Source: a virus (Duplodnaviria > Heunggongvirae > Uroviricota > Caudoviricetes). From it: a DNA stretch of 34,937 nt. The stretch lies in the IMG/VR virus record IMGVR_UViG_2571042690_000022. One strand, given 5' to 3'. Position numbers and translations under genes: made by a program. The notes under the pieces were generated by a model that had not been told where the DNA came from, made no database searches, and saw only the letters and a list, made by a program, of their open reading frames with translations. Shown here in pieces: positions 1-34,937 of this stretch. How positions within the stretch are numbered: the first letter of the stretch is position 1; each line of letters begins with the position of its first letter.

Positions 1-390
1 TTACTCTTTTTTCTCCGTATCTGCATCGGGTTCATCAGCAAATAGCTTGCCCTGCATCCGATCCAGTTCTTCTTTTCTTACCCGCTTAACCACGCTGTAG
101 ACCCACTGAAGCGAAACACCAAATTTGCGGGCCAGTTCGTGGTGGTTGCGTCCGTTAAACTCCCTGAAGATTTCCCGGTCGCGCTGACTGACCTTCCATA
201 CCATGCCCATCGGGAAATAAACGTTTTGCCCGCCCCAGACCTGCATCATTCGGTTCGCGACGGCCTGACCAATCTGGTCGGCAACTTCGGGCTCAATATC
301 AATAATCTCGCGAACGGTCTCAGAGGTATGCTGTGCCAGTTCCACCAGGAGTTCCGGCCCCTTACTTCGAAACTGATTCAGGTCGCTCAT
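1..390 (-). CDS. mor: Mor-family (Mor/C) transcriptional activator of middle/late genes
   Basis: 129 aa; C-terminal region GGQNVYFPMG...FNGRNHHELARKFGVSLQWVYSVVKRVR resembles the Mor/C family HTH region as recalled from Mu Mor; last gene of the leftward early operon; stop codon at 1-3. Confidence 0.75.
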   Translation of the reverse strand: MSDLNQFRSKGPELLVELAQHTSETVREIIDIEPEVADQIGQAVANRMMQVWGGQNVYFPMGMVWKVSQRDREIFREFNGRNHHELARKFGVSLQWVYSVVKRVRKEELDRMQGKLFADEPDADTEKKE

Positions 391-811
391 GTTTGACTCC
401 CGCAGCTCTGCGCTGCCACTTCTTCAGTTTCTCAATAACACTGCTTGCCTGTTCAGTACTGAGCCAGCGCAGGGCGCTGATGCCCGTTTCCCGCTTGATC
501 CACCTCGCTAATGCATTTTCTGAACGGTCACGAACAATGCCGGCAGCAGCCATTTCAAGCCATAGCGCACGAATTTTCCTGGACTGCGGATGGTTATCAA
601 GCGGTAAACCGGAGCTGGCTTTTCTGGCTGGTTTAACGCGAAAGCCTTTCTTTTTCATGGATTCCAGCACGCAGTTTAGTTGTGTGGTATCCATTCCTTT
701 GGTTGAGGCTTTACCGGTCAGCCCCTGTAACATCTGGCGGTAGGTGTCTTCATCCATACCCAGTTCATTACGGGCAATATGGATAAGCTGTATCAGGCGT
801 TTTTTCTGCAT
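362..811 (-). CDS. gemA: GemA-like early regulatory protein (DUF1018-type, Mu gp16-like)
   Basis: 149 aa; N-terminus MQKKRLIQLIHIARNELGMDEDTYRQML typical of GemA/DUF1018; RBS AAGGAG about 7 nt upstream of ATG at 811; 29-nt overlap with mor as in Mu gemA-mor. Confidence 0.6.
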   Translation of the reverse strand: MQKKRLIQLIHIARNELGMDEDTYRQMLQGLTGKASTKGMDTTQLNCVLESMKKKGFRVKPARKASSGLPLDNHPQSRKIRALWLEMAAAGIVRDRSENALARWIKRETGISALRWLSTEQASSVIEKLKKWQRRAAGVKHERPESVSK

Positions 812-812
812 A

Positions 813-1019
813 TCATCTCCTTTTTTTCAGTCTGTCGGCAACAATGTCGGTTGCAGCTGGCAGGGTGACTGGCCAGAACAACATGACGGCGGTCATGTAC
901 AGGATGTAATGCGCGGTGTCGTAGTGCCTGCCATAGCCCAGGGAACGATGAAGTCTTGCGCTGCATGATCCTGCGTACATATACCAGAAAAGAAAACAGA
1001 CAATGGTTTCAGTAGTCAT
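813..1019 (-). CDS. small hydrophobic (membrane) protein, hypothetical
   Basis: 68-aa ORF from internal ATG at 1019 with GGAGG RBS just upstream (rc of 1023-1035); hydrophobic segments; the longer 813-1175 ORF start is unsupported. Confidence 0.4.
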   Translation of the reverse strand: MTTETIVCFLFWYMYAGSCSARLHRSLGYGRHYDTAHYILYMTAVMLFWPVTLPAATDIVADRLKKRR

Positions 1020-1239
1020 TCTGAATACCTCCCCATTCGATATGAATATTACGGGCAGCAATGACAGGGTCGTTATTCCACCATGCACCTGACATGTATT
1101 TTTCAACCTGTTCGCGTCCGGCAATAACACCAATTGTGATCCCCGGCCTGACGTTCTTAAAAAAGGCGCGGGCAAAAAGGTATCTGGCAGATATTCGGCA
1201 GGCTTTTAATTTCCGGCTTTTACCTGATAGCGTAATCAT
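1009..1239 (-). CDS. hypothetical early protein
   Basis: 76-aa ORF; start overlaps the stop of the upstream gene (coupled arrangement); no recognisable motif. Confidence 0.3.
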   Translation of the reverse strand: MITLSGKSRKLKACRISARYLFARAFFKNVRPGITIGVIAGREQVEKYMSGAWWNNDPVIAARNIHIEWGGIQNDY

Positions 1240-1919
1240 CTGGCCTCCAGTTTCTGTTGTTCCTGCCCACTGACCGGGCGGTGCAGTCTGACGTTCTGCC
1301 CTTCACGAAACCCCGCATAGCGCGAGGCGTCGCCATTGCGGCTTCTTCCCGGTTTACGCGCCCTGGTGGTTTGCGTCTGCGGGTATTTATGTTCCAGCCA
1401 CTGCTGCATCAGTTCACGCTCATCATCGGTCAGGGCAAAGGACTGTATTTCACTGATAACGGCCAGCACCCAGCCTTCGGCAAACTGGTCTCCACGGCTG
1501 GTGCGGGTGGCGGTTTTTATTCTTTTGTTCTGTGCACTGATATACTGCTGACGCGCCTTTTTCAGCTGACGGGCCAGCACTTCCCAGGTGTATGCAGCCA
1601 GTGCCGCACGTTCCCGGTTGCCGTAGAACCCCACAGACGGATGCGTGCCGGGGTGAATGATGGAGTTAACACCAAATACCTCGCGGATGATGTTCATCAG
1701 GCCCAGCATGTAGCGCGGTGGACGGAGACTGCCTGTCGGCCAGTAGTGACTGATGGTTTCATCAATATCACTCATAGCAATGTCGGAATGTGTGATGCCG
1801 TGAACATCCATCAGTTTACGGGCTCGGCGCAGTGCCAGAGCGGCCTCGTGCGGGTTGCCGGATGCGGCCAGCGCCAGCAACTTTTTCAGTTTCTCAATGT
1901 GTTTATTCTGGTCTGTCAT
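1236..1919 (-). CDS. DUF2786-like early protein
   Basis: Start chosen at ATG 1919 (MTDQNKHIEKLKKLLALAASGNPHEAALALRRARKLM, DUF2786-like N-terminus); ATGA overlap with stop of upstream gene at 1916; GGAG RBS about 10 nt upstream. Confidence 0.5.
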   Translation of the reverse strand: MTDQNKHIEKLKKLLALAASGNPHEAALALRRARKLMDVHGITHSDIAMSDIDETISHYWPTGSLRPPRYMLGLMNIIREVFGVNSIIHPGTHPSVGFYGNRERAALAAYTWEVLARQLKKARQQYISAQNKRIKTATRTSRGDQFAEGWVLAVISEIQSFALTDDERELMQQWLEHKYPQTQTTRARKPGRSRNGDASRYAGFREGQNVRLHRPVSGQEQQKLEAR

Positions 1920-2131
1920 TGTTCTGTATCTCCGGTATTTTTCTGCCGTTTCCATGCCCGGACAGCGTCGGACAGCTCTTTCAGGCTGTATGCTGCTTTA
2001 AGCTTTTCCCATAACCACTGTGTTGTTATGTGCATCAGCAGGGCAGCCAGGGCTGCCCCCGCACTGAGGCATGTCGCCAGGCCAGTAAGAATCAGTGTCC
2101 ATGCGGTGATTTCCCTGAGTATGTCAGCCAT
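1916..2131 (-). CDS. small single-pass membrane protein, hypothetical
   Basis: 71 aa with one hydrophobic helix (WTLILTGLATCLSAGAALAALLM); tightly packed in the early operon. Confidence 0.4.
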   Translation of the reverse strand: MADILREITAWTLILTGLATCLSAGAALAALLMHITTQWLWEKLKAAYSLKELSDAVRAWKRQKNTGDTEQ

Positions 2132-2145
2132 TGAATGCCTCCCGG

Positions 2146-2442
2146 TTACTCGTTCGTGTAAATCACGCCCAGTCGTGCAGCCAGACGTTCCAGTTTTTTC
2201 TGTTTGTGGAAGTCAATCAGCCGGTCCATCCCCTGAAGGCGCAGTTGCTCTGTCATGATTTCCACGTCTGCCAGCTCTGCCGCGAGGTCACTTTCGCTGC
2301 CCTGTCCGTTCAGGTTGCGGGCGGCACTGGCCGCCAGTTCAGCGGCCTCTTCTGCCAGTTTCAGGGCCTGTGCGTCCGGCCCGAAACGCTGCAGGGCCAG
2401 ACGGTAGAGGGCGGTGCGGGTGAGTTCGGTGTTTCGTGTCAT
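2146..2442 (-). CDS. MazG-like nucleoside triphosphate pyrophosphohydrolase (all-alpha NTP-PPase)
   Basis: 98 aa; KLAEEAAELAASAA followed by LAAELADVEIMTEQL matches the paired EExxE and ExxD metal-binding helices of small MazG/HisE-like proteins (from memory). Confidence 0.55.
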   Translation of the reverse strand: MTRNTELTRTALYRLALQRFGPDAQALKLAEEAAELAASAARNLNGQGSESDLAAELADVEIMTEQLRLQGMDRLIDFHKQKKLERLAARLGVIYTNE

Positions 2443-2451
2443 GCCGCGCCC

Positions 2452-2724
2452 TCAGTGCTTCCGGCTGACGGTGATGTGCAGGCCGCCTTCTGCAGTGGTT
2501 TCCATCCGGTACGGCACCTCATGCTCTGCCGTGTGGGTGAGTGTGTTCATCAGTACCTGCAGGGCAGCCTCCTTTCCGTTGGTCGCCACAATGGCCTGTG
2601 TGGCCATGCTGATTAGCGCCGTCAGGACGTGCTTCACATCGGTGAGGTCGCGGCATTCACACTCGTTGACATAGTGTTCAACAAGGGTTCGGGTGCGCTG
2701 TCGTGCTTCCTGTGGGGTAATCAT
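2452..2724 (-). CDS. hypothetical early protein
   Basis: 90-aa ORF in operon context; no recognisable motif. Confidence 0.4.
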   Translation of the reverse strand: MITPQEARQRTRTLVEHYVNECECRDLTDVKHVLTALISMATQAIVATNGKEAALQVLMNTLTHTAEHEVPYRMETTAEGGLHITVSRKH

Positions 2725-2915
2725 TGCGAGTCCTCCCTGTCAGGGCGGGAGAATTCCATGACGGGCACGTCTGCCGAAAAATGCTGGCTGCAGTACGGGC
2801 AGACCAGGGTGACGCGTACCGCAGGGATGTGGTATTTACCGGACATCACGGCGATGGCGCTGTGAAAACGCAGGGCTGTTATATCCCTCTCGCACTGAAT
2901 ACATTTAAATATCAT
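2721..2915 (-). CDS. small zinc-ribbon protein (CxxC-N30-CxxC)
   Basis: 64 aa with CIQCERD and CPYCSQH pairs; first gene after the gam-downstream intergenic gap. Confidence 0.4.
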   Translation of the reverse strand: MIFKCIQCERDITALRFHSAIAVMSGKYHIPAVRVTLVCPYCSQHFSADVPVMEFSRPDREDSQ

Positions 2916-3012
2916 GATTTAATTCTCCTCTGTTTCCGGCGTGCAGAAGCCCGCGGCGCTGACGTCGGAATAAAAAAGAAAATGTTTTTATTAAATAATT
3001 AACGTGGTGTGT

Positions 3013-3543
3013 TTACTGCACATCCTGCTCAAAAGGAATTATTGAAAAATCCTCAATGTCGCTTTTAATGGAAATACCGGGAATATTTTTCACGGCCTCT
3101 TTTTCATTCAGGATAGCGTCTTTATTTATTTCCTCTTTTACACGAATAAAGCGCTCAAGCCCCAGACGTCTCAGTAATTCAATAACATTATCCGCCCCAC
3201 GGATACTGACTGATGGCGGACGGTTTCGCCACTGCACCTCGCCGGTGGTGAGGTTAGCGAACTTCACCTTCCCGTTGCCGGTCAGTTCATCACGGTGTGC
3301 CTCACACCATGTCTGAATACCGGACTGCAGTTCGGCCATGCGTTTTTTCAGGCTCTCGGTGAGCGGGGCATAACGTGCGGTGATATCGCCAATGGCGTCA
3401 TTCATTTCTGTTTCAGCCCTGACCAGTTCACGTTGTGCGTCACCGAGTAGTCTGATTCCCTCAATGACCTCTTCACGTGTCCCCGGCACCCAGAGTGCTG
3501 CTGCGGCCTTGATACGTTTTGCACCTTTTGTACTTTTTGCCAT
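3013..3543 (-). CDS. gam: Gam host-nuclease inhibitor (Mu Gam-like)
   Basis: 176 aa; stretches such as WRNRPPSVSIRGADNVIELLRRLGLERFIRVKEEINKDAIL and IEDFSIIPFEQ closely resemble Mu Gam as recalled. Confidence 0.85.
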   Translation of the reverse strand: MAKSTKGAKRIKAAAALWVPGTREEVIEGIRLLGDAQRELVRAETEMNDAIGDITARYAPLTESLKKRMAELQSGIQTWCEAHRDELTGNGKVKFANLTTGEVQWRNRPPSVSIRGADNVIELLRRLGLERFIRVKEEINKDAILNEKEAVKNIPGISIKSDIEDFSIIPFEQDVQ

Positions 3544-3570
3544 TTTTTATGATTTCTCCAGTTGTGCTGA

Positions 3571-3840
3571 TTACCACAAAGATTCCGGCCACACGACGCG
3601 ACAGCCGTGCAGTTCGAAAACGCCCTGACGGAAATATCCCCTGTGGTCATGTCCGGTATACAGATAACAGGCCTTTCCCTGCTCAAGCATGCGCATGCAA
3701 TGCGCACTCCGGGAAACGCGGATGACAGGTTTGTTACCCCTGATGGTGATGCTTTGTACATCCGTGTTCGTCGCCTTAAGCGCCATAATGGCTGACTGCA
3801 CTTTGCTGATTTGCTGGTTGATACCTGTGGTGGATTTCAT
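3571..3840 (-). CDS. hypothetical early protein between B and gam
   Basis: 89-aa ORF starting 2 nt after the B stop, with AAGGGG RBS inside the B 3' end; the overlapping 3402-3761 ORF is rejected. Confidence 0.5.
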   Translation of the reverse strand: MKSTTGINQQISKVQSAIMALKATNTDVQSITIRGNKPVIRVSRSAHCMRMLEQGKACYLYTGHDHRGYFRQGVFELHGCRVVWPESLW

Positions 3841-3842
3841 TA

Positions 3843-5009
3843 TTAAACCCCTTTGACAACGTCAGCGTTGACCTGTGGAACCCCGATTTCAGCGGCCAGA
3901 TTCATGGCGGCTATTACCAGGTTACTGACGGCCAGCGGATACAGCAGGCTGACCATATTTTTACGGTGACTTCCCGGATTGCTCAGGCGGGCACGTATGG
4001 CATCCACTGCACCGGCGTCCATAATGTCCGTCAGCTGTTTACCGGCCCGTTGCAGTTTGAACGTCAGAAATTCTTCAAGGTTATTGTCCAGAGGCAGAAG
4101 TTCGACCACCTCACAGCGCTGAACGACTTCACGGACTTCCATATTGCGTTCAGACAGTTTTGTCGCCAGTTCCGGCTGGCCAATCAGCACGATGGACAGC
4201 AGTTTTTTGAAACCGGACTCCAGCTCAAAAAAGCGTTTGAGGTGTTTCAGTGTCGGAATGGGCAGACTGTGGGCCTCCTCAATCACCAGAACGTGGCTGA
4301 ACCCCGCCTGGCTGCTGTCTTTCAGGACGCGATGCAACTGGCGAAAACGGGCGTCCTGACTGCGTCTGATGCTTTCCAGTGGTGCGATGGTACTGATAAT
4401 GGCTTCGGCAATAGCTGCTGCCTTCAGGGTTTTCCCTTTCACATCGTTGTCTTCCATAGCGATGATGTATGGCTCGATAACAATTACCGGCGCATTCTCG
4501 CGGTTGATACGTTCAGTCAGGTCGCGGCGCAGCGTGGATTTACCCGCACCGGACTCACCGATGACGGCCATAAACCCACCATGACGGGCTGTCTGGTACA
4601 GCGCCTCACGCACGTAGCGAATGTCCGGGGTGGTGAACACATCATCAGAACCCTGCATGGCTTCGTCGGCGAACGGGTCACGGAAAAGACCAAACGCTTT
4701 TTTGGTTGCTGGAAATAACACCTGTTTTTTGAGTAACATATTCTCTTCCTCACTGAGGCTCGTTTTATCTGTGGTACCCGCTGTACGGGGCGTGGCCGCG
4801 CCCTGTACAGCATCAAAACTCTTCGTTGTATCAATCCCCTGACTTTCCAGCCAGGACGCAAGACGCCGGCGCACTTCTCCGGGGCTGGTGCGGGGCCACG
4901 CGTTATGATTCACAATCTGGGCCAGCGTGGCCTCAGAAACATCGACAGCTCTCGCCACCACCGCCTGTGGAATACGGGCCTCTTTCAGTTGCTGCTTCAG
5001 TACCAGCAT
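3843..5009 (-). CDS. transposition ATPase (Mu B-like/TniB-like AAA+ protein)
   Basis: Walker A GESGAGKST, Walker B-like HVLVIEEAH, N-terminal HTH-like segment; start set to ATG 5009 (MLVLKQQ) with GAGGAGGG RBS; directly downstream of the transposase. Confidence 0.8.
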   Translation of the reverse strand: MLVLKQQLKEARIPQAVVARAVDVSEATLAQIVNHNAWPRTSPGEVRRRLASWLESQGIDTTKSFDAVQGAATPRTAGTTDKTSLSEEENMLLKKQVLFPATKKAFGLFRDPFADEAMQGSDDVFTTPDIRYVREALYQTARHGGFMAVIGESGAGKSTLRRDLTERINRENAPVIVIEPYIIAMEDNDVKGKTLKAAAIAEAIISTIAPLESIRRSQDARFRQLHRVLKDSSQAGFSHVLVIEEAHSLPIPTLKHLKRFFELESGFKKLLSIVLIGQPELATKLSERNMEVREVVQRCEVVELLPLDNNLEEFLTFKLQRAGKQLTDIMDAGAVDAIRARLSNPGSHRKNMVSLLYPLAVSNLVIAAMNLAAEIGVPQVNADVVKGV

Positions 5010-5019
5010 GTTTCCCTCC

Positions 5020-6789
5020 TCAGTTGCCGTTAACAATGCTGATAACACTGCTGCGGGCCGGTGTGGTCAGCGTGGCCATGACTTCATCCAGTGCGGCTTC
5101 CGGTACGCCGTCCGGGTACTGTGCCGTTAACTGGCGGTAATGTTCCGGCGTCCAGGTAAGGCCGTCGGCGCTGAACTTATCGCGCAGGGCTTTCGCGGCC
5201 TCCACATGAGTCATGGGACGTTGTTCAGTGCGCGGCCCGCGTACGTCAGAGGCCTGACCACGCTTCGGCATATAGGCCGGAAGTGTGGTGTCGTCGATAT
5301 GTTTATACGGGTCAAGCCGCCCGCCGAACGGCAGCGCCTTCGCCTTGCGTGCGGCGGCTGCATCTGCGGCGTTGTCTGTACCGGTAACCAGCGCTTCGGT
5401 TTCTTTTGCCGCCATCTGTGCCGGGGTTTCCGGCAGGGCTTTGTAACTTTCGCCAAATACCGCCGCGCCTTCAGCAAAGCCAAACTCGTTCTTTCTGACC
5501 TCTTCGACCAGGAAGAACGTCTCGTGGCCGTCCTCACCGGTCAGAACCACCTGTGCCACATCGCTGCGCCATGGGTTACGGGTAATCATCAGTTTTTCAC
5601 CAACCAGTACGCCCGGTACCGTTGATACGTCAAATTCAGTGCCCCGGAACGAGACACGAAGTTTTGGCGTGACTTTGCGGAGTTCTGGTGCCGCCACAGC
5701 CAGTTCACGACATACCTCAACGGAAGGCGCTTTTTTCAGCTGCTCAGCAGTAATCTTCAGCCAGATATCCGTGCGGGTTTTACCGTGGCGGCTGTGAACA
5801 GCCGTGGCGTTAAAGTGGCTGCGCCATTTCGCGGCCAGCGCGTTGAGTTCTTCCAGACTGTGAACCGGCCGGAACTTCAGACCCGGCTCCAGCTTGCGTT
5901 CGATAATGTCACGCGCCTTTTCCACCTGTCCGGTGGCGCGGGCGTTATGCGGCTTGTGCGCTATCAGGTCGATGCCCAGTGAGCGGCACATGTTTTTCGT
6001 CATACCCGCGGTGTTTGCCGAGCCGGGGTCGAGATAGAGTATTTTCGGCACGCCGTGCAGCACGTCTGCGCCGCCACGCTCCTGCATGGCGTTGATAAGC
6101 ACAGAACACAGGTTCTCACCTGATTCCGCGCCCGTCACATACTCAACGTAAATCCAGCCGCTGGCATGGTCGGTAATCTCGTAACTCCACACGCGGTCAC
6201 TGGCGATACGGGCAAGGTTAGCGGGCTTGTTCTTGTAGAACTTCGCGCTGTCCATCACCTGCAGCCCTTTATGTCCATTGCTCAGGTAGTAAAGCGTGCA
6301 GAGTGAGGCGTCAATCTGCCAGACATGATTGGGATGCAGACTGGCCACTTCGGTATGTGGTGCAGGGGCATCCAGTTGTTCCGGGTGCAGGCCATAGTTA
6401 CGCAGAGCACGGCTGATGGCATCTTCAGACAACGGGAAAAACTCACTGGTGGTTTCATCTGTTCTGCCTGCGGTGATAAAGCCGTTAGCCCGCAGGGTTT
6501 CCACTGCATCTGCGATGGAATAGAGACGCTTACCGTTCTTGCGGGTGGCCTCACGCAGTGTGGCAGATATCAGCGCGGCTTCGTCGCGGGTCAGGGCGCT
6601 GCGCCCGGCATCGGCGCGTTTTTTGCGTTTATCAGTCACAGATACCTCCTTCAGCCTGCGCAGCAGAGTGGCGCGGGACATGCCAAGTTCAGCACAGGCA
6701 GCGTCGTATATTGCACCGCGTTTACCATGCCCCGCGTCACGTGCCGCGCGGGCTGTTTCAACCAGTTTTTCAGTCAGTGCCGGGGTCAT
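5020..6789 (-). CDS. DDE transposase (Mu A-like)
   Basis: 589 aa; candidate DDE residues in WQIDAS, YLDPGS and GQVEKA; gene order ner-like, A, B as in transposable phages. Confidence 0.9.
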   Translation of the reverse strand: MTPALTEKLVETARAARDAGHGKRGAIYDAACAELGMSRATLLRRLKEVSVTDKRKKRADAGRSALTRDEAALISATLREATRKNGKRLYSIADAVETLRANGFITAGRTDETTSEFFPLSEDAISRALRNYGLHPEQLDAPAPHTEVASLHPNHVWQIDASLCTLYYLSNGHKGLQVMDSAKFYKNKPANLARIASDRVWSYEITDHASGWIYVEYVTGAESGENLCSVLINAMQERGGADVLHGVPKILYLDPGSANTAGMTKNMCRSLGIDLIAHKPHNARATGQVEKARDIIERKLEPGLKFRPVHSLEELNALAAKWRSHFNATAVHSRHGKTRTDIWLKITAEQLKKAPSVEVCRELAVAAPELRKVTPKLRVSFRGTEFDVSTVPGVLVGEKLMITRNPWRSDVAQVVLTGEDGHETFFLVEEVRKNEFGFAEGAAVFGESYKALPETPAQMAAKETEALVTGTDNAADAAAARKAKALPFGGRLDPYKHIDDTTLPAYMPKRGQASDVRGPRTEQRPMTHVEAAKALRDKFSADGLTWTPEHYRQLTAQYPDGVPEAALDEVMATLTTPARSSVISIVNGN

Positions 6790-6804
6790 AGCTTGTCTTC
6801 CCTG

Positions 6805-7122
6805 TTATCCGATTCTGGCGGCAATTTTTCTGGCGAGGTCGCACAGTGTTTCGCCATCGCAGGTTTTCACCACGGTATTTACCGGTTGCGGTGCAACTAC
6901 CGGGCGTAATGCTGACTGATTCTGCAGACGTCTTATCTGCTGCATCAGCATCACCTCCATCGTCAGTACAAACGGGTGCGTCTCCTGTGCGGGTACGCAG
7001 ATTTCACCGGAAGGGGTCACCACGCGGAAACCCTGCACCATCTCCGGCAGCAGATTACACAGTGCGTGCCCCAGTGCCTCCGGGCTGTCCATCAGGGTAT
7101 TTTGTGTGTTATTCGTATTCAT
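6805..7122 (-). CDS. hypothetical early protein
   Basis: 105-aa ORF between the upstream early gene and the transposase; no motif recognised. Confidence 0.4.
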   Translation of the reverse strand: MNTNNTQNTLMDSPEALGHALCNLLPEMVQGFRVVTPSGEICVPAQETHPFVLTMEVMLMQQIRRLQNQSALRPVVAPQPVNTVVKTCDGETLCDLARKIAARIG

Positions 7123-8042
7123 TACTGCATATCCTCCGGTCGGTTGATTTCAGGTTCCGGTTCGGTCAGCCAGGCGGGGGCATCGTTACCCGATGGAGCG
7201 GCCTCAAGGTCAAACGTCTCACGTAATGCATGAACACTGCGTTCAATCTGGCAGACCAGACCGGCCATGAAATCTCTGGGGGTATCGATCATGTTTTTGG
7301 TGCAGTATTCACACAGGGTCTCAAAAACACTGGACAGCCGGACGGCGATAGCCGATTCGGCCTCAACCGCTAATGCCGTCACTTCCGCCCGCAATTTTTT
7401 CAGTTCTTCGTCTGGCGGCGGAGGTTGCAGGCGCGATTTCTTCTCCAGTTTTGTGGCCAGTTCGTTGATTTTTTCGTCCTTTCCGGCAAGCACCTGTTGC
7501 TGAGCTGCGTTGGTTTCGCGCGCTTCACGCAGGGCGGCCTTCAGTTCGCGGCTGGTCATGCGATCAATATCATCAAGCGTTGCACCGGCGACGGTTCCAC
7601 CATCAGCTAATGCGTCGAGTTCTTCGTCATCCAGAACCATCAGTTCATATAACTTGGTTTTTCCCAAAACGCTCAGCGCTGAGCGTTTTGGCTGTTCATC
7701 TCCATTGCCGAGAAATTTCACGCTGGCCTGCATCATGCGACGAGCTACCTGTGGTGCTAATCCGAGGTCGTTTTCCAGAATATTTGTGAAATCACCATGC
7801 GGTTCATTTTCTTTTAAGATGATCAGCCGCTTACCCGCTTCCAACATAGATTCAGCACTCTGCGCCATATAAAAACGTGCTTCGTGAACGATGCGTTCAC
7901 GTTCATAAGGCAGTCCATCACCAAACTGCTGCATGATCTCCATGCGATGCTGTGTCATGGCATTCAGGCTGACGTTGAGATCATCCGACAGCGGTACATC
8001 GGCGTTCAGTTCAGTGTTAATCGGTGATTTGGTACGTCCCAT
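7122..8042 (-). CDS. hypothetical early protein (possibly DUF3102-like)
   Basis: 306-aa ORF with AAGGAG RBS about 8 nt upstream of ATG 8042; predicted coiled-coil middle region; family assignment is a recollection only. Confidence 0.45.
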   Translation of the reverse strand: MGRTKSPINTELNADVPLSDDLNVSLNAMTQHRMEIMQQFGDGLPYERERIVHEARFYMAQSAESMLEAGKRLIILKENEPHGDFTNILENDLGLAPQVARRMMQASVKFLGNGDEQPKRSALSVLGKTKLYELMVLDDEELDALADGGTVAGATLDDIDRMTSRELKAALREARETNAAQQQVLAGKDEKINELATKLEKKSRLQPPPPDEELKKLRAEVTALAVEAESAIAVRLSSVFETLCEYCTKNMIDTPRDFMAGLVCQIERSVHALRETFDLEAAPSGNDAPAWLTEPEPEINRPEDMQ

Positions 8043-8052
8043 TGATTACTCC

Positions 8053-8361
8053 TTACAAACGACTACCTGAAATGACACGTTGGTTAATTTCGTTAATACG
8101 ATCCTGTGCACGTGCCATCTCGTTACTGTGGGCCATGGCGATCTGCAGTAACTGGATGCCCGGTGCAAAACGTCCGTTCTCCAGTTTCAGAGCCAGCCCT
8201 TCTTCAATGAGGGTGTTGAGTGCCCGGTTGATGTTTGCCGGTGACTCGTGCAGTGCTGTCGCCAGTTCACCGTTAGAAATACCGTTCAGGGCATGACCGC
8301 GCAGCGCTTTGAGTACCCGGAGGATGCGACTGCCGGAGCTTGAAACATTCGTCTTACTCAT
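8053..8361 (-). CDS. winged-helix DNA-binding protein (IclR/MarR-like HTH)
   Basis: SRILRVLKAL...GISNGELATAL...NINRALNTLIEEGL resembles a wHTH N-terminal domain; start uncertain (8361 or 8367). Confidence 0.45.
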   Translation of the reverse strand: MSKTNVSSSGSRILRVLKALRGHALNGISNGELATALHESPANINRALNTLIEEGLALKLENGRFAPGIQLLQIAMAHSNEMARAQDRINEINQRVISGSRL

Positions 8362-8413
8362 CTGCATACCTCTTTTGCGATATGTGATAACCTTTTACAA
8401 AGACTCAAAATAT

Positions 8414-8602
8414 TTAGGCCGCCTGAGCTGTTGATTTCAGTCCCAACTTCACGGCGATTTCATGGGATTTACCGTAACGGGCTTTGGTCTGCCCGTTGAG
8501 AACGCGGTATACCTCATTGCGGTTGTAGCCGTTTTCTTCTGCCCAGCGGGTGAAAGTGATCCCGCGCTGGCGGAAGAGAGCTTTGACTTGTTCTGCAGTC
8601 AT
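8414..8602 (-). CDS. Ner-like DNA-binding protein (Cro-like early regulator)
   Basis: 62 aa; pattern resembles the Ner/Nlp family; first gene of the leftward operon, divergent from the repressor; AAGGAG RBS 7 nt upstream of ATG 8602. Confidence 0.6.
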   Translation of the reverse strand: MTAEQVKALFRQRGITFTRWAEENGYNRNEVYRVLNGQTKARYGKSHEIAVKLGLKSTAQAA

Positions 8603-8695
8603 CGTTGTCTCCTTTGTTGATGCAATGATGTTTGCCTTATATGTGTTAGATTATTGCTCATAATTATGAGCATATCAAGATAGAGATTCACTTTT
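8603..8695. promoter_or_regulatory. divergent early-promoter / repressor-promoter switch region
   Basis: 93-bp AT-rich gap between divergent ner-like and repressor genes; contains the 8655-8672 palindrome and a TATAAG-like -10 (rc of 8636-8641) suitably placed for the leftward operon. Confidence 0.5.
8655..8672. promoter_or_regulatory. candidate operator: 18-bp perfect palindrome TGCTCATAATTATGAGCA
   Basis: Perfect dyad read directly from the sequence; its right half TTATGAGCA recurs at 8694-8702 overlapping the repressor start codon. Confidence 0.5.
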
Positions 8696-9052
8696 ATGAG
8701 CAAAGATATAGGAGAGCGCGTTATTTCTGTGAGGAAGAAAGCAGGGTTGAACCAGAGAGAATTTGCAGCTCGTTTAGGTATTTCTAATGGTGGTATCAGT
8801 CAGATTGAAAATGGAAAGGCGATGCCTGGAGGGGAGTTTCTGTTAAAGATGCATCAAGAGTTTAATGTTGATGTAAATTGGTTGCTCACTGGAATGAGCA
8901 CAGATGGTATGACTAGAAACCAGAATCAAATTTCCCCAGAAAAACAAAAACTAATAGATACTTTTGACGACATGACACCAGACCAACAACGCTCATTTCT
9001 TGAGATTGGGCGATTCTATACTCAGCCAAAACCAGGAAAAATCGCAGGCTGA
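8696..9052 (+). CDS. XRE-family HTH repressor (lysogeny repressor candidate)
   Basis: 118 aa; N-terminal HTH (LNQREFAARLGISNGGISQIENGK); divergent from the early operon; gene is markedly AT-rich relative to its neighbours; weak or no SD. Confidence 0.75.
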   Translation: MSKDIGERVISVRKKAGLNQREFAARLGISNGGISQIENGKAMPGGEFLLKMHQEFNVDVNWLLTGMSTDGMTRNQNQISPEKQKLIDTFDDMTPDQQRSFLEIGRFYTQPKPGKIAG

Positions 9053-9137
9053 TACTGACCCGGACACAAAGGACAGGTGGTTGATCTGGATGCTTTCAGA
9101 AAACATCGCCAGTGACATAGTGGAAGTTGTTTGGTTT

Positions 9138-9170
9138 ACCGGAAAGCATTGTGCTTTCCGGTTTTGTTTC
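9138..9170 (+). terminator. rho-independent terminator-like hairpin
   Basis: Stem ACCGGAAAGCA (9138-9148), loop TTG, stem TGCTTTCCGGT (9152-9162), then TTTGTTTC; lies between the convergent repressor and dam 3' ends. Confidence 0.5.
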
Positions 9171-9933
9171 AGAAGTTGCAGATTAGCAGTTCACGGCGCG
9201 GCGTGGGTTTACCCGCCAGACTGTAGTTGATATTCACTGTCTGTATGTTCAGTCCAGTGAACACCTCGCGCATCTGCGGGATGTCGTTCACCGAAATTAT
9301 CATTTTTCCTCTGATGCACCGGGCCAGCTCTGCCAGCCGCGAGTAGTTCCCTTCAGGAAAATCCACACCATAGCCTTCCGTACCCAGGTACGGTGGGTCG
9401 CAGTAGAACAGCGTGTGCGGACGATCATAACGCTCAATGCACTGTTGCCAGTCCATGTGTTCTATGACTGTTCTGGAAAGCCGCAGGTGTGCCGCTGACA
9501 GTTCTTCTTCAATACGTAGCAGGTTGAAGCGTGGCGGGGATGTGGTGGAGGTACCGAAGCTGTGCTCTGCCACCTTGCCGCCAAACGCCTGCTTCTGAAG
9601 GTAGTAGAACCGTGCCGCACGCTGGATATCCGTCAGTGTTTCTTCCGGGGTGATCTGCAGCCATTTGTAGATCTGACGGCTGACCAGCGCCCATTTGAAC
9701 TGGCGGACAAATTCTTCCAGGTGATGCTTTACCACCCGGTACAGATTCACCAGTTCACCGTTGATATCATTGATGACTTCGATCTTGCCGGGTGTCTTAA
9801 GAAAATAGAGCGCTGCTGCCCCACAAAACGGCTCCACATAACATTCATGCGCCGGAAACAGCGGCAGAATGTGTTTTGCAAGGCGGCGTTTGCCACCAAT
9901 CCACGGCACGATGGGTAATGTCTGCATTTTCAT
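9169..9933 (-). CDS. dam: Dam-family DNA N6-adenine methyltransferase (orphan, no cognate endonuclease seen)
   Basis: WIGGK, YVEPFCGAAALYF, INDINGELVNLY and FYCDPPY match E. coli Dam motifs as recalled; start set at ATG 9933 (MKMQTLPIV) rather than the ORF-track start at 10023. Confidence 0.85.
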   Translation of the reverse strand: MKMQTLPIVPWIGGKRRLAKHILPLFPAHECYVEPFCGAAALYFLKTPGKIEVINDINGELVNLYRVVKHHLEEFVRQFKWALVSRQIYKWLQITPEETLTDIQRAARFYYLQKQAFGGKVAEHSFGTSTTSPPRFNLLRIEEELSAAHLRLSRTVIEHMDWQQCIERYDRPHTLFYCDPPYLGTEGYGVDFPEGNYSRLAELARCIRGKMIISVNDIPQMREVFTGLNIQTVNINYSLAGKPTPRRELLICNF

Positions 9934-10038
9934 AATCTGCAAGCCTTTTACAATTATTAAAAAATATGGCAGTCTGGTCAGGTCTCGCGAGACTGACTGA
10001 ACCTTGGTCGGCTCACAGCGCATTCCTGTGGGGCGATG

Positions 10039-10068
10039 ACCAGCCCGGCTTTCGGGTGCCGGGCTGGT
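10039..10068. other. strong hairpin (11-bp GC-rich stem, 8-nt loop) in the dam-upstream intergenic region
   Basis: ACCAGCCCGGC (10039-10049) pairs perfectly with GCCGGGCTGGT (10058-10068); followed on the plus strand by CGTTCTTTC. Confidence 0.4.
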
Positions 10069-10123
10069 CGTTCTTTCATGATGCGGCAGGGATGGCGGGA
10101 TTTCTGTTAATGTGGTTTAGGGA

Positions 10124-10339
10124 TTATCCGGGGCGATTTTCTGACCTTATCCGGTCCAGGGCATAAGTAATACCTTCTGCAAAAACAGAAGTATCAAACT
10201 GCTTTTGTATTCCCTGAAAATGAAAAGCGGCACGACAGACACTCAGTTCTCCGCGGTATAACCGGATAATATCTTCCAGAACATTGTTCACTGCTTCAGC
10301 ACGGCGCTGATGTTCTGTTAACGTTAATCGGGGATTCAT
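10124..10339 (-). CDS. hypothetical small protein (71 aa)
   Basis: ORF with strong AAGGAG RBS 7 nt upstream of ATG 10339; lies in an AT-rich patch; start codon overlaps head-to-head with the 10338 plus-strand ORF. Confidence 0.35.
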   Translation of the reverse strand: MNPRLTLTEHQRRAEAVNNVLEDIIRLYRGELSVCRAAFHFQGIQKQFDTSVFAEGITYALDRIRSENRPG

Positions 10340-10742
10340 GATGCACTCCTTAAATGATGATTTTTATGTACTCACCGGCAAAATATTCTGCCGATTACTG
10401 AACACGCATCCGGCACCTCAGGTTTTGATTTATTCTGGTTTTTTCGATATCCCGGACCAGGTTGATCACGACCAGAAAAAGTGCCGGTGTTTTATTGATA
10501 CGCTGATATGGCTTCGGGATAACAGCTATATTCGTTACTCTCAGTTGCTGGCTGTGGGAGCGGCTGATGTCGTCCTCACGGAAAAAACGCTCTGTCTGCT
10601 CAATGCCATGCCGACCTTTCTGCAGCCCCGGCCCGTACCATTTAAAGAGTCACTTCTGGATGCAGTAAAAACCGGTGAAAATGCAGTCATCGCTGAATGC
10701 GTATCCCGGATTATGCGTTACGTGTTTAATGAACGTAAGTGA
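10338..10742 (+). CDS. hypothetical protein (134 aa)
   Basis: Long ORF in AT-rich DNA where chance ORFs are rarer; GGGGA 4-8 nt upstream of tandem ATGs; fills the only gap lacking a minus-strand ORF; reality uncertain. Confidence 0.35.
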   Translation: MMHSLNDDFYVLTGKIFCRLLNTHPAPQVLIYSGFFDIPDQVDHDQKKCRCFIDTLIWLRDNSYIRYSQLLAVGAADVVLTEKTLCLLNAMPTFLQPRPVPFKESLLDAVKTGENAVIAECVSRIMRYVFNERK

Positions 10743-11446
10743 GGTTTATCCGCTGTCTGCATAATCCCGATAGCCAGTGCGAGGGGAAGTAATTCCGGGG
10801 AAACTCTTTCAAACAGCGATGCCCATTCTCCTCTCGCCATCACTCTGTCCAGCCCGCCCTCCAGTTGCATTTCAGCAATCTTCCTGATTTCCCGGAACAA
10901 CGCCGCTTTGATCTCTTCATGCTCAGCTTTATTTTCCGGTGTCAGAAGGTATTCGTCGAAGAACCGGGGAGGCTGGTTAATCGGGATGTGTTCCTGTTTG
11001 CCGTACTTCGGGGACGAACAACATTCTGTTGACTGACCAGTGAGTTTACGTAACTCCTTCATGAGCAGCTCCTGATCGTAAACTGTCATCAGTGCCGCAA
11101 TGGTGGCATGCAGTGCATCGGGCAGTATCCAGGGTTGCCGGCCCGTGGGGCATATAACATCCAGCAGCTCATTCGTCCGACAGATACGCTCCTCGCCGTA
11201 TGACAACAGGCCCTGTCCCGTGTATTCCTCCAGCCTGATCACTGTGCCAGCCCGTGGTTTCTGCCATGTGCTCAGATCATCCCCACTCATACGGCGCTCA
11301 CCGTCCACGTCTGCGGCGTCGACAATGACGCTGTTTCCGAATTCCTGTTTCACCACTTCCTCTATTCGCGCCAGTACGTAACTTTTACCGCTGCCCACAG
11401 GACCGGACACGGTGACAGTGATGACCGGATTCAGTGTCTGCGTCAT
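10718..11446 (-). CDS. P-loop NTPase/kinase-like protein of unknown function
   Basis: 242 aa; Walker A GPVGSGKS at residues 16-23, then hydrophobic strand plus acidic segment SVIVDAADVDGERR; GAGGAG RBS upstream of ATG 11446; divergent from the late lysis operon. Confidence 0.55.
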   Translation of the reverse strand: MTQTLNPVITVTVSGPVGSGKSYVLARIEEVVKQEFGNSVIVDAADVDGERRMSGDDLSTWQKPRAGTVIRLEEYTGQGLLSYGEERICRTNELLDVICPTGRQPWILPDALHATIAALMTVYDQELLMKELRKLTGQSTECCSSPKYGKQEHIPINQPPRFFDEYLLTPENKAEHEEIKAALFREIRKIAEMQLEGGLDRVMARGEWASLFERVSPELLPLALAIGIMQTADKPHLRSLNT

Positions 11447-11508
11447 ATCGTATTCTCCTCTGTGAATAATTCATCGTTTATCCTGCACATCCCGTATCCC
11501 CGGCTCTC

Positions 11509-11526
11509 TTAACGCGCTTTAAAATC
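11509..11526 (+). promoter_or_regulatory. late-promoter motif copy 1 (TTAACGCGCTTTAAAATC) upstream of lysis genes
   Basis: One of four copies of TTAA-N6-TTAAWATC, each in a late intergenic gap 32-56 nt before a start codon. Confidence 0.45.
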
Positions 11527-11576
11527 CTTCGCGCCCTGTATTTGTGATGCTGTCTCCACCAGATAAGGAGACACAC

Positions 11577-11927
11577 ATGAAAAACCTGAAAAAATTCATT
11601 CCCCCTGTTAAAAAACCTCGCCTCAGCGGCTGGCTGCTGACCTCAGTGCTGTTGCTGGGCACCATCGCTCTGGTCTCACCACAGCAGCTGCCTGTTGTGA
11701 TCTACAAGCTGGCACTCATCACGCTGGCAGCAGTGCTGGGTTACTGGCTTGACCGTTCGCTCTTCCCCAAAGCCCGTCCCGGTCAGTACCTGAAACATGA
11801 CGACAGGCTGATGGCTGAAGGGCGTTTCCCGGTACAGACCGGCCTTCACCTGGTGTTTTCTGCTGCGTTAATCCGCCGTGCACTGATTGTTGCAGCGGTC
11901 TGCCTGGCTGTTGCGATGGGGCTTTAA
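11577..11927 (+). CDS. holin-like membrane protein
   Basis: 116 aa from ATG 11577 with AAGGAG RBS 7 nt upstream; 2-3 predicted TM helices; immediately precedes the endolysin. Confidence 0.5.
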   Translation: MKNLKKFIPPVKKPRLSGWLLTSVLLLGTIALVSPQQLPVVIYKLALITLAAVLGYWLDRSLFPKARPGQYLKHDDRLMAEGRFPVQTGLHLVFSAALIRRALIVAAVCLAVAMGL

Positions 11928-11929
11928 TC

Positions 11930-12670
11930 ATGAACTGGCCGCAGATCACCTGGATTGTATGCATGTCCCTGAAACTGGCTTTCGAAGCCTTTCGGGTCTT
12001 CATCAGAACCGAACGCCTGTCAGTCCGCGCCGGGACCTTTCTGGTTCATATGGCATGGGTATTCTTTGTCGCAATGTTGCTCTGGTGTGGCGGCTTTTTC
12101 AGCCAGGCATGCGCAGCACAACCTCCGCAGGCTGCGCTGCAGTATCGCGATGATGTGATCCGTAATGCCCGGCTTGAATGGGGACTGTCTGCGCCGGTGG
12201 CCGATTTCGCCGCGCAACTGCATCAGGAAAGCGGCTGGCGACCTGATGCGATCTCGCCGGCTGGCGCTCAGGGACTGGCGCAGTTCATGCCTGCCACTGC
12301 CGACTGGATAAGCCAGTTGATACCGATGCTGAGCAGTCGTGAGCCGTTTAATCCGGCATGGGCTATCCGGGCGCTGGTCAGCTATGACCGCTGGCTGTGG
12401 CAGCGTGTCAGCGCCGCCAGTGACTGCGAGCGTATGGCCATGACACTGTCGGGCTATAACGGTGGTCTGGGCTGGGTACAACGGGACAGGCGGCTTGCAT
12501 CACAGAAAGGTCTGGACAGCACCCGCTGGTTCGGACATGTCGCCACGGTGAATGCCGGACGCAATGCGGCCAGCTGGCGGGAGAACCGCCATTATCCGCA
12601 GCGCATCCTGCGCGAACTGGCACCGCGATATCTCACATGGGGAGGCAGCAGTTGTGTGGCATCTGGTTAA
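11930..12670 (+). CDS. endolysin, lytic transglycosylase (SLT domain) with N-terminal hydrophobic segment
   Basis: QLHQESGWRPDAISPAGAQGLAQFMPAT contains the catalytic ES and GxxQ motifs of SLT lytic transglycosylases; N-terminus has hydrophobic stretches (signal or SAR-like). Confidence 0.75.
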   Translation: MNWPQITWIVCMSLKLAFEAFRVFIRTERLSVRAGTFLVHMAWVFFVAMLLWCGGFFSQACAAQPPQAALQYRDDVIRNARLEWGLSAPVADFAAQLHQESGWRPDAISPAGAQGLAQFMPATADWISQLIPMLSSREPFNPAWAIRALVSYDRWLWQRVSAASDCERMAMTLSGYNGGLGWVQRDRRLASQKGLDSTRWFGHVATVNAGRNAASWRENRHYPQRILRELAPRYLTWGGSSCVASG

Positions 12671-13304
12671 AAAGCTGCCGTGGCGCGGCATTCTGCTGGC
12701 CATTCTTATCAATGCCTTTCTGGTCGGCCTGTATGCCATGGGATACAGAAGTGGTCATGACTCTGCAAAGCGTGACGGTGATACCGCGCTAAGTCAGTTG
12801 CAGTCAGCATTTGACGCGTACAAAACGGAGCAGGCAACGCTTGAGAATGCTGCGCTGCGGGCCTGGGCCAGACGGTATCAGGAGCAGGTGGCCGCCGGGC
12901 AGCGGGCTGAAGCCGGTTATCTTGAGCAGATTGCTCAACTGGAGAGCCGGAACAAACAACTACAGGGGCAAATTAACGATGTCACACAGCGCTGGATTGA
13001 TGAAAAAGGTAAGAGTCATCCCATTGAGTGCGTGTTTACTCGCGGTTTCGTGCGCCAGTACAACGCCGCACTCGGATATGACAACGCATCCGTCGACACC
13101 GGTCATTCAGACTCAGTTGCCGCCACTGGCACCCGCTCTGGCACAGCGACCGGGCAACCTGAAACCACTGACACCCGGTTACGCGATTCGGGTGTCTCCC
13201 AGCGTGACGTTCTCGCCAACATCATCGACAACGCATGGCAATGTCGTCGCTGGCGGAACCAGATAAACGCGCTGCTGGATGAACGGGAAGGATTACAGAA
13301 ATGA
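12654..13304 (+). CDS. Rz-like i-spanin
   Basis: GTG start at 12654 with GGGGAGG RBS 8 nt upstream; N-terminal TM (WRGILLAILINAFLVGLYAMGY) then long helical region; contains an embedded +1 frame lipoprotein ORF. Confidence 0.55.
   Translation: MWHLVKKLPWRGILLAILINAFLVGLYAMGYRSGHDSAKRDGDTALSQLQSAFDAYKTEQATLENAALRAWARRYQEQVAAGQRAEAGYLEQIAQLESRNKQLQGQINDVTQRWIDEKGKSHPIECVFTRGFVRQYNAALGYDNASVDTGHSDSVAATGTRSGTATGQPETTDTRLRDSGVSQRDVLANIIDNAWQCRRWRNQINALLDEREGLQK
13000..13266 (+). CDS. Rz1-like o-spanin (outer-membrane lipoprotein) embedded in Rz
   Basis: +1 frame ORF inside Rz: MKKVRVIPLSAC... with lipobox-like LSAC/AVSC and a proline-rich mature part; alternative start at ATG 12979. Confidence 0.5.
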   Translation: MKKVRVIPLSACLLAVSCASTTPHSDMTTHPSTPVIQTQLPPLAPALAQRPGNLKPLTPGYAIRVSPSVTFSPTSSTTHGNVVAGGTR

Positions 13305-13627
13305 CACTGCAGGTTGAATTCTGGACGGTGGTGAGTTTTCTGCTCACCTTCATGAGGTTTGTGGGAGGGCTCGCCAAATGGTTGTTCAGTAAAACAGAAG
13401 AACGCCAGGCGGCACGATTCGCCTCCCTTGAACAGGCCCTGCAACAATCCGCCTCCAACTGGGGCGAGCTGGAAAAAGAATTTATGCGATTTAAAGCGGA
13501 TTTACCGCTGAATTATGTCCGTCGAGAGGATTATATCCGTGGCCAGACAGTCATTGAGGCCAAACTGGACGCGCTTTATAACAAACTGGAAGTGGTACAG
13601 CAGTACCGCAATACCGGAGGTCAATAA
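13301..13627 (+). CDS. small membrane protein of the late operon (Mu gp25-like position)
   Basis: 108 aa with N-terminal TM helix; coupled to flanking genes. Confidence 0.45.
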   Translation: MTLQVEFWTVVSFLLTFMRFVGGLAKWLFSKTEERQAARFASLEQALQQSASNWGELEKEFMRFKADLPLNYVRREDYIRGQTVIEAKLDALYNKLEVVQQYRNTGGQ

Positions 13628-13938
13628 TGGTCGATATTACCCGGGTACGCCGCGAATCCCTGCGCTGGAGTCTGCTGGTTGCCCTGAACAAGACCCGCCC
13701 TTACACCGCCAGCGAGACGCTGCTGCTGGATGTGTCCCGTGCCATCTACCCGGACACCACACCGCTGGAACTGCGCCGCGAACTGGATTATCTGGCTGAC
13801 CGTAAAATGGTTGAGCTGGAGAAAAAACCTTCTGGCGACTGGTTTGCTGACCTGACCCGCCTCGGCGTAGACCTGGTGGAATACACCGTGGAATGTGGTC
13901 CGGGTATTGCCCGCCCGGAAAAGTACTGGAGTGAATAA
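13627..13938 (+). CDS. hypothetical late protein (Mu gp26-like position)
   Basis: 103-aa ORF, start overlapping the previous stop; no motif recognised. Confidence 0.45.
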   Translation: MVDITRVRRESLRWSLLVALNKTRPYTASETLLLDVSRAIYPDTTPLELRRELDYLADRKMVELEKKPSGDWFADLTRLGVDLVEYTVECGPGIARPEKYWSE

Positions 13939-14483
13939 TGGCCAGACGCAGCACAATAGAAAAGCTGCCGGAAGACGTGCGCCGCTGGCTTGAACGGGCG
14001 CTGACTGAATCCGGCTTCAGCGGGTATAACGAGCTGGAGTCACTGTTGCGTGAGCGGGGGTACGTCATCAGCAAATCCGCTATCCATCGCTATGGACAGA
14101 AGATTGAGCGCCGCTATGGTGCTATCCGTGCGGCAACAGAAGCGGCCCGCATGCTGACCGAAGGCGCAGCAGACGATCAGGATGCGCGTTCGGAGGCTGT
14201 GATAGCCCTTATTCAGACCGAGCTGTTCGAGAGTATTGTCCAGTTGCAGGAGGCGGAAGAAGGCGAAGTCGATCCTAAAGAACGCGTGGCCCTGCTGTCG
14301 AAGGTGGCGAAGAATGTGGCTACGCTGTCCCGCGCGTCCGTCAACCTCAAAAAGTTCCAGTCTGAAGTACGGGCCAGAGCGCAGCAGGCAGCCAGCAACG
14401 CCGAGAAAATTGCCCGTAAGGGGGGACTGTCAAGCGACGCAGTACAGGCGCTTCGTCGCGAGATTCTGGGGATTGCCACATGA
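13938..14483 (+). CDS. Mu gp27-like protein (DUF3486), terminase small-subunit candidate
   Basis: 181 aa directly upstream of the large terminase; N-terminal region resembles DUF3486/gp27 of Mu-like phages (recollection). Confidence 0.6.
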   Translation: MARRSTIEKLPEDVRRWLERALTESGFSGYNELESLLRERGYVISKSAIHRYGQKIERRYGAIRAATEAARMLTEGAADDQDARSEAVIALIQTELFESIVQLQEAEEGEVDPKERVALLSKVAKNVATLSRASVNLKKFQSEVRARAQQAASNAEKIARKGGLSSDAVQALRREILGIAT

Positions 14484-16075
14484 CAAAATCATCCGGAGTG
14501 ATTTTAAACGCCGCTGGCGGCGGCCCCGAAGGGATGAGTCCCATGGACGGGAGGAATAACCTTGCTCCCGTTTTGCCTGATACCTCGGCGCTGGATGCCC
14601 CTCCCGTTCTGTTGCCTTACCAGCAGCGCTGGGTGGCAGACACCTCTCCGCTTAAGGTGATAGAAAAGAGCCGTCGTACCGGTATTACATGGGCTGAGGC
14701 ATCCGATAACGTACTGACCGCCGCCTCTTCTGCGCCAGCAGGCGGGATGAATGTGTATTACATCGCTTATAACCAGGACATGACCGTCGAATACATTCAG
14801 GCGTGTGCGATGTGGGCACGGGCATTCAACTATGCGGCCAGTGAAATTGAAGAAGGATTCTGGGAAGAGGACGACGACGACAAACACATCAAGACTTACA
14901 CCATCAAATTTCCTGACTCCGGCTTTCGTATTGTTGCGCTCTCCAGCCGCCCGTCTAACCTGCGTGGCCGTCAGGGTATTATTGTTATCGACGAAGCGGC
15001 GTTCCATGAGCAACTGGACGAACTGCTGAAAGCGGCGCTGGCGATGCTTATCTGGGGGGGAAAGGTACGCGTTATCTCCACCCATGACGGTGACGACAAT
15101 CCGTTCAATACGCTTATCGGGGATATCCGTGCCGGACGTCAGGGAGGCAGCATACATCGCATCACTTTCCGGGAAGCCGTATCTGAGGGGCTGTTCCGGC
15201 GCGTCTGTCTGCGCACCGGGAAGGAATGGTCGGAGGCATCCGAGCAGGCCTGGATGGCATCGGTGTACAAATTCTACGGTGCCGGCGCATCCGAAGAGCT
15301 TGACTGTATTCCGGCCAACGGTGGCGGTGCCTGGCTGTCCCGTGCCCTGATAGAGTCCCGCATGTCCGCTGATACGCCGGTATTGCGTCTGACCTGCAAG
15401 GAAGGTTATGAACTGCTGTCTGATGAGGTTCGCTTCCGCGAGACGCAGGACTGGCTTGATGAGTATCTGAAACCATTGCTGGAGGCACTCCCCACTGATG
15501 CCCGCTCTTTCCTGGGGCGCGACTTTGGCCGTAGCGGTGATTTGTCGGTGGACTATCCCCTGCTGCAGGAGAAGAACCTGGTACGACGCGTGCCATTCGT
15601 ACTGGAGCTGCGTAACGTGCCGTTCAGACAGCAGGAGCAAATCACCTGGTATCTGATGGATGGCCTGCCCGGTCTGCTGGGTGCAGCGTTTGATGCCCGT
15701 GGTAATGGTGCCTATCTGGCTGAATACGCCATGCAGCGCTACGGCTCCGGCCGGGTTCAGCAGGTGATGCCAACCGAAGGCTGGTACCGGGAGCATATGC
15801 CTCCGGTCAAAGCTGCACTGGAAGACGGCAACCTGGTGGACTTACCAAAGGATGAAGACACACTGGATGACCTGCGGGCCGTTCAGGTGGTGAACGGTGT
15901 CCCCCGCGTACCGGAGCAACGCTCAAAAGCAAAGGCTGACGGTGGTAAACGCCACGGGGATTCAGCCATCGCACTGGCGCTGGCGTATTTCGCCAGCCGT
16001 GAAATTAACAAAGGGCCGGTGAAGGCAAGCTCACGCCGTCGTCGTCAGGCGGCCCGTATGCTGGAGGGATTCTGA
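14480..16075 (+). CDS. terminase large subunit (Mu gp28-like)
   Basis: 531 aa; ATPase-like segments (GIIVIDEAAF Walker B-like) and C-terminal acidic nuclease-like region; position before the portal. Confidence 0.85.
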   Translation: MTKSSGVILNAAGGGPEGMSPMDGRNNLAPVLPDTSALDAPPVLLPYQQRWVADTSPLKVIEKSRRTGITWAEASDNVLTAASSAPAGGMNVYYIAYNQDMTVEYIQACAMWARAFNYAASEIEEGFWEEDDDDKHIKTYTIKFPDSGFRIVALSSRPSNLRGRQGIIVIDEAAFHEQLDELLKAALAMLIWGGKVRVISTHDGDDNPFNTLIGDIRAGRQGGSIHRITFREAVSEGLFRRVCLRTGKEWSEASEQAWMASVYKFYGAGASEELDCIPANGGGAWLSRALIESRMSADTPVLRLTCKEGYELLSDEVRFRETQDWLDEYLKPLLEALPTDARSFLGRDFGRSGDLSVDYPLLQEKNLVRRVPFVLELRNVPFRQQEQITWYLMDGLPGLLGAAFDARGNGAYLAEYAMQRYGSGRVQQVMPTEGWYREHMPPVKAALEDGNLVDLPKDEDTLDDLRAVQVVNGVPRVPEQRSKAKADGGKRHGDSAIALALAYFASREINKGPVKASSRRRRQAARMLEGF

Positions 16076-17571
16076 TGGCGAGGGGTATCTGGGTTTCACC
16101 CGATGAATTTGTTGCTTTTTCTGAGCCTCAGAAATCACTGACCGCGCAGATTGCCTCCCGCAGCCGCGCGATCGACTTTTACGGACTGGGCATGTATCTG
16201 CCCAATCCTGATCCCATTCTCAAGGCTCAGGGACGGGATATCCGTATCTACCGCGAACTGCGCACCGACCCGCTGGTCGGGGGCTGTATCCGCAGACGTA
16301 AAGCAGCGCTCAAATCGCTGGAGCGTGGACTGGAGCGTGGTCACGCCTCTGCCCGGGTCTTCCGTTTCATCCGCGACATGCTCGACGATCTGGATCTGTC
16401 CCGCATCATCGGTGAAATGAGCGATGCCGTGCTCTACGGGTATCAGCCCTGTGAAATCATGTGGGGCCGTTCGGTCAGGTCGTGGGCGGTGACGGATATT
16501 GTCGGCAAACCGCCTGAGTGGTTTCAGTTTGATACGGACAACTGCCTGCGCTTTCGGGCGCGTGATGCGGGTGTGGAGGGTGAGCTGCTGTCACCGTCAA
16601 AATTCGTGGTGCCGGCACAGGATGCCTCGTATGACAATCCTTACGGTTTCCCGGACCTGTCCATGTGCTTCTGGCCGGTCGCCTTCAAGAAAGGCGGGAT
16701 GAAATTCTGGCTCCGCTTTGCCGAAAAGTTTGGCTCCCCGTGGGTGATCGGTAAGCACCCGAGGGGCGCAAATGATGCAGAGATTGAAAAACTGCTGGAC
16801 TCCATGGAGCAGATGGTGGAGGACGCGGTGGCCGCCATCCCCGATGACAGCAGTATTGAGCTCAGGGCAGCGGATGGCAAGGCAGACAGCAGCGAGGTAT
16901 TTCGCGAGCTGATCACACTGTCACGCAGTGAGATCTCCATTGCATTACTCGGTCAGAATCAGACCACGGAAGCGAACAGTAACAAGGCCTCTGCACAGGC
17001 CGGGCTGGAGGTAACGGCTGATATCCGCGATGCGGATGCGGACATCATTCAGGCGGCAGTGAATCAGGTCATCAGAACGGTGGTCACCCTGAACTTCGGC
17101 GATGTGCCGTGTCCGGTCTGGGCCATGTGGGAACAGGAGGCCATTGATGACACCCGTGCCACCCGCGACGAAAAACTCACCCGGGCGGGTCTGCGTCTGA
17201 CCCCGCAGTACTTCAAGCGTGAGTACCAACTGCAGGACGGCGATATTGACGAGACACCACCGTCGGAACGCCAGAATAACATGCTGCCGCTGTCATTTGC
17301 CGAGGCGATTGATGCTGATATTCAGGCTCAGCAGCAGCTTGACGACGCGCTGGACATTCTGATGAACGGAGGCGCGTTAAATGGCACGCTGGAACCCGTC
17401 CTGGCACCTCTGTTCAGGCGGGTCGAAAACGGGGTTAACCCGTCTGAGCTGCTGGGCGAACTGGCGGAGCTCTACCCTCAGATGAACACGGACGATCTGC
17501 AGGAGCGGCTGGCCCGCATTCTCTTTGTGGCAAATATCCGGGGACGTCTGCATGAGCGTGACAACGGCTGA
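16075..17571 (+). CDS. portal protein (Mu gp29-like, DUF935)
   Basis: 498 aa immediately after terminase, TGATG start/stop overlap; size and position typical of Mu-type portal. Confidence 0.8.
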   Translation: MARGIWVSPDEFVAFSEPQKSLTAQIASRSRAIDFYGLGMYLPNPDPILKAQGRDIRIYRELRTDPLVGGCIRRRKAALKSLERGLERGHASARVFRFIRDMLDDLDLSRIIGEMSDAVLYGYQPCEIMWGRSVRSWAVTDIVGKPPEWFQFDTDNCLRFRARDAGVEGELLSPSKFVVPAQDASYDNPYGFPDLSMCFWPVAFKKGGMKFWLRFAEKFGSPWVIGKHPRGANDAEIEKLLDSMEQMVEDAVAAIPDDSSIELRAADGKADSSEVFRELITLSRSEISIALLGQNQTTEANSNKASAQAGLEVTADIRDADADIIQAAVNQVIRTVVTLNFGDVPCPVWAMWEQEAIDDTRATRDEKLTRAGLRLTPQYFKREYQLQDGDIDETPPSERQNNMLPLSFAEAIDADIQAQQQLDDALDILMNGGALNGTLEPVLAPLFRRVENGVNPSELLGELAELYPQMNTDDLQERLARILFVANIRGRLHERDNG

Positions 17572-18373
17572 ACTGGCGTACTGCATGACGCTTCCCCCGA
17601 AGCGGGCAATCAACTACCTGAAGTCCAAAGGATATCAGATTACCTGGGACTGGGAAGAAATGTGGCAGGAGGCCCATGCCCGCGCCTTTACCGTTGCTAA
17701 AGTGACCCGCCTGGATATCCTGGAAGATATTCGCGGGGCACTGCAGCAGGCTGTCGATGAAGGAAAAACCGATCGCTGGTTCCGGCAGGAGCTGGAGCCG
17801 GTGCTGAAGCGTAAGGGATGGTGGGGACCACGTGACACGACTGACCCGGTAACGGGTGAGCCGGTCACCATTCAGCAGGGCAGTCCGTGGCGGCTCGATA
17901 CCATCTTTCGCACCAATATGTCCGTACTCTACAGCGCCGGTCGTTGGGCGGAACAGATGGAAAACGTCGACGACAGGCCGTACTGGATGTATACCGGCAT
18001 CAACGACAGCCATACCCGCAGGAGCCATCTGGCGCTGCATGGTCTGGTGCTGCGCTGGGATGACCCGTTCTGGCAGGCATTTTACCCGCCGAACGGCTGG
18101 CGCTGCCGCTGTAGTGTTATTGCCCTGAGTGCGGCGGATGTACGTGCCCGTGGCCTGAAGGTTATCAGCTCCGGCTCTGCCATGGGCCAGGAACTGAAAC
18201 TGGTCTCAGAGAAAACCGGCGAAATGCGGAACGTGGCCACCTTTAATACCGGCACCACGAAGGTGACCACCGACGTCGGCTGGTCTTATGCTCCGGGGGC
18301 AGCATACCGTCCCGACCTGGCCCGCTATCAGGGTACGCTTCAGCCACTGGCACAACAGGAACTGAGAGGATAA
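17552..18373 (+). CDS. head morphogenesis protein (Mu F-like, gp30)
   Basis: ATG 17552 (MSVTTAELAY...) chosen; position after the portal; conserved C-terminal region with WRCRCSV motif. Confidence 0.7.
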   Translation: MSVTTAELAYCMTLPPKRAINYLKSKGYQITWDWEEMWQEAHARAFTVAKVTRLDILEDIRGALQQAVDEGKTDRWFRQELEPVLKRKGWWGPRDTTDPVTGEPVTIQQGSPWRLDTIFRTNMSVLYSAGRWAEQMENVDDRPYWMYTGINDSHTRRSHLALHGLVLRWDDPFWQAFYPPNGWRCRCSVIALSAADVRARGLKVISSGSAMGQELKLVSEKTGEMRNVATFNTGTTKVTTDVGWSYAPGAAYRPDLARYQGTLQPLAQQELRG

Positions 18374-18375
18374 CA

Positions 18376-18834
18376 ATGGCTTCCGATAACCTGGTCAGTA
18401 TCACCATTAACGATAAGTCCCTGCGCCGGAGCCTCCGTGCGCTGGATCTTGCTGCCACAGACCTGGAGCCCGCGATGCGCAAAATCGCCGGAACCCTGCT
18501 GGCGGAAACACAGTTTAACTTTCTTGATGAGGGGCGTCCGGGGTGGATGCCCTCGCTGGCAGCGGAAGAACGTGACGGGCAGACACTGCAGGATACCGGG
18601 CGTCTGATGGGGTCAGTATCAACCGACCATGACGACCGGCAGGCTGTTGTGGGGACCAACGTTGTTTACGGTGCCATTCACCAGTTCGGGGGTAAAACGG
18701 GGCGTAATGAGTCTGTTGAACTTCCGGCCCGCCCGTTCCTGCCGGTGACGGGGGATGGAGAACTACAGCCTGAAGTGGTAATCCCCATCCTCGATACCAT
18801 TGTCCGCCATCTTGAATCAGCGGCCCGTCGCTGA
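18376..18834 (+). CDS. virion morphogenesis protein (Mu G-like, gp31)
   Basis: 152 aa; position and size match Mu G; followed by a 214-bp intergenic gap. Confidence 0.65.
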   Translation: MASDNLVSITINDKSLRRSLRALDLAATDLEPAMRKIAGTLLAETQFNFLDEGRPGWMPSLAAEERDGQTLQDTGRLMGSVSTDHDDRQAVVGTNVVYGAIHQFGGKTGRNESVELPARPFLPVTGDGELQPEVVIPILDTIVRHLESAARR

Positions 18835-18879
18835 GTTTTCTCTCTTCAGGCGGGTGATTTATCATTGCCAGCGAATGAG

Positions 18880-18922
18880 GGGCTGTATTACCTTTATAAA
18901 GGCTTTACAGCCTCTGTTTTAT
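18880..18922 (+). terminator. terminator-like imperfect hairpin after gene G
   Basis: GGCTGTA (18881-18887) pairs with TACAGCC (18906-18912) around an internal CCTTTATAAAGG palindrome, followed by TCTGTTTTAT. Confidence 0.4.
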
Positions 18923-18975
18923 AACCGCCTCCGGTTCACCGCATTGCTTTCCCTGTCCTTCTCCCCTGATGTTTT

Positions 18976-18993
18976 CTAAAGCAGATTAAAATC
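18976..18993 (+). promoter_or_regulatory. late-promoter motif copy 2 (CTAAAGCAGATTAAAATC) upstream of gene I
   Basis: Same 18-bp architecture as copy 1; followed at identical spacing (23 nt) by the shared octamer CTGTCTCC (19017-19024; copy 1 has it at 11550-11557). Confidence 0.45.
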
Positions 18994-19048
18994 GCCGGGC
19001 CTGCATTTCTCACAAACTGTCTCCGACAACATAACGCGGGACAGCAAA

Positions 19049-20164
19049 ATGTCAGCCATTCACATTTTTAAAGCCGGTACTCATACCGATATGCACGGCA
19101 AAAAACTGCCGTTCACGCCAGACGATCTTGCCGCCTGCGTGAAAGCCTATGACCCGTCCGTCCATGAAGCACCACTCGTGATTGGTCATCCCAGAACGGA
19201 AGACCCGGCGTGGGGCTGGGTGAAAGCCCTGTCGCTCAGCGGCGTCGATCTGATGGCAGAGCCTGCCCAGCTGGACCCGCAGTTTGCTGAGATGGTCACC
19301 GACGGACGATTCAAAAAAGTGTCCGCCTCTTTCTACCTCCCGGATTCACCGTCCAATCCGAAGCCCGGCGTGCTCTACCTTCGCCATGTGGGCTTTCTCG
19401 GGGCACAGCCACCTTCCGTCAAGGGGCTGAAACAGGTGTCCTTCAGTGAGCAGGAAGAAGGTGTGGTGGAGTTCGCCGACTGGCAGGCCATCACGAATGC
19501 CTCCCTGTGGGGAAAGCTGCGCGATTTTCTGATCGCCCGCTTCAGTCTGGACGAGGCAGAAAAAGTCCTGCCGGAATGGCAGCTCAACAGTCTGCGCGAA
19601 GAGGCGTACCGCGACACACTGTCGCAGGATGCAGCAGGTGCACAATTCAGTGAGACAGGCCCGGGGCCGTCTTCCGCAAGTAACGAGGAATCATCGATGA
19701 CAAAAGAAGAGATTGAAGCCCTTCAGGAGGAGAACCGCCGCCTGAAGCAGCAGGCTGCTGATCGCGATGCGCGTGATGCACAGGTCAGACAGGAGCAACT
19801 GCATAAGGACAATGTGGCCTTTGCAGAAAAACTGGTCGCAGAGGGCCGTCTGGCTCCCCGCGCCTCCTCCGTGGTGGTTGCCCTGCTGGATGCCGTCGCC
19901 GGTGGCGACAAGCCGGTGGAGTTTGCTGAGGGGGAAAGCCGCACACCGCTGGCCACCGCCTTTCGTTCATTGCTCTCCGACGGGGAGCCGGTGATGAATT
20001 TCGCCGAACAGGCCACAAAAGAGCGTGTCGGCGACACGGTGAAGGTGGATGTGGCAGAGTTTGCGGAAGCCGATCCTGAGCGTCTGGCCCTGCATCAGAA
20101 AGCAGTGGCCCTGTCCAAAAAAGAAGGCATCAGCTATGAGGCTGCTGTCGCACGCTGCCTGTAA
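19049..20164 (+). CDS. head protease/scaffold protein (Mu I-like)
   Basis: 371 aa; N-terminal region resembles Mu I; C-terminal helical charged region typical of scaffold; position before the major capsid. Confidence 0.7.
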   Translation: MSAIHIFKAGTHTDMHGKKLPFTPDDLAACVKAYDPSVHEAPLVIGHPRTEDPAWGWVKALSLSGVDLMAEPAQLDPQFAEMVTDGRFKKVSASFYLPDSPSNPKPGVLYLRHVGFLGAQPPSVKGLKQVSFSEQEEGVVEFADWQAITNASLWGKLRDFLIARFSLDEAEKVLPEWQLNSLREEAYRDTLSQDAAGAQFSETGPGPSSASNEESSMTKEEIEALQEENRRLKQQAADRDARDAQVRQEQLHKDNVAFAEKLVAEGRLAPRASSVVVALLDAVAGGDKPVEFAEGESRTPLATAFRSLLSDGEPVMNFAEQATKERVGDTVKVDVAEFAEADPERLALHQKAVALSKKEGISYEAAVARCL

Positions 20165-20178
20165 TTTAAGGAGAGAGC

Positions 20179-21132
20179 ATGTCTGATTACTTAAAAGGTA
20201 AACGTGTCGTTGATCCGGTACTGACCAGTATCGCCCGTGGCTATAAAAATGCCGCATTCATCGGCGAACGTATTTTCCCCGTCGTGCTGACGGACAAGGA
20301 AGGCGTGCGTGTACCGACCTTCGGGAAAACCGCCTTTGTGGAATATGACACCGAGCGTGCCGTCGGGGCGGACAGCAATGTTCTGGTCCGTGAAAAAACA
20401 GGCACGCTGGACCTGGTGCTGGGTGAACACGATCTGGCTGCGCCGGTGGACTATCGCGAGCAGGCGGAGTCCATGTTTAACGAAGAGAGCAAGGCCATCC
20501 GTCGCGCCACGAATGGCGTGAACCTGCGCCGTGAACTTATCGCTGCCCGTCTGGCTCAGGATGAAAAGGTCTACCGTACCGGGCACGTCAAAAAACTGAC
20601 AGCCAGTGATCGCTGGGCCGGTGGTAAGGGGGACCCCATCGGGGTGATTGAAGCCGGTATGGAAGCGGTCCGTACGGCCACGGGGCTGCGTCCTAACCTG
20701 ATGACCATGGGGGCCGGCGTGATGGCGCTGCTGAAGTTCCACCCGGCGATTCAGGCCGCCATCGGAGCCAACGAACGCAAGCGCATCACCACAGAAATCC
20801 TGCAGGACCTCTTTCAGATCGAAGAGATCGTCATCGGTGCCCCAGTCTCCCTGCCGTCCATGAAAGCGGCAATGGATAAGAACAGCGTGCCGGCGGATAT
20901 CTGGGGAGACAATCTGATGCTGCACTATGTCGGCAAACCGCAGCCGGGGGCGGACAGCGCGGACGAGAACGAGCCGTCCTTCGGCTACACCCTGCGTCGT
21001 AAGGGGATGCCTGTTGCCGACAAATACGACGGAGCCGGTGGCAAGGTGAAGTACTGCCGTTATACCGATATCTACAAAGTCGCCGTGGTTGGTGGCGATG
21101 CCGGGTATCTCATTACCGGTATCAGTAAATAA
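20179..21132 (+). CDS. major capsid protein (Mu T-like)
   Basis: 317 aa; AAGGAG RBS; position after protease/scaffold; size typical of Mu-type major head subunit. Confidence 0.8.
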   Translation: MSDYLKGKRVVDPVLTSIARGYKNAAFIGERIFPVVLTDKEGVRVPTFGKTAFVEYDTERAVGADSNVLVREKTGTLDLVLGEHDLAAPVDYREQAESMFNEESKAIRRATNGVNLRRELIAARLAQDEKVYRTGHVKKLTASDRWAGGKGDPIGVIEAGMEAVRTATGLRPNLMTMGAGVMALLKFHPAIQAAIGANERKRITTEILQDLFQIEEIVIGAPVSLPSMKAAMDKNSVPADIWGDNLMLHYVGKPQPGADSADENEPSFGYTLRRKGMPVADKYDGAGGKVKYCRYTDIYKVAVVGGDAGYLITGISK

Positions 21133-21141
21133 GGAGGCGTT

Positions 21142-21480
21142 ATGGGAACCACTCAGCAGGTCATTCTGATCACAACCGTAACGGCAGGGGCAGCACTGGC
21201 ACAGCAGCGTTTTGTCGGGGCAGATAATACCCCCTGTAAAGCCGGTGCCGCAGCGCTCGGGGTTGCCGAAGTGGATGCTGTTACCGGCGACAGCACGCCG
21301 GTGAGCGTTCTGGGCATTATTGCTGTCGAGGCCGGGGCCGCTGTCAGCCGTGGTGTGGCTGTTCAGTCAGATGCTCAGGCCAGAGCCGTGCCGCAGTCCG
21401 GCGACGGTAAATCCTGTGGTATTGCACTTGATGAAGCCGGGGGTGAAGGCGACGTCATTCGTATCCTGCGCGGGGTGTGA
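21142..21480 (+). CDS. DUF2190-like small head protein
   Basis: 112 aa, Gly/Ala/Val-rich; immediately after the major capsid as in Mu-like phages. Confidence 0.5.
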   Translation: MGTTQQVILITTVTAGAALAQQRFVGADNTPCKAGAAALGVAEVDAVTGDSTPVSVLGIIAVEAGAAVSRGVAVQSDAQARAVPQSGDGKSCGIALDEAGGEGDVIRILRGV

Positions 21481-21481
21481 C

Positions 21482-21928
21482 ATGTACTGCACCCTGGAGG
21501 ATTTGCTTGCGCAGGTGCCGGAGCGGACGCTTATCGAGCTCACCAGTGAAGAGATGGACTTCGACTCACCTGCAACAGTGAATACCCGTGTGGTGGACAG
21601 CTGTATCCGCTATGCCGACGAGCTGATTGATGCCCATCTGCGCGGACGCTATATCCTGCCACTGGCAGAGATACCGACTGTTCTGCGGGACATTGCCATC
21701 ACGCTGGTCCGTTACCGGCTCTACGCCCGCCGCCCGGAAGGTGACCTCCCGGATACGGTGAAGGATGACCACAAAGAAGCGCTGCGGCAACTCAGGGAGT
21801 TACGTGATAACAGGCTCACGCTGGGGCTGCCGTCCACTCAGAAAGATGTGCCTGAGCCTGGCGAGTTTCGTGTACGCAGTCGCCCGGCCACTTTCGGCGG
21901 TCGTGACGGTTTACTGGAGAAATACTGA
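21482..21928 (+). CDS. Mu gp36-like protein (DUF1320), head-tail connector candidate
   Basis: Start set to ATG 21482 just after the upstream stop (148 aa); conserved synteny. Confidence 0.5.
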   Translation: MYCTLEDLLAQVPERTLIELTSEEMDFDSPATVNTRVVDSCIRYADELIDAHLRGRYILPLAEIPTVLRDIAITLVRYRLYARRPEGDLPDTVKDDHKEALRQLRELRDNRLTLGLPSTQKDVPEPGEFRVRSRPATFGGRDGLLEKY

Positions 21929-22392
21929 TGAACGTTCTGCCCGTCCTTGATGCGGTACTGGCCCGGTTACGCGAGAAGCTGCCGCAACTGCAGGTGGAGT
22001 ACTTCCCGGAGAAACCGGCTGAATATCGCCTGAACCATCCGGTTGGCGCGTTGCTGTTGAGCTATGCCGGTTCGCGCTTTGACAGGCCGGATGATACCGG
22101 TGCGGTGATCCAGTCTCAGACTATCCAGCTCTGCGTCACGGTGGTCTTCCGCCAGCTCAACGGTAAAAAAGGGGCGATTAATGTCCTGGATGCTGTCCGC
22201 CGCATTCTCGGTGGCCACACCCCGCCCGGCTGCCGCCGCCGTATCTGGCTGACCCGCGAGGTGTTTATCGGTGAAGTCAGGGGGCTGTGGCAGTACGCCC
22301 TCGACTTCGCGACTGAAAGCGTCTTTATCGAAGACAGCGATTTACCGTCCGGCCCGCTGTTAACCGAAGTGAACTATGAGGAAAGCGAGTGA
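21928..22392 (+). CDS. Mu gp37-like protein (DUF1834)
   Basis: 154 aa, coupled start; synteny. Confidence 0.5.
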   Translation: MNVLPVLDAVLARLREKLPQLQVEYFPEKPAEYRLNHPVGALLLSYAGSRFDRPDDTGAVIQSQTIQLCVTVVFRQLNGKKGAINVLDAVRRILGGHTPPGCRRRIWLTREVFIGEVRGLWQYALDFATESVFIEDSDLPSGPLLTEVNYEESE

Positions 22393-22643
22393 TGAAAGAA
22401 TACCGCTATTCCGGCCCGGCCAGCGGCGTCACGCTGTCGGACGGAACCGAAATCCTGCTCTGGCCGGGGAAGACGGTTTCCCTGCCGGAGGAGCATGACT
22501 ACGTGAAGGTACTGGTGGCGCTGAAACATCTGACGCCGGTACCTGAAGAGACTAAACCCGCCGGCACACCGGCTGTGCAGTCACCAAAGCGCAGAAGCAG
22601 CAGTGACAGCGAAGTGAAAACGGAGGACACCCATGGCAGCTAA
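22389..22643 (+). CDS. hypothetical small late protein
   Basis: 84 aa with low-complexity C-terminus; directly upstream of the tail sheath. Confidence 0.45.
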   Translation: MMKEYRYSGPASGVTLSDGTEILLWPGKTVSLPEEHDYVKVLVALKHLTPVPEETKPAGTPAVQSPKRRSSSDSEVKTEDTHGS

Positions 22644-24060
22644 CTATCTGCATGGTCCCGAAACCATTGAGGTGGAAAACGGTGCCCGCCCGGTTAAAAC
22701 GGTGAAATCTGCCGTTATTGGCCTGATTGGTACCGCCCCGATGGGGGATGTCAATACGCTGGTACAGTGCCTGTCTGAGAAAGACGCAGCGGCATTTGGC
22801 AGCCAGTTCACCGGCTTTACCATTCCGCAGGCGCTGGATGCGATTTATGACCATGGTGCAGGCACCGTTCTGGTCATTAACGTCCTCGACCCGGCGAAAC
22901 ATAAAACGGCGATCGAGGATGAGGTGGTTACCTTTGACAAATCGACAGGGCAGGCCAGACTGGCGCATCCGGTTGTCGCTAATGTGGTGGTGAAAAACAG
23001 TGAAGGCAGCACCACCCACACGGCGAACACGGACTACCGTGTTGATGCGCAGGCGGGTGTGCTCACGAACCTGGGCAAGGCTATTGAGGCCGGTGGCAGC
23101 GTGAAGGTGAGCTATGAGTACGCGGACCCGTCGAAGGTGACTGCGGCGGACATCATCGGCGGGGTGAACAGCGCCGGAAACCGAACCGGCATGAAGCTGC
23201 TTAACGACAGCTTCAACCTGTACGGCTATTTCGCCAAAATTCTGATTGCGCCGGTGTTCTGCACCCAGAAGAGTGTCGCAGTTGAGCTTATCGCCATGGC
23301 AGAGAAGCTGGGCGCGGTAACCTACATTGATGCGCCTGTCGGTACCACCTTTGCACAGGCTCTGGCAGGTCGTGGCCCGGAAGGCACCATCAACTTCAAT
23401 ACCAGCTCCGACCGCGTCCGTCTGTGCTATCCGCATGTGAAGGTATATGACCCGGTGACAAACACAGAGCGTCTGGAGCCGCTCAGCCAGCGTGCAGCAG
23501 GTCTGCGTGCCAGAGTCGATCTGGACAAGGGCTACTGGTGGTCATCCTCCAATCAGGAGATTCTGGGGATCACCGGCGTGGAGCGCCAGCTGTCCGCGAT
23601 GATTGATGACCCGCAGAGTGAGGTGAACCTGCTTAACGAACAGGGGATCACCACGGTATTCAGCAGTTACGGCAGCGGCCTTCGTCTGTGGGGTAACCGG
23701 ACGGCAGCATGGCCAACGGTCACCCATATGCGTAACTTTGAGAACGTTCGCCGCACCGGTGATGTGATCAACGAGTCCATTCGTTATTTCAGCCAGCAGT
23801 ACATCGACATGCCGATTACTCAGGCGCTGATTGATGCACTGACGGAGTCGGTCAACGCCTACGGTCGCAAAATGACTGGTGATGGTGCGGTACTGGGCTT
23901 CCGTTGCTGGTTTGATCCGGCCCGCAATCCGGAGACGGAGCTGGCCGCCGGGCACCTGTTGCTGAGCTACAAATATACGCCACCACCGCCGCTGGAGCGA
24001 CTGACGTTTGAGACTGAGATCACCTCGGAATACCTGTTAACCCTGAAAGGGGGCAACTGA
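22633..24060 (+). CDS. tail sheath protein (Mu L-like)
   Basis: 475 aa; size, position before the tube gene and conserved C-terminal region typical of contractile tail sheath. Confidence 0.85.
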   Translation: MAANYLHGPETIEVENGARPVKTVKSAVIGLIGTAPMGDVNTLVQCLSEKDAAAFGSQFTGFTIPQALDAIYDHGAGTVLVINVLDPAKHKTAIEDEVVTFDKSTGQARLAHPVVANVVVKNSEGSTTHTANTDYRVDAQAGVLTNLGKAIEAGGSVKVSYEYADPSKVTAADIIGGVNSAGNRTGMKLLNDSFNLYGYFAKILIAPVFCTQKSVAVELIAMAEKLGAVTYIDAPVGTTFAQALAGRGPEGTINFNTSSDRVRLCYPHVKVYDPVTNTERLEPLSQRAAGLRARVDLDKGYWWSSSNQEILGITGVERQLSAMIDDPQSEVNLLNEQGITTVFSSYGSGLRLWGNRTAAWPTVTHMRNFENVRRTGDVINESIRYFSQQYIDMPITQALIDALTESVNAYGRKMTGDGAVLGFRCWFDPARNPETELAAGHLLLSYKYTPPPPLERLTFETEITSEYLLTLKGGN

Positions 24061-24581
24061 TGTCAAAGATTGAGATAAACCGCATCACGAATGCCAACAT
24101 CTATCTGGATGGTACTAACCTGCTGGGACGGGCTGAGGAAGTTAAACTCCCCGATGTCTCCATGATTATGCAGGAACACAAGGCGCTGGGGATGGTGGGT
24201 AAGGTGGAACTCCCGGCTGGTTTTGACAAACTGGAAGGCGAAATCAAATGGAACAGCTTTTACCGCGATGCGATGCTGTCTGCCGCGAACCCGTACAGGT
24301 CGCTGGCACTGCAGTGTCGTTCCAGCGTCCAGCGCTACAGCTCGCAGGGGCTGATTGACGAAATCCCGCTGGTCACCTTCCTGACGATTATGTTCAAGAA
24401 GAACCCGCTGGGGACGTTCAAACAGCACGAGAACGCCGAGTTCTCCAGTAGCTTCACCTGCACGTATATCAGACAGGTACTGGATGGTGAAGAGCTGCTG
24501 CAACTGGACTATCTGGCCAACATCTTCCGGGTCGGCGGTGTTGATCAACTGACTGACTACCGTATCAATATCGGGGGCTGA
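24060..24581 (+). CDS. tail tube protein (Mu M-like)
   Basis: 173 aa immediately after the sheath with overlapping start. Confidence 0.8.
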   Translation: MSKIEINRITNANIYLDGTNLLGRAEEVKLPDVSMIMQEHKALGMVGKVELPAGFDKLEGEIKWNSFYRDAMLSAANPYRSLALQCRSSVQRYSSQGLIDEIPLVTFLTIMFKKNPLGTFKQHENAEFSSSFTCTYIRQVLDGEELLQLDYLANIFRVGGVDQLTDYRINIGG

Positions 24582-24583
24582 CG

Positions 24584-24865
24584 GTGAGTGTTGAACTGAC
24601 GGATAAAGGAGGACGATGTGCGGCACTGGGCATGTCAAATGGTACGTGGTTTACCCTCCTTGATATTCCGGGGGTGGAAACCCTTTTTAATACCCGTAAA
24701 ACCAATGACCCGATTGACTGCACACGTTCAAAGGCCCGCAAACTGGCGGATTTGATTGAAGCATGGGAGCCTCCCGACCACTGGTTCTCCGGCATCGGCA
24801 AATCTGAGGGAAAGACGCTTCTCATCGCTTTCCTGCGTAACTGCAAGGGGTTTCGCACTTGCTGA
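24584..24865 (+). CDS. hypothetical protein between tube and tail chaperone
   Basis: 93-aa ORF followed by a terminator-like hairpin; no motif recognised. Confidence 0.4.
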   Translation: MSVELTDKGGRCAALGMSNGTWFTLLDIPGVETLFNTRKTNDPIDCTRSKARKLADLIEAWEPPDHWFSGIGKSEGKTLLIAFLRNCKGFRTC

Positions 24866-24871
24866 CATCAC

Positions 24872-24896
24872 AGGGGCTCCGGCCCCTTCTTCTTAA
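24872..24896 (+). terminator. terminator-like hairpin after the sheath/tube block
   Basis: AGGGGC (24872-24877), loop TCCG, GCCCCT (24882-24887), then TCTTCTTAATCTCCTTT. Confidence 0.45.
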
Positions 24897-24910
24897 TCTC
24901 CTTTAATATC
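24893..24910 (+). promoter_or_regulatory. late-promoter motif copy 3 (TTAATCTCCTTTAATATC) upstream of tail chaperone
   Basis: Third copy of TTAA-N6-TTAAWATC, 53 nt before ATG 24963. Confidence 0.4.
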
Positions 24911-24962
24911 CGTCACGCGCTTCTCCCGACATACTGCCCTGAACTTACACAGGAGCACAATC

Positions 24963-25298
24963 ATGTCACAGACCCCATCCGATACTTTTAAATTGTCTTA
25001 TCCCTTCACCACTGCTGCAGGCACCAGAATTGAGCTGGTTGAACTGAAACGCCTGACGGTAAAAGACCTGAAGCAGGTGCGCAAAATCAGCAAAAACCCG
25101 GCAGACTGGGACGAACCGCTGATTGCCCGCAGTACTGGTCTTCTCCCGGAGGATCTCGACAATATGGATCTGGCTGATTACCTGCAGTTACAGAAACGAT
25201 TTCAGCTCATCACGGGGATGGGTGAGAGCAACCAGGGCGCTGACGCAGGCGCAGGGGCTGCTGGCGAGATGGTTCCGGTTTCAGCCGGGGGAGATTGA
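24963..25298 (+). CDS. tail assembly chaperone (G-like ORF)
   Basis: 111 aa between tube and tape measure, overlapped by a +1 frame ORF, the conserved two-ORF chaperone arrangement of tailed phages. Confidence 0.5.
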   Translation: MSQTPSDTFKLSYPFTTAAGTRIELVELKRLTVKDLKQVRKISKNPADWDEPLIARSTGLLPEDLDNMDLADYLQLQKRFQLITGMGESNQGADAGAGAAGEMVPVSAGGD

Positions 25299-25380
25299 TG
25301 CCCTCGATACTGACGATCTGGAGATGTGGCTGGAGCAGGCTGAAGAGCAAATCAAAAGCGAGTACGGCGACAAATCATAG
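25123..25380 (+). CDS. tail chaperone frameshift extension (GT-like), +1 frame
   Basis: +1 frame ORF overlapping the chaperone 3' end; a GGGGG run at 25287-25291 three codons before the chaperone stop could mediate a +1 slip; exact site unverified. Confidence 0.4.
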   Translation: MPAVLVFSRRISTIWIWLITCSYRNDFSSSRGWVRATRALTQAQGLLARWFRFQPGEIDALDTDDLEMWLEQAEEQIKSEYGDKS

Positions 25381-25385
25381 TACAG

Positions 25386-25406
25386 ACAGCCGCCAGTAGC
25401 GGCTGT
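25386..25406 (+). terminator. hairpin (attenuator/terminator-like) before tape measure gene
   Basis: ACAGCCGC (25386-25393), loop CAGTA, GCGGCTGT (25399-25406), then pyrimidine-rich tract; tape-measure RBS GGAGG at 25442-25446. Confidence 0.4.
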
Positions 25407-25455
25407 TCTGCGTTATCCCCTCACGTCTTTTCACCTTCCCCGGAGGTTAACCACT

Positions 25456-28407
25456 ATGTCGGGACAGTTTTCAGTCGGCGTTGTTATCGGCGGGATGATT
25501 GGCAGCACATTCCGTTCTGCAATGAGCGGTACCCGCCGTGCGCTTGATTCCCTGAGCGATACCTCACGCCGCCTGCAGGAACGTCAGAACGCTTTAACCC
25601 GTGCAACAGAACGTTATGGTCAACTGGGTTCTTCCCGGATGCAGCATCTCAACAGCGAGCTGCTGCGGGTAAGCCGCACCATGGAGCAAATTGAGCGCCA
25701 GCAGCGCCGTCTGTCAGCGGCATCCGCTACCAGTGATGCGCTGAAAGCTAACCGCATGGCGCTGTATGGTCAGGGGATTGAAGCGTATGGCATGGCACAG
25801 ACTGTTTATCATACGGTTTCCCCTGCCGTTCAGCAGTCCATGTCTTTTCAGGACAAAATGATTGATATGTCGATCACCGCAAAATATGACAATAAAACGC
25901 GGGATGCACTTGCCGGACAGATAAAAGGCTGGGCGCTTAAATACAATCAGTATCAGGATGAGCTGCAGGAGGCGATGGGTTCACTCATCAGCGACAATAT
26001 TGATAATGTGTCAGATATCGGTTTTCTGATGCCGGATATTGCCCGCGCGGCAACGGCAACACGCACGTCTGCTCAGGACTGGGCAAAAGTGGCCGCAGTC
26101 TGGCAAAACTCCCTGAAAGGCGCGGCCAGAGATTTTGGTGCCGTTCAGAATATTATGGCTTATGCCGGTGACCAGGGGTCATTTGAAATCCCGGATCAGG
26201 TCAAGTGGATGCAGTCCCTGGCCCCAATGATGGCGGGTATTGCCAGTGGAAAAGAGGCTGTTGCTGAAATCGGGGCCAGTCTCCAGATAGCAAAAATCGG
26301 TGCAGGTTCCACCGACGAAGCAGCCAATAATTTTAAAAACTTTCTTACCAAAATTTTTGCCCGCGATACTCAGAAACAGTTTGCTGATCTGGGTATTGAT
26401 TTGCAGGGATCTATTGCGAGTTATAAAGCTGCGGGGATCTCTCCGATTGAAGGGATGTTGAGTGTTATAGAACGTTACCTCAATGCCAAAAGCCCCGAAG
26501 CGCTGGCCGGCTTCAAATCAGCCATGAAAATAAAGAATGATACGGCAAGAGATGAGGCACTTCAGGCTCTGGCGAAAAACTTTGGTCTGGGCGATATGTT
26601 CGCGGATATGCAGGTCATGGCATTTATCCGCCCGATGCTGGCCAACATGGACAGATATCGAGAGATCCGTGCCGGTGCTCTCAGGGCTGCGGATAACGAT
26701 TTGCTTGCCAGTGCTTATGATCAGCGGCTGAAATCTCCCCTTGAAGCCACTAAAACACTTATGGTCAGCAGTCGCGATCTGGCAATTACGCTGGGCGATC
26801 AATTAGCTCCATCTTTTATTTCTCTGACTCAGGACTTGCTCCCACTCATTCAGGGGACAAAACACTGGGTGGCGACTCACCCGCAATTTGTCAGTGGGGC
26901 TTTTAAGCTCATCAGTGCGCTCCTTGCGATTAAGATAGCGACTGTTGGTCTCAAACTGGGGCTGAATCTCCTTATTTCCCCCTTTGTGAACGTCTGGAAA
27001 ACTGCTGTTTTACTCCGGACCAACTGGCATCGACTGACTACCGCACTCGGAGAAGGTGGCAAATTACGCTGGCTTGTCACTGGATTCAGCCGACTGACCA
27101 GCGGAGGACTGAAACTCAGCAAAGTTCTGGCGGGCAGCCTCGTTCGCGGTTTTATGAGCGCTGCACGTGCCGTTCTCTGGATTGGGCGAGCGCTGATGAT
27201 GAATCCCATCGGTCTCGTTATCACCGCTGTCGCGGCAGCAGCTTACCTTATCTACCGCAACTGGGGGGCAGTCAGTGGCTGGTTTAAACAGCGCTGGGCT
27301 GACATTCAGGAAGCCTTTAACGGCGGTATCGCGGGAACTGGTAAGCTGCTGATTAACTGGTCGCCGGCAGGCCTGCTCTATAAAGCCTTTGCGGCTGCGC
27401 TGAAATATTTCGGCGTTACTCTGCCGGCAAAGTTCACCGACTTCGGTGGCCATCTTATCGACGGTTTGATTAACGGTATCAAAAACAAATGGGGGTCGCT
27501 CAAATCCAGTGTAACCGGAATGGGTGACAGCATCAGTAGCTGGTTTAAACAATGCTGGGCTGACATTCAGGAAGCCTTTAACGGCGGTATCGCGGGAACT
27601 GGTAAGCTGCTGATTAACTGGTCGCCGGCAGGTCTGCTCTATAAAGCCTTTGCAGCTGCGCTGAAATATCTTGGTGTTGATCTGCCGGCAAAGTTTACCG
27701 ACTTCGGTGGCCATCTTGTCGATGGTCTGATTAACGGTATCAAAAACAAATGGGAGTCGCTCAAATCCAGTGTAACCGGAATGGGCGACAGCATCAGTGG
27801 CTGGTTCAGCGAAAAGCTGGGCATTCATTCGCCGAGCCGCGTGTTTATGGGCTTTGGTGACAATATCGCGCAGGGGGCCGCCATTGGCCTGCAGCGGACC
27901 ACTCCGCTTGCAGCTCTGGCCGGGCAGCGAATGGCCAGTGAACTGCTCCCCAGAATGCCCGTGAGCATTCAGGGGCCAGAAATACGGGATAACACTTCAG
28001 GTGTTCGCTTCAGTATGCCGTTGCCCGATATCAATGGGTTTATGTCGTCTGCTAAAAATGCGATCGGAGCCGTAATCAATAGTTTGTCTTCCATGCCCGC
28101 TATTCCGCTCTCCACCCGGGCATCGATTTTACCAGGGCAACGTCTGGCAAATGAGATGACACCGGATGTTCCCCGTATCCCCTCGCCTGAAATCCTGGCT
28201 GCCGGATATTCAGGCCGTGGTGCAGCTGCAACCGGCGGTGGAACGTCTGGTGGTATCCAGGTCAGCTTTAATCCTCAGTTTTTCCTCAATGGCAGGGAAA
28301 CCACAGCGCCTGCAGGACTGACTGGTGCCCTGAATATGAGTCTGCATGAGCTGGAAAAAATGCTGGAGCGTCTGCTGGCTCAGAAACAACGTAAGGAGTA
28401 CCGCTGA
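25456..28407 (+). CDS. tail tape measure protein
   Basis: 983 aa, largest gene; helical/Ala-rich composition; position after the chaperone pair; contains an internal 87-aa tandem duplication. Confidence 0.85.
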   Translation: MSGQFSVGVVIGGMIGSTFRSAMSGTRRALDSLSDTSRRLQERQNALTRATERYGQLGSSRMQHLNSELLRVSRTMEQIERQQRRLSAASATSDALKANRMALYGQGIEAYGMAQTVYHTVSPAVQQSMSFQDKMIDMSITAKYDNKTRDALAGQIKGWALKYNQYQDELQEAMGSLISDNIDNVSDIGFLMPDIARAATATRTSAQDWAKVAAVWQNSLKGAARDFGAVQNIMAYAGDQGSFEIPDQVKWMQSLAPMMAGIASGKEAVAEIGASLQIAKIGAGSTDEAANNFKNFLTKIFARDTQKQFADLGIDLQGSIASYKAAGISPIEGMLSVIERYLNAKSPEALAGFKSAMKIKNDTARDEALQALAKNFGLGDMFADMQVMAFIRPMLANMDRYREIRAGALRAADNDLLASAYDQRLKSPLEATKTLMVSSRDLAITLGDQLAPSFISLTQDLLPLIQGTKHWVATHPQFVSGAFKLISALLAIKIATVGLKLGLNLLISPFVNVWKTAVLLRTNWHRLTTALGEGGKLRWLVTGFSRLTSGGLKLSKVLAGSLVRGFMSAARAVLWIGRALMMNPIGLVITAVAAAAYLIYRNWGAVSGWFKQRWADIQEAFNGGIAGTGKLLINWSPAGLLYKAFAAALKYFGVTLPAKFTDFGGHLIDGLINGIKNKWGSLKSSVTGMGDSISSWFKQCWADIQEAFNGGIAGTGKLLINWSPAGLLYKAFAAALKYLGVDLPAKFTDFGGHLVDGLINGIKNKWESLKSSVTGMGDSISGWFSEKLGIHSPSRVFMGFGDNIAQGAAIGLQRTTPLAALAGQRMASELLPRMPVSIQGPEIRDNTSGVRFSMPLPDINGFMSSAKNAIGAVINSLSSMPAIPLSTRASILPGQRLANEMTPDVPRIPSPEILAAGYSGRGAAATGGGTSGGIQVSFNPQFFLNGRETTAPAGLTGALNMSLHELEKMLERLLAQKQRKEYR
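27273..27806 (+). repeat. near-perfect 261-bp in-frame tandem duplication inside the tape measure gene
   Basis: Unit beginning ...GCTGGTTTAAACA recurs with 261-nt offset (27301 vs 27562), a handful of mismatches; protein WFKQ(R/C)WADIQEAFNGGIAGTGKLLINWSPAGLLYKAFAAALKY... repeated. Confidence 0.85.
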
Positions 28408-29291
28408 TGTTTGCCGTACTGGGTGATATTGAGTTTGAGCTGATTACCTACTGGGACGGCTTCGAGGCCACGTTCGGCGTCGATTATGCGGAGCATGCCC
28501 GCATCGGGGGTAAGCCTGGTCTGCAGTTCGTCGGCGACAGGCTGGACGAAATCCAGATAACTCTGGTTTTCCATCAGCATTATTGTGTACCCGATGTGGA
28601 GCTGGCGAGACTGCGAACAGCCATGAAAGCCCATCAGGCACTGGCGCTGGTCTTCGGCAACGGTGACTATCGCGGCTGGTTCGTGATCACCGATGTGACT
28701 GCAACCAGCGAGCAGACTGACAGTACCGGCAACGTGCTGGCTGTCAGTGCCACCGTGTCTCTCCGGGAATACACCGGTGACCCGAAAAATCCTCTGCAAC
28801 CACCGGCAATACGCACGAAGCTCCCGGGTGTCGGGGCGGTCTCCGGTGCCATACCTTCACCTTCAGGGGTGGCGCAGTTCATCCGCAACGGCGTCAACTA
28901 TGCGAAACAGGCGCAGTCTGTACTCCAGACCACTATCAGCGCCGTTCGGGTGACACAGAAAATGAAGGATAACCCCGTTGTCGCACTGACCCGTGTGCCG
29001 GGGCTGATGAGCGGACTGGGTAATATCTCCGGGGCTCTGGGGAAAAGTGTTCCGGCGTTTAACGCACTCTCTGAATCCATGCCCGATGCCATCAGTCTGG
29101 CCAGAACAGCCAGCGAAGCAGCCACGTATGTACAGCAGGCACAGTCTGCGCTGAGTGGTGTGGACAAAAGAAATATTGCAGGTGCTCTGGATACCGTTTC
29201 CGGGCAGCTTAACGCCGTCGGCACAGCATTCAACCGCATGTCTCCGGGATTAAGTGCAATGGCCGCCAGAATACTGACGAGGAGTGTGTGA
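28407..29291 (+). CDS. tail protein (Mu N / DNA circularisation protein-like, short form)
   Basis: 294 aa immediately after tape measure; N-terminus MFAVLGDIEFE typical of this position in Mu/P2-type tails; assignment by synteny. Confidence 0.55.
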   Translation: MFAVLGDIEFELITYWDGFEATFGVDYAEHARIGGKPGLQFVGDRLDEIQITLVFHQHYCVPDVELARLRTAMKAHQALALVFGNGDYRGWFVITDVTATSEQTDSTGNVLAVSATVSLREYTGDPKNPLQPPAIRTKLPGVGAVSGAIPSPSGVAQFIRNGVNYAKQAQSVLQTTISAVRVTQKMKDNPVVALTRVPGLMSGLGNISGALGKSVPAFNALSESMPDAISLARTASEAATYVQQAQSALSGVDKRNIAGALDTVSGQLNAVGTAFNRMSPGLSAMAARILTRSV

Positions 29292-29503
29292 TGTTTCTTG
29301 AACATGTTACCCGTGACGGAGAGCGCTGGGATTCGCTGGCATGGCAGTACTACGGTGACCCGCTGGGCTATCCCCGGATTATTGCCGCCAATCCGCACGT
29401 GGCCATCACGCCGGTGCTGCCCTCCGGGCTGTTGTTACTGATCCCGGTGATTGAGGCTGAAGAAGCCCGTACAGAAGAGGATATTGCCCCATGGCTGAGA
29501 TAA
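29288..29503 (+). CDS. tail protein X-like (LysM-like)
   Basis: 71 aa; WQYYGDP...IIAANPHV...LPSGLLLLIP pattern resembles P2 gpX-type proteins (recollection). Confidence 0.55.
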   Translation: MMFLEHVTRDGERWDSLAWQYYGDPLGYPRIIAANPHVAITPVLPSGLLLLIPVIEAEEARTEEDIAPWLR

Positions 29504-30645
29504 ACAGCACTGCGCAAGTCACATCAGCGTTAACCGGCGTCAGCGATGTGCTGACACCGGTGTTCACTCTGTGGTATCTGCAGAAAAACATCACCTCTGA
29601 TATCGCGCCTTATGTCACCCGTGTGACCTGGAGCGATAACATCAAAAATGAGTCCGATACCATTGAGGTGGAGCTGGACGACACCGATGGCCGCTGGCTG
29701 GATAAATGGTATCCGGGCAAGGGTGACACGCTGACGCTGAAAATGGGCTATCAGGGCGAGAAGCTGCTGTCCTGCGGTACGTTCTCTATAGACGAGATCG
29801 AAGTGAGTTCGCCCGCTTCCGTTGTTTCTATCCGTGGGGTGGCCACCTCGGTTAACAGTGCCCTGCGGACTAAAACCAGTCGTGGTTTTGAGAACACCAC
29901 GCTGGCAGCTGTTGCGGGGCGGATTGCCAGAAAGCACCGGCTGAAACTGGTGGGCAGCATTGAGTCCATCAGAATCGACCGGGTGACCCAGTATGCTGAA
30001 ACCGACGTGGGTTTTCTGCGCCGGCTGGCCAGCGAGTATGGTTATGCAGTGAAAGTGGTCAGTGACCAGCTGATTTTTTCTCATCTGGCCACACTGCGCA
30101 GTCAGGAGCCGGTCAGGCAGTTAAAACCGCAGGATGTGGCCCGCTTTTCCCTGCGTGACACCATCAACCGGGTCTATAAATCTGCAAAGGTAAAACACCA
30201 GAAAAGCAGCAGTAAAAAACTGATCGTCTACGAAGCTGATGGTGGTACCCGTGAAAGCGACAAAAAGCTCAAAGGTGGTAAGGTTACCAGCGCTGACTCA
30301 CTTAAAGTTAACAGCCGCGTCAGCGACCCGGACAGTGCCCGGATTAAAGCGGATTCAGCACTGGCCAGACATAACGAATACCAGCAGAACGGCTCCCTGA
30401 CGCTGACGGGAACACCTCAACTGACAGCAGGCAACAAAATTGAACTGGTGAGTTTTGGGCAGTTATCCGGGCCATGGCTCATAACCACTGCCCGCCATGC
30501 GTTTGACCGTAACAGCGGCTACACCACAGAGCTGGAAGTGGCACGGGGGCCAGTCACAAGAGGGAAAAAACAAAAAACTCAGAAACTCACGGTTTATCAC
30601 CCGGATGGCAGTACATCGACGGTGATTAAGGAGAAGAAAAAATGA
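29491..30645 (+). CDS. baseplate hub protein (gpD-like / Mu P-like)
   Basis: 384 aa; synteny before the spike protein. Confidence 0.65.
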   Translation: MAEINSTAQVTSALTGVSDVLTPVFTLWYLQKNITSDIAPYVTRVTWSDNIKNESDTIEVELDDTDGRWLDKWYPGKGDTLTLKMGYQGEKLLSCGTFSIDEIEVSSPASVVSIRGVATSVNSALRTKTSRGFENTTLAAVAGRIARKHRLKLVGSIESIRIDRVTQYAETDVGFLRRLASEYGYAVKVVSDQLIFSHLATLRSQEPVRQLKPQDVARFSLRDTINRVYKSAKVKHQKSSSKKLIVYEADGGTRESDKKLKGGKVTSADSLKVNSRVSDPDSARIKADSALARHNEYQQNGSLTLTGTPQLTAGNKIELVSFGQLSGPWLITTARHAFDRNSGYTTELEVARGPVTRGKKQKTQKLTVYHPDGSTSTVIKEKKK

Positions 30646-31238
30646 CTGGTGTCACTCGTCAGGTCGGTACGGTCAGTGCCGTTGATGCCGACAGGGTTCA
30701 GGCCCGCGTTCGTCTGCCTGAATGCGATAACCTGCGCACAAACTGGCTTAACGTGCTGCAGCGCAATACCCAGGATAACAAAGATTACTGGCTCCCTGAC
30801 GTGGGGGAGCAGGTTGAGGTGCTGCTCGATGCCAACGGCGAGGATGGTGTTATTCTGGGCGCGGTGTATTCAGACGTCGATAAACCACCGTTCAGTGACA
30901 AAAATATCCGGGGAACCCGGTTTGCTGATGGTGCAGAGTACAGCTACAACCGGAAGACGCACACTCTGATCATCCGGGGCGGCATTGAGCATATTGTCAT
31001 TGAGTGTGGTGCTGATGTGGTATTGAAAACACAGAAAGCCACGATTGACGCACCGGAAACCGAACTTACCGGAGATCTGCGTGTCAGGGGTAAGCTGATT
31101 TACGAAGGAGGCATGGCGGGTTCTGGTGGTGAAGGTGTTACCGCGACCATCCATGGCAATATCGAGATTAAAGGGAATGTCCATGCCACGGGCAGTATGT
31201 TGTCTGATGGCGAAAACTCCAGCCACCACTCCCACTGA
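30642..31238 (+). CDS. baseplate spike / assembly protein V-like (Mu gp45-like)
   Basis: 198 aa; position and size typical of gpV-type spike; C-terminal Gly-rich region. Confidence 0.65.
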   Translation: MTGVTRQVGTVSAVDADRVQARVRLPECDNLRTNWLNVLQRNTQDNKDYWLPDVGEQVEVLLDANGEDGVILGAVYSDVDKPPFSDKNIRGTRFADGAEYSYNRKTHTLIIRGGIEHIVIECGADVVLKTQKATIDAPETELTGDLRVRGKLIYEGGMAGSGGEGVTATIHGNIEIKGNVHATGSMLSDGENSSHHSH

Positions 31239-31243
31239 GCTTT

Positions 31244-31261
31244 TTAAACGCCTTTAATATC
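31244..31261 (+). promoter_or_regulatory. late-promoter motif copy 4 (TTAAACGCCTTTAATATC) upstream of baseplate genes
   Basis: Fourth copy of TTAA-N6-TTAAWATC, 32 nt before ATG 31293; followed by the hairpin at 31275-31292. Confidence 0.4.
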
Positions 31262-31292
31262 AGCGTTCCCGCACGGGGGCAATACTGCCCCC

Positions 31293-31640
31293 ATGAAAAC
31301 AACCTCAGTATTCTGGCAACCAGCCCTGCAGGCTCCCGGCGAAATTGTCCGGGGGCTGGATGATATCCGGCAGGCGATTCAAATTATCCTGCGGACTCCC
31401 CGCGGCAGCGACCCGCATCGCCCGGAGTTCGGCAGCAATCTGCATCTTTATATCGACTGGCCTGTAGACCGGGCCATTCCGCATGTGGTGCGCGAATCCG
31501 TCGATGCCATCCGGCGCTGGGAGCCCCGCTGCCAGCTTATGTCAGTTAAACCCGCCGTCGACGGCGAACATCTTACGCTCCGGGTGAGCTGGAAAGGCTC
31601 AGACGGACAGACCCGGACTCAGGAGCTGCTATGGCGCTGA
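31293..31640 (+). CDS. baseplate protein (GPW/gp25-like, Mu gp46-like)
   Basis: 115 aa; size and position before the J-like gene typical of the gpW/gp25 wedge protein. Confidence 0.7.
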   Translation: MKTTSVFWQPALQAPGEIVRGLDDIRQAIQIILRTPRGSDPHRPEFGSNLHLYIDWPVDRAIPHVVRESVDAIRRWEPRCQLMSVKPAVDGEHLTLRVSWKGSDGQTRTQELLWR

Positions 31641-32734
31641 CAGAACCCGATTTTATTGAACGCGATGCCGACAAAATCACGGCAGAAATGATTGCGAAGT
31701 ATGAAGCGGATACCGGCAAAACGCTGTACCCGGCACAGGCAGAACGTCTGCTGATTGATCTGTGGGCCTATCGCGAAATGCTGGTCAGGGTTGCGGTACA
31801 GGAGGCAGCAAAGCAGAATCTGGTCGCCTTTGCCCGTGAGCCGATGATTGATTACCTCGGTGAACTGGTCGGTGTATACCGTCTTGCCGCGCAGCCTGCC
31901 ACCACCACGCTCCAGTTCTCCGTAGATGAGGCACTGGCCATTGATGTGCTGATCCCGGCAGGCACCCGCGTCAGCGCTTCCGACAGCGTTATTTTTGCCA
32001 CCGATACAGATGTGGTACTGAAGGCCGGATTGCTGCTGGTCAATGTCACGGCCACCTGTACCGAACCCGGTACCGCTGGTAACGGCTGGCAACCTGCGCA
32101 GGTCAGTCAGTTACTCGATGAGATTGATAACGTTAACCTGCTGGTGAGCAATCTGATGGCCAGTTCCGGCGGTTCAGAACAGGAAGACGATGACAGGCTC
32201 CGGGAGCGTATCAGGCTGGCCCCGGAGTCATTCACCAATGCCGGAAGCCGTGGCGCATACCGCTTTCATGCCATGCAGGCCCATCCCAACATTGTCGATG
32301 TTGCTGTGCTTTCCCCGGTTCCCGGGACCGTAGATCTGTATCCGCTGCTCAGTACCGGTCTGCCGGACGGCGGTGTTCTCACGCTGGTAGAGAGTTTCTG
32401 CTCTGATGAGAAAGTCAGGCCACTCACTGATACAGTGCGGGCTAAAACACCAGTGAAGGTGGATTACACCATTGAAGCCAGGATTACGATCTATCGTGAT
32501 CAGGATGCCAGGTCTGTAAAAGATGCCGCTAACAGCGCCATACAGAACTGGGTGGCATCACGTGCCGCCACGCTGGGGCGCGATATTGTCCCCAGCCAGA
32601 TTATCAGTGCATTGTCCGTTTCCGGGGTGTACCAGGTTGAACTGGTGACACCGGCACTGCGGGTGGTGGCAGAAAACGAATGGGCAAACTGTACGGCAAT
32701 CACTCTTAACATGACTGGAGTGTCTGATGACTGA
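31631..32734 (+). CDS. baseplate J-like protein (Mu gp47-like)
   Basis: 367 aa; synteny W-J-I; coupled starts. Confidence 0.75.
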   Translation: MALTEPDFIERDADKITAEMIAKYEADTGKTLYPAQAERLLIDLWAYREMLVRVAVQEAAKQNLVAFAREPMIDYLGELVGVYRLAAQPATTTLQFSVDEALAIDVLIPAGTRVSASDSVIFATDTDVVLKAGLLLVNVTATCTEPGTAGNGWQPAQVSQLLDEIDNVNLLVSNLMASSGGSEQEDDDRLRERIRLAPESFTNAGSRGAYRFHAMQAHPNIVDVAVLSPVPGTVDLYPLLSTGLPDGGVLTLVESFCSDEKVRPLTDTVRAKTPVKVDYTIEARITIYRDQDARSVKDAANSAIQNWVASRAATLGRDIVPSQIISALSVSGVYQVELVTPALRVVAENEWANCTAITLNMTGVSDD

Positions 32735-33305
32735 GCCATTACAACTCCCGCCACCGCTTGAGGGTGATATCAGTCTCAGGACGCTGGGAAGACTGGCAGG
32801 ACGGCTGGATAACATCGACCTGAGCGTACTGATGGTCTTTCTCGTCGATATCGTCGACAGTTCCGCGCTGCCATGGCTGGGCGAGCAGTTCTCACTGTCT
32901 GGCGATGGCTGGGAGCTGGCGGAATCGGACGATGTTCGCCGCATGCTTATAAAAGCAGCCATCGAACTGCACCGGTATAAAGGGACGCCGTGGTCAATCC
33001 GGGAAGTTATCCGCCGTTTTGGCTTTGGTGAAGTGGATCTGATTGAAGGCACAGGTCGTCTCAGTTACGACGGCAATCGCAGCTATAACGGACTGTTTGT
33101 TCATGGAGATGCAGCCGCCTGGGCAGTTTATCGCGTTATTCTGAAACAGCCCATTACTAACGATCAGGCCGCGATGCTGCGTCAGACGCTGGCTGCATTT
33201 GCACCGGCCCGCTGCCATCTGGCCAGCCTGGAGTATCAGTCTGTGGCCATTCGCTATAACAATACCGCCATCCATGATGGCAGTTATAACCACGGGAGCA
33301 GTTGA
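32727..33305 (+). CDS. tail protein (P2 gpI-like / Mu gp48-like)
   Basis: 192 aa following the J-like gene and preceding the tail fiber. Confidence 0.6.
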   Translation: MTEPLQLPPPLEGDISLRTLGRLAGRLDNIDLSVLMVFLVDIVDSSALPWLGEQFSLSGDGWELAESDDVRRMLIKAAIELHRYKGTPWSIREVIRRFGFGEVDLIEGTGRLSYDGNRSYNGLFVHGDAAAWAVYRVILKQPITNDQAAMLRQTLAAFAPARCHLASLEYQSVAIRYNNTAIHDGSYNHGSS

Positions 33306-33514
33306 TTATGGGAAACCTGAATGAAACAGAAAAGTGGGAAGAAAATATCTATCAACTGGAGACATCAGATCCGGTTCTGGGTGGTGCAGACGGGATATCA
33401 AATCGAGCCCCCCGGCAACTGGCAAACAGGACGAAATGGCTGAAGAAGAAAACGGAGGAAGCCGCACAGTCACTGGCTGAACACGTACGTTCCCGTAACC
33501 ACCCGGACGCGACA

Positions 33515-33960
33515 CTGACAGCTAAGGGGTTCACCCAACTGAGCAGTGCCACCAACAGCACCTCTGAAACGCTGGCCGCCACACCAAAAGCGGTCAAGGC
33601 TGCATACGACCTGGCAGCCGGCAAGGCGCCTGCCAGCCACACTCACCCGTGGAGTCAGATAACGGGAGTGCCTGCGGCTTCACTGACGGCAAAAGGCACC
33701 GTACAACTGAGCAGCGCCACGGACAGTCAATCAGAAACTGAGGCTGCCACGCCGAAGGCGGTCAAGGCTGCATACGACCTTGCAGCCGGCAAGGCGCCCG
33801 TCAGCCACACTCACCCGTGGAGTCAGATAACGGGAGTGCCTGCTGCCTCGCTGACGGCAAAAGGCACCGTACAATTGAGCAGTGCCATCAACAGCACGTC
33901 TGAAATACTGGCCGCCACACCGAAAGCGGTCAAGGCTGCATACGATCTGGCAAACGGAAA
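33515..33960 (+). repeat. three tandem in-frame 168-bp (56-aa) repeats inside the tail fiber gene (approximate span)
   Basis: CTGAC(A/G)GC units begin at 33515, 33683 and 33851; protein repeat LTAKGxxQLSSAxxSxSExxAATPKAVKAAYDLAxGK, a typical phage tail fibre repeat. Confidence 0.7.
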
Positions 33961-34159
33961 ACAACCGGCAGATGCCACGCTCACTGCTCTGGCAGGACTT
34001 GCCACTGCAGCAGATCGGTTGCCTTATTTTACCGGAGCAGACCGCGCAGAGCTGGCAACCCTTACAGCTATTGGTCGCGCTATTATCGCTAAGGGCAGTA
34101 TAAAAGATGTCCTCAATTACCTTGGTTTAGGAGAAGGCTCGGCGCTACCCGTTGGTGTG

Positions 34160-34421
34160 CCTGTTCCGTGGCCCACCGCCACACCGCCAGCAGGCTGGTT
34201 AAAGTGCGACGGGCGCGCCTTTACAAAAGAACAATATCCTGTTCTGGCCAGAGTCTACCCGACCCTCCGTCTTCCCGATTTACGCGGTGACCTGTTCCGT
34301 GGCCCACCGCCACACCGCCAGCAGGCTGGTTAAAGTGCGACGGGCGCGCCTTTACAAAAGAACAATATCCTGTTCTGGCCAGAGTCTACCCGACCCTCCG
34401 TCTTCCCGATTTACGCGGTGA
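34160..34421 (+). repeat. perfect 131-bp direct tandem duplication (2 copies) within the tail fiber gene
   Basis: Copy 1 at 34160-34290 and copy 2 at 34291-34421 are identical by eye; 131 is not a multiple of 3. Confidence 0.85.
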
Positions 34422-34769
34422 GTTTATCCGTGGATGGGACGACGGGCGCAAAGTTGATACAGGACGTAAGTTGCTGTCCGCACAAGGGGCAACGCTGTTA
34501 AGAACAGCAATGCTGGATTATTATAACCAGGACACTACGGGAACCTCGGGGATAGTCGGCATGGGATTCAACAATGAAGATTCCATTACAGACCTTCGTG
34601 AGGGCAGCTTTAAAATGCCGGACGGGACAACATTCAGCGATCCTGTCGTGGCAATGTCAGACAATGGTATGCAGGCTACTATTCTGACCTCTATCAGAAG
34701 CGGGTATGCGAAGGGTATCACTGTCAGACCCCGTAGCATTGCACTTAATTACATTGTGAGGGCAGTTTA

Positions 34770-34937
34770 ATGAGTAACACTGCAGTTCTGGATGAAAACG
34801 GTATCGCCACTGTAGCGGGCGATATCACTGTATATCACTATGACGAGGAAACCCGGGAATACACCTCATCCTCTGTGGAGTATCTCGCCCTTGGGGTGGG
34901 TACTCCGGCACATTCGTGCGCCGATGCACCGCCGGAG
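34770..34937 (+). CDS. tail fiber assembly protein (chaperone), 3' end truncated by window
   Basis: ATG at 34770 overlaps the tail fibre stop (TAATG); N-terminus resembles Tfa-type proteins; ORF runs off the window end. Confidence 0.55.
   Translation, partial: MSNTAVLDENGIATVAGDITVYHYDEETREYTSSSVEYLALGVGTPAHSCADAPPE

Follow-up and report, generated by a model that had tools for sequence, protein, structure and literature searches.

The DNA analysed, hereafter the window, measures 34,937 nt and matches Escherichia phage PhiKM (PQ738613, genus Bcepmuvirus) at 100% identity; PhiKM is a BcepMu-like, or Mu-like, transposable phage. The open reading frame (ORF) under study encodes, as reported in the preliminary description, 242 residues followed by a stop codon on the minus strand. 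It starts at the first ATG past an in-frame stop, and an AGGAG Shine-Dalgarno sequence located 8 nt upstream of the start provides a good ribosome-binding site. The product, which contains a P-loop, is labelled hypothetical protein in both GenBank and RefSeq. The features of the locus are reported in Table 1.

Table 1 The P-loop gene of PhiKM and its surroundings. Positions refer to the 34,937-nt window and residue numbers to the 242-aa protein.
Feature	Position	Strand	Remarks
Dam-type DNA adenine methylase gene (dam)	9169-10023	-	Distal gene, on the strand of the P-loop gene
Downstream 71-aa gene (phrog_4490)	10124-10339	-	Co-occurs only with the 242/247-aa allele
Convergent 134-aa gene (phrog_2266)	10338-10742	+	Shares 25 nt with the 3' end of the P-loop gene; dispensable neighbour
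P-loop gene, complete ORF	10718-11446	-	242 aa plus stop; XRL29432.1 in PhiKM; WP_000194951 (RefSeq) in EC958; member of phrog_3787
C-terminal cassette, residues 137-242	10721-11038	-	Lacking in the 141- and 158-aa alleles; other modules take its place in relatives of 140-364 aa
Middle cassette, residues 79-136, including WILPDALHATIAALMTVYDQELLMKELRKL	11039-11212	-	Also found on proteins lacking a P-loop
N-terminal mini P-loop module, residues 1-78	11213-11446	-	Only part conserved beyond close relatives
Strand 3, TVIRLEE, residues 68-74	11225-11245	-	Ends in E74, near-invariant (80/83)
String SVIVDAADVDGERR, residues 39-52	11291-11332	-	D43 variable; D46, E50 and R51 conserved in the family
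Walker A motif, GPVGSGKS, residues 15-22	11381-11404	-	G20 and K21 in 83/83, S/T22 in 82/83 relatives
Divergent intergenic region, P-loop gene/holin gene	11447-11543		Shine-Dalgarno sequence at 11455-11459; motifs conserved in six diverged phages
Holin gene, first gene of the lysis and late operon	11544-11927	+	Divergent from the P-loop gene

The P-loop ORF is a real gene. A 1.5-kb segment spanning it is present in 584 of 5426 complete E. coli genomes, EC958 and ABU 83972 among them, and is chromosomal every time; the 242-aa protein is encoded in only one of 50,697 phage records. Among the E. coli alleles, dN/dS is approximately 0.24 for the whole ORF and is low in the N-terminal (0.28), middle (0.19) and C-terminal (0.22) thirds, indicating that the entire ORF is under purifying selection. 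The protein matches phrog_3787 in PHROGs over its full length (E = 5e-170), while stand-alone homologues match the same profile at positions 5-76. The phrog_3787 model corresponds to the 242-aa E. coli form; its function is not annotated, and it carries no domain annotation either. Since the family was already present as an unannotated PHROG, the gene itself is not new; what is new is to have recognized that a P-loop unit of about 70 residues occurs on its own and takes swappable C-termini. Literature searches on PhiKM, WP_000194951, phrog_3787 and the BcepMu context returned nothing relevant.

In all enterobacterial BcepMu-like loci recovered by means of the N-terminal module, no other gene lies between the P-loop gene and the divergently transcribed holin gene, and this slot is kept even where the holin and SLT proteins are only 64-75% identical. 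Across these loci, identity in the N-terminal module falls to 35-58% and the downstream content varies. The C-terminus is swapped while the slot is kept, resulting in forms of 88, 140, 141, 158, 242/247, 287 and 291 aa. The intergenic region shared with the holin gene measures approximately 100-130 bp, and no sigma-70 consensus promoter was found in it upstream of the P-loop gene. Read on the strand of this gene, GCAGGAT and TTTTAAAGCGC..TTA (window positions 11482-11488 and 11509-11525) are invariant, or nearly so, in six diverged phages. Because a sigma-70 consensus is absent there, these motifs may be elements of an activator-dependent late promoter.

The region downstream of the P-loop gene is less stable. 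The 134-aa gene has been deleted, down to 18 codons, in three loci (L005, L028 and L031) in which the P-loop gene is intact, and is therefore not an obligatory partner. It is found in the RefSeq annotation of PhiKM and is missing from the GenBank one. In locus L029 (6439-7924), a paralogue of the 134-aa gene featuring 27% identity lies on the opposite strand inside a split and partly duplicated dam gene; the 134-aa gene behaves like a small mobile cassette. The E. coli prophages carrying the 158-aa allele (L004 and L033-L038) lack the dam, 71-aa and 134-aa genes altogether. In L004, an HTH gene and genes for proteins of 328 and 193 aa are annotated in their place as a block on the opposite strand, which identifies the slot downstream of the P-loop gene as a hotspot of cargo exchange. 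On the far side of dam, a strong hairpin (window positions 9138-9162; 11 bp, six of them GC pairs) followed by a T-run lies between dam and a convergent repressor-like HTH gene (8696-9052, plus strand), and looks like a terminator separating two transcription units.

Searches with the 242-aa protein gave results that depended on the method. A word-indexed search retrieved only E. coli relatives at least 76% identical, which include alleles of 247, 158 and 141 aa, and a 182-aa allele carrying an internal deletion. An exhaustive HMMER search of 1.84 billion representatives identified 63 relatives, ranging from 74 to 364 aa, all of which have only positions 1-75 in common, and the final profile search yielded 276 clusters; overall, the module is common to more than 276 clusters. 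Most family members are complete proteins in their own right, 71-90 aa long, whose chain stops just past strand 3. Of 61 family sequences fetched, 55 are shorter than 100 aa (median, about 78 aa), showing that the family is mainly a free-standing small protein and that the PhiKM protein is the module fused to extra cassettes.

The conserved core is thus a mini P-loop module of about 70 residues, in which strand 1, the Walker A motif, helix 1, strand 2, a short helix, a loop and strand 3 follow one another. The module was modelled by AF2 with a pLDDT of 84, while the model of the full-length protein, obtained from a shallow E. coli alignment, had a pLDDT of 45 and was unusable. In one homologue (P0080; L050, 1919-2398), the module is fused to a PG_binding_1 domain (E = 5e-15); this fusion occurs in a single metagenomic contig of 2.9 kb, in which neighbouring genes are unannotated.

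The Walker A motif had been correctly recognized at the outset, although it spans residues 15-22 and not 16-23. The bare [AG]x4GK[ST] pattern is not significant by itself, as four six-frame matches are found in the window versus 3.6 expected, and the motif derives its significance from conservation among relatives rather than from rarity of the pattern. Matches at window positions 7679 and 31903 are due to chance by appearance. The other match, GESGAGKS, starts at position 4559 within an ORF located downstream of the transposase (3843-5048, minus strand); our guess, based on its position, is that this ORF encodes a MuB-like transposition ATPase.

Conservation was counted in 83 non-redundant domains from relatives featuring 25-55% overall identity. 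Near-invariant positions include G15 (81), G20 and K21 (83 each) and S/T22 (82); G18 (72), I28 (81), E50 (78), P64 (74) and E74 (80) are also conserved, and R/K51 (64), D/E46 (64) and W61 (47) more weakly so. The signature GxxxxGK[ST], which defines P-loop NTPases when placed between a beta-strand and an alpha-helix and conserved in homologues, is found in this arrangement, and PDB and Pfam profiles recognize a genuine strand-P-loop-helix element in the protein. The original assignment to the P-loop proteins is supported. The string SVIVDAADVDGERR, which begins 17 residues beyond the Walker A motif and had been described as reminiscent of a catalytic Asp/Arg arrangement, fared less uniformly: D/E46, E50 and R/K51 are conserved, as just indicated, but D43 is poorly kept, being D in 8 and E in 14 of the 83 relatives. 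In one subgroup, GAExxGKN replaces the Walker A motif, and G18, S22, D46 and E50 are lost together while the remaining module is kept. This joint loss suggests that the four residues form one site.

The approximately 165 C-terminal residues consist of cassettes that enterobacterial prophages swap with one another. Searches with these residues gave no PDB sequence match at E <= 10 and nothing in Pfam or NCBIfam, in line with the earlier remark that the last 150 residues resemble nothing recognizable; they are predicted, with low confidence, to be helical. The 141-aa allele consists of the module and a cassette of the type WxLPDAxHAxIAAL...ELRK, which is also found on two proteins lacking a P-loop (P0059 and P0060). 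The 242/247-aa alleles feature an extra cassette, ending in DxVxxRxxW, that is common to few relatives. Other enterobacterial relatives, with total lengths of 88, 140, 287, 291 and up to 364 aa, have quite different C-termini. In a Pseudomonas-type subfamily of 160-170 aa, an LDPLEQAI...HLDxLL domain is found. In a set of related siphovirus-like contigs (L057-L071 and L076), members of this subfamily, composed of the module and the domain LDPLEQAI...HLDxLLxxQL, are encoded directly upstream of HNH-TerS-TerL, next to conserved unannotated neighbours of about 305 and 70 aa.

In profile searches of Pfam, NCBIfam, PADLOC and PDB, no P-loop family reached its threshold for the PhiKM protein. Matches are limited to strand 1, the P-loop and helix 1, at times extending to strand 2, and they are scattered among dozens of families unrelated to one another, none of them close to a curated threshold: ABC transporters, CMP and uridine kinases, UreG, EF-Tu, PilT and two designed P-loop proteins. 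NCBIfam returned only sub-threshold P-loop matches. None of the PADLOC defence models was significant, the best being Csx3-AAA (E = 0.003, P-loop region only), and a fold search identified no PDB neighbour of the module. RefSeq names the 141- and 158-aa alleles ABC transporter ATPase. We rejected this assignment, which would call for a Q-loop, an LSGGQ signature and a Walker B motif (hhhhDE), as ABC_tran covers only positions 7-51, below its cut-off, and the LSGGQ motif is absent from the sequence.

The resemblance to P-loop NTPases in general resides in a hydrophobic strand, GxxGxGK[ST], an amphipathic helix and a second strand, together with a carboxylate conserved in the PhiKM family at the end of a later strand. 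The nearest natural sequences are CMP kinase (1q3t), uridine-cytidine kinase 2 and ABC nucleotide-binding domains. However, full-size P-loop enzymes have at least 140 residues and five strands, whereas the unit conserved in the PhiKM family has about 70 residues and three strands. Two designed proteins of comparable size and strand-P-loop-helix organization, 6c2u (“phosphate-loop protein”) and 9jix (de novo ATPase PL2x4_2), count among the top sequence matches in PDB (E = 5e-4), the alignment to 9jix spanning positions 4-54. Both are artificial consensus designs, in contrast to the natural, phage-borne PhiKM family, and the match hence reflects generic P-loop features.

We lean towards the view that the PhiKM gene provides BcepMu-like transposable prophages with a modular accessory protein, the functional core of which is a miniature P-loop nucleotide-binding module (residues 1-75). 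K21 and S22 would hold the phosphates of a nucleoside triphosphate and Mg2+, and E74, at the tip of strand 3, would serve as a Walker-B-like carboxylate; D46, E50 and R51 would complete the nucleotide site. In every full-size NTPase, the P-loop strand is flanked by further strands. These are absent from the module, which therefore probably acts on a partner protein or as a homo-oligomer. The C-terminal cassettes, exchanged by recombination, probably set partner specificity. We thus picture the PhiKM protein as a minimal, probably oligomeric, NTP-binding module. As to its biological role, we rate a late or packaging-proximal accessory function, a function in conflict (defence or anti-defence) and something else about equally.

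The strongest regularity of context is that the P-loop gene stands where the late or DNA-packaging region begins. HNH, TerS or TerL genes are located within 1.5 kb downstream, on the same strand, in 21 of 38 non-BcepMu loci, an arrangement typical of other temperate phages; these loci come from about five independent lineages, which differ in terminase type. In a census of neighbours comprising 145 non-redundant proteins, HNH and small terminase families rank first. The stop and start codons of the P-loop gene overlap those of its neighbours, placing it inside operons. In BcepMu-like phages, the gene abuts the lysis and packaging operon. These arrangements argue for a late-stage accessory factor for DNA packaging or the late operon, for instance one that assists HNH/terminase action or late timing in an NTP-dependent manner. 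We nevertheless consider this specific role rather unlikely, because the PhiKM gene lies on the strand opposite the late operon, homologues in lytic phages are found away from terminase genes, the related phage KP12 has no P-loop gene, and the junction preceding terminase genes is a generic hotspot for accessory genes. Three observations hint at a role in lysis: the gene is adjacent to the holin gene, its start codon overlaps that of the LysC stop in a Yersinia prophage, and the module occurs in the PG_binding_1 fusion. This candidate was not retained, as most homologues are not beside lysis genes and the fusion comes from the one short contig mentioned above.

An equally doubtful proposal is that the P-loop gene is a conflict gene, encoding either an anti-defence factor, for instance one sequestering a nucleotide signal, or a prophage exclusion system, with a variable C-terminus that tracks an arms race. 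The rapidly swapped, mosaic C-terminus is consistent with this possibility, as are the Dam methylase gene on the same strand and the occurrence of Acb2/Tad1, Sequestin and Lar genes close to the P-loop gene in several phages. On the other hand, such neighbours are found in few loci, and accessory regions are rich in genes of this kind anyway. The PADLOC searches yielded nothing significant, and the gene is embedded in operons rather than being an autonomous moron.

The preliminary description had proposed a P-loop kinase of the polynucleotide kinase (PNK)/zeta-toxin type, with nucleic-acid ends, nucleotides or a cell-wall precursor as possible substrates; in such a kinase, D43 would be the catalytic base. 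We regard this as highly improbable. D43 does resemble the Asp of T4 polynucleotide kinase and zeta toxin (PezT), being located 22 residues past K21 at the end of strand 2 (VIVDAAD), and is invariant within the enterobacterial subgroup. The top natural PDB and NCBIfam matches are to nucleoside or nucleotide kinases, albeit over the P-loop only. Furthermore, three lytic phages place the gene amid nucleotide-metabolism genes, either between thymidylate synthase and DHFR genes, near a dCTP deaminase gene or near a dATP/dGTP pyrophosphohydrolase gene. However, the alignment of homologues does not feature a conserved catalytic Asp, D43 varying as described, and the kinase reading fails on this point, which the preliminary description itself had named as a refuting condition. 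The Pfam Zeta_toxin match is generic (E = 0.15; 12 bits versus a cut-off of 22.3; residues 7-46 only): 83 unrelated P-loop families, Zeta_toxin included, match the same stretch equally weakly. Of 35 relatives, Zeta_toxin picks up 13 (best E = 1e-3), which is no improvement on AAA_22, AAA_16, AAA_30 and ABC_tran, and AAA_33 is absent among the Pfam families returned. Complete family members of 71-90 aa are too short to accommodate a five-stranded sheet, a lid and substrate-binding parts; no PNK or Zeta_toxin lid, second Arg motif or substrate-binding region was found in them, and the C-terminus of the longer forms is an exchangeable mosaic.

A toxin role, also raised initially, is unlikely, as no obligatory antitoxin-like partner accompanies the P-loop gene, which is intact in hundreds of E. 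coli genomes. A toxin-antitoxin pair formed with the 134-aa gene was likewise discarded, given that the two genes are convergent and the deletions described above leave the P-loop gene intact. The PhiKM protein is not a kinase of the PNK/zeta type, and a kinase or toxin function is unlikely. A distant ancestry in the kinase class is possible, as suggested by the recurring weak similarity to CMP and uridine kinases and by the conserved acidic residues following strand 2.

Returning to the nucleotide-binding module, the family may have a broader meaning. It is possible, though we would not call it probable, that the family consists of natural P-loop proteins that stand on their own with about 70 residues. 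They would then be the smallest P-loop unit known to bind nucleotides, widespread among phages (more than 276 clusters), oligomeric and with a fold new to PDB, and would be fused to swappable partner-binding cassettes in enterobacterial Mu-like prophages. If the module binds or hydrolyses nucleotides, it would be the natural counterpart of the laboratory “P-loop prototype” peptides, which model the origin of the most abundant enzyme fold, and many phages would have it as a small, uncharacterised component. The allele of the present prophage is carried by approximately 11% of complete E. coli genomes, including those of the ST131 strain EC958 and of ABU 83972; a very common prophage would thus be concerned if the protein acted in packaging, in the timing of lysis or in conflict between phage and host.

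Follow-up and report, generated by a model that had tools for sequence, protein, structure and literature searches.

Putative Mor-dependent late promoters in a Bcepmuvirus-type transposable prophage

Introduction

In phage Mu, the activator C recognizes the consensus TTAT-N5-6-ATAA at late promoters that carry a -10 element and no -35 element (PMC12867686). The C site, an imperfect dyad of 16 bp, has its centre at -43.5, and the adjoining downstream bases matter (PMC2582627). At the Mor-dependent promoter Pm, a dyad lies just 5' of a poor -35 element (PMC4287176), and a clamp-binding motif has been described in the Mor/C family (PMC12867686). Pectin lyase production following DNA damage is under the control of RdgA and RdgB, according to a passage of PMC13566846 that cites Liu et al. 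1994.

Here we analysed a stretch of 34,937 nucleotides (called here the window), which corresponds to a Bcepmuvirus-type transposable prophage and to which Escherichia phage PhiKM is 100% identical. An initial annotation had proposed that four late intergenic regions of the window share a binding site for a Mor/C-family activator. No description of this recognition sequence was found in the searchable literature.

Results

The window contains a single Mor/C-family gene, as the initial annotation had stated:

1-390, minus strand: mor-like gene (129 aa), final gene of the leftward early operon

Its product matches Pfam PF08765 (Mor) over its full length (E=1.3e-43), and tblastn searches with Mu Mor and Mu C gave matches in the window at this gene only (E about 4e-12); no second Mor/C activator gene is present in the window. 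The protein is 54% identical to BcepMu gp01, 30% identical to Mu Mor over 109 aa and 37% identical to Mu C over 79 aa. At its C-terminus, QGKLF (residues 113-117) is similar to the clamp-binding motif of the family. Other HTH proteins are encoded at 8053-8367(-), 8414-8602(-) and 8696-9052(+).

The whole window was scanned with the pattern TTAANNNNNNTTAAWATC (TTAA-N6-TTAAWATC), allowing at most one mismatch. Exactly four matches were obtained, all on the plus strand, compared to 0.10 expected by chance, and four copies were reached in none of 100 shuffles. These are the four sites to which a common architecture had been attributed:

11509-11526, plus strand: box 1 (P_lys), TTAACGCGCTTTAAAATC, upstream of the holin, SLT transglycosylase, Rz-like spanin and terminase/portal genes
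18976-18993, plus strand: box 2 (P_I), CTAAAGCAGATTAAAATC, upstream of the head maturation protease and major head protein genes
24893-24910, plus strand: box 3 (P_tac), TTAATCTCCTTTAATATC, upstream of the tail assembly chaperone and tape measure genes
31244-31261, plus strand: box 4 (P_W), TTAAACGCCTTTAATATC, upstream of the gp25/W-like baseplate wedge gene, followed by J, I and H

The core of the box is the dyad TTAA-N6-TTAA, which has a half-site spacing of 10 bp, and among the four boxes only box 2 carries a mismatch (one, CTAA). Each of the four is located in a non-coding gap (11447-11576, 18835-19048, 24866-24962 and 31239-31292), and the scan found no copy in a coding region. From the last base of boxes 1 to 4 to the A of the downstream ATG (11577, 19049, 24963 and 31293), we measured 51, 56, 53 and 32 nt, in agreement with the 32-56 nt reported initially, and the annotated downstream genes correspond to the lysis, head, tail chaperone/tape measure and baseplate blocks named then. 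When each box in turn was left out of the PWM, it ranked 4th in the window, right after its three training sites, and the next independent match after the four boxes scored far lower.

A hexamer is found 19 nt downstream of each of these boxes, with invariant A2 and T6 (pattern nAnnCT), followed by G:

11546-11551, plus strand: predicted -10 GATGCT of P_lys, 19 nt past box 1; predicted start near 11558
19013-19018, plus strand: predicted -10 CAAACT of P_I, 19 nt past box 2; predicted start near 19025
24930-24935, plus strand: predicted -10 CATACT of P_tac, 19 nt past box 3; predicted start near 24942
31281-31286, plus strand: predicted -10 AATACT of P_W, ending 6 nt before the ATG at 31293; predicted start near 31293

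The hexamers are weak, with 3-4 of 6 matches, and the four box gaps contain neither a canonical sigma-70 promoter nor a -35-like hexamer 16-18 bp from the -10. The P_lys hexamer is preceded by TG at 11543-11544 (extended -10), and its block ATTTGTGATGCTGTCTCC is nearly invariant among relatives; CATACTGC of P_tac is likewise conserved, and CAAACT of P_I is the hexamer of the annotated Mu PI promoter sequence. As previously noticed, CTGTCTCC is repeated 23 nt past boxes 1 and 2 (11550-11557 and 19017-19024). The 19-nt distance places the dyad centre at about -42.5, assuming 7 nt from the hexamer to the start. Because the P_W hexamer ends so close to the ATG, the W mRNA is predicted to be leaderless; the same hexamer-ATG geometry is found in BcepMu, Komp_PAO1_1 and Pasteurella phage AFS-2018a.

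Conservation was analysed in 160 related loci (2.75 Mb), with a cut-off of at least 15 bits. Among the 402 matches, 382 lie 40-140 nt upstream of homologous genes, and such a site precedes the start of the holin gene in 66/66 cases, of I in 118/118, of TAC in 138/138 and of W in 57/63. The box (1.6-1.9 bits per position) and the -10 block (1.6-1.95) form conserved islands flanking a variable spacer (0.7-1.2). The mean information of box 1 in relatives is 1.81 bits, compared to 0.72 upstream of it, and that of box 2 is 1.68 bits, compared to 0.67 in the spacer. The consensus is a base-specific palindrome, TTAAAGC-GCTTTAA, with a G+C-rich centre.

A PWM trained on the window sites alone was then applied out of sample. 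In BcepMu, the four orthologous gaps ranked 1, 2, 5 and 8; in Komp_PAO1_1, the best four matches were the lysis, I, TAC and W gaps, after which the score fell from 20.7 to 7.7 bits; in Pasteurella AFS-2018a, four of the best five matches were module sites. The 19-nt gap between box and hexamer is kept in all three. The module lies ahead of the same blocks of genes in Burkholderia phage BcepMu, in one phage each of Pseudomonas and Pasteurella, and in carotovoricin clusters of Pectobacterium. The boxes recur in genomes ranging from 40% to 63% G+C.

The four box-bearing phages compared all have VS[LM]Q[WF][VI]Y as the recognition helix of Mor. By contrast, this helix has different residues in Mu Mor, Mu C and JBD25 Mor, and Mu and JBD25 lack the box; this correlation rests on seven proteins that are phylogenetically non-independent. 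The aligned helix segment contains the DNA-contacting residues of MuC (bioRxiv 10.1101/2025.05.02.651988).

The initial count of four late sites proved too low, because a fifth predicted promoter, with a degenerate box read from 10120 to 10103 and outside the reach of the pattern used then, lies ahead of the dam gene:

10103-10120, minus strand: box 5 (P_dam), CTAAACCACATTAACAGA, degenerate, upstream of the Dam-type methylase ORF 9169-10023(-)
10078-10083, minus strand: predicted -10 CATCAT of P_dam, 19 nt past box 5; predicted start near 10071
10038-10069, minus strand: strong hairpin at the 5' end of the predicted dam leader (dG -31 kcal/mol)

Box 5 ranks fifth with the window PWM (12.7 bits, p about 0.09 per window on score alone), and its assignment leans on comparative support rather than on this score. 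In the dam leaders of 41 distinct relatives, the nTAA-N6-TTAA core is intact in 40 and retains 6/7 core bases in one, and a CAnnnT hexamer lies 19 or 20 nt past the box in 41/41. In many relatives, a single box is shared by the divergent holin and dam genes. In relatives, the hairpin varies in a compensatory manner, as in CCAGCCTGG...CCAGGCTGG and CCGGTCCGG...CCGGACCGG.

Inverted repeats and hairpins also surround the plus-strand promoters:

11550-11573, plus strand: inverted repeat CTGTCTCC / GGAGACA (dG -14.2 kcal/mol, z -3.3)
18900-18913, plus strand: weak terminator-like hairpin in the G-I gap, 5' of box 2
19017-19044, plus strand: inverted repeat CTGTCTCC / GGGACAG, spanning the P_I start region and the ribosome-binding region
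24872-24887, plus strand: terminator-like hairpin AGGGGCTCCGGCCCCT with a T-rich tail, directly 5' of box 3
24935-24957, plus strand: inverted repeat TGCCCTG / CAGGAGCA, spanning the P_tac start region and the Shine-Dalgarno sequence (dG -12.1 kcal/mol, z -3.5)
31275-31292, plus strand: hairpin GGGGGCA-ATAC-TGCCCCC (dG about -15 kcal/mol, z -5.5)

The 5' arm of the P_lys repeat runs from the tail of the -10 hexamer to the predicted start and its 3' arm covers the holin Shine-Dalgarno sequence; its pairing is kept in relatives despite one-sided G-U changes. At P_I, some pairs vary as CG/UG/UA or CG/GC/UA among 31 distinct relatives. For the P_tac repeat, RNAalifold on the gapped alignment returned no consensus. 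The P_W -10 hexamer lies in and around the loop of its hairpin, whose 3' end adjoins the W start codon, and the stem is retained with other sequences in BcepMu (GCGGC/GCCGC) and in the Pasteurella phage (CCCTG/CAGGG). The terminator-like hairpin before box 3 has a counterpart in relatives, GGGGCTTCGGCCCC followed by T's. The initial statement that three of the sites follow a hairpin is partly borne out: it holds for box 3 and, with a weak hairpin, for box 2; the hairpin upstream of box 4 (31178-31194) is weak and lies within the V coding sequence, and none was found upstream of box 1 in the window sequence examined.

Discussion

Taken together, these results suggest, with a probability of about 0.85, that the boxes are operator sites of Mor-dependent late promoters. 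The initial Mor/C-family reading held at the sequence level in every respect in which it could be examined there, including the single Mor/C gene, the dyad and its position, the -10 without a -35, the conservation and the helix correlation. Mor is the putative box-binding protein on which transcription would depend. Upon induction, the leftward early operon would be transcribed and its last gene, mor, would yield the activator, which would bind TTAA-N6-TTAA and the adjoining WATC, with the centre some 42-43 bp 5' of the start. The bound activator would then recruit or activate the host sigma-70 RNA polymerase at promoters with a usable -10 (nAnnCT) and no -35. Five units would be turned on in this way: lysis and packaging/portal (P_lys), head (P_I), P_tac, baseplate/fibres (P_W) and the leftward P_dam. 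With one Mor activator driving the late units, the cascade would run from early genes to Mor to late genes, without the Mor to C step of Mu. This type of switch is itself solid but expected for a phage.

It is unlikely that the late-promoter boxes are bound by another phage or host protein, such as a small early-operon HTH protein or a nucleoid protein (IHF or Fis, for instance). The window does encode the HTH proteins listed above, GemA accompanies Mor in the window, BcepMu and Mu, and since GemA and other early genes are also common to the box-bearing genomes, co-occurrence alone does not single out Mor. However, a dyad with 10-bp half-site spacing near -43 and a -10 without a -35 is the specific signature of Mor/C promoters (PMC2582627, PMC12867686), and the Pasteurella phage has a Mu-type rather than a BcepMu-type early region, yet carries the same box and Mor helix. 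Furthermore, the box by eye does not resemble the IHF consensus WATCAR-N4-TTR, and the repressor-like HTH gene is oriented oppositely and is part of lysogeny control. Very unlikely, too, are boxes acting as UP-like elements or as substitutes for a -35 that RNA polymerase recognizes unaided, which would make the promoters constitutive: the AT-rich half-sites are positioned where alpha-CTD or sigma region 4 contact DNA, but the conservation is base-specific and palindromic around a G+C-rich centre, not one of generic AT-richness, the -35-like hexamer is missing, and constitutive holin/endolysin promoters would be expected to kill the lysogen.

Since the tail genes of PhiKM and BcepMu are annotated as homologues of P2 FI, FII, E, T, U, D, V, W, J, I and H, one could also envisage late control of the P2 type, in which Ogr/Delta would act through TGT-N12-ACA near -55. 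This is highly improbable, as the 120 nt preceding each of the four predicted starts contain no TGT-N12-ACA, and tblastn with an Ogr sequence gave no Ogr-like gene (best match at noise level, E 0.45). The idea of a repeat that is selfish or due to chance, without any regulatory function, has only the small copy number in its favour and is scarcely credible given the shuffles, the strictly intergenic placement, the retention of boxes while their flanks diverge and their recurrence across genomes of such different G+C content.

The proposed Mor-dependent promoters resemble the C promoters of Mu (Plys, PI, PP and Pmom) in the presence of a Mor/C-family activator gene and in two 4-bp half-sites one helical turn apart, centred near -43 and overlapping the -35 region. 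The proximal ATAA of the annotated Mu late promoters starts 28 nt before the -10 hexamer and the proximal TTAA of the window 27 nt before it. The promoters are few in both (four in Mu) and head the lysis, head, tail/baseplate and DNA-modification units; short leaders of about 20-25 nt are predicted, and a G comes after the -10 hexamers. Mu differs in its recognition sequence, as the window PWM finds no such sites there, in its recognition-helix residues and in its relay from Mor to C where the window has one activator. In the window, moreover, the early operon runs opposite to the late genes, the tail chaperone has an additional promoter in front of it, the baseplate promoter lies at W with a predicted leaderless mRNA rather than inside N, and the modification gene encodes a Dam-type methylase instead of mom. 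The window Mor is about equally similar to Mu Mor and Mu C; Pm, however, drives the C-encoding middle operon, whereas the predicted targets in the window are late structural and lysis genes.

In clusters of many Pectobacterium species encoding carotovoricin, a Mu-type tailocin, box-19 nt-hexamer modules precede the holin/SLT lysis cassette, the first tail gene, the chaperone gene and W; unlike the window, these are defective elements without head genes. No Mor/RdgB gene lies inside the 8-kb stretches examined. Homologues of the window Mor in KP12 and phiE255 carry the database label RdgB, and RdgB may bind the carotovoricin boxes. For BcepMu promoters of this type, no description was found in the searchable literature, which did not include the original BcepMu paper. 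BcepMu differs from the window in its box variants, CTAAAGCCGATTAAAAGA and TTAGCCGGCTTTAATATC, and resembles it in genome plan, with minus-strand mor and gemA at the left end and plus-strand late genes, and in its four promoter modules at the holin, I, TAC and W genes.

Gene plan of the Bcepmuvirus-type window

By megablast, the 10.5-20.5 kb part of the window is 100% identical to Escherichia phage PhiKM and about 85% identical to Klebsiella phage KP12 and Escherichia phage Phi06_2974 B. PhiKM is classified as a Bcepmuvirus, and the window is of the Bcepmuvirus type both by genome similarity and by gene order, since it shares with Burkholderia phage BcepMu the order of its genes, the inverted early operon ending in gemA-mor and the P2-like tail genes. 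The early operon is read leftward on the minus strand and encodes the transposase, Gam and GemA, its last gene (1-390) belonging to the Mor/C family; the lysogeny and cargo region occupies about 8.4-11.5 kb, and the late region is read rightward from the holin gene. The four gene blocks that the initial annotation had placed downstream of an 18-bp element (TTAA-N6-TTAAWATC, called here the box) were confirmed by Pfam and PHROGs:

From ATG 11577, plus strand: lysis block with holin, SLT transglycosylase and spanin
From 19049, plus strand: head protease and major head protein
From 24963 (chaperone), plus strand: tail assembly chaperone and tape measure
From 31293, plus strand: gp25/W baseplate wedge

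Between dam and the holin gene, the stretch 10124-11446 contains three genes (phrog_4490, phrog_2266 and phrog_3787), each of unknown function. Since these genes are missing or swapped in many relatives, the stretch is a variable cargo slot beside the late switch; a defence-system scan of the variable genes gave no convincing match.

The box is restricted to late intergenic gaps and precedes a -10-like hexamer

When the whole window was scanned with TTAANNNNNNTTAAWATC, allowing at most one mismatch, exactly four matches were obtained, all on the plus strand, at 11509-11526, 18976-18993, 24893-24910 and 31244-31261 (boxes 1 to 4), as initially described. All four are non-coding, and the intergenic gaps to which they are restricted jointly represent less than 2% of the window. 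The number of matches expected by chance is 0.10, and none of 100 shuffled sequences gave four. In addition, a position weight matrix (PWM) built from any three sites ranked the left-out site directly after the training sites; the best remaining scores were those of the same sites read on the reverse strand, which score well because the core is palindromic.

At all four aligned sites, a -10-like hexamer lies exactly 19 nt past the box and carries A2 and T6, the two most conserved -10 positions. The hexamers GATGCT, CAAACT, CATACT and AATACT (nAnnCT) are each followed by G, and GATGCT is preceded by TG, forming an extended -10. No -35-like hexamer at 16-18 bp was detected in the four gaps, and a consensus scan found no canonical sigma-70 promoter in them. 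The core TTAA-N6-TTAA is a dyad with half-sites 10 bp apart, TTAA being its own reverse complement, and 35.5 bp separate its centre from the final base of the hexamer downstream. If positions -12 to -7 are assigned to the hexamer, the dyad would be centred at about -42.5 and the box would extend from about -49 to -32; the predicted starts (11558, 19025, 24942 and 31293) are all purines. The corresponding predicted promoters are called here P_lys, P_I, P_tac and P_W.

A fifth site precedes dam and may belong to a bidirectional arrangement

The count of four sites holds for the plus strand but is incomplete for the minus strand, where a fifth site was found:

10120 to 10103, minus strand: box 5, CTAAACCACATTAACAGA, fifth match of the combined PWM
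10078-10083, minus strand: predicted -10 of P_dam, CATCAT followed by G, 19 nt past box 5

Box 5 lies upstream of a Dam-type methylase gene (9169-10023, minus strand) and escaped the initial pattern because its flank is CAGA and not WATC. With a score of 12.7 bits, it is weak when taken alone (p about 0.09 per window). Among the 41 distinct dam leaders of the relatives, the nTAA-N6-TTAA core is intact in 40 and keeps 6 of its 7 bases in the remaining one, and a CAnnnT hexamer is present 19 or 20 nt downstream of the core in all 41. Each of the five boxes stands at the head of a late unit: the lysis unit, that of the head protease, that of the tail chaperone, that of W in the baseplate and that of dam.

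In about half of these 41 leaders, dam stands back-to-back with the holin gene, and the single palindromic box between them is flanked on either side by a -10 hexamer facing outward. Relatives with holin and dam diverging around a single box include loci L011, L034, L039 and L047. In the window itself, box 1 read leftward is followed 19 nt on, at the mirror position, by CAGGAT (11485-11480), ahead of the ORF 10718-11446 (minus strand, phrog_3787). These arrangements suggest that a single palindromic Mor box may drive promoters in both directions and act as a bidirectional activator site.

It should also be noted that the predicted dam leader carries at its 5' end (10038-10069, minus strand) a very stable hairpin of about -31 kcal/mol, the stem of which is preserved in relatives by compensatory base changes. 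An Rfam scan of the window, this hairpin included, returned no family at the gathering threshold. The dam start codon is preceded by only a minimal and very close AGG.

Box and -10 block are conserved in related phages

The DNA upstream of homologous genes was extracted from 160 related loci taken from viral contigs. Every gap was bipartite, with a mean information of 1.6-1.9 bits per position in the box, 0.7-1.2 in the spacer and 1.6-1.95 in the -10 block; the DNA upstream of the box was unconserved (0.7-0.9 bits). Sites were counted at a PWM score of at least 15 bits, 40-140 nt upstream of a gene start. Such a site was present at every holin (66/66), protease (118/118) and chaperone (138/138) start and at 57 of 63 W starts. 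Matches of at least 15 bits located elsewhere amounted to 20 of 402 in 2.75 Mb, and 15 of these 20 represent one more conserved promoter, found in tailocin-like clusters. The family consensus is a perfect palindrome, TTAAAGC-GCTTTAA, followed by WAKC.

The same modules were recognised in more distant phages. In BcepMu (63% G+C; activator 54% identical), the W, holin, protease and chaperone gaps ranked 1, 2, 5 and 8 with the window-derived PWM, each with nAnnAT 19 nt downstream of the site. In Pseudomonas phage Komp_PAO1_1 (activator 46% identical), the top four matches were the lysis, protease, chaperone and W gaps, after which the score dropped from 20.7 to 7.7 bits. Pasteurella phage AFS-2018a, which has 40% G+C, a Mu-like colinear gene order and an activator 46% identical, carries the boxes TTAAACCACTTTAAAATC, TTAAAGCACTTTAAAATC, TTAAAGCGCTTTAAAAGC and TTAAAGCGCTTTAAAATC, followed 19 nt on by TATACT, TATTCT, TAAACT and TAATAT, respectively; they lie upstream of the amidase, protease, chaperone and W genes.

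Two further observations concern BcepMu (L163). In the stretch 18812-18855, the annotated start of gp32 (18850) falls inside the predicted P_I -10 hexamer GATGAT and may therefore be mis-annotated. In the stretch 10453-10496, upstream of gp19, an extra box-like site is present at 10453 and is followed 19 nt on by CAAAAT.

Phages sharing the box share the recognition helix of Mor

The product of mor (1-390, minus strand; called here Mor) matches PF08765 over its full length (E=1.3e-43). In agreement with the initial annotation, mor is the only Mor/C-family gene of the window, in which no second Mor/C paralogue was found; in AFS-2018a, the gene adjoining mor encodes an unrelated HTH protein. The invariant GG..Y.P.G and F.G.N motifs of Mor align with those of Mu Mor and Mu C. 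A recognition helix of the form VS[LM]Q[WF][VI]Y is common to the window, BcepMu, Komp_PAO1_1 and AFS-2018a and differs from that of Mu Mor (VTFNTVY), Mu C (LSQPQIY) and JBD25 Mor (LTPSSIY). The aligned segment covers the MuC residues for which DNA contacts have been reported, namely S110, Q113, Y115, Q116 and R120 (bioRxiv 10.1101/2025.05.02.651988). The siphovirus JBD25, whose Mor is 41% identical, was used as a negative control for the correspondence between box and helix, and the PWM found no box in it (best score 3.4 bits). The late gaps of JBD25 (L167) upstream of gp24, gp36 and gp46 repeat another motif, C(C)TTCCAAAAKA, which is probably the late box of the JBD25 clade. In the simplest reading, Mor, as the product of the last early-operon gene, would directly activate the late promoters in a two-step cascade.

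Residues 113-117 of Mor (QGKLF), towards the C-terminus, resemble the beta-clamp-binding motif of the Mor/MuC family, described as QPDLF-like at the C-terminus and Qx[DE][LM]F-like at the N-terminus (PMC12867686). The same position is occupied by QRDLF in BcepMu, QGDLF in Komp and QFDMF in the Pasteurella phage; the N-terminal SDLNQF of Mor bears a loose similarity alone to the N-terminal motif.

Hairpins overlap the predicted late promoters

The sequence CTGTCTCC, initially reported to be shared 23 nt past sites 1 and 2, is real and combines the last bases of the -10 hexamer with the 5' arm of an inverted repeat, whose 3' arm overlies the Shine-Dalgarno sequence at P_lys, P_I and P_tac (11550-11573, 19017-19044 and 24935-24957, respectively). 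The 5' arm overlaps the -10 tail and the predicted start is immediately 3' of this arm, so that the complete hairpin would be present in read-through transcripts only. Pairing is preserved in relatives through G-U pairs and a few double changes; RNAalifold run on the gapped P_tac leader alignment gave no consensus structure. AFS-2018a displays the same hairpin design with an unrelated sequence, and a T-run after the hairpin gives it a terminator-like look.

At P_W (31275-31295), the -10 hexamer is located in the loop of a G+C hairpin abutting the W ATG. Because the hexamer ends 6 nt before this ATG and no Shine-Dalgarno sequence is present, the W mRNA is predicted to be leaderless. The short hexamer-to-ATG distance at W recurs in BcepMu, Komp_PAO1_1 and Pasteurella phage AFS-2018a; the hairpin is kept in the Pasteurella phage and BcepMu and is weak in Komp. 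The hairpin at each late promoter may occlude the Shine-Dalgarno sequence or keep the -10 within its loop, and transcripts started by Mor may begin inside or just beyond it and remain translatable. A promoter-gated design of translation or termination may be shared by the elements of E. coli and Pasteurella and, in part, by the Pseudomonas and Burkholderia phages, the sequences being unrelated.

A motif or hairpin resembling TTTATAAAG(G/C)YTTTAC was also observed in the G-I gap, 70-100 nt upstream of P_I; it is conserved among E. coli, Burkholderia and Pseudomonas phages, being located at about 18893-18925 in the window, near 18732 in BcepMu (L163) and at about 5030-5060 in Komp_PAO1_1 (L166). 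Its genome position is that of the strong gyrase site of Mu, and it could also serve as a terminator or as an accessory site for an activator.

The box is present in head-less tail clusters

In loci L144-L162 (14-16 kb), a box precedes a Gp37-like tail gene, and others precede W and the gene for the chaperone. Many Pectobacterium species contain the exact 18-mer of the Gp37-like site, and their genomes carry a further box upstream of a holin/SLT lysis cassette. Head-less clusters with boxes (L144-L162 and, in Pectobacterium spp., L168, L177, L179, L180, L184, L186, L187, L192, L193 and L196) combine the holin/SLT cassette and P2-like tail genes with the same modules of box, 19 nt and hexamer. 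These clusters are probably the tailocin carotovoricin, which has been described as Mu-type (PMC13566846). Database records label homologues of Mor as RdgB. The modules in the clusters suggest, as a lead and not as a result, that RdgB may act through the box. No RdgB binding site was found in the searchable literature: the Pectobacterium papers retrieved gave no site data, and the others dealt with Drosophila rdgB.

Discussion

Taken together, the sequence architecture and the comparative genomics support the proposal of the initial annotation that the boxes are Mor/C-type promoter sites. A chance origin is excluded, as the shuffled sequences, the conservation profile and the site counts in relatives all contradict it. 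Constitutive promoters are unlikely, since the -35 is absent and the conservation is palindromic and base-specific. That the box is bound by a DNA-binding protein other than Mor is disfavoured by a geometry specific to Mor/C and by the Pasteurella phage, in which the rest of the early region differs. Control of the P2 Ogr/Delta type, which would call for TGT-N12-ACA near -55 and a zinc-finger activator gene, is excluded: the 120 nt preceding each of the four promoters contain no such motif, and a tblastn search with an Ogr sequence found no gene of this kind. An IHF-like reading of the box was also considered, and the consensus does not fit by eye.

To a specialist, a Mor/C-type system is expected rather than surprising in such a phage, and no description of a BcepMu-type late promoter motif was found in the searchable literature. 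Its less ordinary parts would be the bidirectional box, the hairpins embedded in promoters and the predicted leaderless W transcript. The analysis provides a testable map of late transcription, with five predicted promoters, one activator and a 14-bp dyad plus flank, for a widespread group of Mu-like prophages found in Enterobacteriaceae, Burkholderia, Pseudomonas and Pasteurella; the map probably also applies to the carotovoricin tailocins of Pectobacterium. With the box, both late operons and clusters encoding tailocins can be annotated at the sequence level; together with Mor, it offers a compact inducible promoter/activator pair.

Comparison with phage Mu

MuC recognises the consensus TTAT-N5-6-ATAA in promoters that possess a -10 and lack a -35 (PMC12867686). 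Its site, an imperfect dyad of 16 bp, has its centre at -43.5, and bases immediately downstream matter as well (PMC2582627); Mor and C touch two adjacent major grooves, sites A and B (bioRxiv 10.1101/2025.05.02.651988). In the late promoters of Mu, the proximal ATAA begins 28 nt before the -10, whereas the proximal TTAA of the window begins 27 nt before it, and the Mu PI hexamer, CAAACT followed by G, is the same as that of P_I. The Mu-like spacing, the dyad and the -10 without a -35 thus point to a promoter architecture of the Mor/C type in which the recognised bases differ.

Membership of the Mu C regulon proper was rejected, the boxes being TTAA...TTAAWATC and not TTAT-N5-6-ATAA or CCATAACCCC as for Mu C. 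Unlike the window boxes, the late promoters of Mu contain CATAACCCC. The window PWM gave no strong match on Mu (best scores 13-16 bits, none at its late promoters), and the Mu C and Mu Mor box sequences are absent from the window, so that specificity differs. The pair formed by TTAA-N6-TTAA and VSLQW(V/I)Y, as against TTAT-N5-6-ATAA and LSQPQIY, would represent a natural Mor/C specificity variant, which can be compared directly with the new structures of Mor/C with RNA polymerase.

The predicted late control of dam parallels that of Pmom, the promoter of the DNA-modification gene of Mu. That the bidirectional box and the hairpin-gated promoters jointly make the late switch more than a copy of the Mu C switch is a tentative idea, which we regard as rather improbable. 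The boxes are best placed among the Mor/C-dependent phage promoters, a known class, as a new member that has a recognition sequence of its own and a simpler proposed cascade. If this cascade is correct, a Mu-type phage can use two steps instead of three.

Follow-up and report, generated by a model that had tools for sequence, protein, structure and literature searches.

[quoted passage not shown]

Introduction

Where, and in which direction, do ribosomes change frame between a phage tail assembly chaperone gene and the open reading frame (ORF) that overlaps its 3′ end? The question arises for a 34,937-nucleotide stretch of caudoviricete DNA (IMG/VR record IMGVR_UViG_2571042690_000022; the whole stretch is called the window here), in which the chaperone ORF ends in GCC GGG GGA GAT TGA. 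A sequence-only reading of the window had placed a +1 slip on the run of five G (G5) in these codons, allowing that the shift could instead lie further upstream within 25123-25298. The sequence of the gene end (G run 25287-25291, stop 25296-25298) and the +1 frame of the downstream ORF, which extends to 25380, were both confirmed, the latter in all 94 enterobacterial homologues compared. The G5 run as slip site is contradicted by frame-specific selection, by the positions of stop codons and by poor conservation, and it was the fallback that proved correct: the interval can be narrowed to 25174-25218, with the tetranucleotide UUU_C at 25200-25203 favoured.

To our knowledge, few internal +1 sites that work without a stop codon are known in bacteria. 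Programmed frameshifting in tail chaperone genes is itself well known, with −1, −2 and +1 shifts all reported (PMC5009743; PMC2628397), and internal, stop-less +1 sites are notoriously hard to spot (PMC5009743).

Tail-gene context of the overlapping ORFs

The window represents a BcepMu-like prophage of E. coli. Its sequence shows 100% identity to Escherichia phage PhiKM (genus Bcepmuvirus), and the prophage region was matched in 641 of 5,426 complete E. coli genomes. Its sheath gene (22633-24060) and tube gene (24060-24581) are followed by a 93-amino-acid (aa) ORF (24584-24865), by the chaperone gene (24963-25298) and by the tape measure gene (25456-28407; PF10145, E = 1.3e-20), with homologues of gpU, gpX and gpD 3′ of the latter; the chaperone gene, the tape measure gene and all features of the overlap described below are on the plus strand. 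Two overlapping ORFs, the chaperone and the +1 ORF ending at 25380, thus lie between the tube and tape measure genes, and the position of the tape measure gene places this pair in the canonical interval.

The neighbourhood has further features of its own. The 93-aa ORF between tube and chaperone genes belongs to phrog_1239, with a DUF7739 match below threshold (24.7 versus 27 bits), and is followed by a terminator-like hairpin (24872-24887, AGGGGC TCCG GCCCCT, then TCTTCTT); BcepMu has no counterpart of this ORF, and the distance from tube to chaperone gene there is only about 120 nt. Between the +1 ORF stop and the tape measure gene, positions 25386-25406 form an 8-bp stem (ACAGCCGC / GCGGCTGT) with a 5-nt loop; the stem is identical and the loop different in Klebsiella phage KP12, and as the stem has no T tract, it is missed by a terminator scan. 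Within the tape measure gene, 27272-27793 is a 261-nt (87-aa) tandem duplication whose copies are 94% identical. A change in its copy number would alter the predicted tail length, and the sequencing gap within the tape measure gene of the PhiKM GenBank record is possibly due to this repeat.

Read in frame 0, the chaperone gene encodes a 111-aa protein of the P2 gpE/Mu gp41 family. Its residues 8-81 match PF10109 (Phage_TAC_7) with E = 5.5e-21 and 74.8 bits against a gathering cut-off of 25 bits, which bears out the earlier assignment of the ORF as a tail assembly chaperone, and the ORF also matches phrog_166 (‘tail protein’). In PhiKM and RefSeq the protein carries the names ‘tail protein E’ or ‘phage tail assembly protein’, and a long product is annotated neither in PhiKM nor in the one RefSeq copy inspected.

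The +1 ORF encodes a putative P2 E′-like domain

In the +1 frame, an ORF extends from 25123 to 25380 (...QPGEIDALDTDDLEMWLEQAEEQIKSEYGDKS) and closes with TAG at 25378-25380. The portion that would be appended to the chaperone by a shift at UUU_C is a predicted extension of 58 aa, SSSRGWVRATRALTQAQGLLARWFRFQPGEIDALDTDDLEMWLEQAEEQIKSEYGDKS (25204-25380). The ORF matches phrog_8286 (E = 1.1e-15) over its last 30 residues, and its stretch 25261-25359, LARWFRFQPGEIDALDTDDLEMWLEQAEEQIKS, is a P2 E′-like domain by a weak match to PF06528 (Phage_P2_GpE): 15.7-16.2 bits, below the gathering threshold of 23, with E = 0.007-0.01 over profile columns 4-36 of 37. Such matches at E ≤ 0.05 were found in 12 of the 16 family extensions aligned, and the extension motif aligns with P2 E′; an hhalign comparison of the extension with PF06528 is circular, since P2 E′ was included in the alignment. 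The PF06528 alignment begins at ARWFRF, which is encoded 5′ of the G5 run. Across the homologues, the corresponding +1 peptide LLARWFRFQP keeps L-A-R-W invariant and F-R-F-Q-P in 89-94 of 94.

The +1 frame has no conserved start codon: ATG, GTG or TTG occurs at no position in more than 45 of the 94 homologues, and in 11 of the 94 all three are missing from the stretch that runs from the last +1 stop to 25240. All 94 enterobacterial sequences keep the overlap in +1, which is equivalent to −2. Since the downstream coding sequence lies in the +1 frame and is conserved without a conserved start, expression through a shift into the +1 frame is the best explanation that these comparisons offer.

Selection changes frame at the end of the chaperone domain

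Homologous loci were drawn from genome and viral collections, the comparison set comprising about 130 related phages in total; 94 distinct enterobacterial sequences could be aligned without gaps over 25002-25379. Synonymous and non-synonymous substitutions (S/N) were counted in each frame along a minimum spanning tree of these 94 sequences, and because sequences within a clade are related, the counts are not independent events. In frame 0, S greatly exceeds N up to about 25196. Further 3′ the pattern is the reverse, with frame-0 S/N values in successive 15-nt bins from 25227 of 20.5/116.5, 21/62, 0/59, 5/50 and 9/73, while the +1 frame is under evident purifying selection: S/N is 55.5/3.5 in +1 versus 0/59 in frame 0 for 25257-25271, and 45.5/9.5 versus 5/50 for 25272-25286. 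From 25218 on, nearly all changes at wobble positions of the +1 frame are synonymous. The TGG that encodes Trp in +1 (25219-25221) is found in 94 of 94 homologues, even though its G is the wobble base of frame-0 Leu, Val or Met codons that have undergone 17 first-base changes.

These data bracket the shift. The +1 frame is open in all 94 homologues only from 25174, synonymous change at +1 wobble positions reaches back to 25218, the following TGG does not vary and no start is conserved; judged from the alignment, the shift must therefore fall within 25174-25218, at the end of the chaperone domain. What follows in frame 0 is an unconstrained C-terminal tail of variable length, LITGMGESNQGADAGAGAAGEMVPVSAGGD in the window (25206-25298), whose stop lies at 25275 in 36 homologues, at 25290 in 26 and at 25296 in 30. 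The lack of purifying selection past residue 81, together with this variable length, fits a functional part of the protein that would end at the TAC_7 domain, and the 111-aa frame-0 protein is predicted to be the short, majority product.

A conserved UUU_C at the frame switch

An alignment of homologous chaperone pairs had been suggested as a way to find a conserved slippery site; it does contain a candidate, which is UUU_C and not the G5 run. [quoted passage not shown] TTT is conserved in 94 of 94 homologues, CGA in 92 and CAG in 91 (CAA in the other 3). The wobble sites of the three codons have undergone 3, 0 and 3 substitutions, compared with a mean of 14.2 over the 63 degenerate wobble sites of the domain, and no other triple of codons in the gene has so few wobble substitutions. 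Among the Arg codons in the long ORFs of the window, CGA is also the least frequent (18 of 461). UUU_C thus sits, conserved, at the 5′ end of the region selected in +1; it is not a canonical X_XXY_YYZ heptamer. We consider it probable, on this comparative evidence, that the long product of the chaperone gene is made by a +1 slip of the P-site tRNA-Phe from UUU to UUC, giving a 138-aa fusion.

Some points weigh against UUU_C. In the enterobacterial clade, both frames are variable over the four or five codons that separate UUU from the invariant +1 Trp, so in this clade alone UUU_C and GGG_N (25215-25218) are inseparable by the substitution patterns. The A-site codon CAG is common in E. coli and would be no obvious ‘hungry codon’ stimulator. 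The low synonymous change at CGA-TTT-CAG could also reflect +1 reading that begins a few codons upstream; as a counterpoint, in the BcepMu clade the codons 5′ of TTT show selection in frame 0 alone. RNAalifold gave essentially no consensus for a conserved downstream RNA structure (0 to −1.1 kcal/mol), downstream 45-nt windows had a weak mean z of −0.83 versus about 0 for controls, no Rfam match was found at the site and no Shine-Dalgarno-like element is apparent in the sequence upstream of it.

The other clades carry the argument further, as UUU_C is the sole element common to all five clades of the +1 type. In the BcepMu clade (14 distinct sequences), (T/G)C(C/T) TTT CG(C/T) is invariant. S/N 5′ of this motif is 37/10 in frame 0 and 3.5/43.5 in +1, and at the first variable site after it (+6) all six substitutions are synonymous in +1 (Ala GCN) and non-synonymous and radical in frame 0 (S/L/R/G/C/D); as far as substitutions can tell, the selected frame in this clade switches exactly at UUU_C. 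A Ralstonia-type clade has CGA TTT CTG in 13 of 13 sequences, with a +1 stop four codons 5′ of UUC, so that the +1 frame opens only three codons ahead. In Pseudomonas, the Komp_PAO1_1 clade has GTG TTT CGG or ACG TTT CAA and the Bise clade GCA, GCG or AAA, then TTT, then CAA or CAG. UUU_C is kept even though these genomes are GC-rich and use TTT for the smaller share of their Phe codons (the codon counts include some spurious ORFs).

In some homologues the extension is a −1 ORF instead; UUU_C is missing from these, and a canonical −1 heptamer occupies the same or a nearby place: G_GUU_UUU_UG in P2 (locus L135), A_AAG_GGA in Pasteurella phage AFS-2018a (L153) and U_UUU_UUC in a further locus (L185). 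In TAC_7 profile columns, the P2 slip site falls at 76-78 and the UUU of the window at 74, the P2 position being taken from Pfam profile coordinates on the assumption of gapless ends; an hhalign comparison of the chaperone profile with P2 gpE aligned the N-terminal part only (probability 0.6). Measured from the slip codon onward, the extensions are of nearly equal length, 58 aa in P2 and 59 aa in the window, and the two align from end to end.

The chaperones and their extensions appear as one homologous family that differs in shift direction, −1 in some members and +1 at UUU_C in others, and in the members with a U run the slip site is the Phe codon or codons ending the chaperone domain. The BcepMu record (L003, AY539836, 2700-3461) annotates gp42 and gp43 as a lambda G/T-like frameshift pair. 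The present comparison indicates that gp41 (PF10109) and gp42 (+1 frame, E′-like) form the pair, and the record appears to be mispaired; in phiE255, a minus-strand membrane-protein gene is annotated within the stretch that BcepMu gives to gp43.

Alternative sites and explanations

A slip on the G5 run (25287-25291), either +1 as proposed in the sequence-only reading or −2 as in Mu, would yield a fusion of the form ...EMVPVSAG(G)-EIDALD..., with the junction peptide ...EMVPVSAG(G)EIDALDTDDLEMWLEQAEEQIK. The run is present, tRNA-Gly could in principle re-pair on it, and Mu uses a G5 run (GG_GGG_CGA) for a −2 shift in the homologous gene (PMC3458567). We nevertheless regard this reading as very improbable. 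The run GGGGG occurs in 51 of the 94 distinct homologues and is absent from 43, and in 29 of the 51 carriers it lies downstream of the frame-0 stop; a frame-0 stop precedes the position of the run in 37 of the 94. Ribosomes in frame 0 could reach it in only 22 homologues, the run being absent or unreachable in the remaining 72. Purifying selection already acts in the +1 frame over about 70 nt 5′ of the run, and the 30 nt directly 5′ of it (25257-25286), with S/N of 101/13 in +1 versus 5/109 in frame 0, are by this measure read in +1. The Klebsiella phage KP12 illustrates the point with a frame-0 TAG five codons 5′ of the run: it has the +1 peptide ARWFRFQPGEID without any change, and each of the four nucleotide differences across this stretch is synonymous in +1. 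A fusion formed at the G5 run would also miss the first part of the conserved E′-like domain (LLARWFRFQP), and the sequence at which Mu changes frame, G5 then CGA, is not found, the G5 run of the window being followed by GAT. The run is a by-product of the +1 codons CCG GGG GAG (Pro-Gly-Glu); relatives with Pro-Ser-Glu have CCG AGT or AGC GAG, hence no G run.

Several 138-aa in-frame fusions of chaperone and extension exist in databases (proteins P0007, P0009, P0023, P0060 and P0113, and locus L017 from Erwinia tracheiphila). They arise by one-base changes in length at the G5 run, at GGG at about 25236 or at an A5 run in KP12-like sequences. One-base genomic deletions at the G5 run (P0007, P0009, L017) might be cited in favour of a slip there, as indels at linker runs (P0023, P0060) might for the linker. 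These fusions are, however, most likely assembly or sequencing errors or pseudogene-like variants, and they carry no evidence on the site of translational slippage.

A more serious competitor, though still an unlikely one, is a +1 slip of tRNA-Gly on GGG_A (25215-25218; ACG GGG ATG G), which would give ...RFQLITG-WVRATRAL.... GGG occurs in 82 of 94 enterobacterial homologues and its wobble base has rarely changed (3 substitutions), position 25218, a +1 wobble site, varies freely and synonymously with the invariant TGG next to it, 25214 is still a synonymous site in frame 0 (17 of 17 changes) and the codon is one past the P2 slip position in the TAC_7 profile. The preference for UUU_C rests on the replacement of GGG in 12 homologues and on its absence from the other clades. 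These 12 keep the +1 extension with GGA, GGC, GGT or AGC, several of which would re-pair poorly in +1 (for example GGA UUG and AGC AUG); the equivalent place holds no GGG in the BcepMu, Komp, Bise and Ralstonia-type clades, and in the BcepMu clade +1 selection begins directly after UUU. Alternatively, the shift might occur at lineage-specific places in the variable linker 25206-25256, with no single conserved site. The linker does vary in both frames and contains several short homopolymer runs, such as the G4 run at 25254-25257 in the window or AAA AAC in relatives, but constraints in +1 lie upstream of such runs, at Trp 25219-25221, at a hydrophobic NTG codon at 25240-25242 whose T is invariant and at an Ala GCN codon at 25249-25251 with 22 synonymous changes in +1, and two loci (L109 and L111) lose the G4 run (GGG TCT) by changes that are synonymous in +1. 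We find this account improbable, and slightly more so an account without any frameshift, in which the +1 ORF has a non-canonical or lineage-specific start of its own and makes a free E′-like peptide, or is a non-functional remnant. Annotations of a separate small ORF (BcepMu gp42, phiE255 gp16 and Komp_PAO1_1 CDS0016) and the ORF's own PHROG family agree with an independent start. The distribution of ATG, GTG and TTG codons described above argues against it, as do the Ralstonia-type and Komp clades, where the +1 frame opens three codons 5′ of UUC and no start is found among them; moreover, the homologous domain of P2 is produced only as a frameshift fusion, and a remnant is excluded by the strong purifying selection.

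Four further candidates were considered and rejected. Selection in +1 reaches further upstream than the G4 run at 25254-25257 (GCA GGG GCT), which is the run lost in L109 and L111. A Lys slip on AAA_C before CGA, with CGA as a slow A-site codon, would need an AAA that is not conserved, its place being taken by ACA, GAC, GAA, CGC and others in enterobacterial sequences and by ACC, GCC, GAG and others in the Ralstonia-type clade. A −2 slip at UUU would offer no possible re-pairing (GAU or CCU), and transcriptional slippage would act at a site without a long homopolymer.

Proposed mechanism

In the mechanism that we favour, with slippage at UUU_C, most ribosomes would read frame 0 through 25298 to make the 111-aa chaperone, and a small fraction would shift +1 at the Phe codon UUU (25200-25202). 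There the peptidyl-tRNA-Phe (anticodon GAA) would leave UUU and re-pair with UUC (25201-25203), after which AGC UCA UCA CGG GGA UGG... would be decoded to the TAG at 25378-25380. The predicted 138-aa fusion consists of residues 1-80 (...DYLQLQKRF, with the complete TAC_7 domain) and the 58 residues given above, with their P2 E′-like domain. By analogy with lambda G/GT and P2 E/E+E′, the domain common to both products would bind the tape measure protein and the extension would recruit the tail tube protein, and a fixed ratio of the two products would be needed for tail assembly.

The conserved CGA may modulate the slip from the E site; alternatively, its poor I:A wobble pair in the P site might favour out-of-frame binding of Phe-tRNA to UUC. 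Either route would lead to the same protein. At RF2, +1 shifting is favoured by weak pairing in the E site (a point taken up in PMC3498833), UUU is among the P-site codons most prone to +1 shifts in the E. coli RF2 system (PMC10885494) and the work on PA-X led its authors to predict further UUU_C sites, as a broader class in which the E- and A-site codons are restricted (PMC3498833). Because no conserved RNA structure, Rfam match or Shine-Dalgarno-like sequence accompanies the site, a low shift efficiency is expected; reported efficiencies are about 1% for PA-X and 2.2% for the −2 shift of Mu (PMC3498833). A low efficiency would suit a chaperone-to-fusion ratio like that of lambda (PMC5009743).

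Implications

What seems new here is a conserved, stop-independent UUU_C +1 site in this chaperone subfamily, and the use of a −1 shift by some members and a +1 shift by others at almost the same codon; no UUU_C-type +1 site in phage tail genes was found in the literature searched, the coverage of which was incomplete. A broader proposal, which we hold to be evenly balanced, is that the tail-chaperone fusion of BcepMu-like phages from Enterobacterales, Burkholderia, Ralstonia and Pseudomonas is made by a bacterial equivalent of the PA-X mechanism, namely a +1 slip on a P-site UUU_C that depends on neither stop codon nor structure, that a rare E-site CGA tunes its level in the enterobacterial and Ralstonia-type clades and that the family has switched between −1 (U6N, A_AAG_GGA) and +1 at or near the same Phe position. 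If true, the family would provide a natural E. coli system for the evolution of frameshift direction and ratio, and with the prophage present in 641 of 5,426 complete genomes, UUU_C is directly testable in E. coli. We caution that tools which look for slippery sites near the frame-0 stop would choose the G5 run, about 85 nt from the likely site. For annotation, the consequence is that PhiKM and the inspected RefSeq copy lack the long product and that BcepMu appears to be wrongly paired as gp42/gp43, not gp41/gp42.

Comparison with known frameshifting systems

The closest parallel is gpE and gpE+E′ in the FETUD tail operon of P2, which shares with the window the chaperone family PF10109, a putative PF06528-like extension, the position between tube and tape measure genes and a slip where the chaperone domain ends, on a Phe codon that is within two to four codons of the window UUU by profile position. 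The direction differs: P2 shifts −1 on G_GUU_UUU_UG, whereas the window has its extension in +1 and a run of only three T followed by C. Mu gp41 is, like the window gene, the tail chaperone of a Mu-like myovirus with an extension in the +1/−2 frame and a G5 run in the gene, and a −2 shift on GG_GGG_CGA has been described for it (Xu et al. 2004, cited through PMC3458567 and PMC3498833); the sequence GG_GGG_CGA was confirmed in the Mu gene. This likeness probably made the G5 run of the window look attractive, but the resemblance is only superficial, as far as the sequences go. Mu gp41 falls into another subfamily (PF23746) and matches PF10109 only weakly, PF06528 finds no match in its extension and its tandem −2 slip needs CGA next, whereas the G5 run of the window precedes GAT, is not conserved and lies inside sequence read in +1. 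With lambda gpG/gpGT the window shares the logic of a chaperone and a scarce frameshift fusion encoded between the major tail and tape measure genes (PMC5009743); lambda, a siphovirus, uses another protein family and a −1 shift on G_GGA_AAG.

The likeness of the proposed slip itself is to viruses of another kind. Influenza PA-X is made by a P-site +1 slip on UCC_UUU_CGU (PMC3498833) and amalgaviruses use UUU_CGN (PMC5052127); the tetranucleotide UUU_C is identical, tRNA-Phe would re-pair to UUC in the same way, the E-site codon is conserved and there is no evident stimulatory structure, and UCC UUU CGC of the BcepMu clade is one base away from the PA-X site. These are eukaryotic RNA viruses with products of unrelated function and a rare CGN codon in the A site, whereas the window has the common CAG in the A site and a rare, conserved CGA in the E site. 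The A-site CGN of PA-X is thus not found in the window, and it recurs as CGC or CGT in the BcepMu clade and as CGG in the Komp clade.

Follow-up and report, generated by a model that had tools for sequence, protein, structure and literature searches.

A probable old duplication of an 87-residue module in the tape measure gene of EC958 Phi2-type prophages and its variable copy number

Sheath and tube proteins polymerise to the length that is set by the tape measure protein (TMP). In lambda gpH, duplications and deletions made in the laboratory reportedly change tail length in proportion (experiments attributed to Katsura and Hendrix 1984 and Katsura 1987), and in-frame length changes in the TP901-1 TMP (attributed to Pedersen 2000) and in T4 gp29 (attributed to Abuladze 1994) are likewise said to cause proportional changes in tail length. 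All three are laboratory constructs whose tails were measured, whereas the series described here is a natural allelic one that is known from sequence alone. According to the ruler rule a residue accounts for 0.145-0.15 nm, and deletions and duplications scale tail length (Mahony 2016, PMC5099701).

Duplication and loss of TMP units have been described (Belcaid, Bergeron and Poisson 2011, PMC3271669), and gain or loss of units is an ordinary, already known way for phages to alter tail length. Those units and the TP901-1 repeat region resemble the array reported here in being in-frame tandem repeats whose number varies between related phages and whose history can be read from substitutions shared by paralogous units; they are regarded, as here, as natural facilitators of duplications and deletions that alter tail length. 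However, they comprise 11 or 18 residues with a Trp/Phe periodicity and stem from siphophages, whereas the TMP unit of the EC958 Phi2 type is 87 aa long, highly conserved and without clean 11/18 aromatic spacing, occurs in one to four copies and resides in a contractile-tailed transposable prophage. The TMPs of myoviruses typically lack tandem repeats according to a 2026 survey (PMC13585406), the reference list of which cites T4 gp29 for contractile tails.

Here, we analysed a viral DNA stretch of 34,937 nt (IMG/VR record IMGVR_UViG_2571042690_000022; "the window"). Our explanation, to which we assign a probability of roughly 80%, is that an 87-residue module of an EC958 Phi2-type TMP was duplicated in frame long ago, now varies in copy number and lengthens the ruler.

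The tape measure gene and its prophage

The tail module of the window and the hydrophobic segments of the TMP are located as follows.

22633-24060, + strand: tail sheath (Pfam PF04984/PF17482)
24060-24581, + strand: tail tube (Pfam PF04985)
24963-25298, + strand: tail assembly chaperone, gpE-like, upstream of the TMP gene (Pfam PF10109, E 5.5e-21)
25456-28407, + strand: TMP gene, 983 aa (Pfam PF10145, TIGR01760; RefSeq name on identical copies)
26887-26979, + strand: first hydrophobic TMP segment, aa 478-508 (Kyte-Doolittle)
27190-27255, + strand: hydrophobic, transmembrane-like TMP segment, aa 579-600, directly upstream of the repeat (Kyte-Doolittle)
28407-29291, + strand: gpU-like tail protein, downstream of the TMP gene (Pfam PF06995, E 7.4e-39)
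29491-30645: gpD, downstream of the gpU-like gene

Residues 159-340 of the TMP match Pfam PF10145 PhageMin_Tail (E 1.3e-20, 74.6 bits vs a cut-off of 33.2) and residues 119-493 match NCBIfam TIGR01760 tape_meas_TP901 (E 2e-16, 59.9 bits vs a cut-off of 28.8), and identical copies carry the RefSeq label 'phage tail tape measure protein'. The gene lies where a TMP gene is expected, after the gpE-like chaperone and before gpU/gpX/gpD, with sheath and tube upstream, and no gene of the module is longer; gpX is annotated between gpU and gpD in the homologous loci L002-L011. Both family matches and the position within the tail module thus confirm the tape measure identity that an earlier note on this DNA had proposed. 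The hydrophobic segments were identified by a Kyte-Doolittle scan with a 19-residue window, in which they peak at 1.8-1.9. A PDB sequence search with the TMP returned no homologue, and an NCBIfam search of the two-unit segment gave noise only. The AlphaFold2 single-sequence model of aa 575-830 consists mostly of helices, but at a pLDDT of 40 and a pTM of 0.20 it is uninformative.

The prophage that carries the TMP gene is transposable, BcepMu-like and of the E. coli ST131 EC958 prophage Phi2 type, and has a P2-type contractile tail module. An ORF at 5020-6789 (- strand) contains an rve integrase core domain and an ORF at 3843-5048 (- strand) matches AAA_22; this combination of a DDE transposase, a MuB-like AAA+ ATPase and a P2-type contractile tail module marks the element as a Bcepmuvirus-like (Mu-like) phage, which presumably transposes. 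The nearest named phage, PhiKM, is 99.3% identical, is classified as Bcepmuvirus, and has a TMP annotated as 'Mup42'. The gene order sheath, tube, gpE/E' chaperone, TMP, gpU, gpX, gpD is the same as for TMPs of the P2 gpT/Mu gp42 type (BcepMu-like, genus Bcepmuvirus), but single-copy relatives in other genera lack a tandem 87-aa array. In the literature on PhiKM and on TMP repeats of BcepMu-like E. coli prophages we found no paper describing this array, and the EC958 genome paper covers the tail-fibre inversion of Phi2, not its TMP.

Anatomy of the repeat and the antisense frame

Tandem Repeats Finder reported one array at 27272-27806 with a period of 261, 2.0 copies, 93% matches, 0% indels and a score of 958. 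The array and the ORF opposite to it are composed as follows; derived positions are relative to single-copy outgroups.

27272-27532, + strand: repeat unit 1, first-type 'A', derived at unit positions 6, 101, 138, 148 and 223
27533-27793, + strand: repeat unit 2, last-type 'B', derived at unit positions 21, 122, 140, 143 and 186
27794-27806, + strand: 13-nt partial third copy TCAGTGGCTGGTT, which codes for S-G-W-F and equals the first 13 nt of unit 1
27064-27828, - strand: antisense 254-aa ORF over the repeat, a shadow ORF and not a gene (stops in homologous units)

The two 261-nt units differ at 16/261 positions, corresponding to 93.9% identity without indels, and an adjacent repeat of this length and identity is far beyond chance. 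A length of 261 nt equals 87 codons, both units are in the frame of the 983-aa ORF (25456-28407), and the tandem duplication of 261 bp or 87 aa that had been noted earlier in the tape measure gene was recovered; its previously given end at 27806 is explained by the 13-nt partial copy that closes the array. In the in-frame register the 87-codon units begin at 27271 and 27532, and the encoded proteins differ at 7/87 residues. The sense-frame comparison of unit 1 with unit 2 yielded a dS of 0.167 and a dN/dS of 0.24 at a nucleotide divergence of 6.1%. A profile built from 55 distinct units identified two real copies only and no ancient, degenerate further copies in the window TMP. The module is located in the C-terminal third of the TMP and is among its most conserved parts.

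The many antisense ORFs across the repeat had been dismissed in the earlier note as artefacts, and for the ORF at 27064-27828 this holds true. Its frame is interrupted by stop codons in 39/129 homologous units, including 97%-identical alleles, whereas the sense frame contains stops in 0/129, and an NCBIfam search found no family match (noise only). Comparison of dN/dS between units (0.32 antisense vs 0.24 sense) did not discriminate between the frames, whereas stop-codon conservation did.

Copy number, assembly and age of the duplication

The region is present in 634/5426 complete E. coli genomes. About 450 of these carry two units, ~100-125 three units and 13 + 3 (~16) a secondary single unit; these counts are estimates, derived from rows with a single piece, from the lengths of spans and from spread samples of 60 out of the 634 rows, since BLAST coverage cannot separate one-unit from two-unit subjects. 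Classification by BLAST coverage summaries had been rejected, as overlapping pieces were joined and one- and two-unit subjects both appeared as 100%. At the protein level TMP alleles of 896, 983, 1070 and 1157 aa correspond to one, two, three and four units and differ in steps of whole 87-aa units, the four-unit form being represented by a protein of 1157 aa in the protein database (P0132). Genomes recorded with one unit include IPCEC48, AVS0947 and TUM14759, whereas EC958 and JJ1886 have two units and ZH063 and SK1144 three.

Among the single and internal units of these alleles are hybrids of the A and B types. In L002 the only unit has an A-type 5' part and a B-type 3' part with a switch at unit positions 101-122, as in L048 and L066; that of L113 and L114, alleles which elsewhere match the window TMP without a single mismatch, switches at 21-101. 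Conversely, the middle unit of the three-unit allele L003 is B-type in its 5' part and A-type in its 3' part with a switch at 67-75, a position also found in L043, and the hybrid unit of L004, L005 and L045 switches at 6-21. The variety of crossover points argues for repeated unequal crossing-over. With in-register units, varied copy number in near-identical alleles and hybrid units, the array has the features of a variable-number tandem repeat, as which we classify it on the basis of these comparisons.

The repeat disturbs assemblies and annotation, and some records fit an expansion or collapse artefact: a sequencing gap at the repeat divides the TMP of PhiKM, the array of IMG/VR contig L044 includes an N as well as a return to the sequence that precedes the repeat, and P0103, the one-unit allele of the window type, switches units inside the longest stretch common to both (79 nt) and is found on 435 mostly draft contigs, yet in only 3/~366 complete genomes. 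One-unit versions, which are frequent in draft assemblies, could therefore be short-read collapses. As a general account of the repeat or of its copy-number variation, however, an assembly artefact is barely credible. Dozens of the complete genomes listed, which come from independent projects and include PacBio-finished EC958, carry the two-unit sequence with 100% identity, and matches to the region at >= 99% occur in 363 complete E. coli genomes, indicating that the array of this record did not arise in assembly. Moreover, collapse can create neither three- and four-unit alleles nor distinct hybrids and private substitutions, which limits the artefact reading to some one-unit records. An array of at least seven units in L044 was rejected as a misjoin with N, and the odd partial duplications of P0006 (1084 aa) and P0053 (995 aa), each on a single contig, were not trusted. 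RefSeq labels one three-unit gene a pseudogene although it is intact. Given this mislabelling and a repeat that breaks or collapses short-read assemblies, copy-number calls for the TMP gene from draft ST131 genomes are unreliable, a caution for genomics.

In other genera and in IMG/VR contigs nearly all scorable TMP homologues (35-90% identity) possess exactly one unit. The duplication is thus derived and lineage-specific rather than family-wide, other Enterobacterales TMPs carrying the module once. This comparison with homologous TMPs, suggested in the earlier note, agreed with a derived state, but the second inference drawn there, that near identity of the copies reflects a recent event, had to be abandoned, as the diverged A/B pair is shared across E. 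coli lineages. We compared multi-copy alleles (the window, L003-L008, L012, L035-L046 and L052) and found that in all of those examined first-type and last-type units are set apart by ~10 fixed substitutions, at unit positions 122, 138, 140, 143, 148, 186, 223 and others, in unrelated E. coli lineages and in two- and three-unit alleles alike. Outgroups divide these differences ~5:5, i.e. about five derived changes per unit type. Furthermore, the units diverge by 6.1%, whereas alleles diverge by ~0-2% over the rest of the TMP gene, with the exception of one 300-nt mosaic block. As the A/B differences are shared and outgroup-polarised and unit divergence exceeds allele divergence, the duplication predates the diversification of this prophage group, which corrects the dating: 94% similarity of the copies points to an old, shared duplication.

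A recent duplication found solely in this genome or in the ST131 clone, with little time since the event, would account for copies that are 94% identical without indels and for a two-unit state that is confined to close E. coli relatives and missing from other genera. Nevertheless, we regard it as highly unlikely, as the identical A/B types and differences occur in IAI39, CE10, ST69, cattle, poultry and environmental strains and IMG/VR contigs, each unit has accumulated ~5 derived substitutions relative to the outgroups, and the units differ from each other several-fold more than the alleles do elsewhere in the gene.

Alternatively, the units might have diverged before they were joined, the array arising in one step by unequal recombination between two related phages with single-copy modules ~4-6% apart; in that case unit divergence would not date the event. 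TMP genes are visibly mosaic, with a 300-nt block directly upstream of the repeat that differs by ~20% between allele types and N-terminal 1500 nt that are ~50% different in short-type alleles sharing the C-terminal module, suggesting that recombination between diverged alleles is common in these genes. We nonetheless consider such an origin unlikely: among ~90 single-copy units examined 0 carried a pure A-type or B-type signature, all showing either the consensus of the outgroups or the structure of an A-5'/B-3' hybrid, for which deletion is the best explanation. Even then, the array would be common to hundreds of genomes and hence not recent.

Returning to duplication within one lineage, these comparisons show a single event, which is placed in the common ancestor of the TMPs of the E. 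coli clade. Single-copy outgroups already carry a shared TCAGT..CTGGTT (S-x-W-F) on either side of the unit, and, judging from present-day sequences only, one illegitimate exchange or replication slip between these short direct repeats is likely to have produced the first tandem copy. Since then each copy has fixed ~5 substitutions under purifying selection, and the hybrids show that the 261-nt units now undergo unequal homologous crossing-over or slippage. Such exchange has led to three and four units on at least two independent occasions and, in the opposite direction, to contraction to one unit.

Predicted consequences for tail length

By analogy with lambda gpH, the TP901-1 TMP and T4 gp29 each 87-aa unit would lengthen the ruler by ~13 nm. 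Assuming that a ring rises by roughly 4 nm, one unit would correspond to about three more tube and sheath rings, and alleles of 896, 983, 1070 and 1157 aa should give stepwise tail lengths. Both values, 0.15 nm per residue and a step of 13 nm, are extrapolations here, and additional units may be less than fully extended. The conservation of the 87-aa module is compatible with some role besides length measurement, which the module may have. As these four lengths occur naturally in genes that are otherwise ~99-100% identical, the series offers a clean test of the ruler rule beyond lambda, T4 and TP901-1; its practical value is modest but real.

We also considered ring quantisation, with 87 aa as 3 x 29 and whole tube rings per unit. 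Indels within the family are 22, 71, 188 and 235 aa long and thus no multiples of ~27-29, and the aromatic residues of the 87-aa unit follow neither an 11/18 nor a 29-aa period, so that this idea was rejected as unsupported.

Finally, it is conceivable, though rather doubtful, that the one- to four-unit series is a maintained polymorphism of tail length, generated in ~13-nm steps by unequal crossover in near-identical prophages of pandemic ExPEC lineages and selected to match the thickness of the host envelope or capsule, with a module that is perhaps dosage-sensitive, for instance in the transit of DNA across membrane and periplasm. As for selection, both units are constrained by purifying selection (dN/dS 0.24), and alleles with two and three units have persisted in many lineages; these are the only observations that bear on it.

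The tape measure gene and its repeat

The repeat lies in the ORF at 25456-28407, which matches Pfam PF10145 (aa 159-340) and TIGR01760, confirming its earlier identification as the gene for the tape measure protein (TMP). The features referred to here are:

22633-24060, tail sheath gene, upstream of TMP
24060-24581, tail tube gene, upstream of TMP
24963-25298, gpE-like chaperone gene, upstream of TMP
25456-28407, + strand, TMP gene (983 aa)
27272-27532, + strand, repeat unit 1
27533-27793, + strand, repeat unit 2
28407-29291, gpU gene, downstream of TMP
29491-30645, gpD gene, downstream of TMP

Tandem Repeats Finder detected one array, at 27272-27806, with a period of 261, 2.0 copies, 93% matches, no indels and a score of 958, and a repeat search gave two units with 94% identity to each other, in agreement with the coordinates and the description of the tandem duplication in the earlier note. 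By direct count the units differ at 16 of 261 positions, and the array closes with 13 nt of a third copy, TCAGTGGCTGGTT, which repeat the first bases of unit 1. The 261 nt equal 87 codons and both units, with in-frame starts at 27271 and 27532, lie within the frame of the TMP ORF, as had been claimed. A minus-strand ORF of 254 aa (27064-27828) spans the repeat, its first codon position pairing with the sense third position as read from the coordinates. Among 129 homologous units, stop codons interrupt the antisense frame in 39, 97%-identical alleles included, and the sense frame in none, and no family match was found for the antisense ORF. This pattern marks it as a shadow ORF that the duplication has extended, bearing out the suggestion that the antisense ORFs are artefacts.

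A transposase of the rve type and a MuB-like AAA+ protein are encoded on the minus strand of the window. In the listed complete genomes of ST131 (EC958, JJ1886 and others) the TMP matches at 100% identity, and it is 99.3% identical to that of the nearest named phage, Escherichia phage PhiKM (classified Bcepmuvirus). The EC958 copy of the gene (1013310-1016261) adjoins the invertible tail-fibre segment (1005540-1007607) of the BcepMu-like prophage Phi2 (Forde et al. 2014, PMC4134206), and on this positional evidence we take the window to be Phi2. A relative of the region is present in 634 of 5426 complete E. coli genomes. The gpE-like chaperone ORF stops at 25298 and is overlapped by an ORF in another frame that reaches 25380, the counterpart of which in homologous loci is labeled 'GpE family phage tail protein'; the arrangement (24963-25380) is the one typical of tail assembly chaperones made by programmed frameshifting, a mechanism that is putative here.

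Origin and age of the duplication

The comparison covered three sets of alleles: L002-L011, L113 and L114 from complete E. coli genomes, L012-L034 from one genome per species, and L035-L112 from IMG/VR. A search with the 87-aa unit identified exactly one unit in essentially all homologues at 35-90% identity, including those of Intestinirhabdus, Trabulsiella, Mixta, Pantoea, Pseudocitrobacter, Xenorhabdus, Brenneria, Dickeya and many IMG/VR contigs. In the homologue search, arrays with two or three tandem 87-aa units were confined to close E. coli-type alleles, and a profile of 55 distinct units detected no further degenerate copy in the window TMP. Thus, in line with the earlier note, the duplication is derived and not shared by the whole family.

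One and the same set of sites separates first-type (A) from last-type (B) units in every multi-copy allele. Relative to the outgroup consensus, A has derived states at unit positions 6, 101, 138, 148 and 223, and B at positions 21, 122, 140, 143 and 186. The two window units diverge by 6.1% (dS 0.167, dN 0.041, dN/dS 0.24), elsewhere in the gene these alleles differ by ~0-2%, one 300-nt mosaic block excepted, and the nearest single-copy units are 8-11% away from either window unit. As judged from these comparisons, the shared A/B differences and a unit divergence above that of the rest of the gene show a single duplication event that long preceded the diversification of the present alleles, contradicting the previous view of a recent event, and purifying selection on both copies since the duplication is likewise shown at this level. 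The original event would have proceeded via short S-x-W-F-coding direct repeats (TCAGT..CTGGTT) flanking the module in single-copy relatives.

Copy-number classes, unequal exchange and assembly

TMP length classes among fetched loci (L) and database proteins (P) step by whole units.

1 unit, 896 aa: L002, L048, L066, L113, L114, P0103
2 units, 983 aa: window, L006, L007
3 units, 1070 aa: L003-L005, L045
4 units, 1157 aa: P0132

L043 has three units too, but its longest ORF is shorter than 1070 aa. In L003 and L043 the middle unit has a B-like 5' part and an A-like 3' part, with the switch at positions 67-75, and in L004, L005 and L045 it switches at positions 6-21; these different switch points therefore indicate that the array expanded independently at least twice. 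In L002-type alleles the single unit combines an A-like 5' part with a B-like 3' part (switch at 101-122), and its site pattern identifies it as a secondary deletion rather than the ancestral state, because derived states of both A and B are present. L113, L114 and P0103 correspond to the window TMP minus exactly one unit, with no mismatches outside the unit, and their switch falls within positions 21-101, the longest stretch common to both units (79 identical nt). On the evidence of their mosaic sites, the hybrid units show repeated unequal exchange in the array. Estimated counts in complete E. coli genomes are ~450 for two units, ~100-125 for three units, 13 for the L002-type and 3 for the window-type single unit, and ~42 for the short-type single-copy allele.

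An assembly artefact is ruled out as the source of the two-unit state, as dozens of the listed independent complete genomes, PacBio-finished EC958 among them, share the identical two-unit sequence; 363 complete genomes match the region at ≥99%. The repeat does disturb assemblies and annotation. P0103 occurs on 435 mostly draft contigs, yet in only 3 of ~366 complete genomes with the window-type allele, so that graph collapse may account for many of the one-unit calls in drafts; for L113 (IPCEC48), L114 (AVS0947) and P0103 a true deletion would be indistinguishable from a short-read graph collapse. The PhiKM TMP (L001, 3001-5866) is split by a sequencing gap, and RefSeq marks the intact three-unit TMP of ZH063 (L005, 443-3655) as a pseudogene 'missing C-terminus'. 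An apparent array of seven or more units in the IMG/VR scaffold L044 was rejected, as it contains an N and a misjoin back to pre-repeat context (4190-4215). E. coli-type TMPs with 97-99% identity are also found on short, low-coverage draft contigs of Arthrobacter (sp. GMC3/Y81; L012, L033, L034, L041), which are almost certainly E. coli DNA contamination.

Tail length and other length changes in the TMP family

The effect of in-frame TMP duplications on tail length is already known, and the protein-ruler rule is described as experimentally demonstrated for lambda, TP901-1 and T4 gp29. By this rule, with 0.145-0.15 nm per residue (Mahony 2016, PMC5099701), the tail would gain ~13 nm for each unit, rendering an effect of the duplication on tail length plausible by analogy. 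A helical, extended state of the module is putative: no PDB homologue of the window TMP was found by sequence search, and an AlphaFold model of the TMP segment had a pLDDT of 40. Tandem units that undergo duplication and loss have been reported for TMPs (Belcaid 2011, PMC3271669; Mahony 2016); compared with these, the E. coli module is larger (87 aa), highly conserved and located in a contractile-tailed transposable prophage, whereas TMPs of the contractile-tailed morphotype are usually without tandem repeats (PMC13585406). Our literature search found no paper describing the E. coli array; the module is documented here as an allelic series of one to four copies across E. coli.

A 71-aa C-terminal segment (27937-28152, TMP aa 828-899) is present in the window and other long alleles and missing in the 821-aa alleles L009-L011. 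The motifs that bound it, GQRMASE (aa 823) and GQRLANE (aa 894), are spaced by 71 aa, and the ~21 residues following each motif resemble each other, which suggests either an indel bounded by the motif or a duplication that is older and has diverged. Upstream of the repeat, L008 (strain AHB7) and P0099 have a 22-aa in-frame deletion (LVTGFS...LAGS, 27073-27138) resulting in a two-unit TMP of 961 aa, with 51 member sequences in its 90% cluster. Independent larger tandem duplications over the module occur in two TMPs more distant from the window lineage, L096 (3020-3883; 564-nt period, 100% identity), a metagenome contig whose duplication may be an artefact or of very recent date, and L108 (2950-3954; 705-nt period, 89% identity). 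The TMP family has thus changed length in frame repeatedly.

The pattern of divergence among alleles further characterizes the TMP as a recombinational mosaic. Two allele types diverge by ~18-22% in a block directly upstream of the repeat (~26950-27250, gene nt ~1500-1800), and short-type alleles have the C-terminal third in common (4-7% divergence) and are ~50% different in the N-terminal 1500 nt.

Follow-up and report, generated by a model that had tools for sequence, protein, structure and literature searches.

A tail fiber gene in a virus record (IMG/VR IMGVR_UViG_2571042690_000022) carries two tandem copies of a 131-bp unit, and the question that this locus raises is whether the second copy is a genuine mutation, an error of assembly, or one state of a reversible switch of the phage adhesin. 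We analyzed the whole 34,937-nucleotide stretch of that record, referred to below as the window. Tandem Repeats Finder (TRF) reported positions 34160 to 34421 as an array with a 131-bp period, 2.0 copies, 100% matches, and 0 indels, and a perfect direct repeat of this length is far beyond chance. The array measures exactly 262 bp and shares no flank bases (g at 34159 versus a at 34290, and g at 34422 versus c at 34291). The fiber open reading frame (ORF) begins with ATG at 33308, or alternatively with TTG at 33302. Since 131 is not a multiple of three, translation ends 42 nt into copy 2, at a premature TAA stop (34331 to 34333) preceded by 13 out-of-frame residues, DLFRGPPPHRQQAG. Another frame, open from 34291 until a stop at 34768 to 34770, encodes the remainder of the fiber protein. 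In the single-copy form, represented by Escherichia coli strain 81009, the gene is one uninterrupted ORF of 445 codons counted from TTG or 443 counted from ATG. Thus, an earlier note on this DNA had correctly described two identical 131-bp copies, which TRF and a repeat search placed at the same coordinates, as well as a frame broken at 34333, a conserved tip left in the other frame, and a gene of about 445 codons once one copy is removed. The coordinates of the features are collected in the table.

Table. Features of the tail fiber locus and the duplication, in window coordinates
Feature	Position	Strand	Remarks
Truncated tail fiber ORF	33308-34333	+	341 aa (343 from TTG 33302); three Phage_fiber_2 repeats, one Collar domain
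Three in-frame 168-bp (56-aa) Phage_fiber_2 repeats	33513-34016	+	Constant shaft part; normal for the gene
26-bp DNA-invertase crossover site, TCCTCAATTACCTTGGTTTAGGAGAA	34110-34135	+	Central TT at 34122-34123; identical to published EC958 Phi2_5prime
Left arm of imperfect inverted repeat	34119-34478	+	229 bp in single-copy genomes; longer here because of the duplication
Copy 1 of 131-bp unit	34160-34290	+	Residues ~285-328, nearly the whole Collar domain; TRF and repeat search
Novel junction	34290/34291		GGTGA / CCTGTT
Copy 2 of 131-bp unit	34291-34421	+	100% identical to copy 1
Out-of-frame fiber remainder	34291-34770	+	Second Collar copy and 113-aa receptor-binding tip
TCCGTGG, downstream partner	34427-34433	+	Pairs with 34165-34171 (repeated at 34296-34302)
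Tail fiber assembly (chaperone) gene, first 56 codons	34770-34937	+	Overlaps the fiber stop (TAATG); window ends in frame

The Collar domain corresponds to residues 283 to 330 of the intact fiber in single-copy relatives. The truncated product would keep the baseplate-binding N terminus, the shaft, and one Collar domain and would lose the 113-aa receptor-binding tip, so that fibers made from the duplicated allele (the Sv-dup allele, Sv being the currently expressed variable 3' part of the gene) should not adsorb and should be nonfunctional. Three ways around the lesion, or of classifying it, were rejected. A programmed ribosomal frameshift has no slippery site to act on: the codons at 34288 to 34333 (GGT GAC CTG TTC CGT GGC CCA CCG CCA CAC CGC CAG CAG GCT GGT TAA) contain no X XXY YYZ heptamer, and relatives have the gene as a single uninterrupted frame. 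Re-initiation would use TTG at 34471, the first usable start of the out-of-frame remainder, and would yield a 99-aa remnant that has no shaft for attachment. Finally, simple-sequence-repeat contingency loci have units of 1 to 9 bp, and the unit here is 131 bp long and present in two copies.

Several peculiarities of this gene family were observed. Our first homologue search was dominated by longer, repeat-rich fibers, and many other disrupted or repeat-number variants of the fiber gene exist. One variant of 434 aa, found in other genomes, starts in the +1 frame (MGRKYLSTGDIRSGSGWCRRDIKSS) and regains the normal frame near a C6 run, which indicates indel variation or sequencing error at the CCCCCC run around window position 33410. 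The intact 445-codon gene is split by PGAP into two or three "incomplete" pseudogene fragments (NZ_CP021179.1, locus L001, 2607 to 3740; NZ_CP020116.1, locus L002, 2607 to 3740). Additionally, NCBI and UniRef list several tail fiber proteins of the family under the name "short-chain fatty acid transporter," which appears to be a propagated annotation error.

The sequence identifies the window as Phi2, a BcepMu-like prophage of E. coli ST131 that Forde et al. 2014 described in strain EC958 (PMC4134206). Bases 1 to 34290 and 34422 to 34936 were 100% identical to E. coli strain 81009 (NZ_CP021179.1), so that across the 34,936 bases compared the extra 131 bp and the final base of the window were the only differences. 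The ST131 prophage lies between ycaL and aroA. The annotation of the identical region of 81009 includes Mor, Gam, a DDE transposase with its ATPase partner, and P2-like tail and baseplate genes, and at the fiber end it lists a tail fiber, a chaperone, two inverted fiber fragments, and a recombinase. A near-identical record, PQ738613.1 (PhiKM), is classified in Bcepmuvirus; the window shares with that genus the Mu-type DDE transposase and ATPase, Gam, Mor, and a P2-like tail module, together with near-identity to a classified member. The early region (window 1 to 12350, with Mor, GemA-like, Gam, ATPase, DDE transposase, and Ner-like genes) runs leftward, away from the late genes, and a repressor-like gene is located centrally in the element; this arrangement is that of BcepMu rather than of Mu. 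The first base of the window falls exactly at the Mor stop codon. The tape measure gene (~25456 to 28407) contains its own tandem repeat of 261 bp × 2.0 (27272 to 27806, 93% identity). The reference has this repeat as well, and its 87-codon unit keeps the reading frame.

The duplication lies in DNA that is known to invert. The crossover site in the fiber gene, on which a Gin/Cin-type DNA invertase acts, marks the boundary between the constant and invertible parts of the gene, and its sequence is that of the Phi2_5prime site given in Table 3 of Forde et al. 2014 (PMC4134206). In EC958, a 227-bp imperfect inverted repeat bounds a 2067-bp invertible segment of Phi2, inversion was seen in PacBio reads, and cultures contained mixed orientations of the segment; the same authors warned of artefactual duplications in these phage regions (PMC4134206). 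Projected from 81009, the arm that holds the duplication recurs in inverted form at the heads of two alternative C-terminal cassettes past the end of the window. The two inverted copies of the 229-bp arm in 81009 are 94% and 85% complementary, and the promoterless cassettes that they precede encode 142 aa (94% arm) and 153 aa (85% arm), each with a Collar domain. A 190-aa recombinase ORF with PF00239 (E value, 8e-51) and PF02796 (Resolvase plus HTH_7) follows the cassettes. Together with its part beyond the window (locus L001, 3740 to 5905), the system comprises a forward Collar cassette, two inverted ones, a single chaperone gene, and the Resolvase plus HTH_7 invertase. Since the window ends before the invertase and the alternative cassettes, the earlier note could not see them.

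Other genomes contain the segment in different arrangements. Among loci L004 to L013 are flipped and doubly inverted forms in which the constant part continues in frame into an alternative cassette to encode 415 aa, and public genomes contain at least three permutations of the segment, among them a double inversion (L007). Since several permutations occur, the fiber locus is, on comparison of these genomes, a three-site multiple-inversion system. Remnant ORFs of 99 aa and 86 aa, present on 185 and 44 contigs, were rejected as further disruptions of the gene, being mostly the normal result of the segment lying in flipped orientation. The duplication starts 37 bp downstream of the crossover dinucleotide, inside invertible DNA, and therefore damages only the allele that now follows the constant part. 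Inversion should exchange this broken allele for one of the two alternative intact tips, provided that the downstream cassettes and the invertase, both off the window here, are intact as they are in every close relative. The real host-range switch at this locus is the invertible three-cassette segment.

We searched for a second occurrence of the duplication with a 40-nt probe centered on the junction, which finds seeds only in records that contain the junction. The probe had no match in 5,426 complete E. coli genomes, of which 574 matched a control 40-mer from inside the unit at 100%. It likewise had no match in 50,697 phage records, IMG/VR, GTDB representative genomes, or JGI metagenome contigs. 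At the protein level, the truncated product, from either start codon, was absent from 153 billion gene positions and 15 billion proteins, and a junction-peptide search returned no protein with this junction, while the intact 443-aa protein was present on at least 1,000 contigs. Because the junction was found nowhere else, the event is either private and recent or not real; identity to 81009 at every other base of the 34,936 likewise makes the change recent. The comparison with related prophages that the earlier note had proposed therefore gave a single uninterrupted frame in the relatives and the two-copy junction in none of the sequences searched. Its first two suggestions, a recent inactivating duplication and an assembly artifact, both remain live explanations.

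The reading that we favor, with a probability of roughly 55%, is a genuine, very recent, and private 131-bp tandem duplication in the Sv allele of the ST131 Phi2 tail fiber gene. Most probably, a slipped strand or a rare template switch in replicating DNA produced it, with the imperfect repeat ..T..TCCGTGG, whose two occurrences lie 131 bp apart, as the guide for mispairing. In the single-copy gene, the TCCGTGG pair is spaced exactly 131 bp apart and provides a 7-nt in-register microhomology 5 to 6 nt from the breakpoints. A comparably long in-register run within 12 nt accompanied only 0.14 to 0.2% of random breakpoint pairs in this prophage, in a test that was designed after the sequence was seen. 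The microhomology favors a real event. The breakpoint adjoins the microhomology and does not lie inside it, which is atypical for simple slippage. Clean slippage at GGTG or at CCGTGG was rejected, since it predicts a 132-bp in-frame unit or a junction after GTTTAT, and the observed junction is GGTGA/CCTGTT. If the event is real, the duplication would represent neutral prophage decay in a lysogen rather than a regulatory device, and the extra copy could also be lost by ordinary RecA-independent deletion.

An assembly or finishing artifact is a serious possibility, though a less probable one. Here the source would contain a single copy, and the second would have been created by untrimmed joining, gap filling, or scaffolding of contig ends that overlap in a multicopy inverting repeat. 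The absence of the junction and its product from every other public sequence searched is what such an error would leave, as is the perfect identity of the copies. The location fits as well: the unit lies wholly inside the 229-bp inverted repeat, which holds a 140-bp exact repeat, and this multicopy repeat makes up only 0.7% of the window yet contains the duplication. Other assemblies fail at the same place. The short-read draft at L007 has ~95 N flanked by duplicated GAGTC at 34251 to 34255, and the fiber gene of PhiKM (PQ738613.1) ends at ~34254, inside the repeat. The mixed orientations in PacBio data and the published warning about artefactual duplications, cited above (PMC4134206), point the same way. 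The first base of the window falls on a gene boundary, its last base is odd and lies in frame within a gene, and its end, 516 bp past the duplication, appears to be a contig end. Thus, the window resembles a provirus excised from a draft contig whose end lay in the repeat region.

The last base deserves separate mention. Position 34937 is G (GAG), whereas all ST131 Phi2 references have A (GAA), a synonymous difference. G is the allele of a sister Phi2-like prophage that occupies pepN-ssuB in other strains and whose cassette differs from that of Phi2 at only three positions in ~800 bp, the third being base 34937. The combination of Phi2-type upstream bases with G at 34937 was found in no complete genome, and the final base points to a contig end induced by the repeat, a mixture of strains, or a junction left by recombination. 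The PhiKM deposit (locus L015, 1909 to 3166) is a permuted "partial genome" in which a short ORF annotated as "Fe2+ ABC transporter permease protein 2" comes directly after the fiber gene, with the left end of the prophage (Mor) next; this arrangement has the appearance of a join between a contig end and a contig start.

Against an artifact stand the details of the junction itself. A pure k-mer assembly needs junction k-mers, and no k-mer of 28 nt or more across the junction was present in any of the 5,426 complete E. coli genomes, so that a k-mer assembler would need real junction reads. The ends of the unit fit exact-repeat boundaries for no single k: a de Bruijn contig-overlap model based on the exact Sv/S'v2 repeat (34178 to 34317) was rejected because it requires k = 159 for the end at 34160 but k = 114 for the end at 34290. 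At the positions that tell the paralogous cassettes apart, each copy has the bases of Sv (C at 34177/34308 and T at 34254/34385), so that copy 2 is not a misplaced paralogous cassette, and the duplication is not a collapse or mixture of paralogs. Additionally, an arbitrary overlap join would not be expected to show an in-register microhomology of 7 nt, and the other 34.8 kb of the window are free of errors. The small lesions that other assemblies have in this stretch (described below), and the many other disrupted forms of the gene, also favor a real event. A genuine mutation remains our preferred reading.

A third account, in which the invertase triggered the event, is very unlikely. Aberrant cleavage at the upstream crossover site or at a quasi-site, followed by break repair, would have produced a local duplication, and the arm would be a hot spot of rearrangement. 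The duplication does lie close to the crossover dinucleotide (34122 to 34123), and other assemblies have several small duplications and deletions within this ~180-bp arm. However, the breakpoints have no common 2-bp core (left, TG and GA; right, CC and GT), which serine-recombinase exchange requires, and neither has a convincing quasi-site, so that unequal exchange by the serine invertase at the breakpoints was rejected. The apparent clustering of lesions is an ascertainment effect, since only this segment was used as the query.

The lesions in other assemblies were of different kinds. An independent 53-bp frameshifting deletion, found in two samples (GCA_022554035.1, locus L010, 3920 to 3924), corresponds to window 34206 to 34258 in the Collar-coding stretch and carries a 4-nt CGAC microhomology. 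The C-terminal tails of three proteins read as alternative-frame translations of upstream Collar DNA and would thereby imply, in Collar cassettes of other E. coli assemblies, tandem duplications of ~98 bp (34137 to 34234) in WP_425535731.1 and ~124 bp (34195 to 34318) in WP_143355757.1 and WP_250146257.1. A broader reading, in which the arm beside the crossover site is a hot spot for metastable out-of-frame tandem duplications of 98, 124, and 131 bp, is even less probable than triggering by the invertase. If true, individual fiber alleles would be silenced and would revert by repeat collapse, adding a second, stochastic layer over DNA inversion in setting the host range of the phage.

The least probable of all these readings is the third suggestion of the earlier note, a selected and reversible ON/OFF switch of the adhesin through gain and loss of a 131-bp copy, as in cap3A. 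Duplication-based phase variation exists elsewhere, and RecA-independent deletion of ~100-bp tandem repeats occurs at high frequency in E. coli (PMC8378479), which makes precise reversion mechanistically possible and the lesion, if real, metastable. However, the junction did not recur among at least 1,000 contigs with the intact gene or the 574 complete genomes that carry the segment. The locus already has dedicated switching by the invertase, and a prophage tail fiber is silent in the lysogen, so that selection would have no obvious reason to favor an OFF state. Without homology at the junction, such duplications would form only rarely, and switching would be essentially one-way. Any reversibility is therefore generic tandem-repeat instability and not evidence of a selected switch; with the junction a singleton among thousands of genomes of the same prophage, the suggestion is unsupported as a selected mechanism.

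The biological weight of the duplication is very small. At most, the prophage of a single ST131 isolate has decayed a little further, with the damage confined to one of the three exchangeable receptor-binding tips. The practical caution is of wider use: at the invertible fiber repeats of ST131 prophages, assemblies break and annotation pipelines fragment intact genes, and small duplications or deletions in such repeats should be checked against reads before they are interpreted.

Set beside known systems, the duplication resembles several of them in part. With false duplications at draft contig joins it shares perfect identity of the copies, singleton status, and a position in a repeat where other assemblies break, but its boundaries lie off the repeat edges and off any plausible k-mer overlap, and an in-register microhomology is present. 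The 101-bp tetA repeats of the Lovett laboratory assays, which revealed RecA-independent instability in E. coli (PMC8378479), are likewise perfect direct tandem repeats of ~100 to 130 bp and predict collapse to one copy by template switching; those were engineered plasmid repeats with measured rates, whereas the present repeat is chromosomal and known from sequence alone. In pneumococcal type 3 cap3A, many independent duplications with high-frequency reversion under selection have been described (Waite et al. 2001, as cited in PMC11163986). As in cap3A, an out-of-frame intragenic tandem duplication inactivates the gene, and loss of one copy would restore it. In contrast to cap3A, where duplications recur and revert, we found a single occurrence, with neither junction nor product in any searched collection despite strongly positive controls, in a gene that is silent in the lysogen and has a separate, dedicated switch.

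The closest relatives of the locus are the invertible segments of the Din family (Mu G/Gin, P1 C/Cin, e14 P/Pin, and p15B Min), of which the Phi2 segment is a member. A 26-bp site with the conserved central dinucleotide stands at its constant/variable boundary, and the segment is found in nature in both or all orientations (L004 to L013; PacBio data, PMC4134206). The window has DNA identical to that of ST131 Phi2, a 26-bp 5' crossover site identical to the published one, and the order of a constant Phage_fiber_2 part fused at the crossover to a variable Collar part and followed by the assembly gene. What sets it apart is an extra 131 bp inside the variable part, which breaks the currently expressed allele. 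Overall, the underlying ST131 Phi2 invertible tail fiber system is already described, and the duplication found within it is an ordinary private one-off lesion or an assembly error, not a switch.
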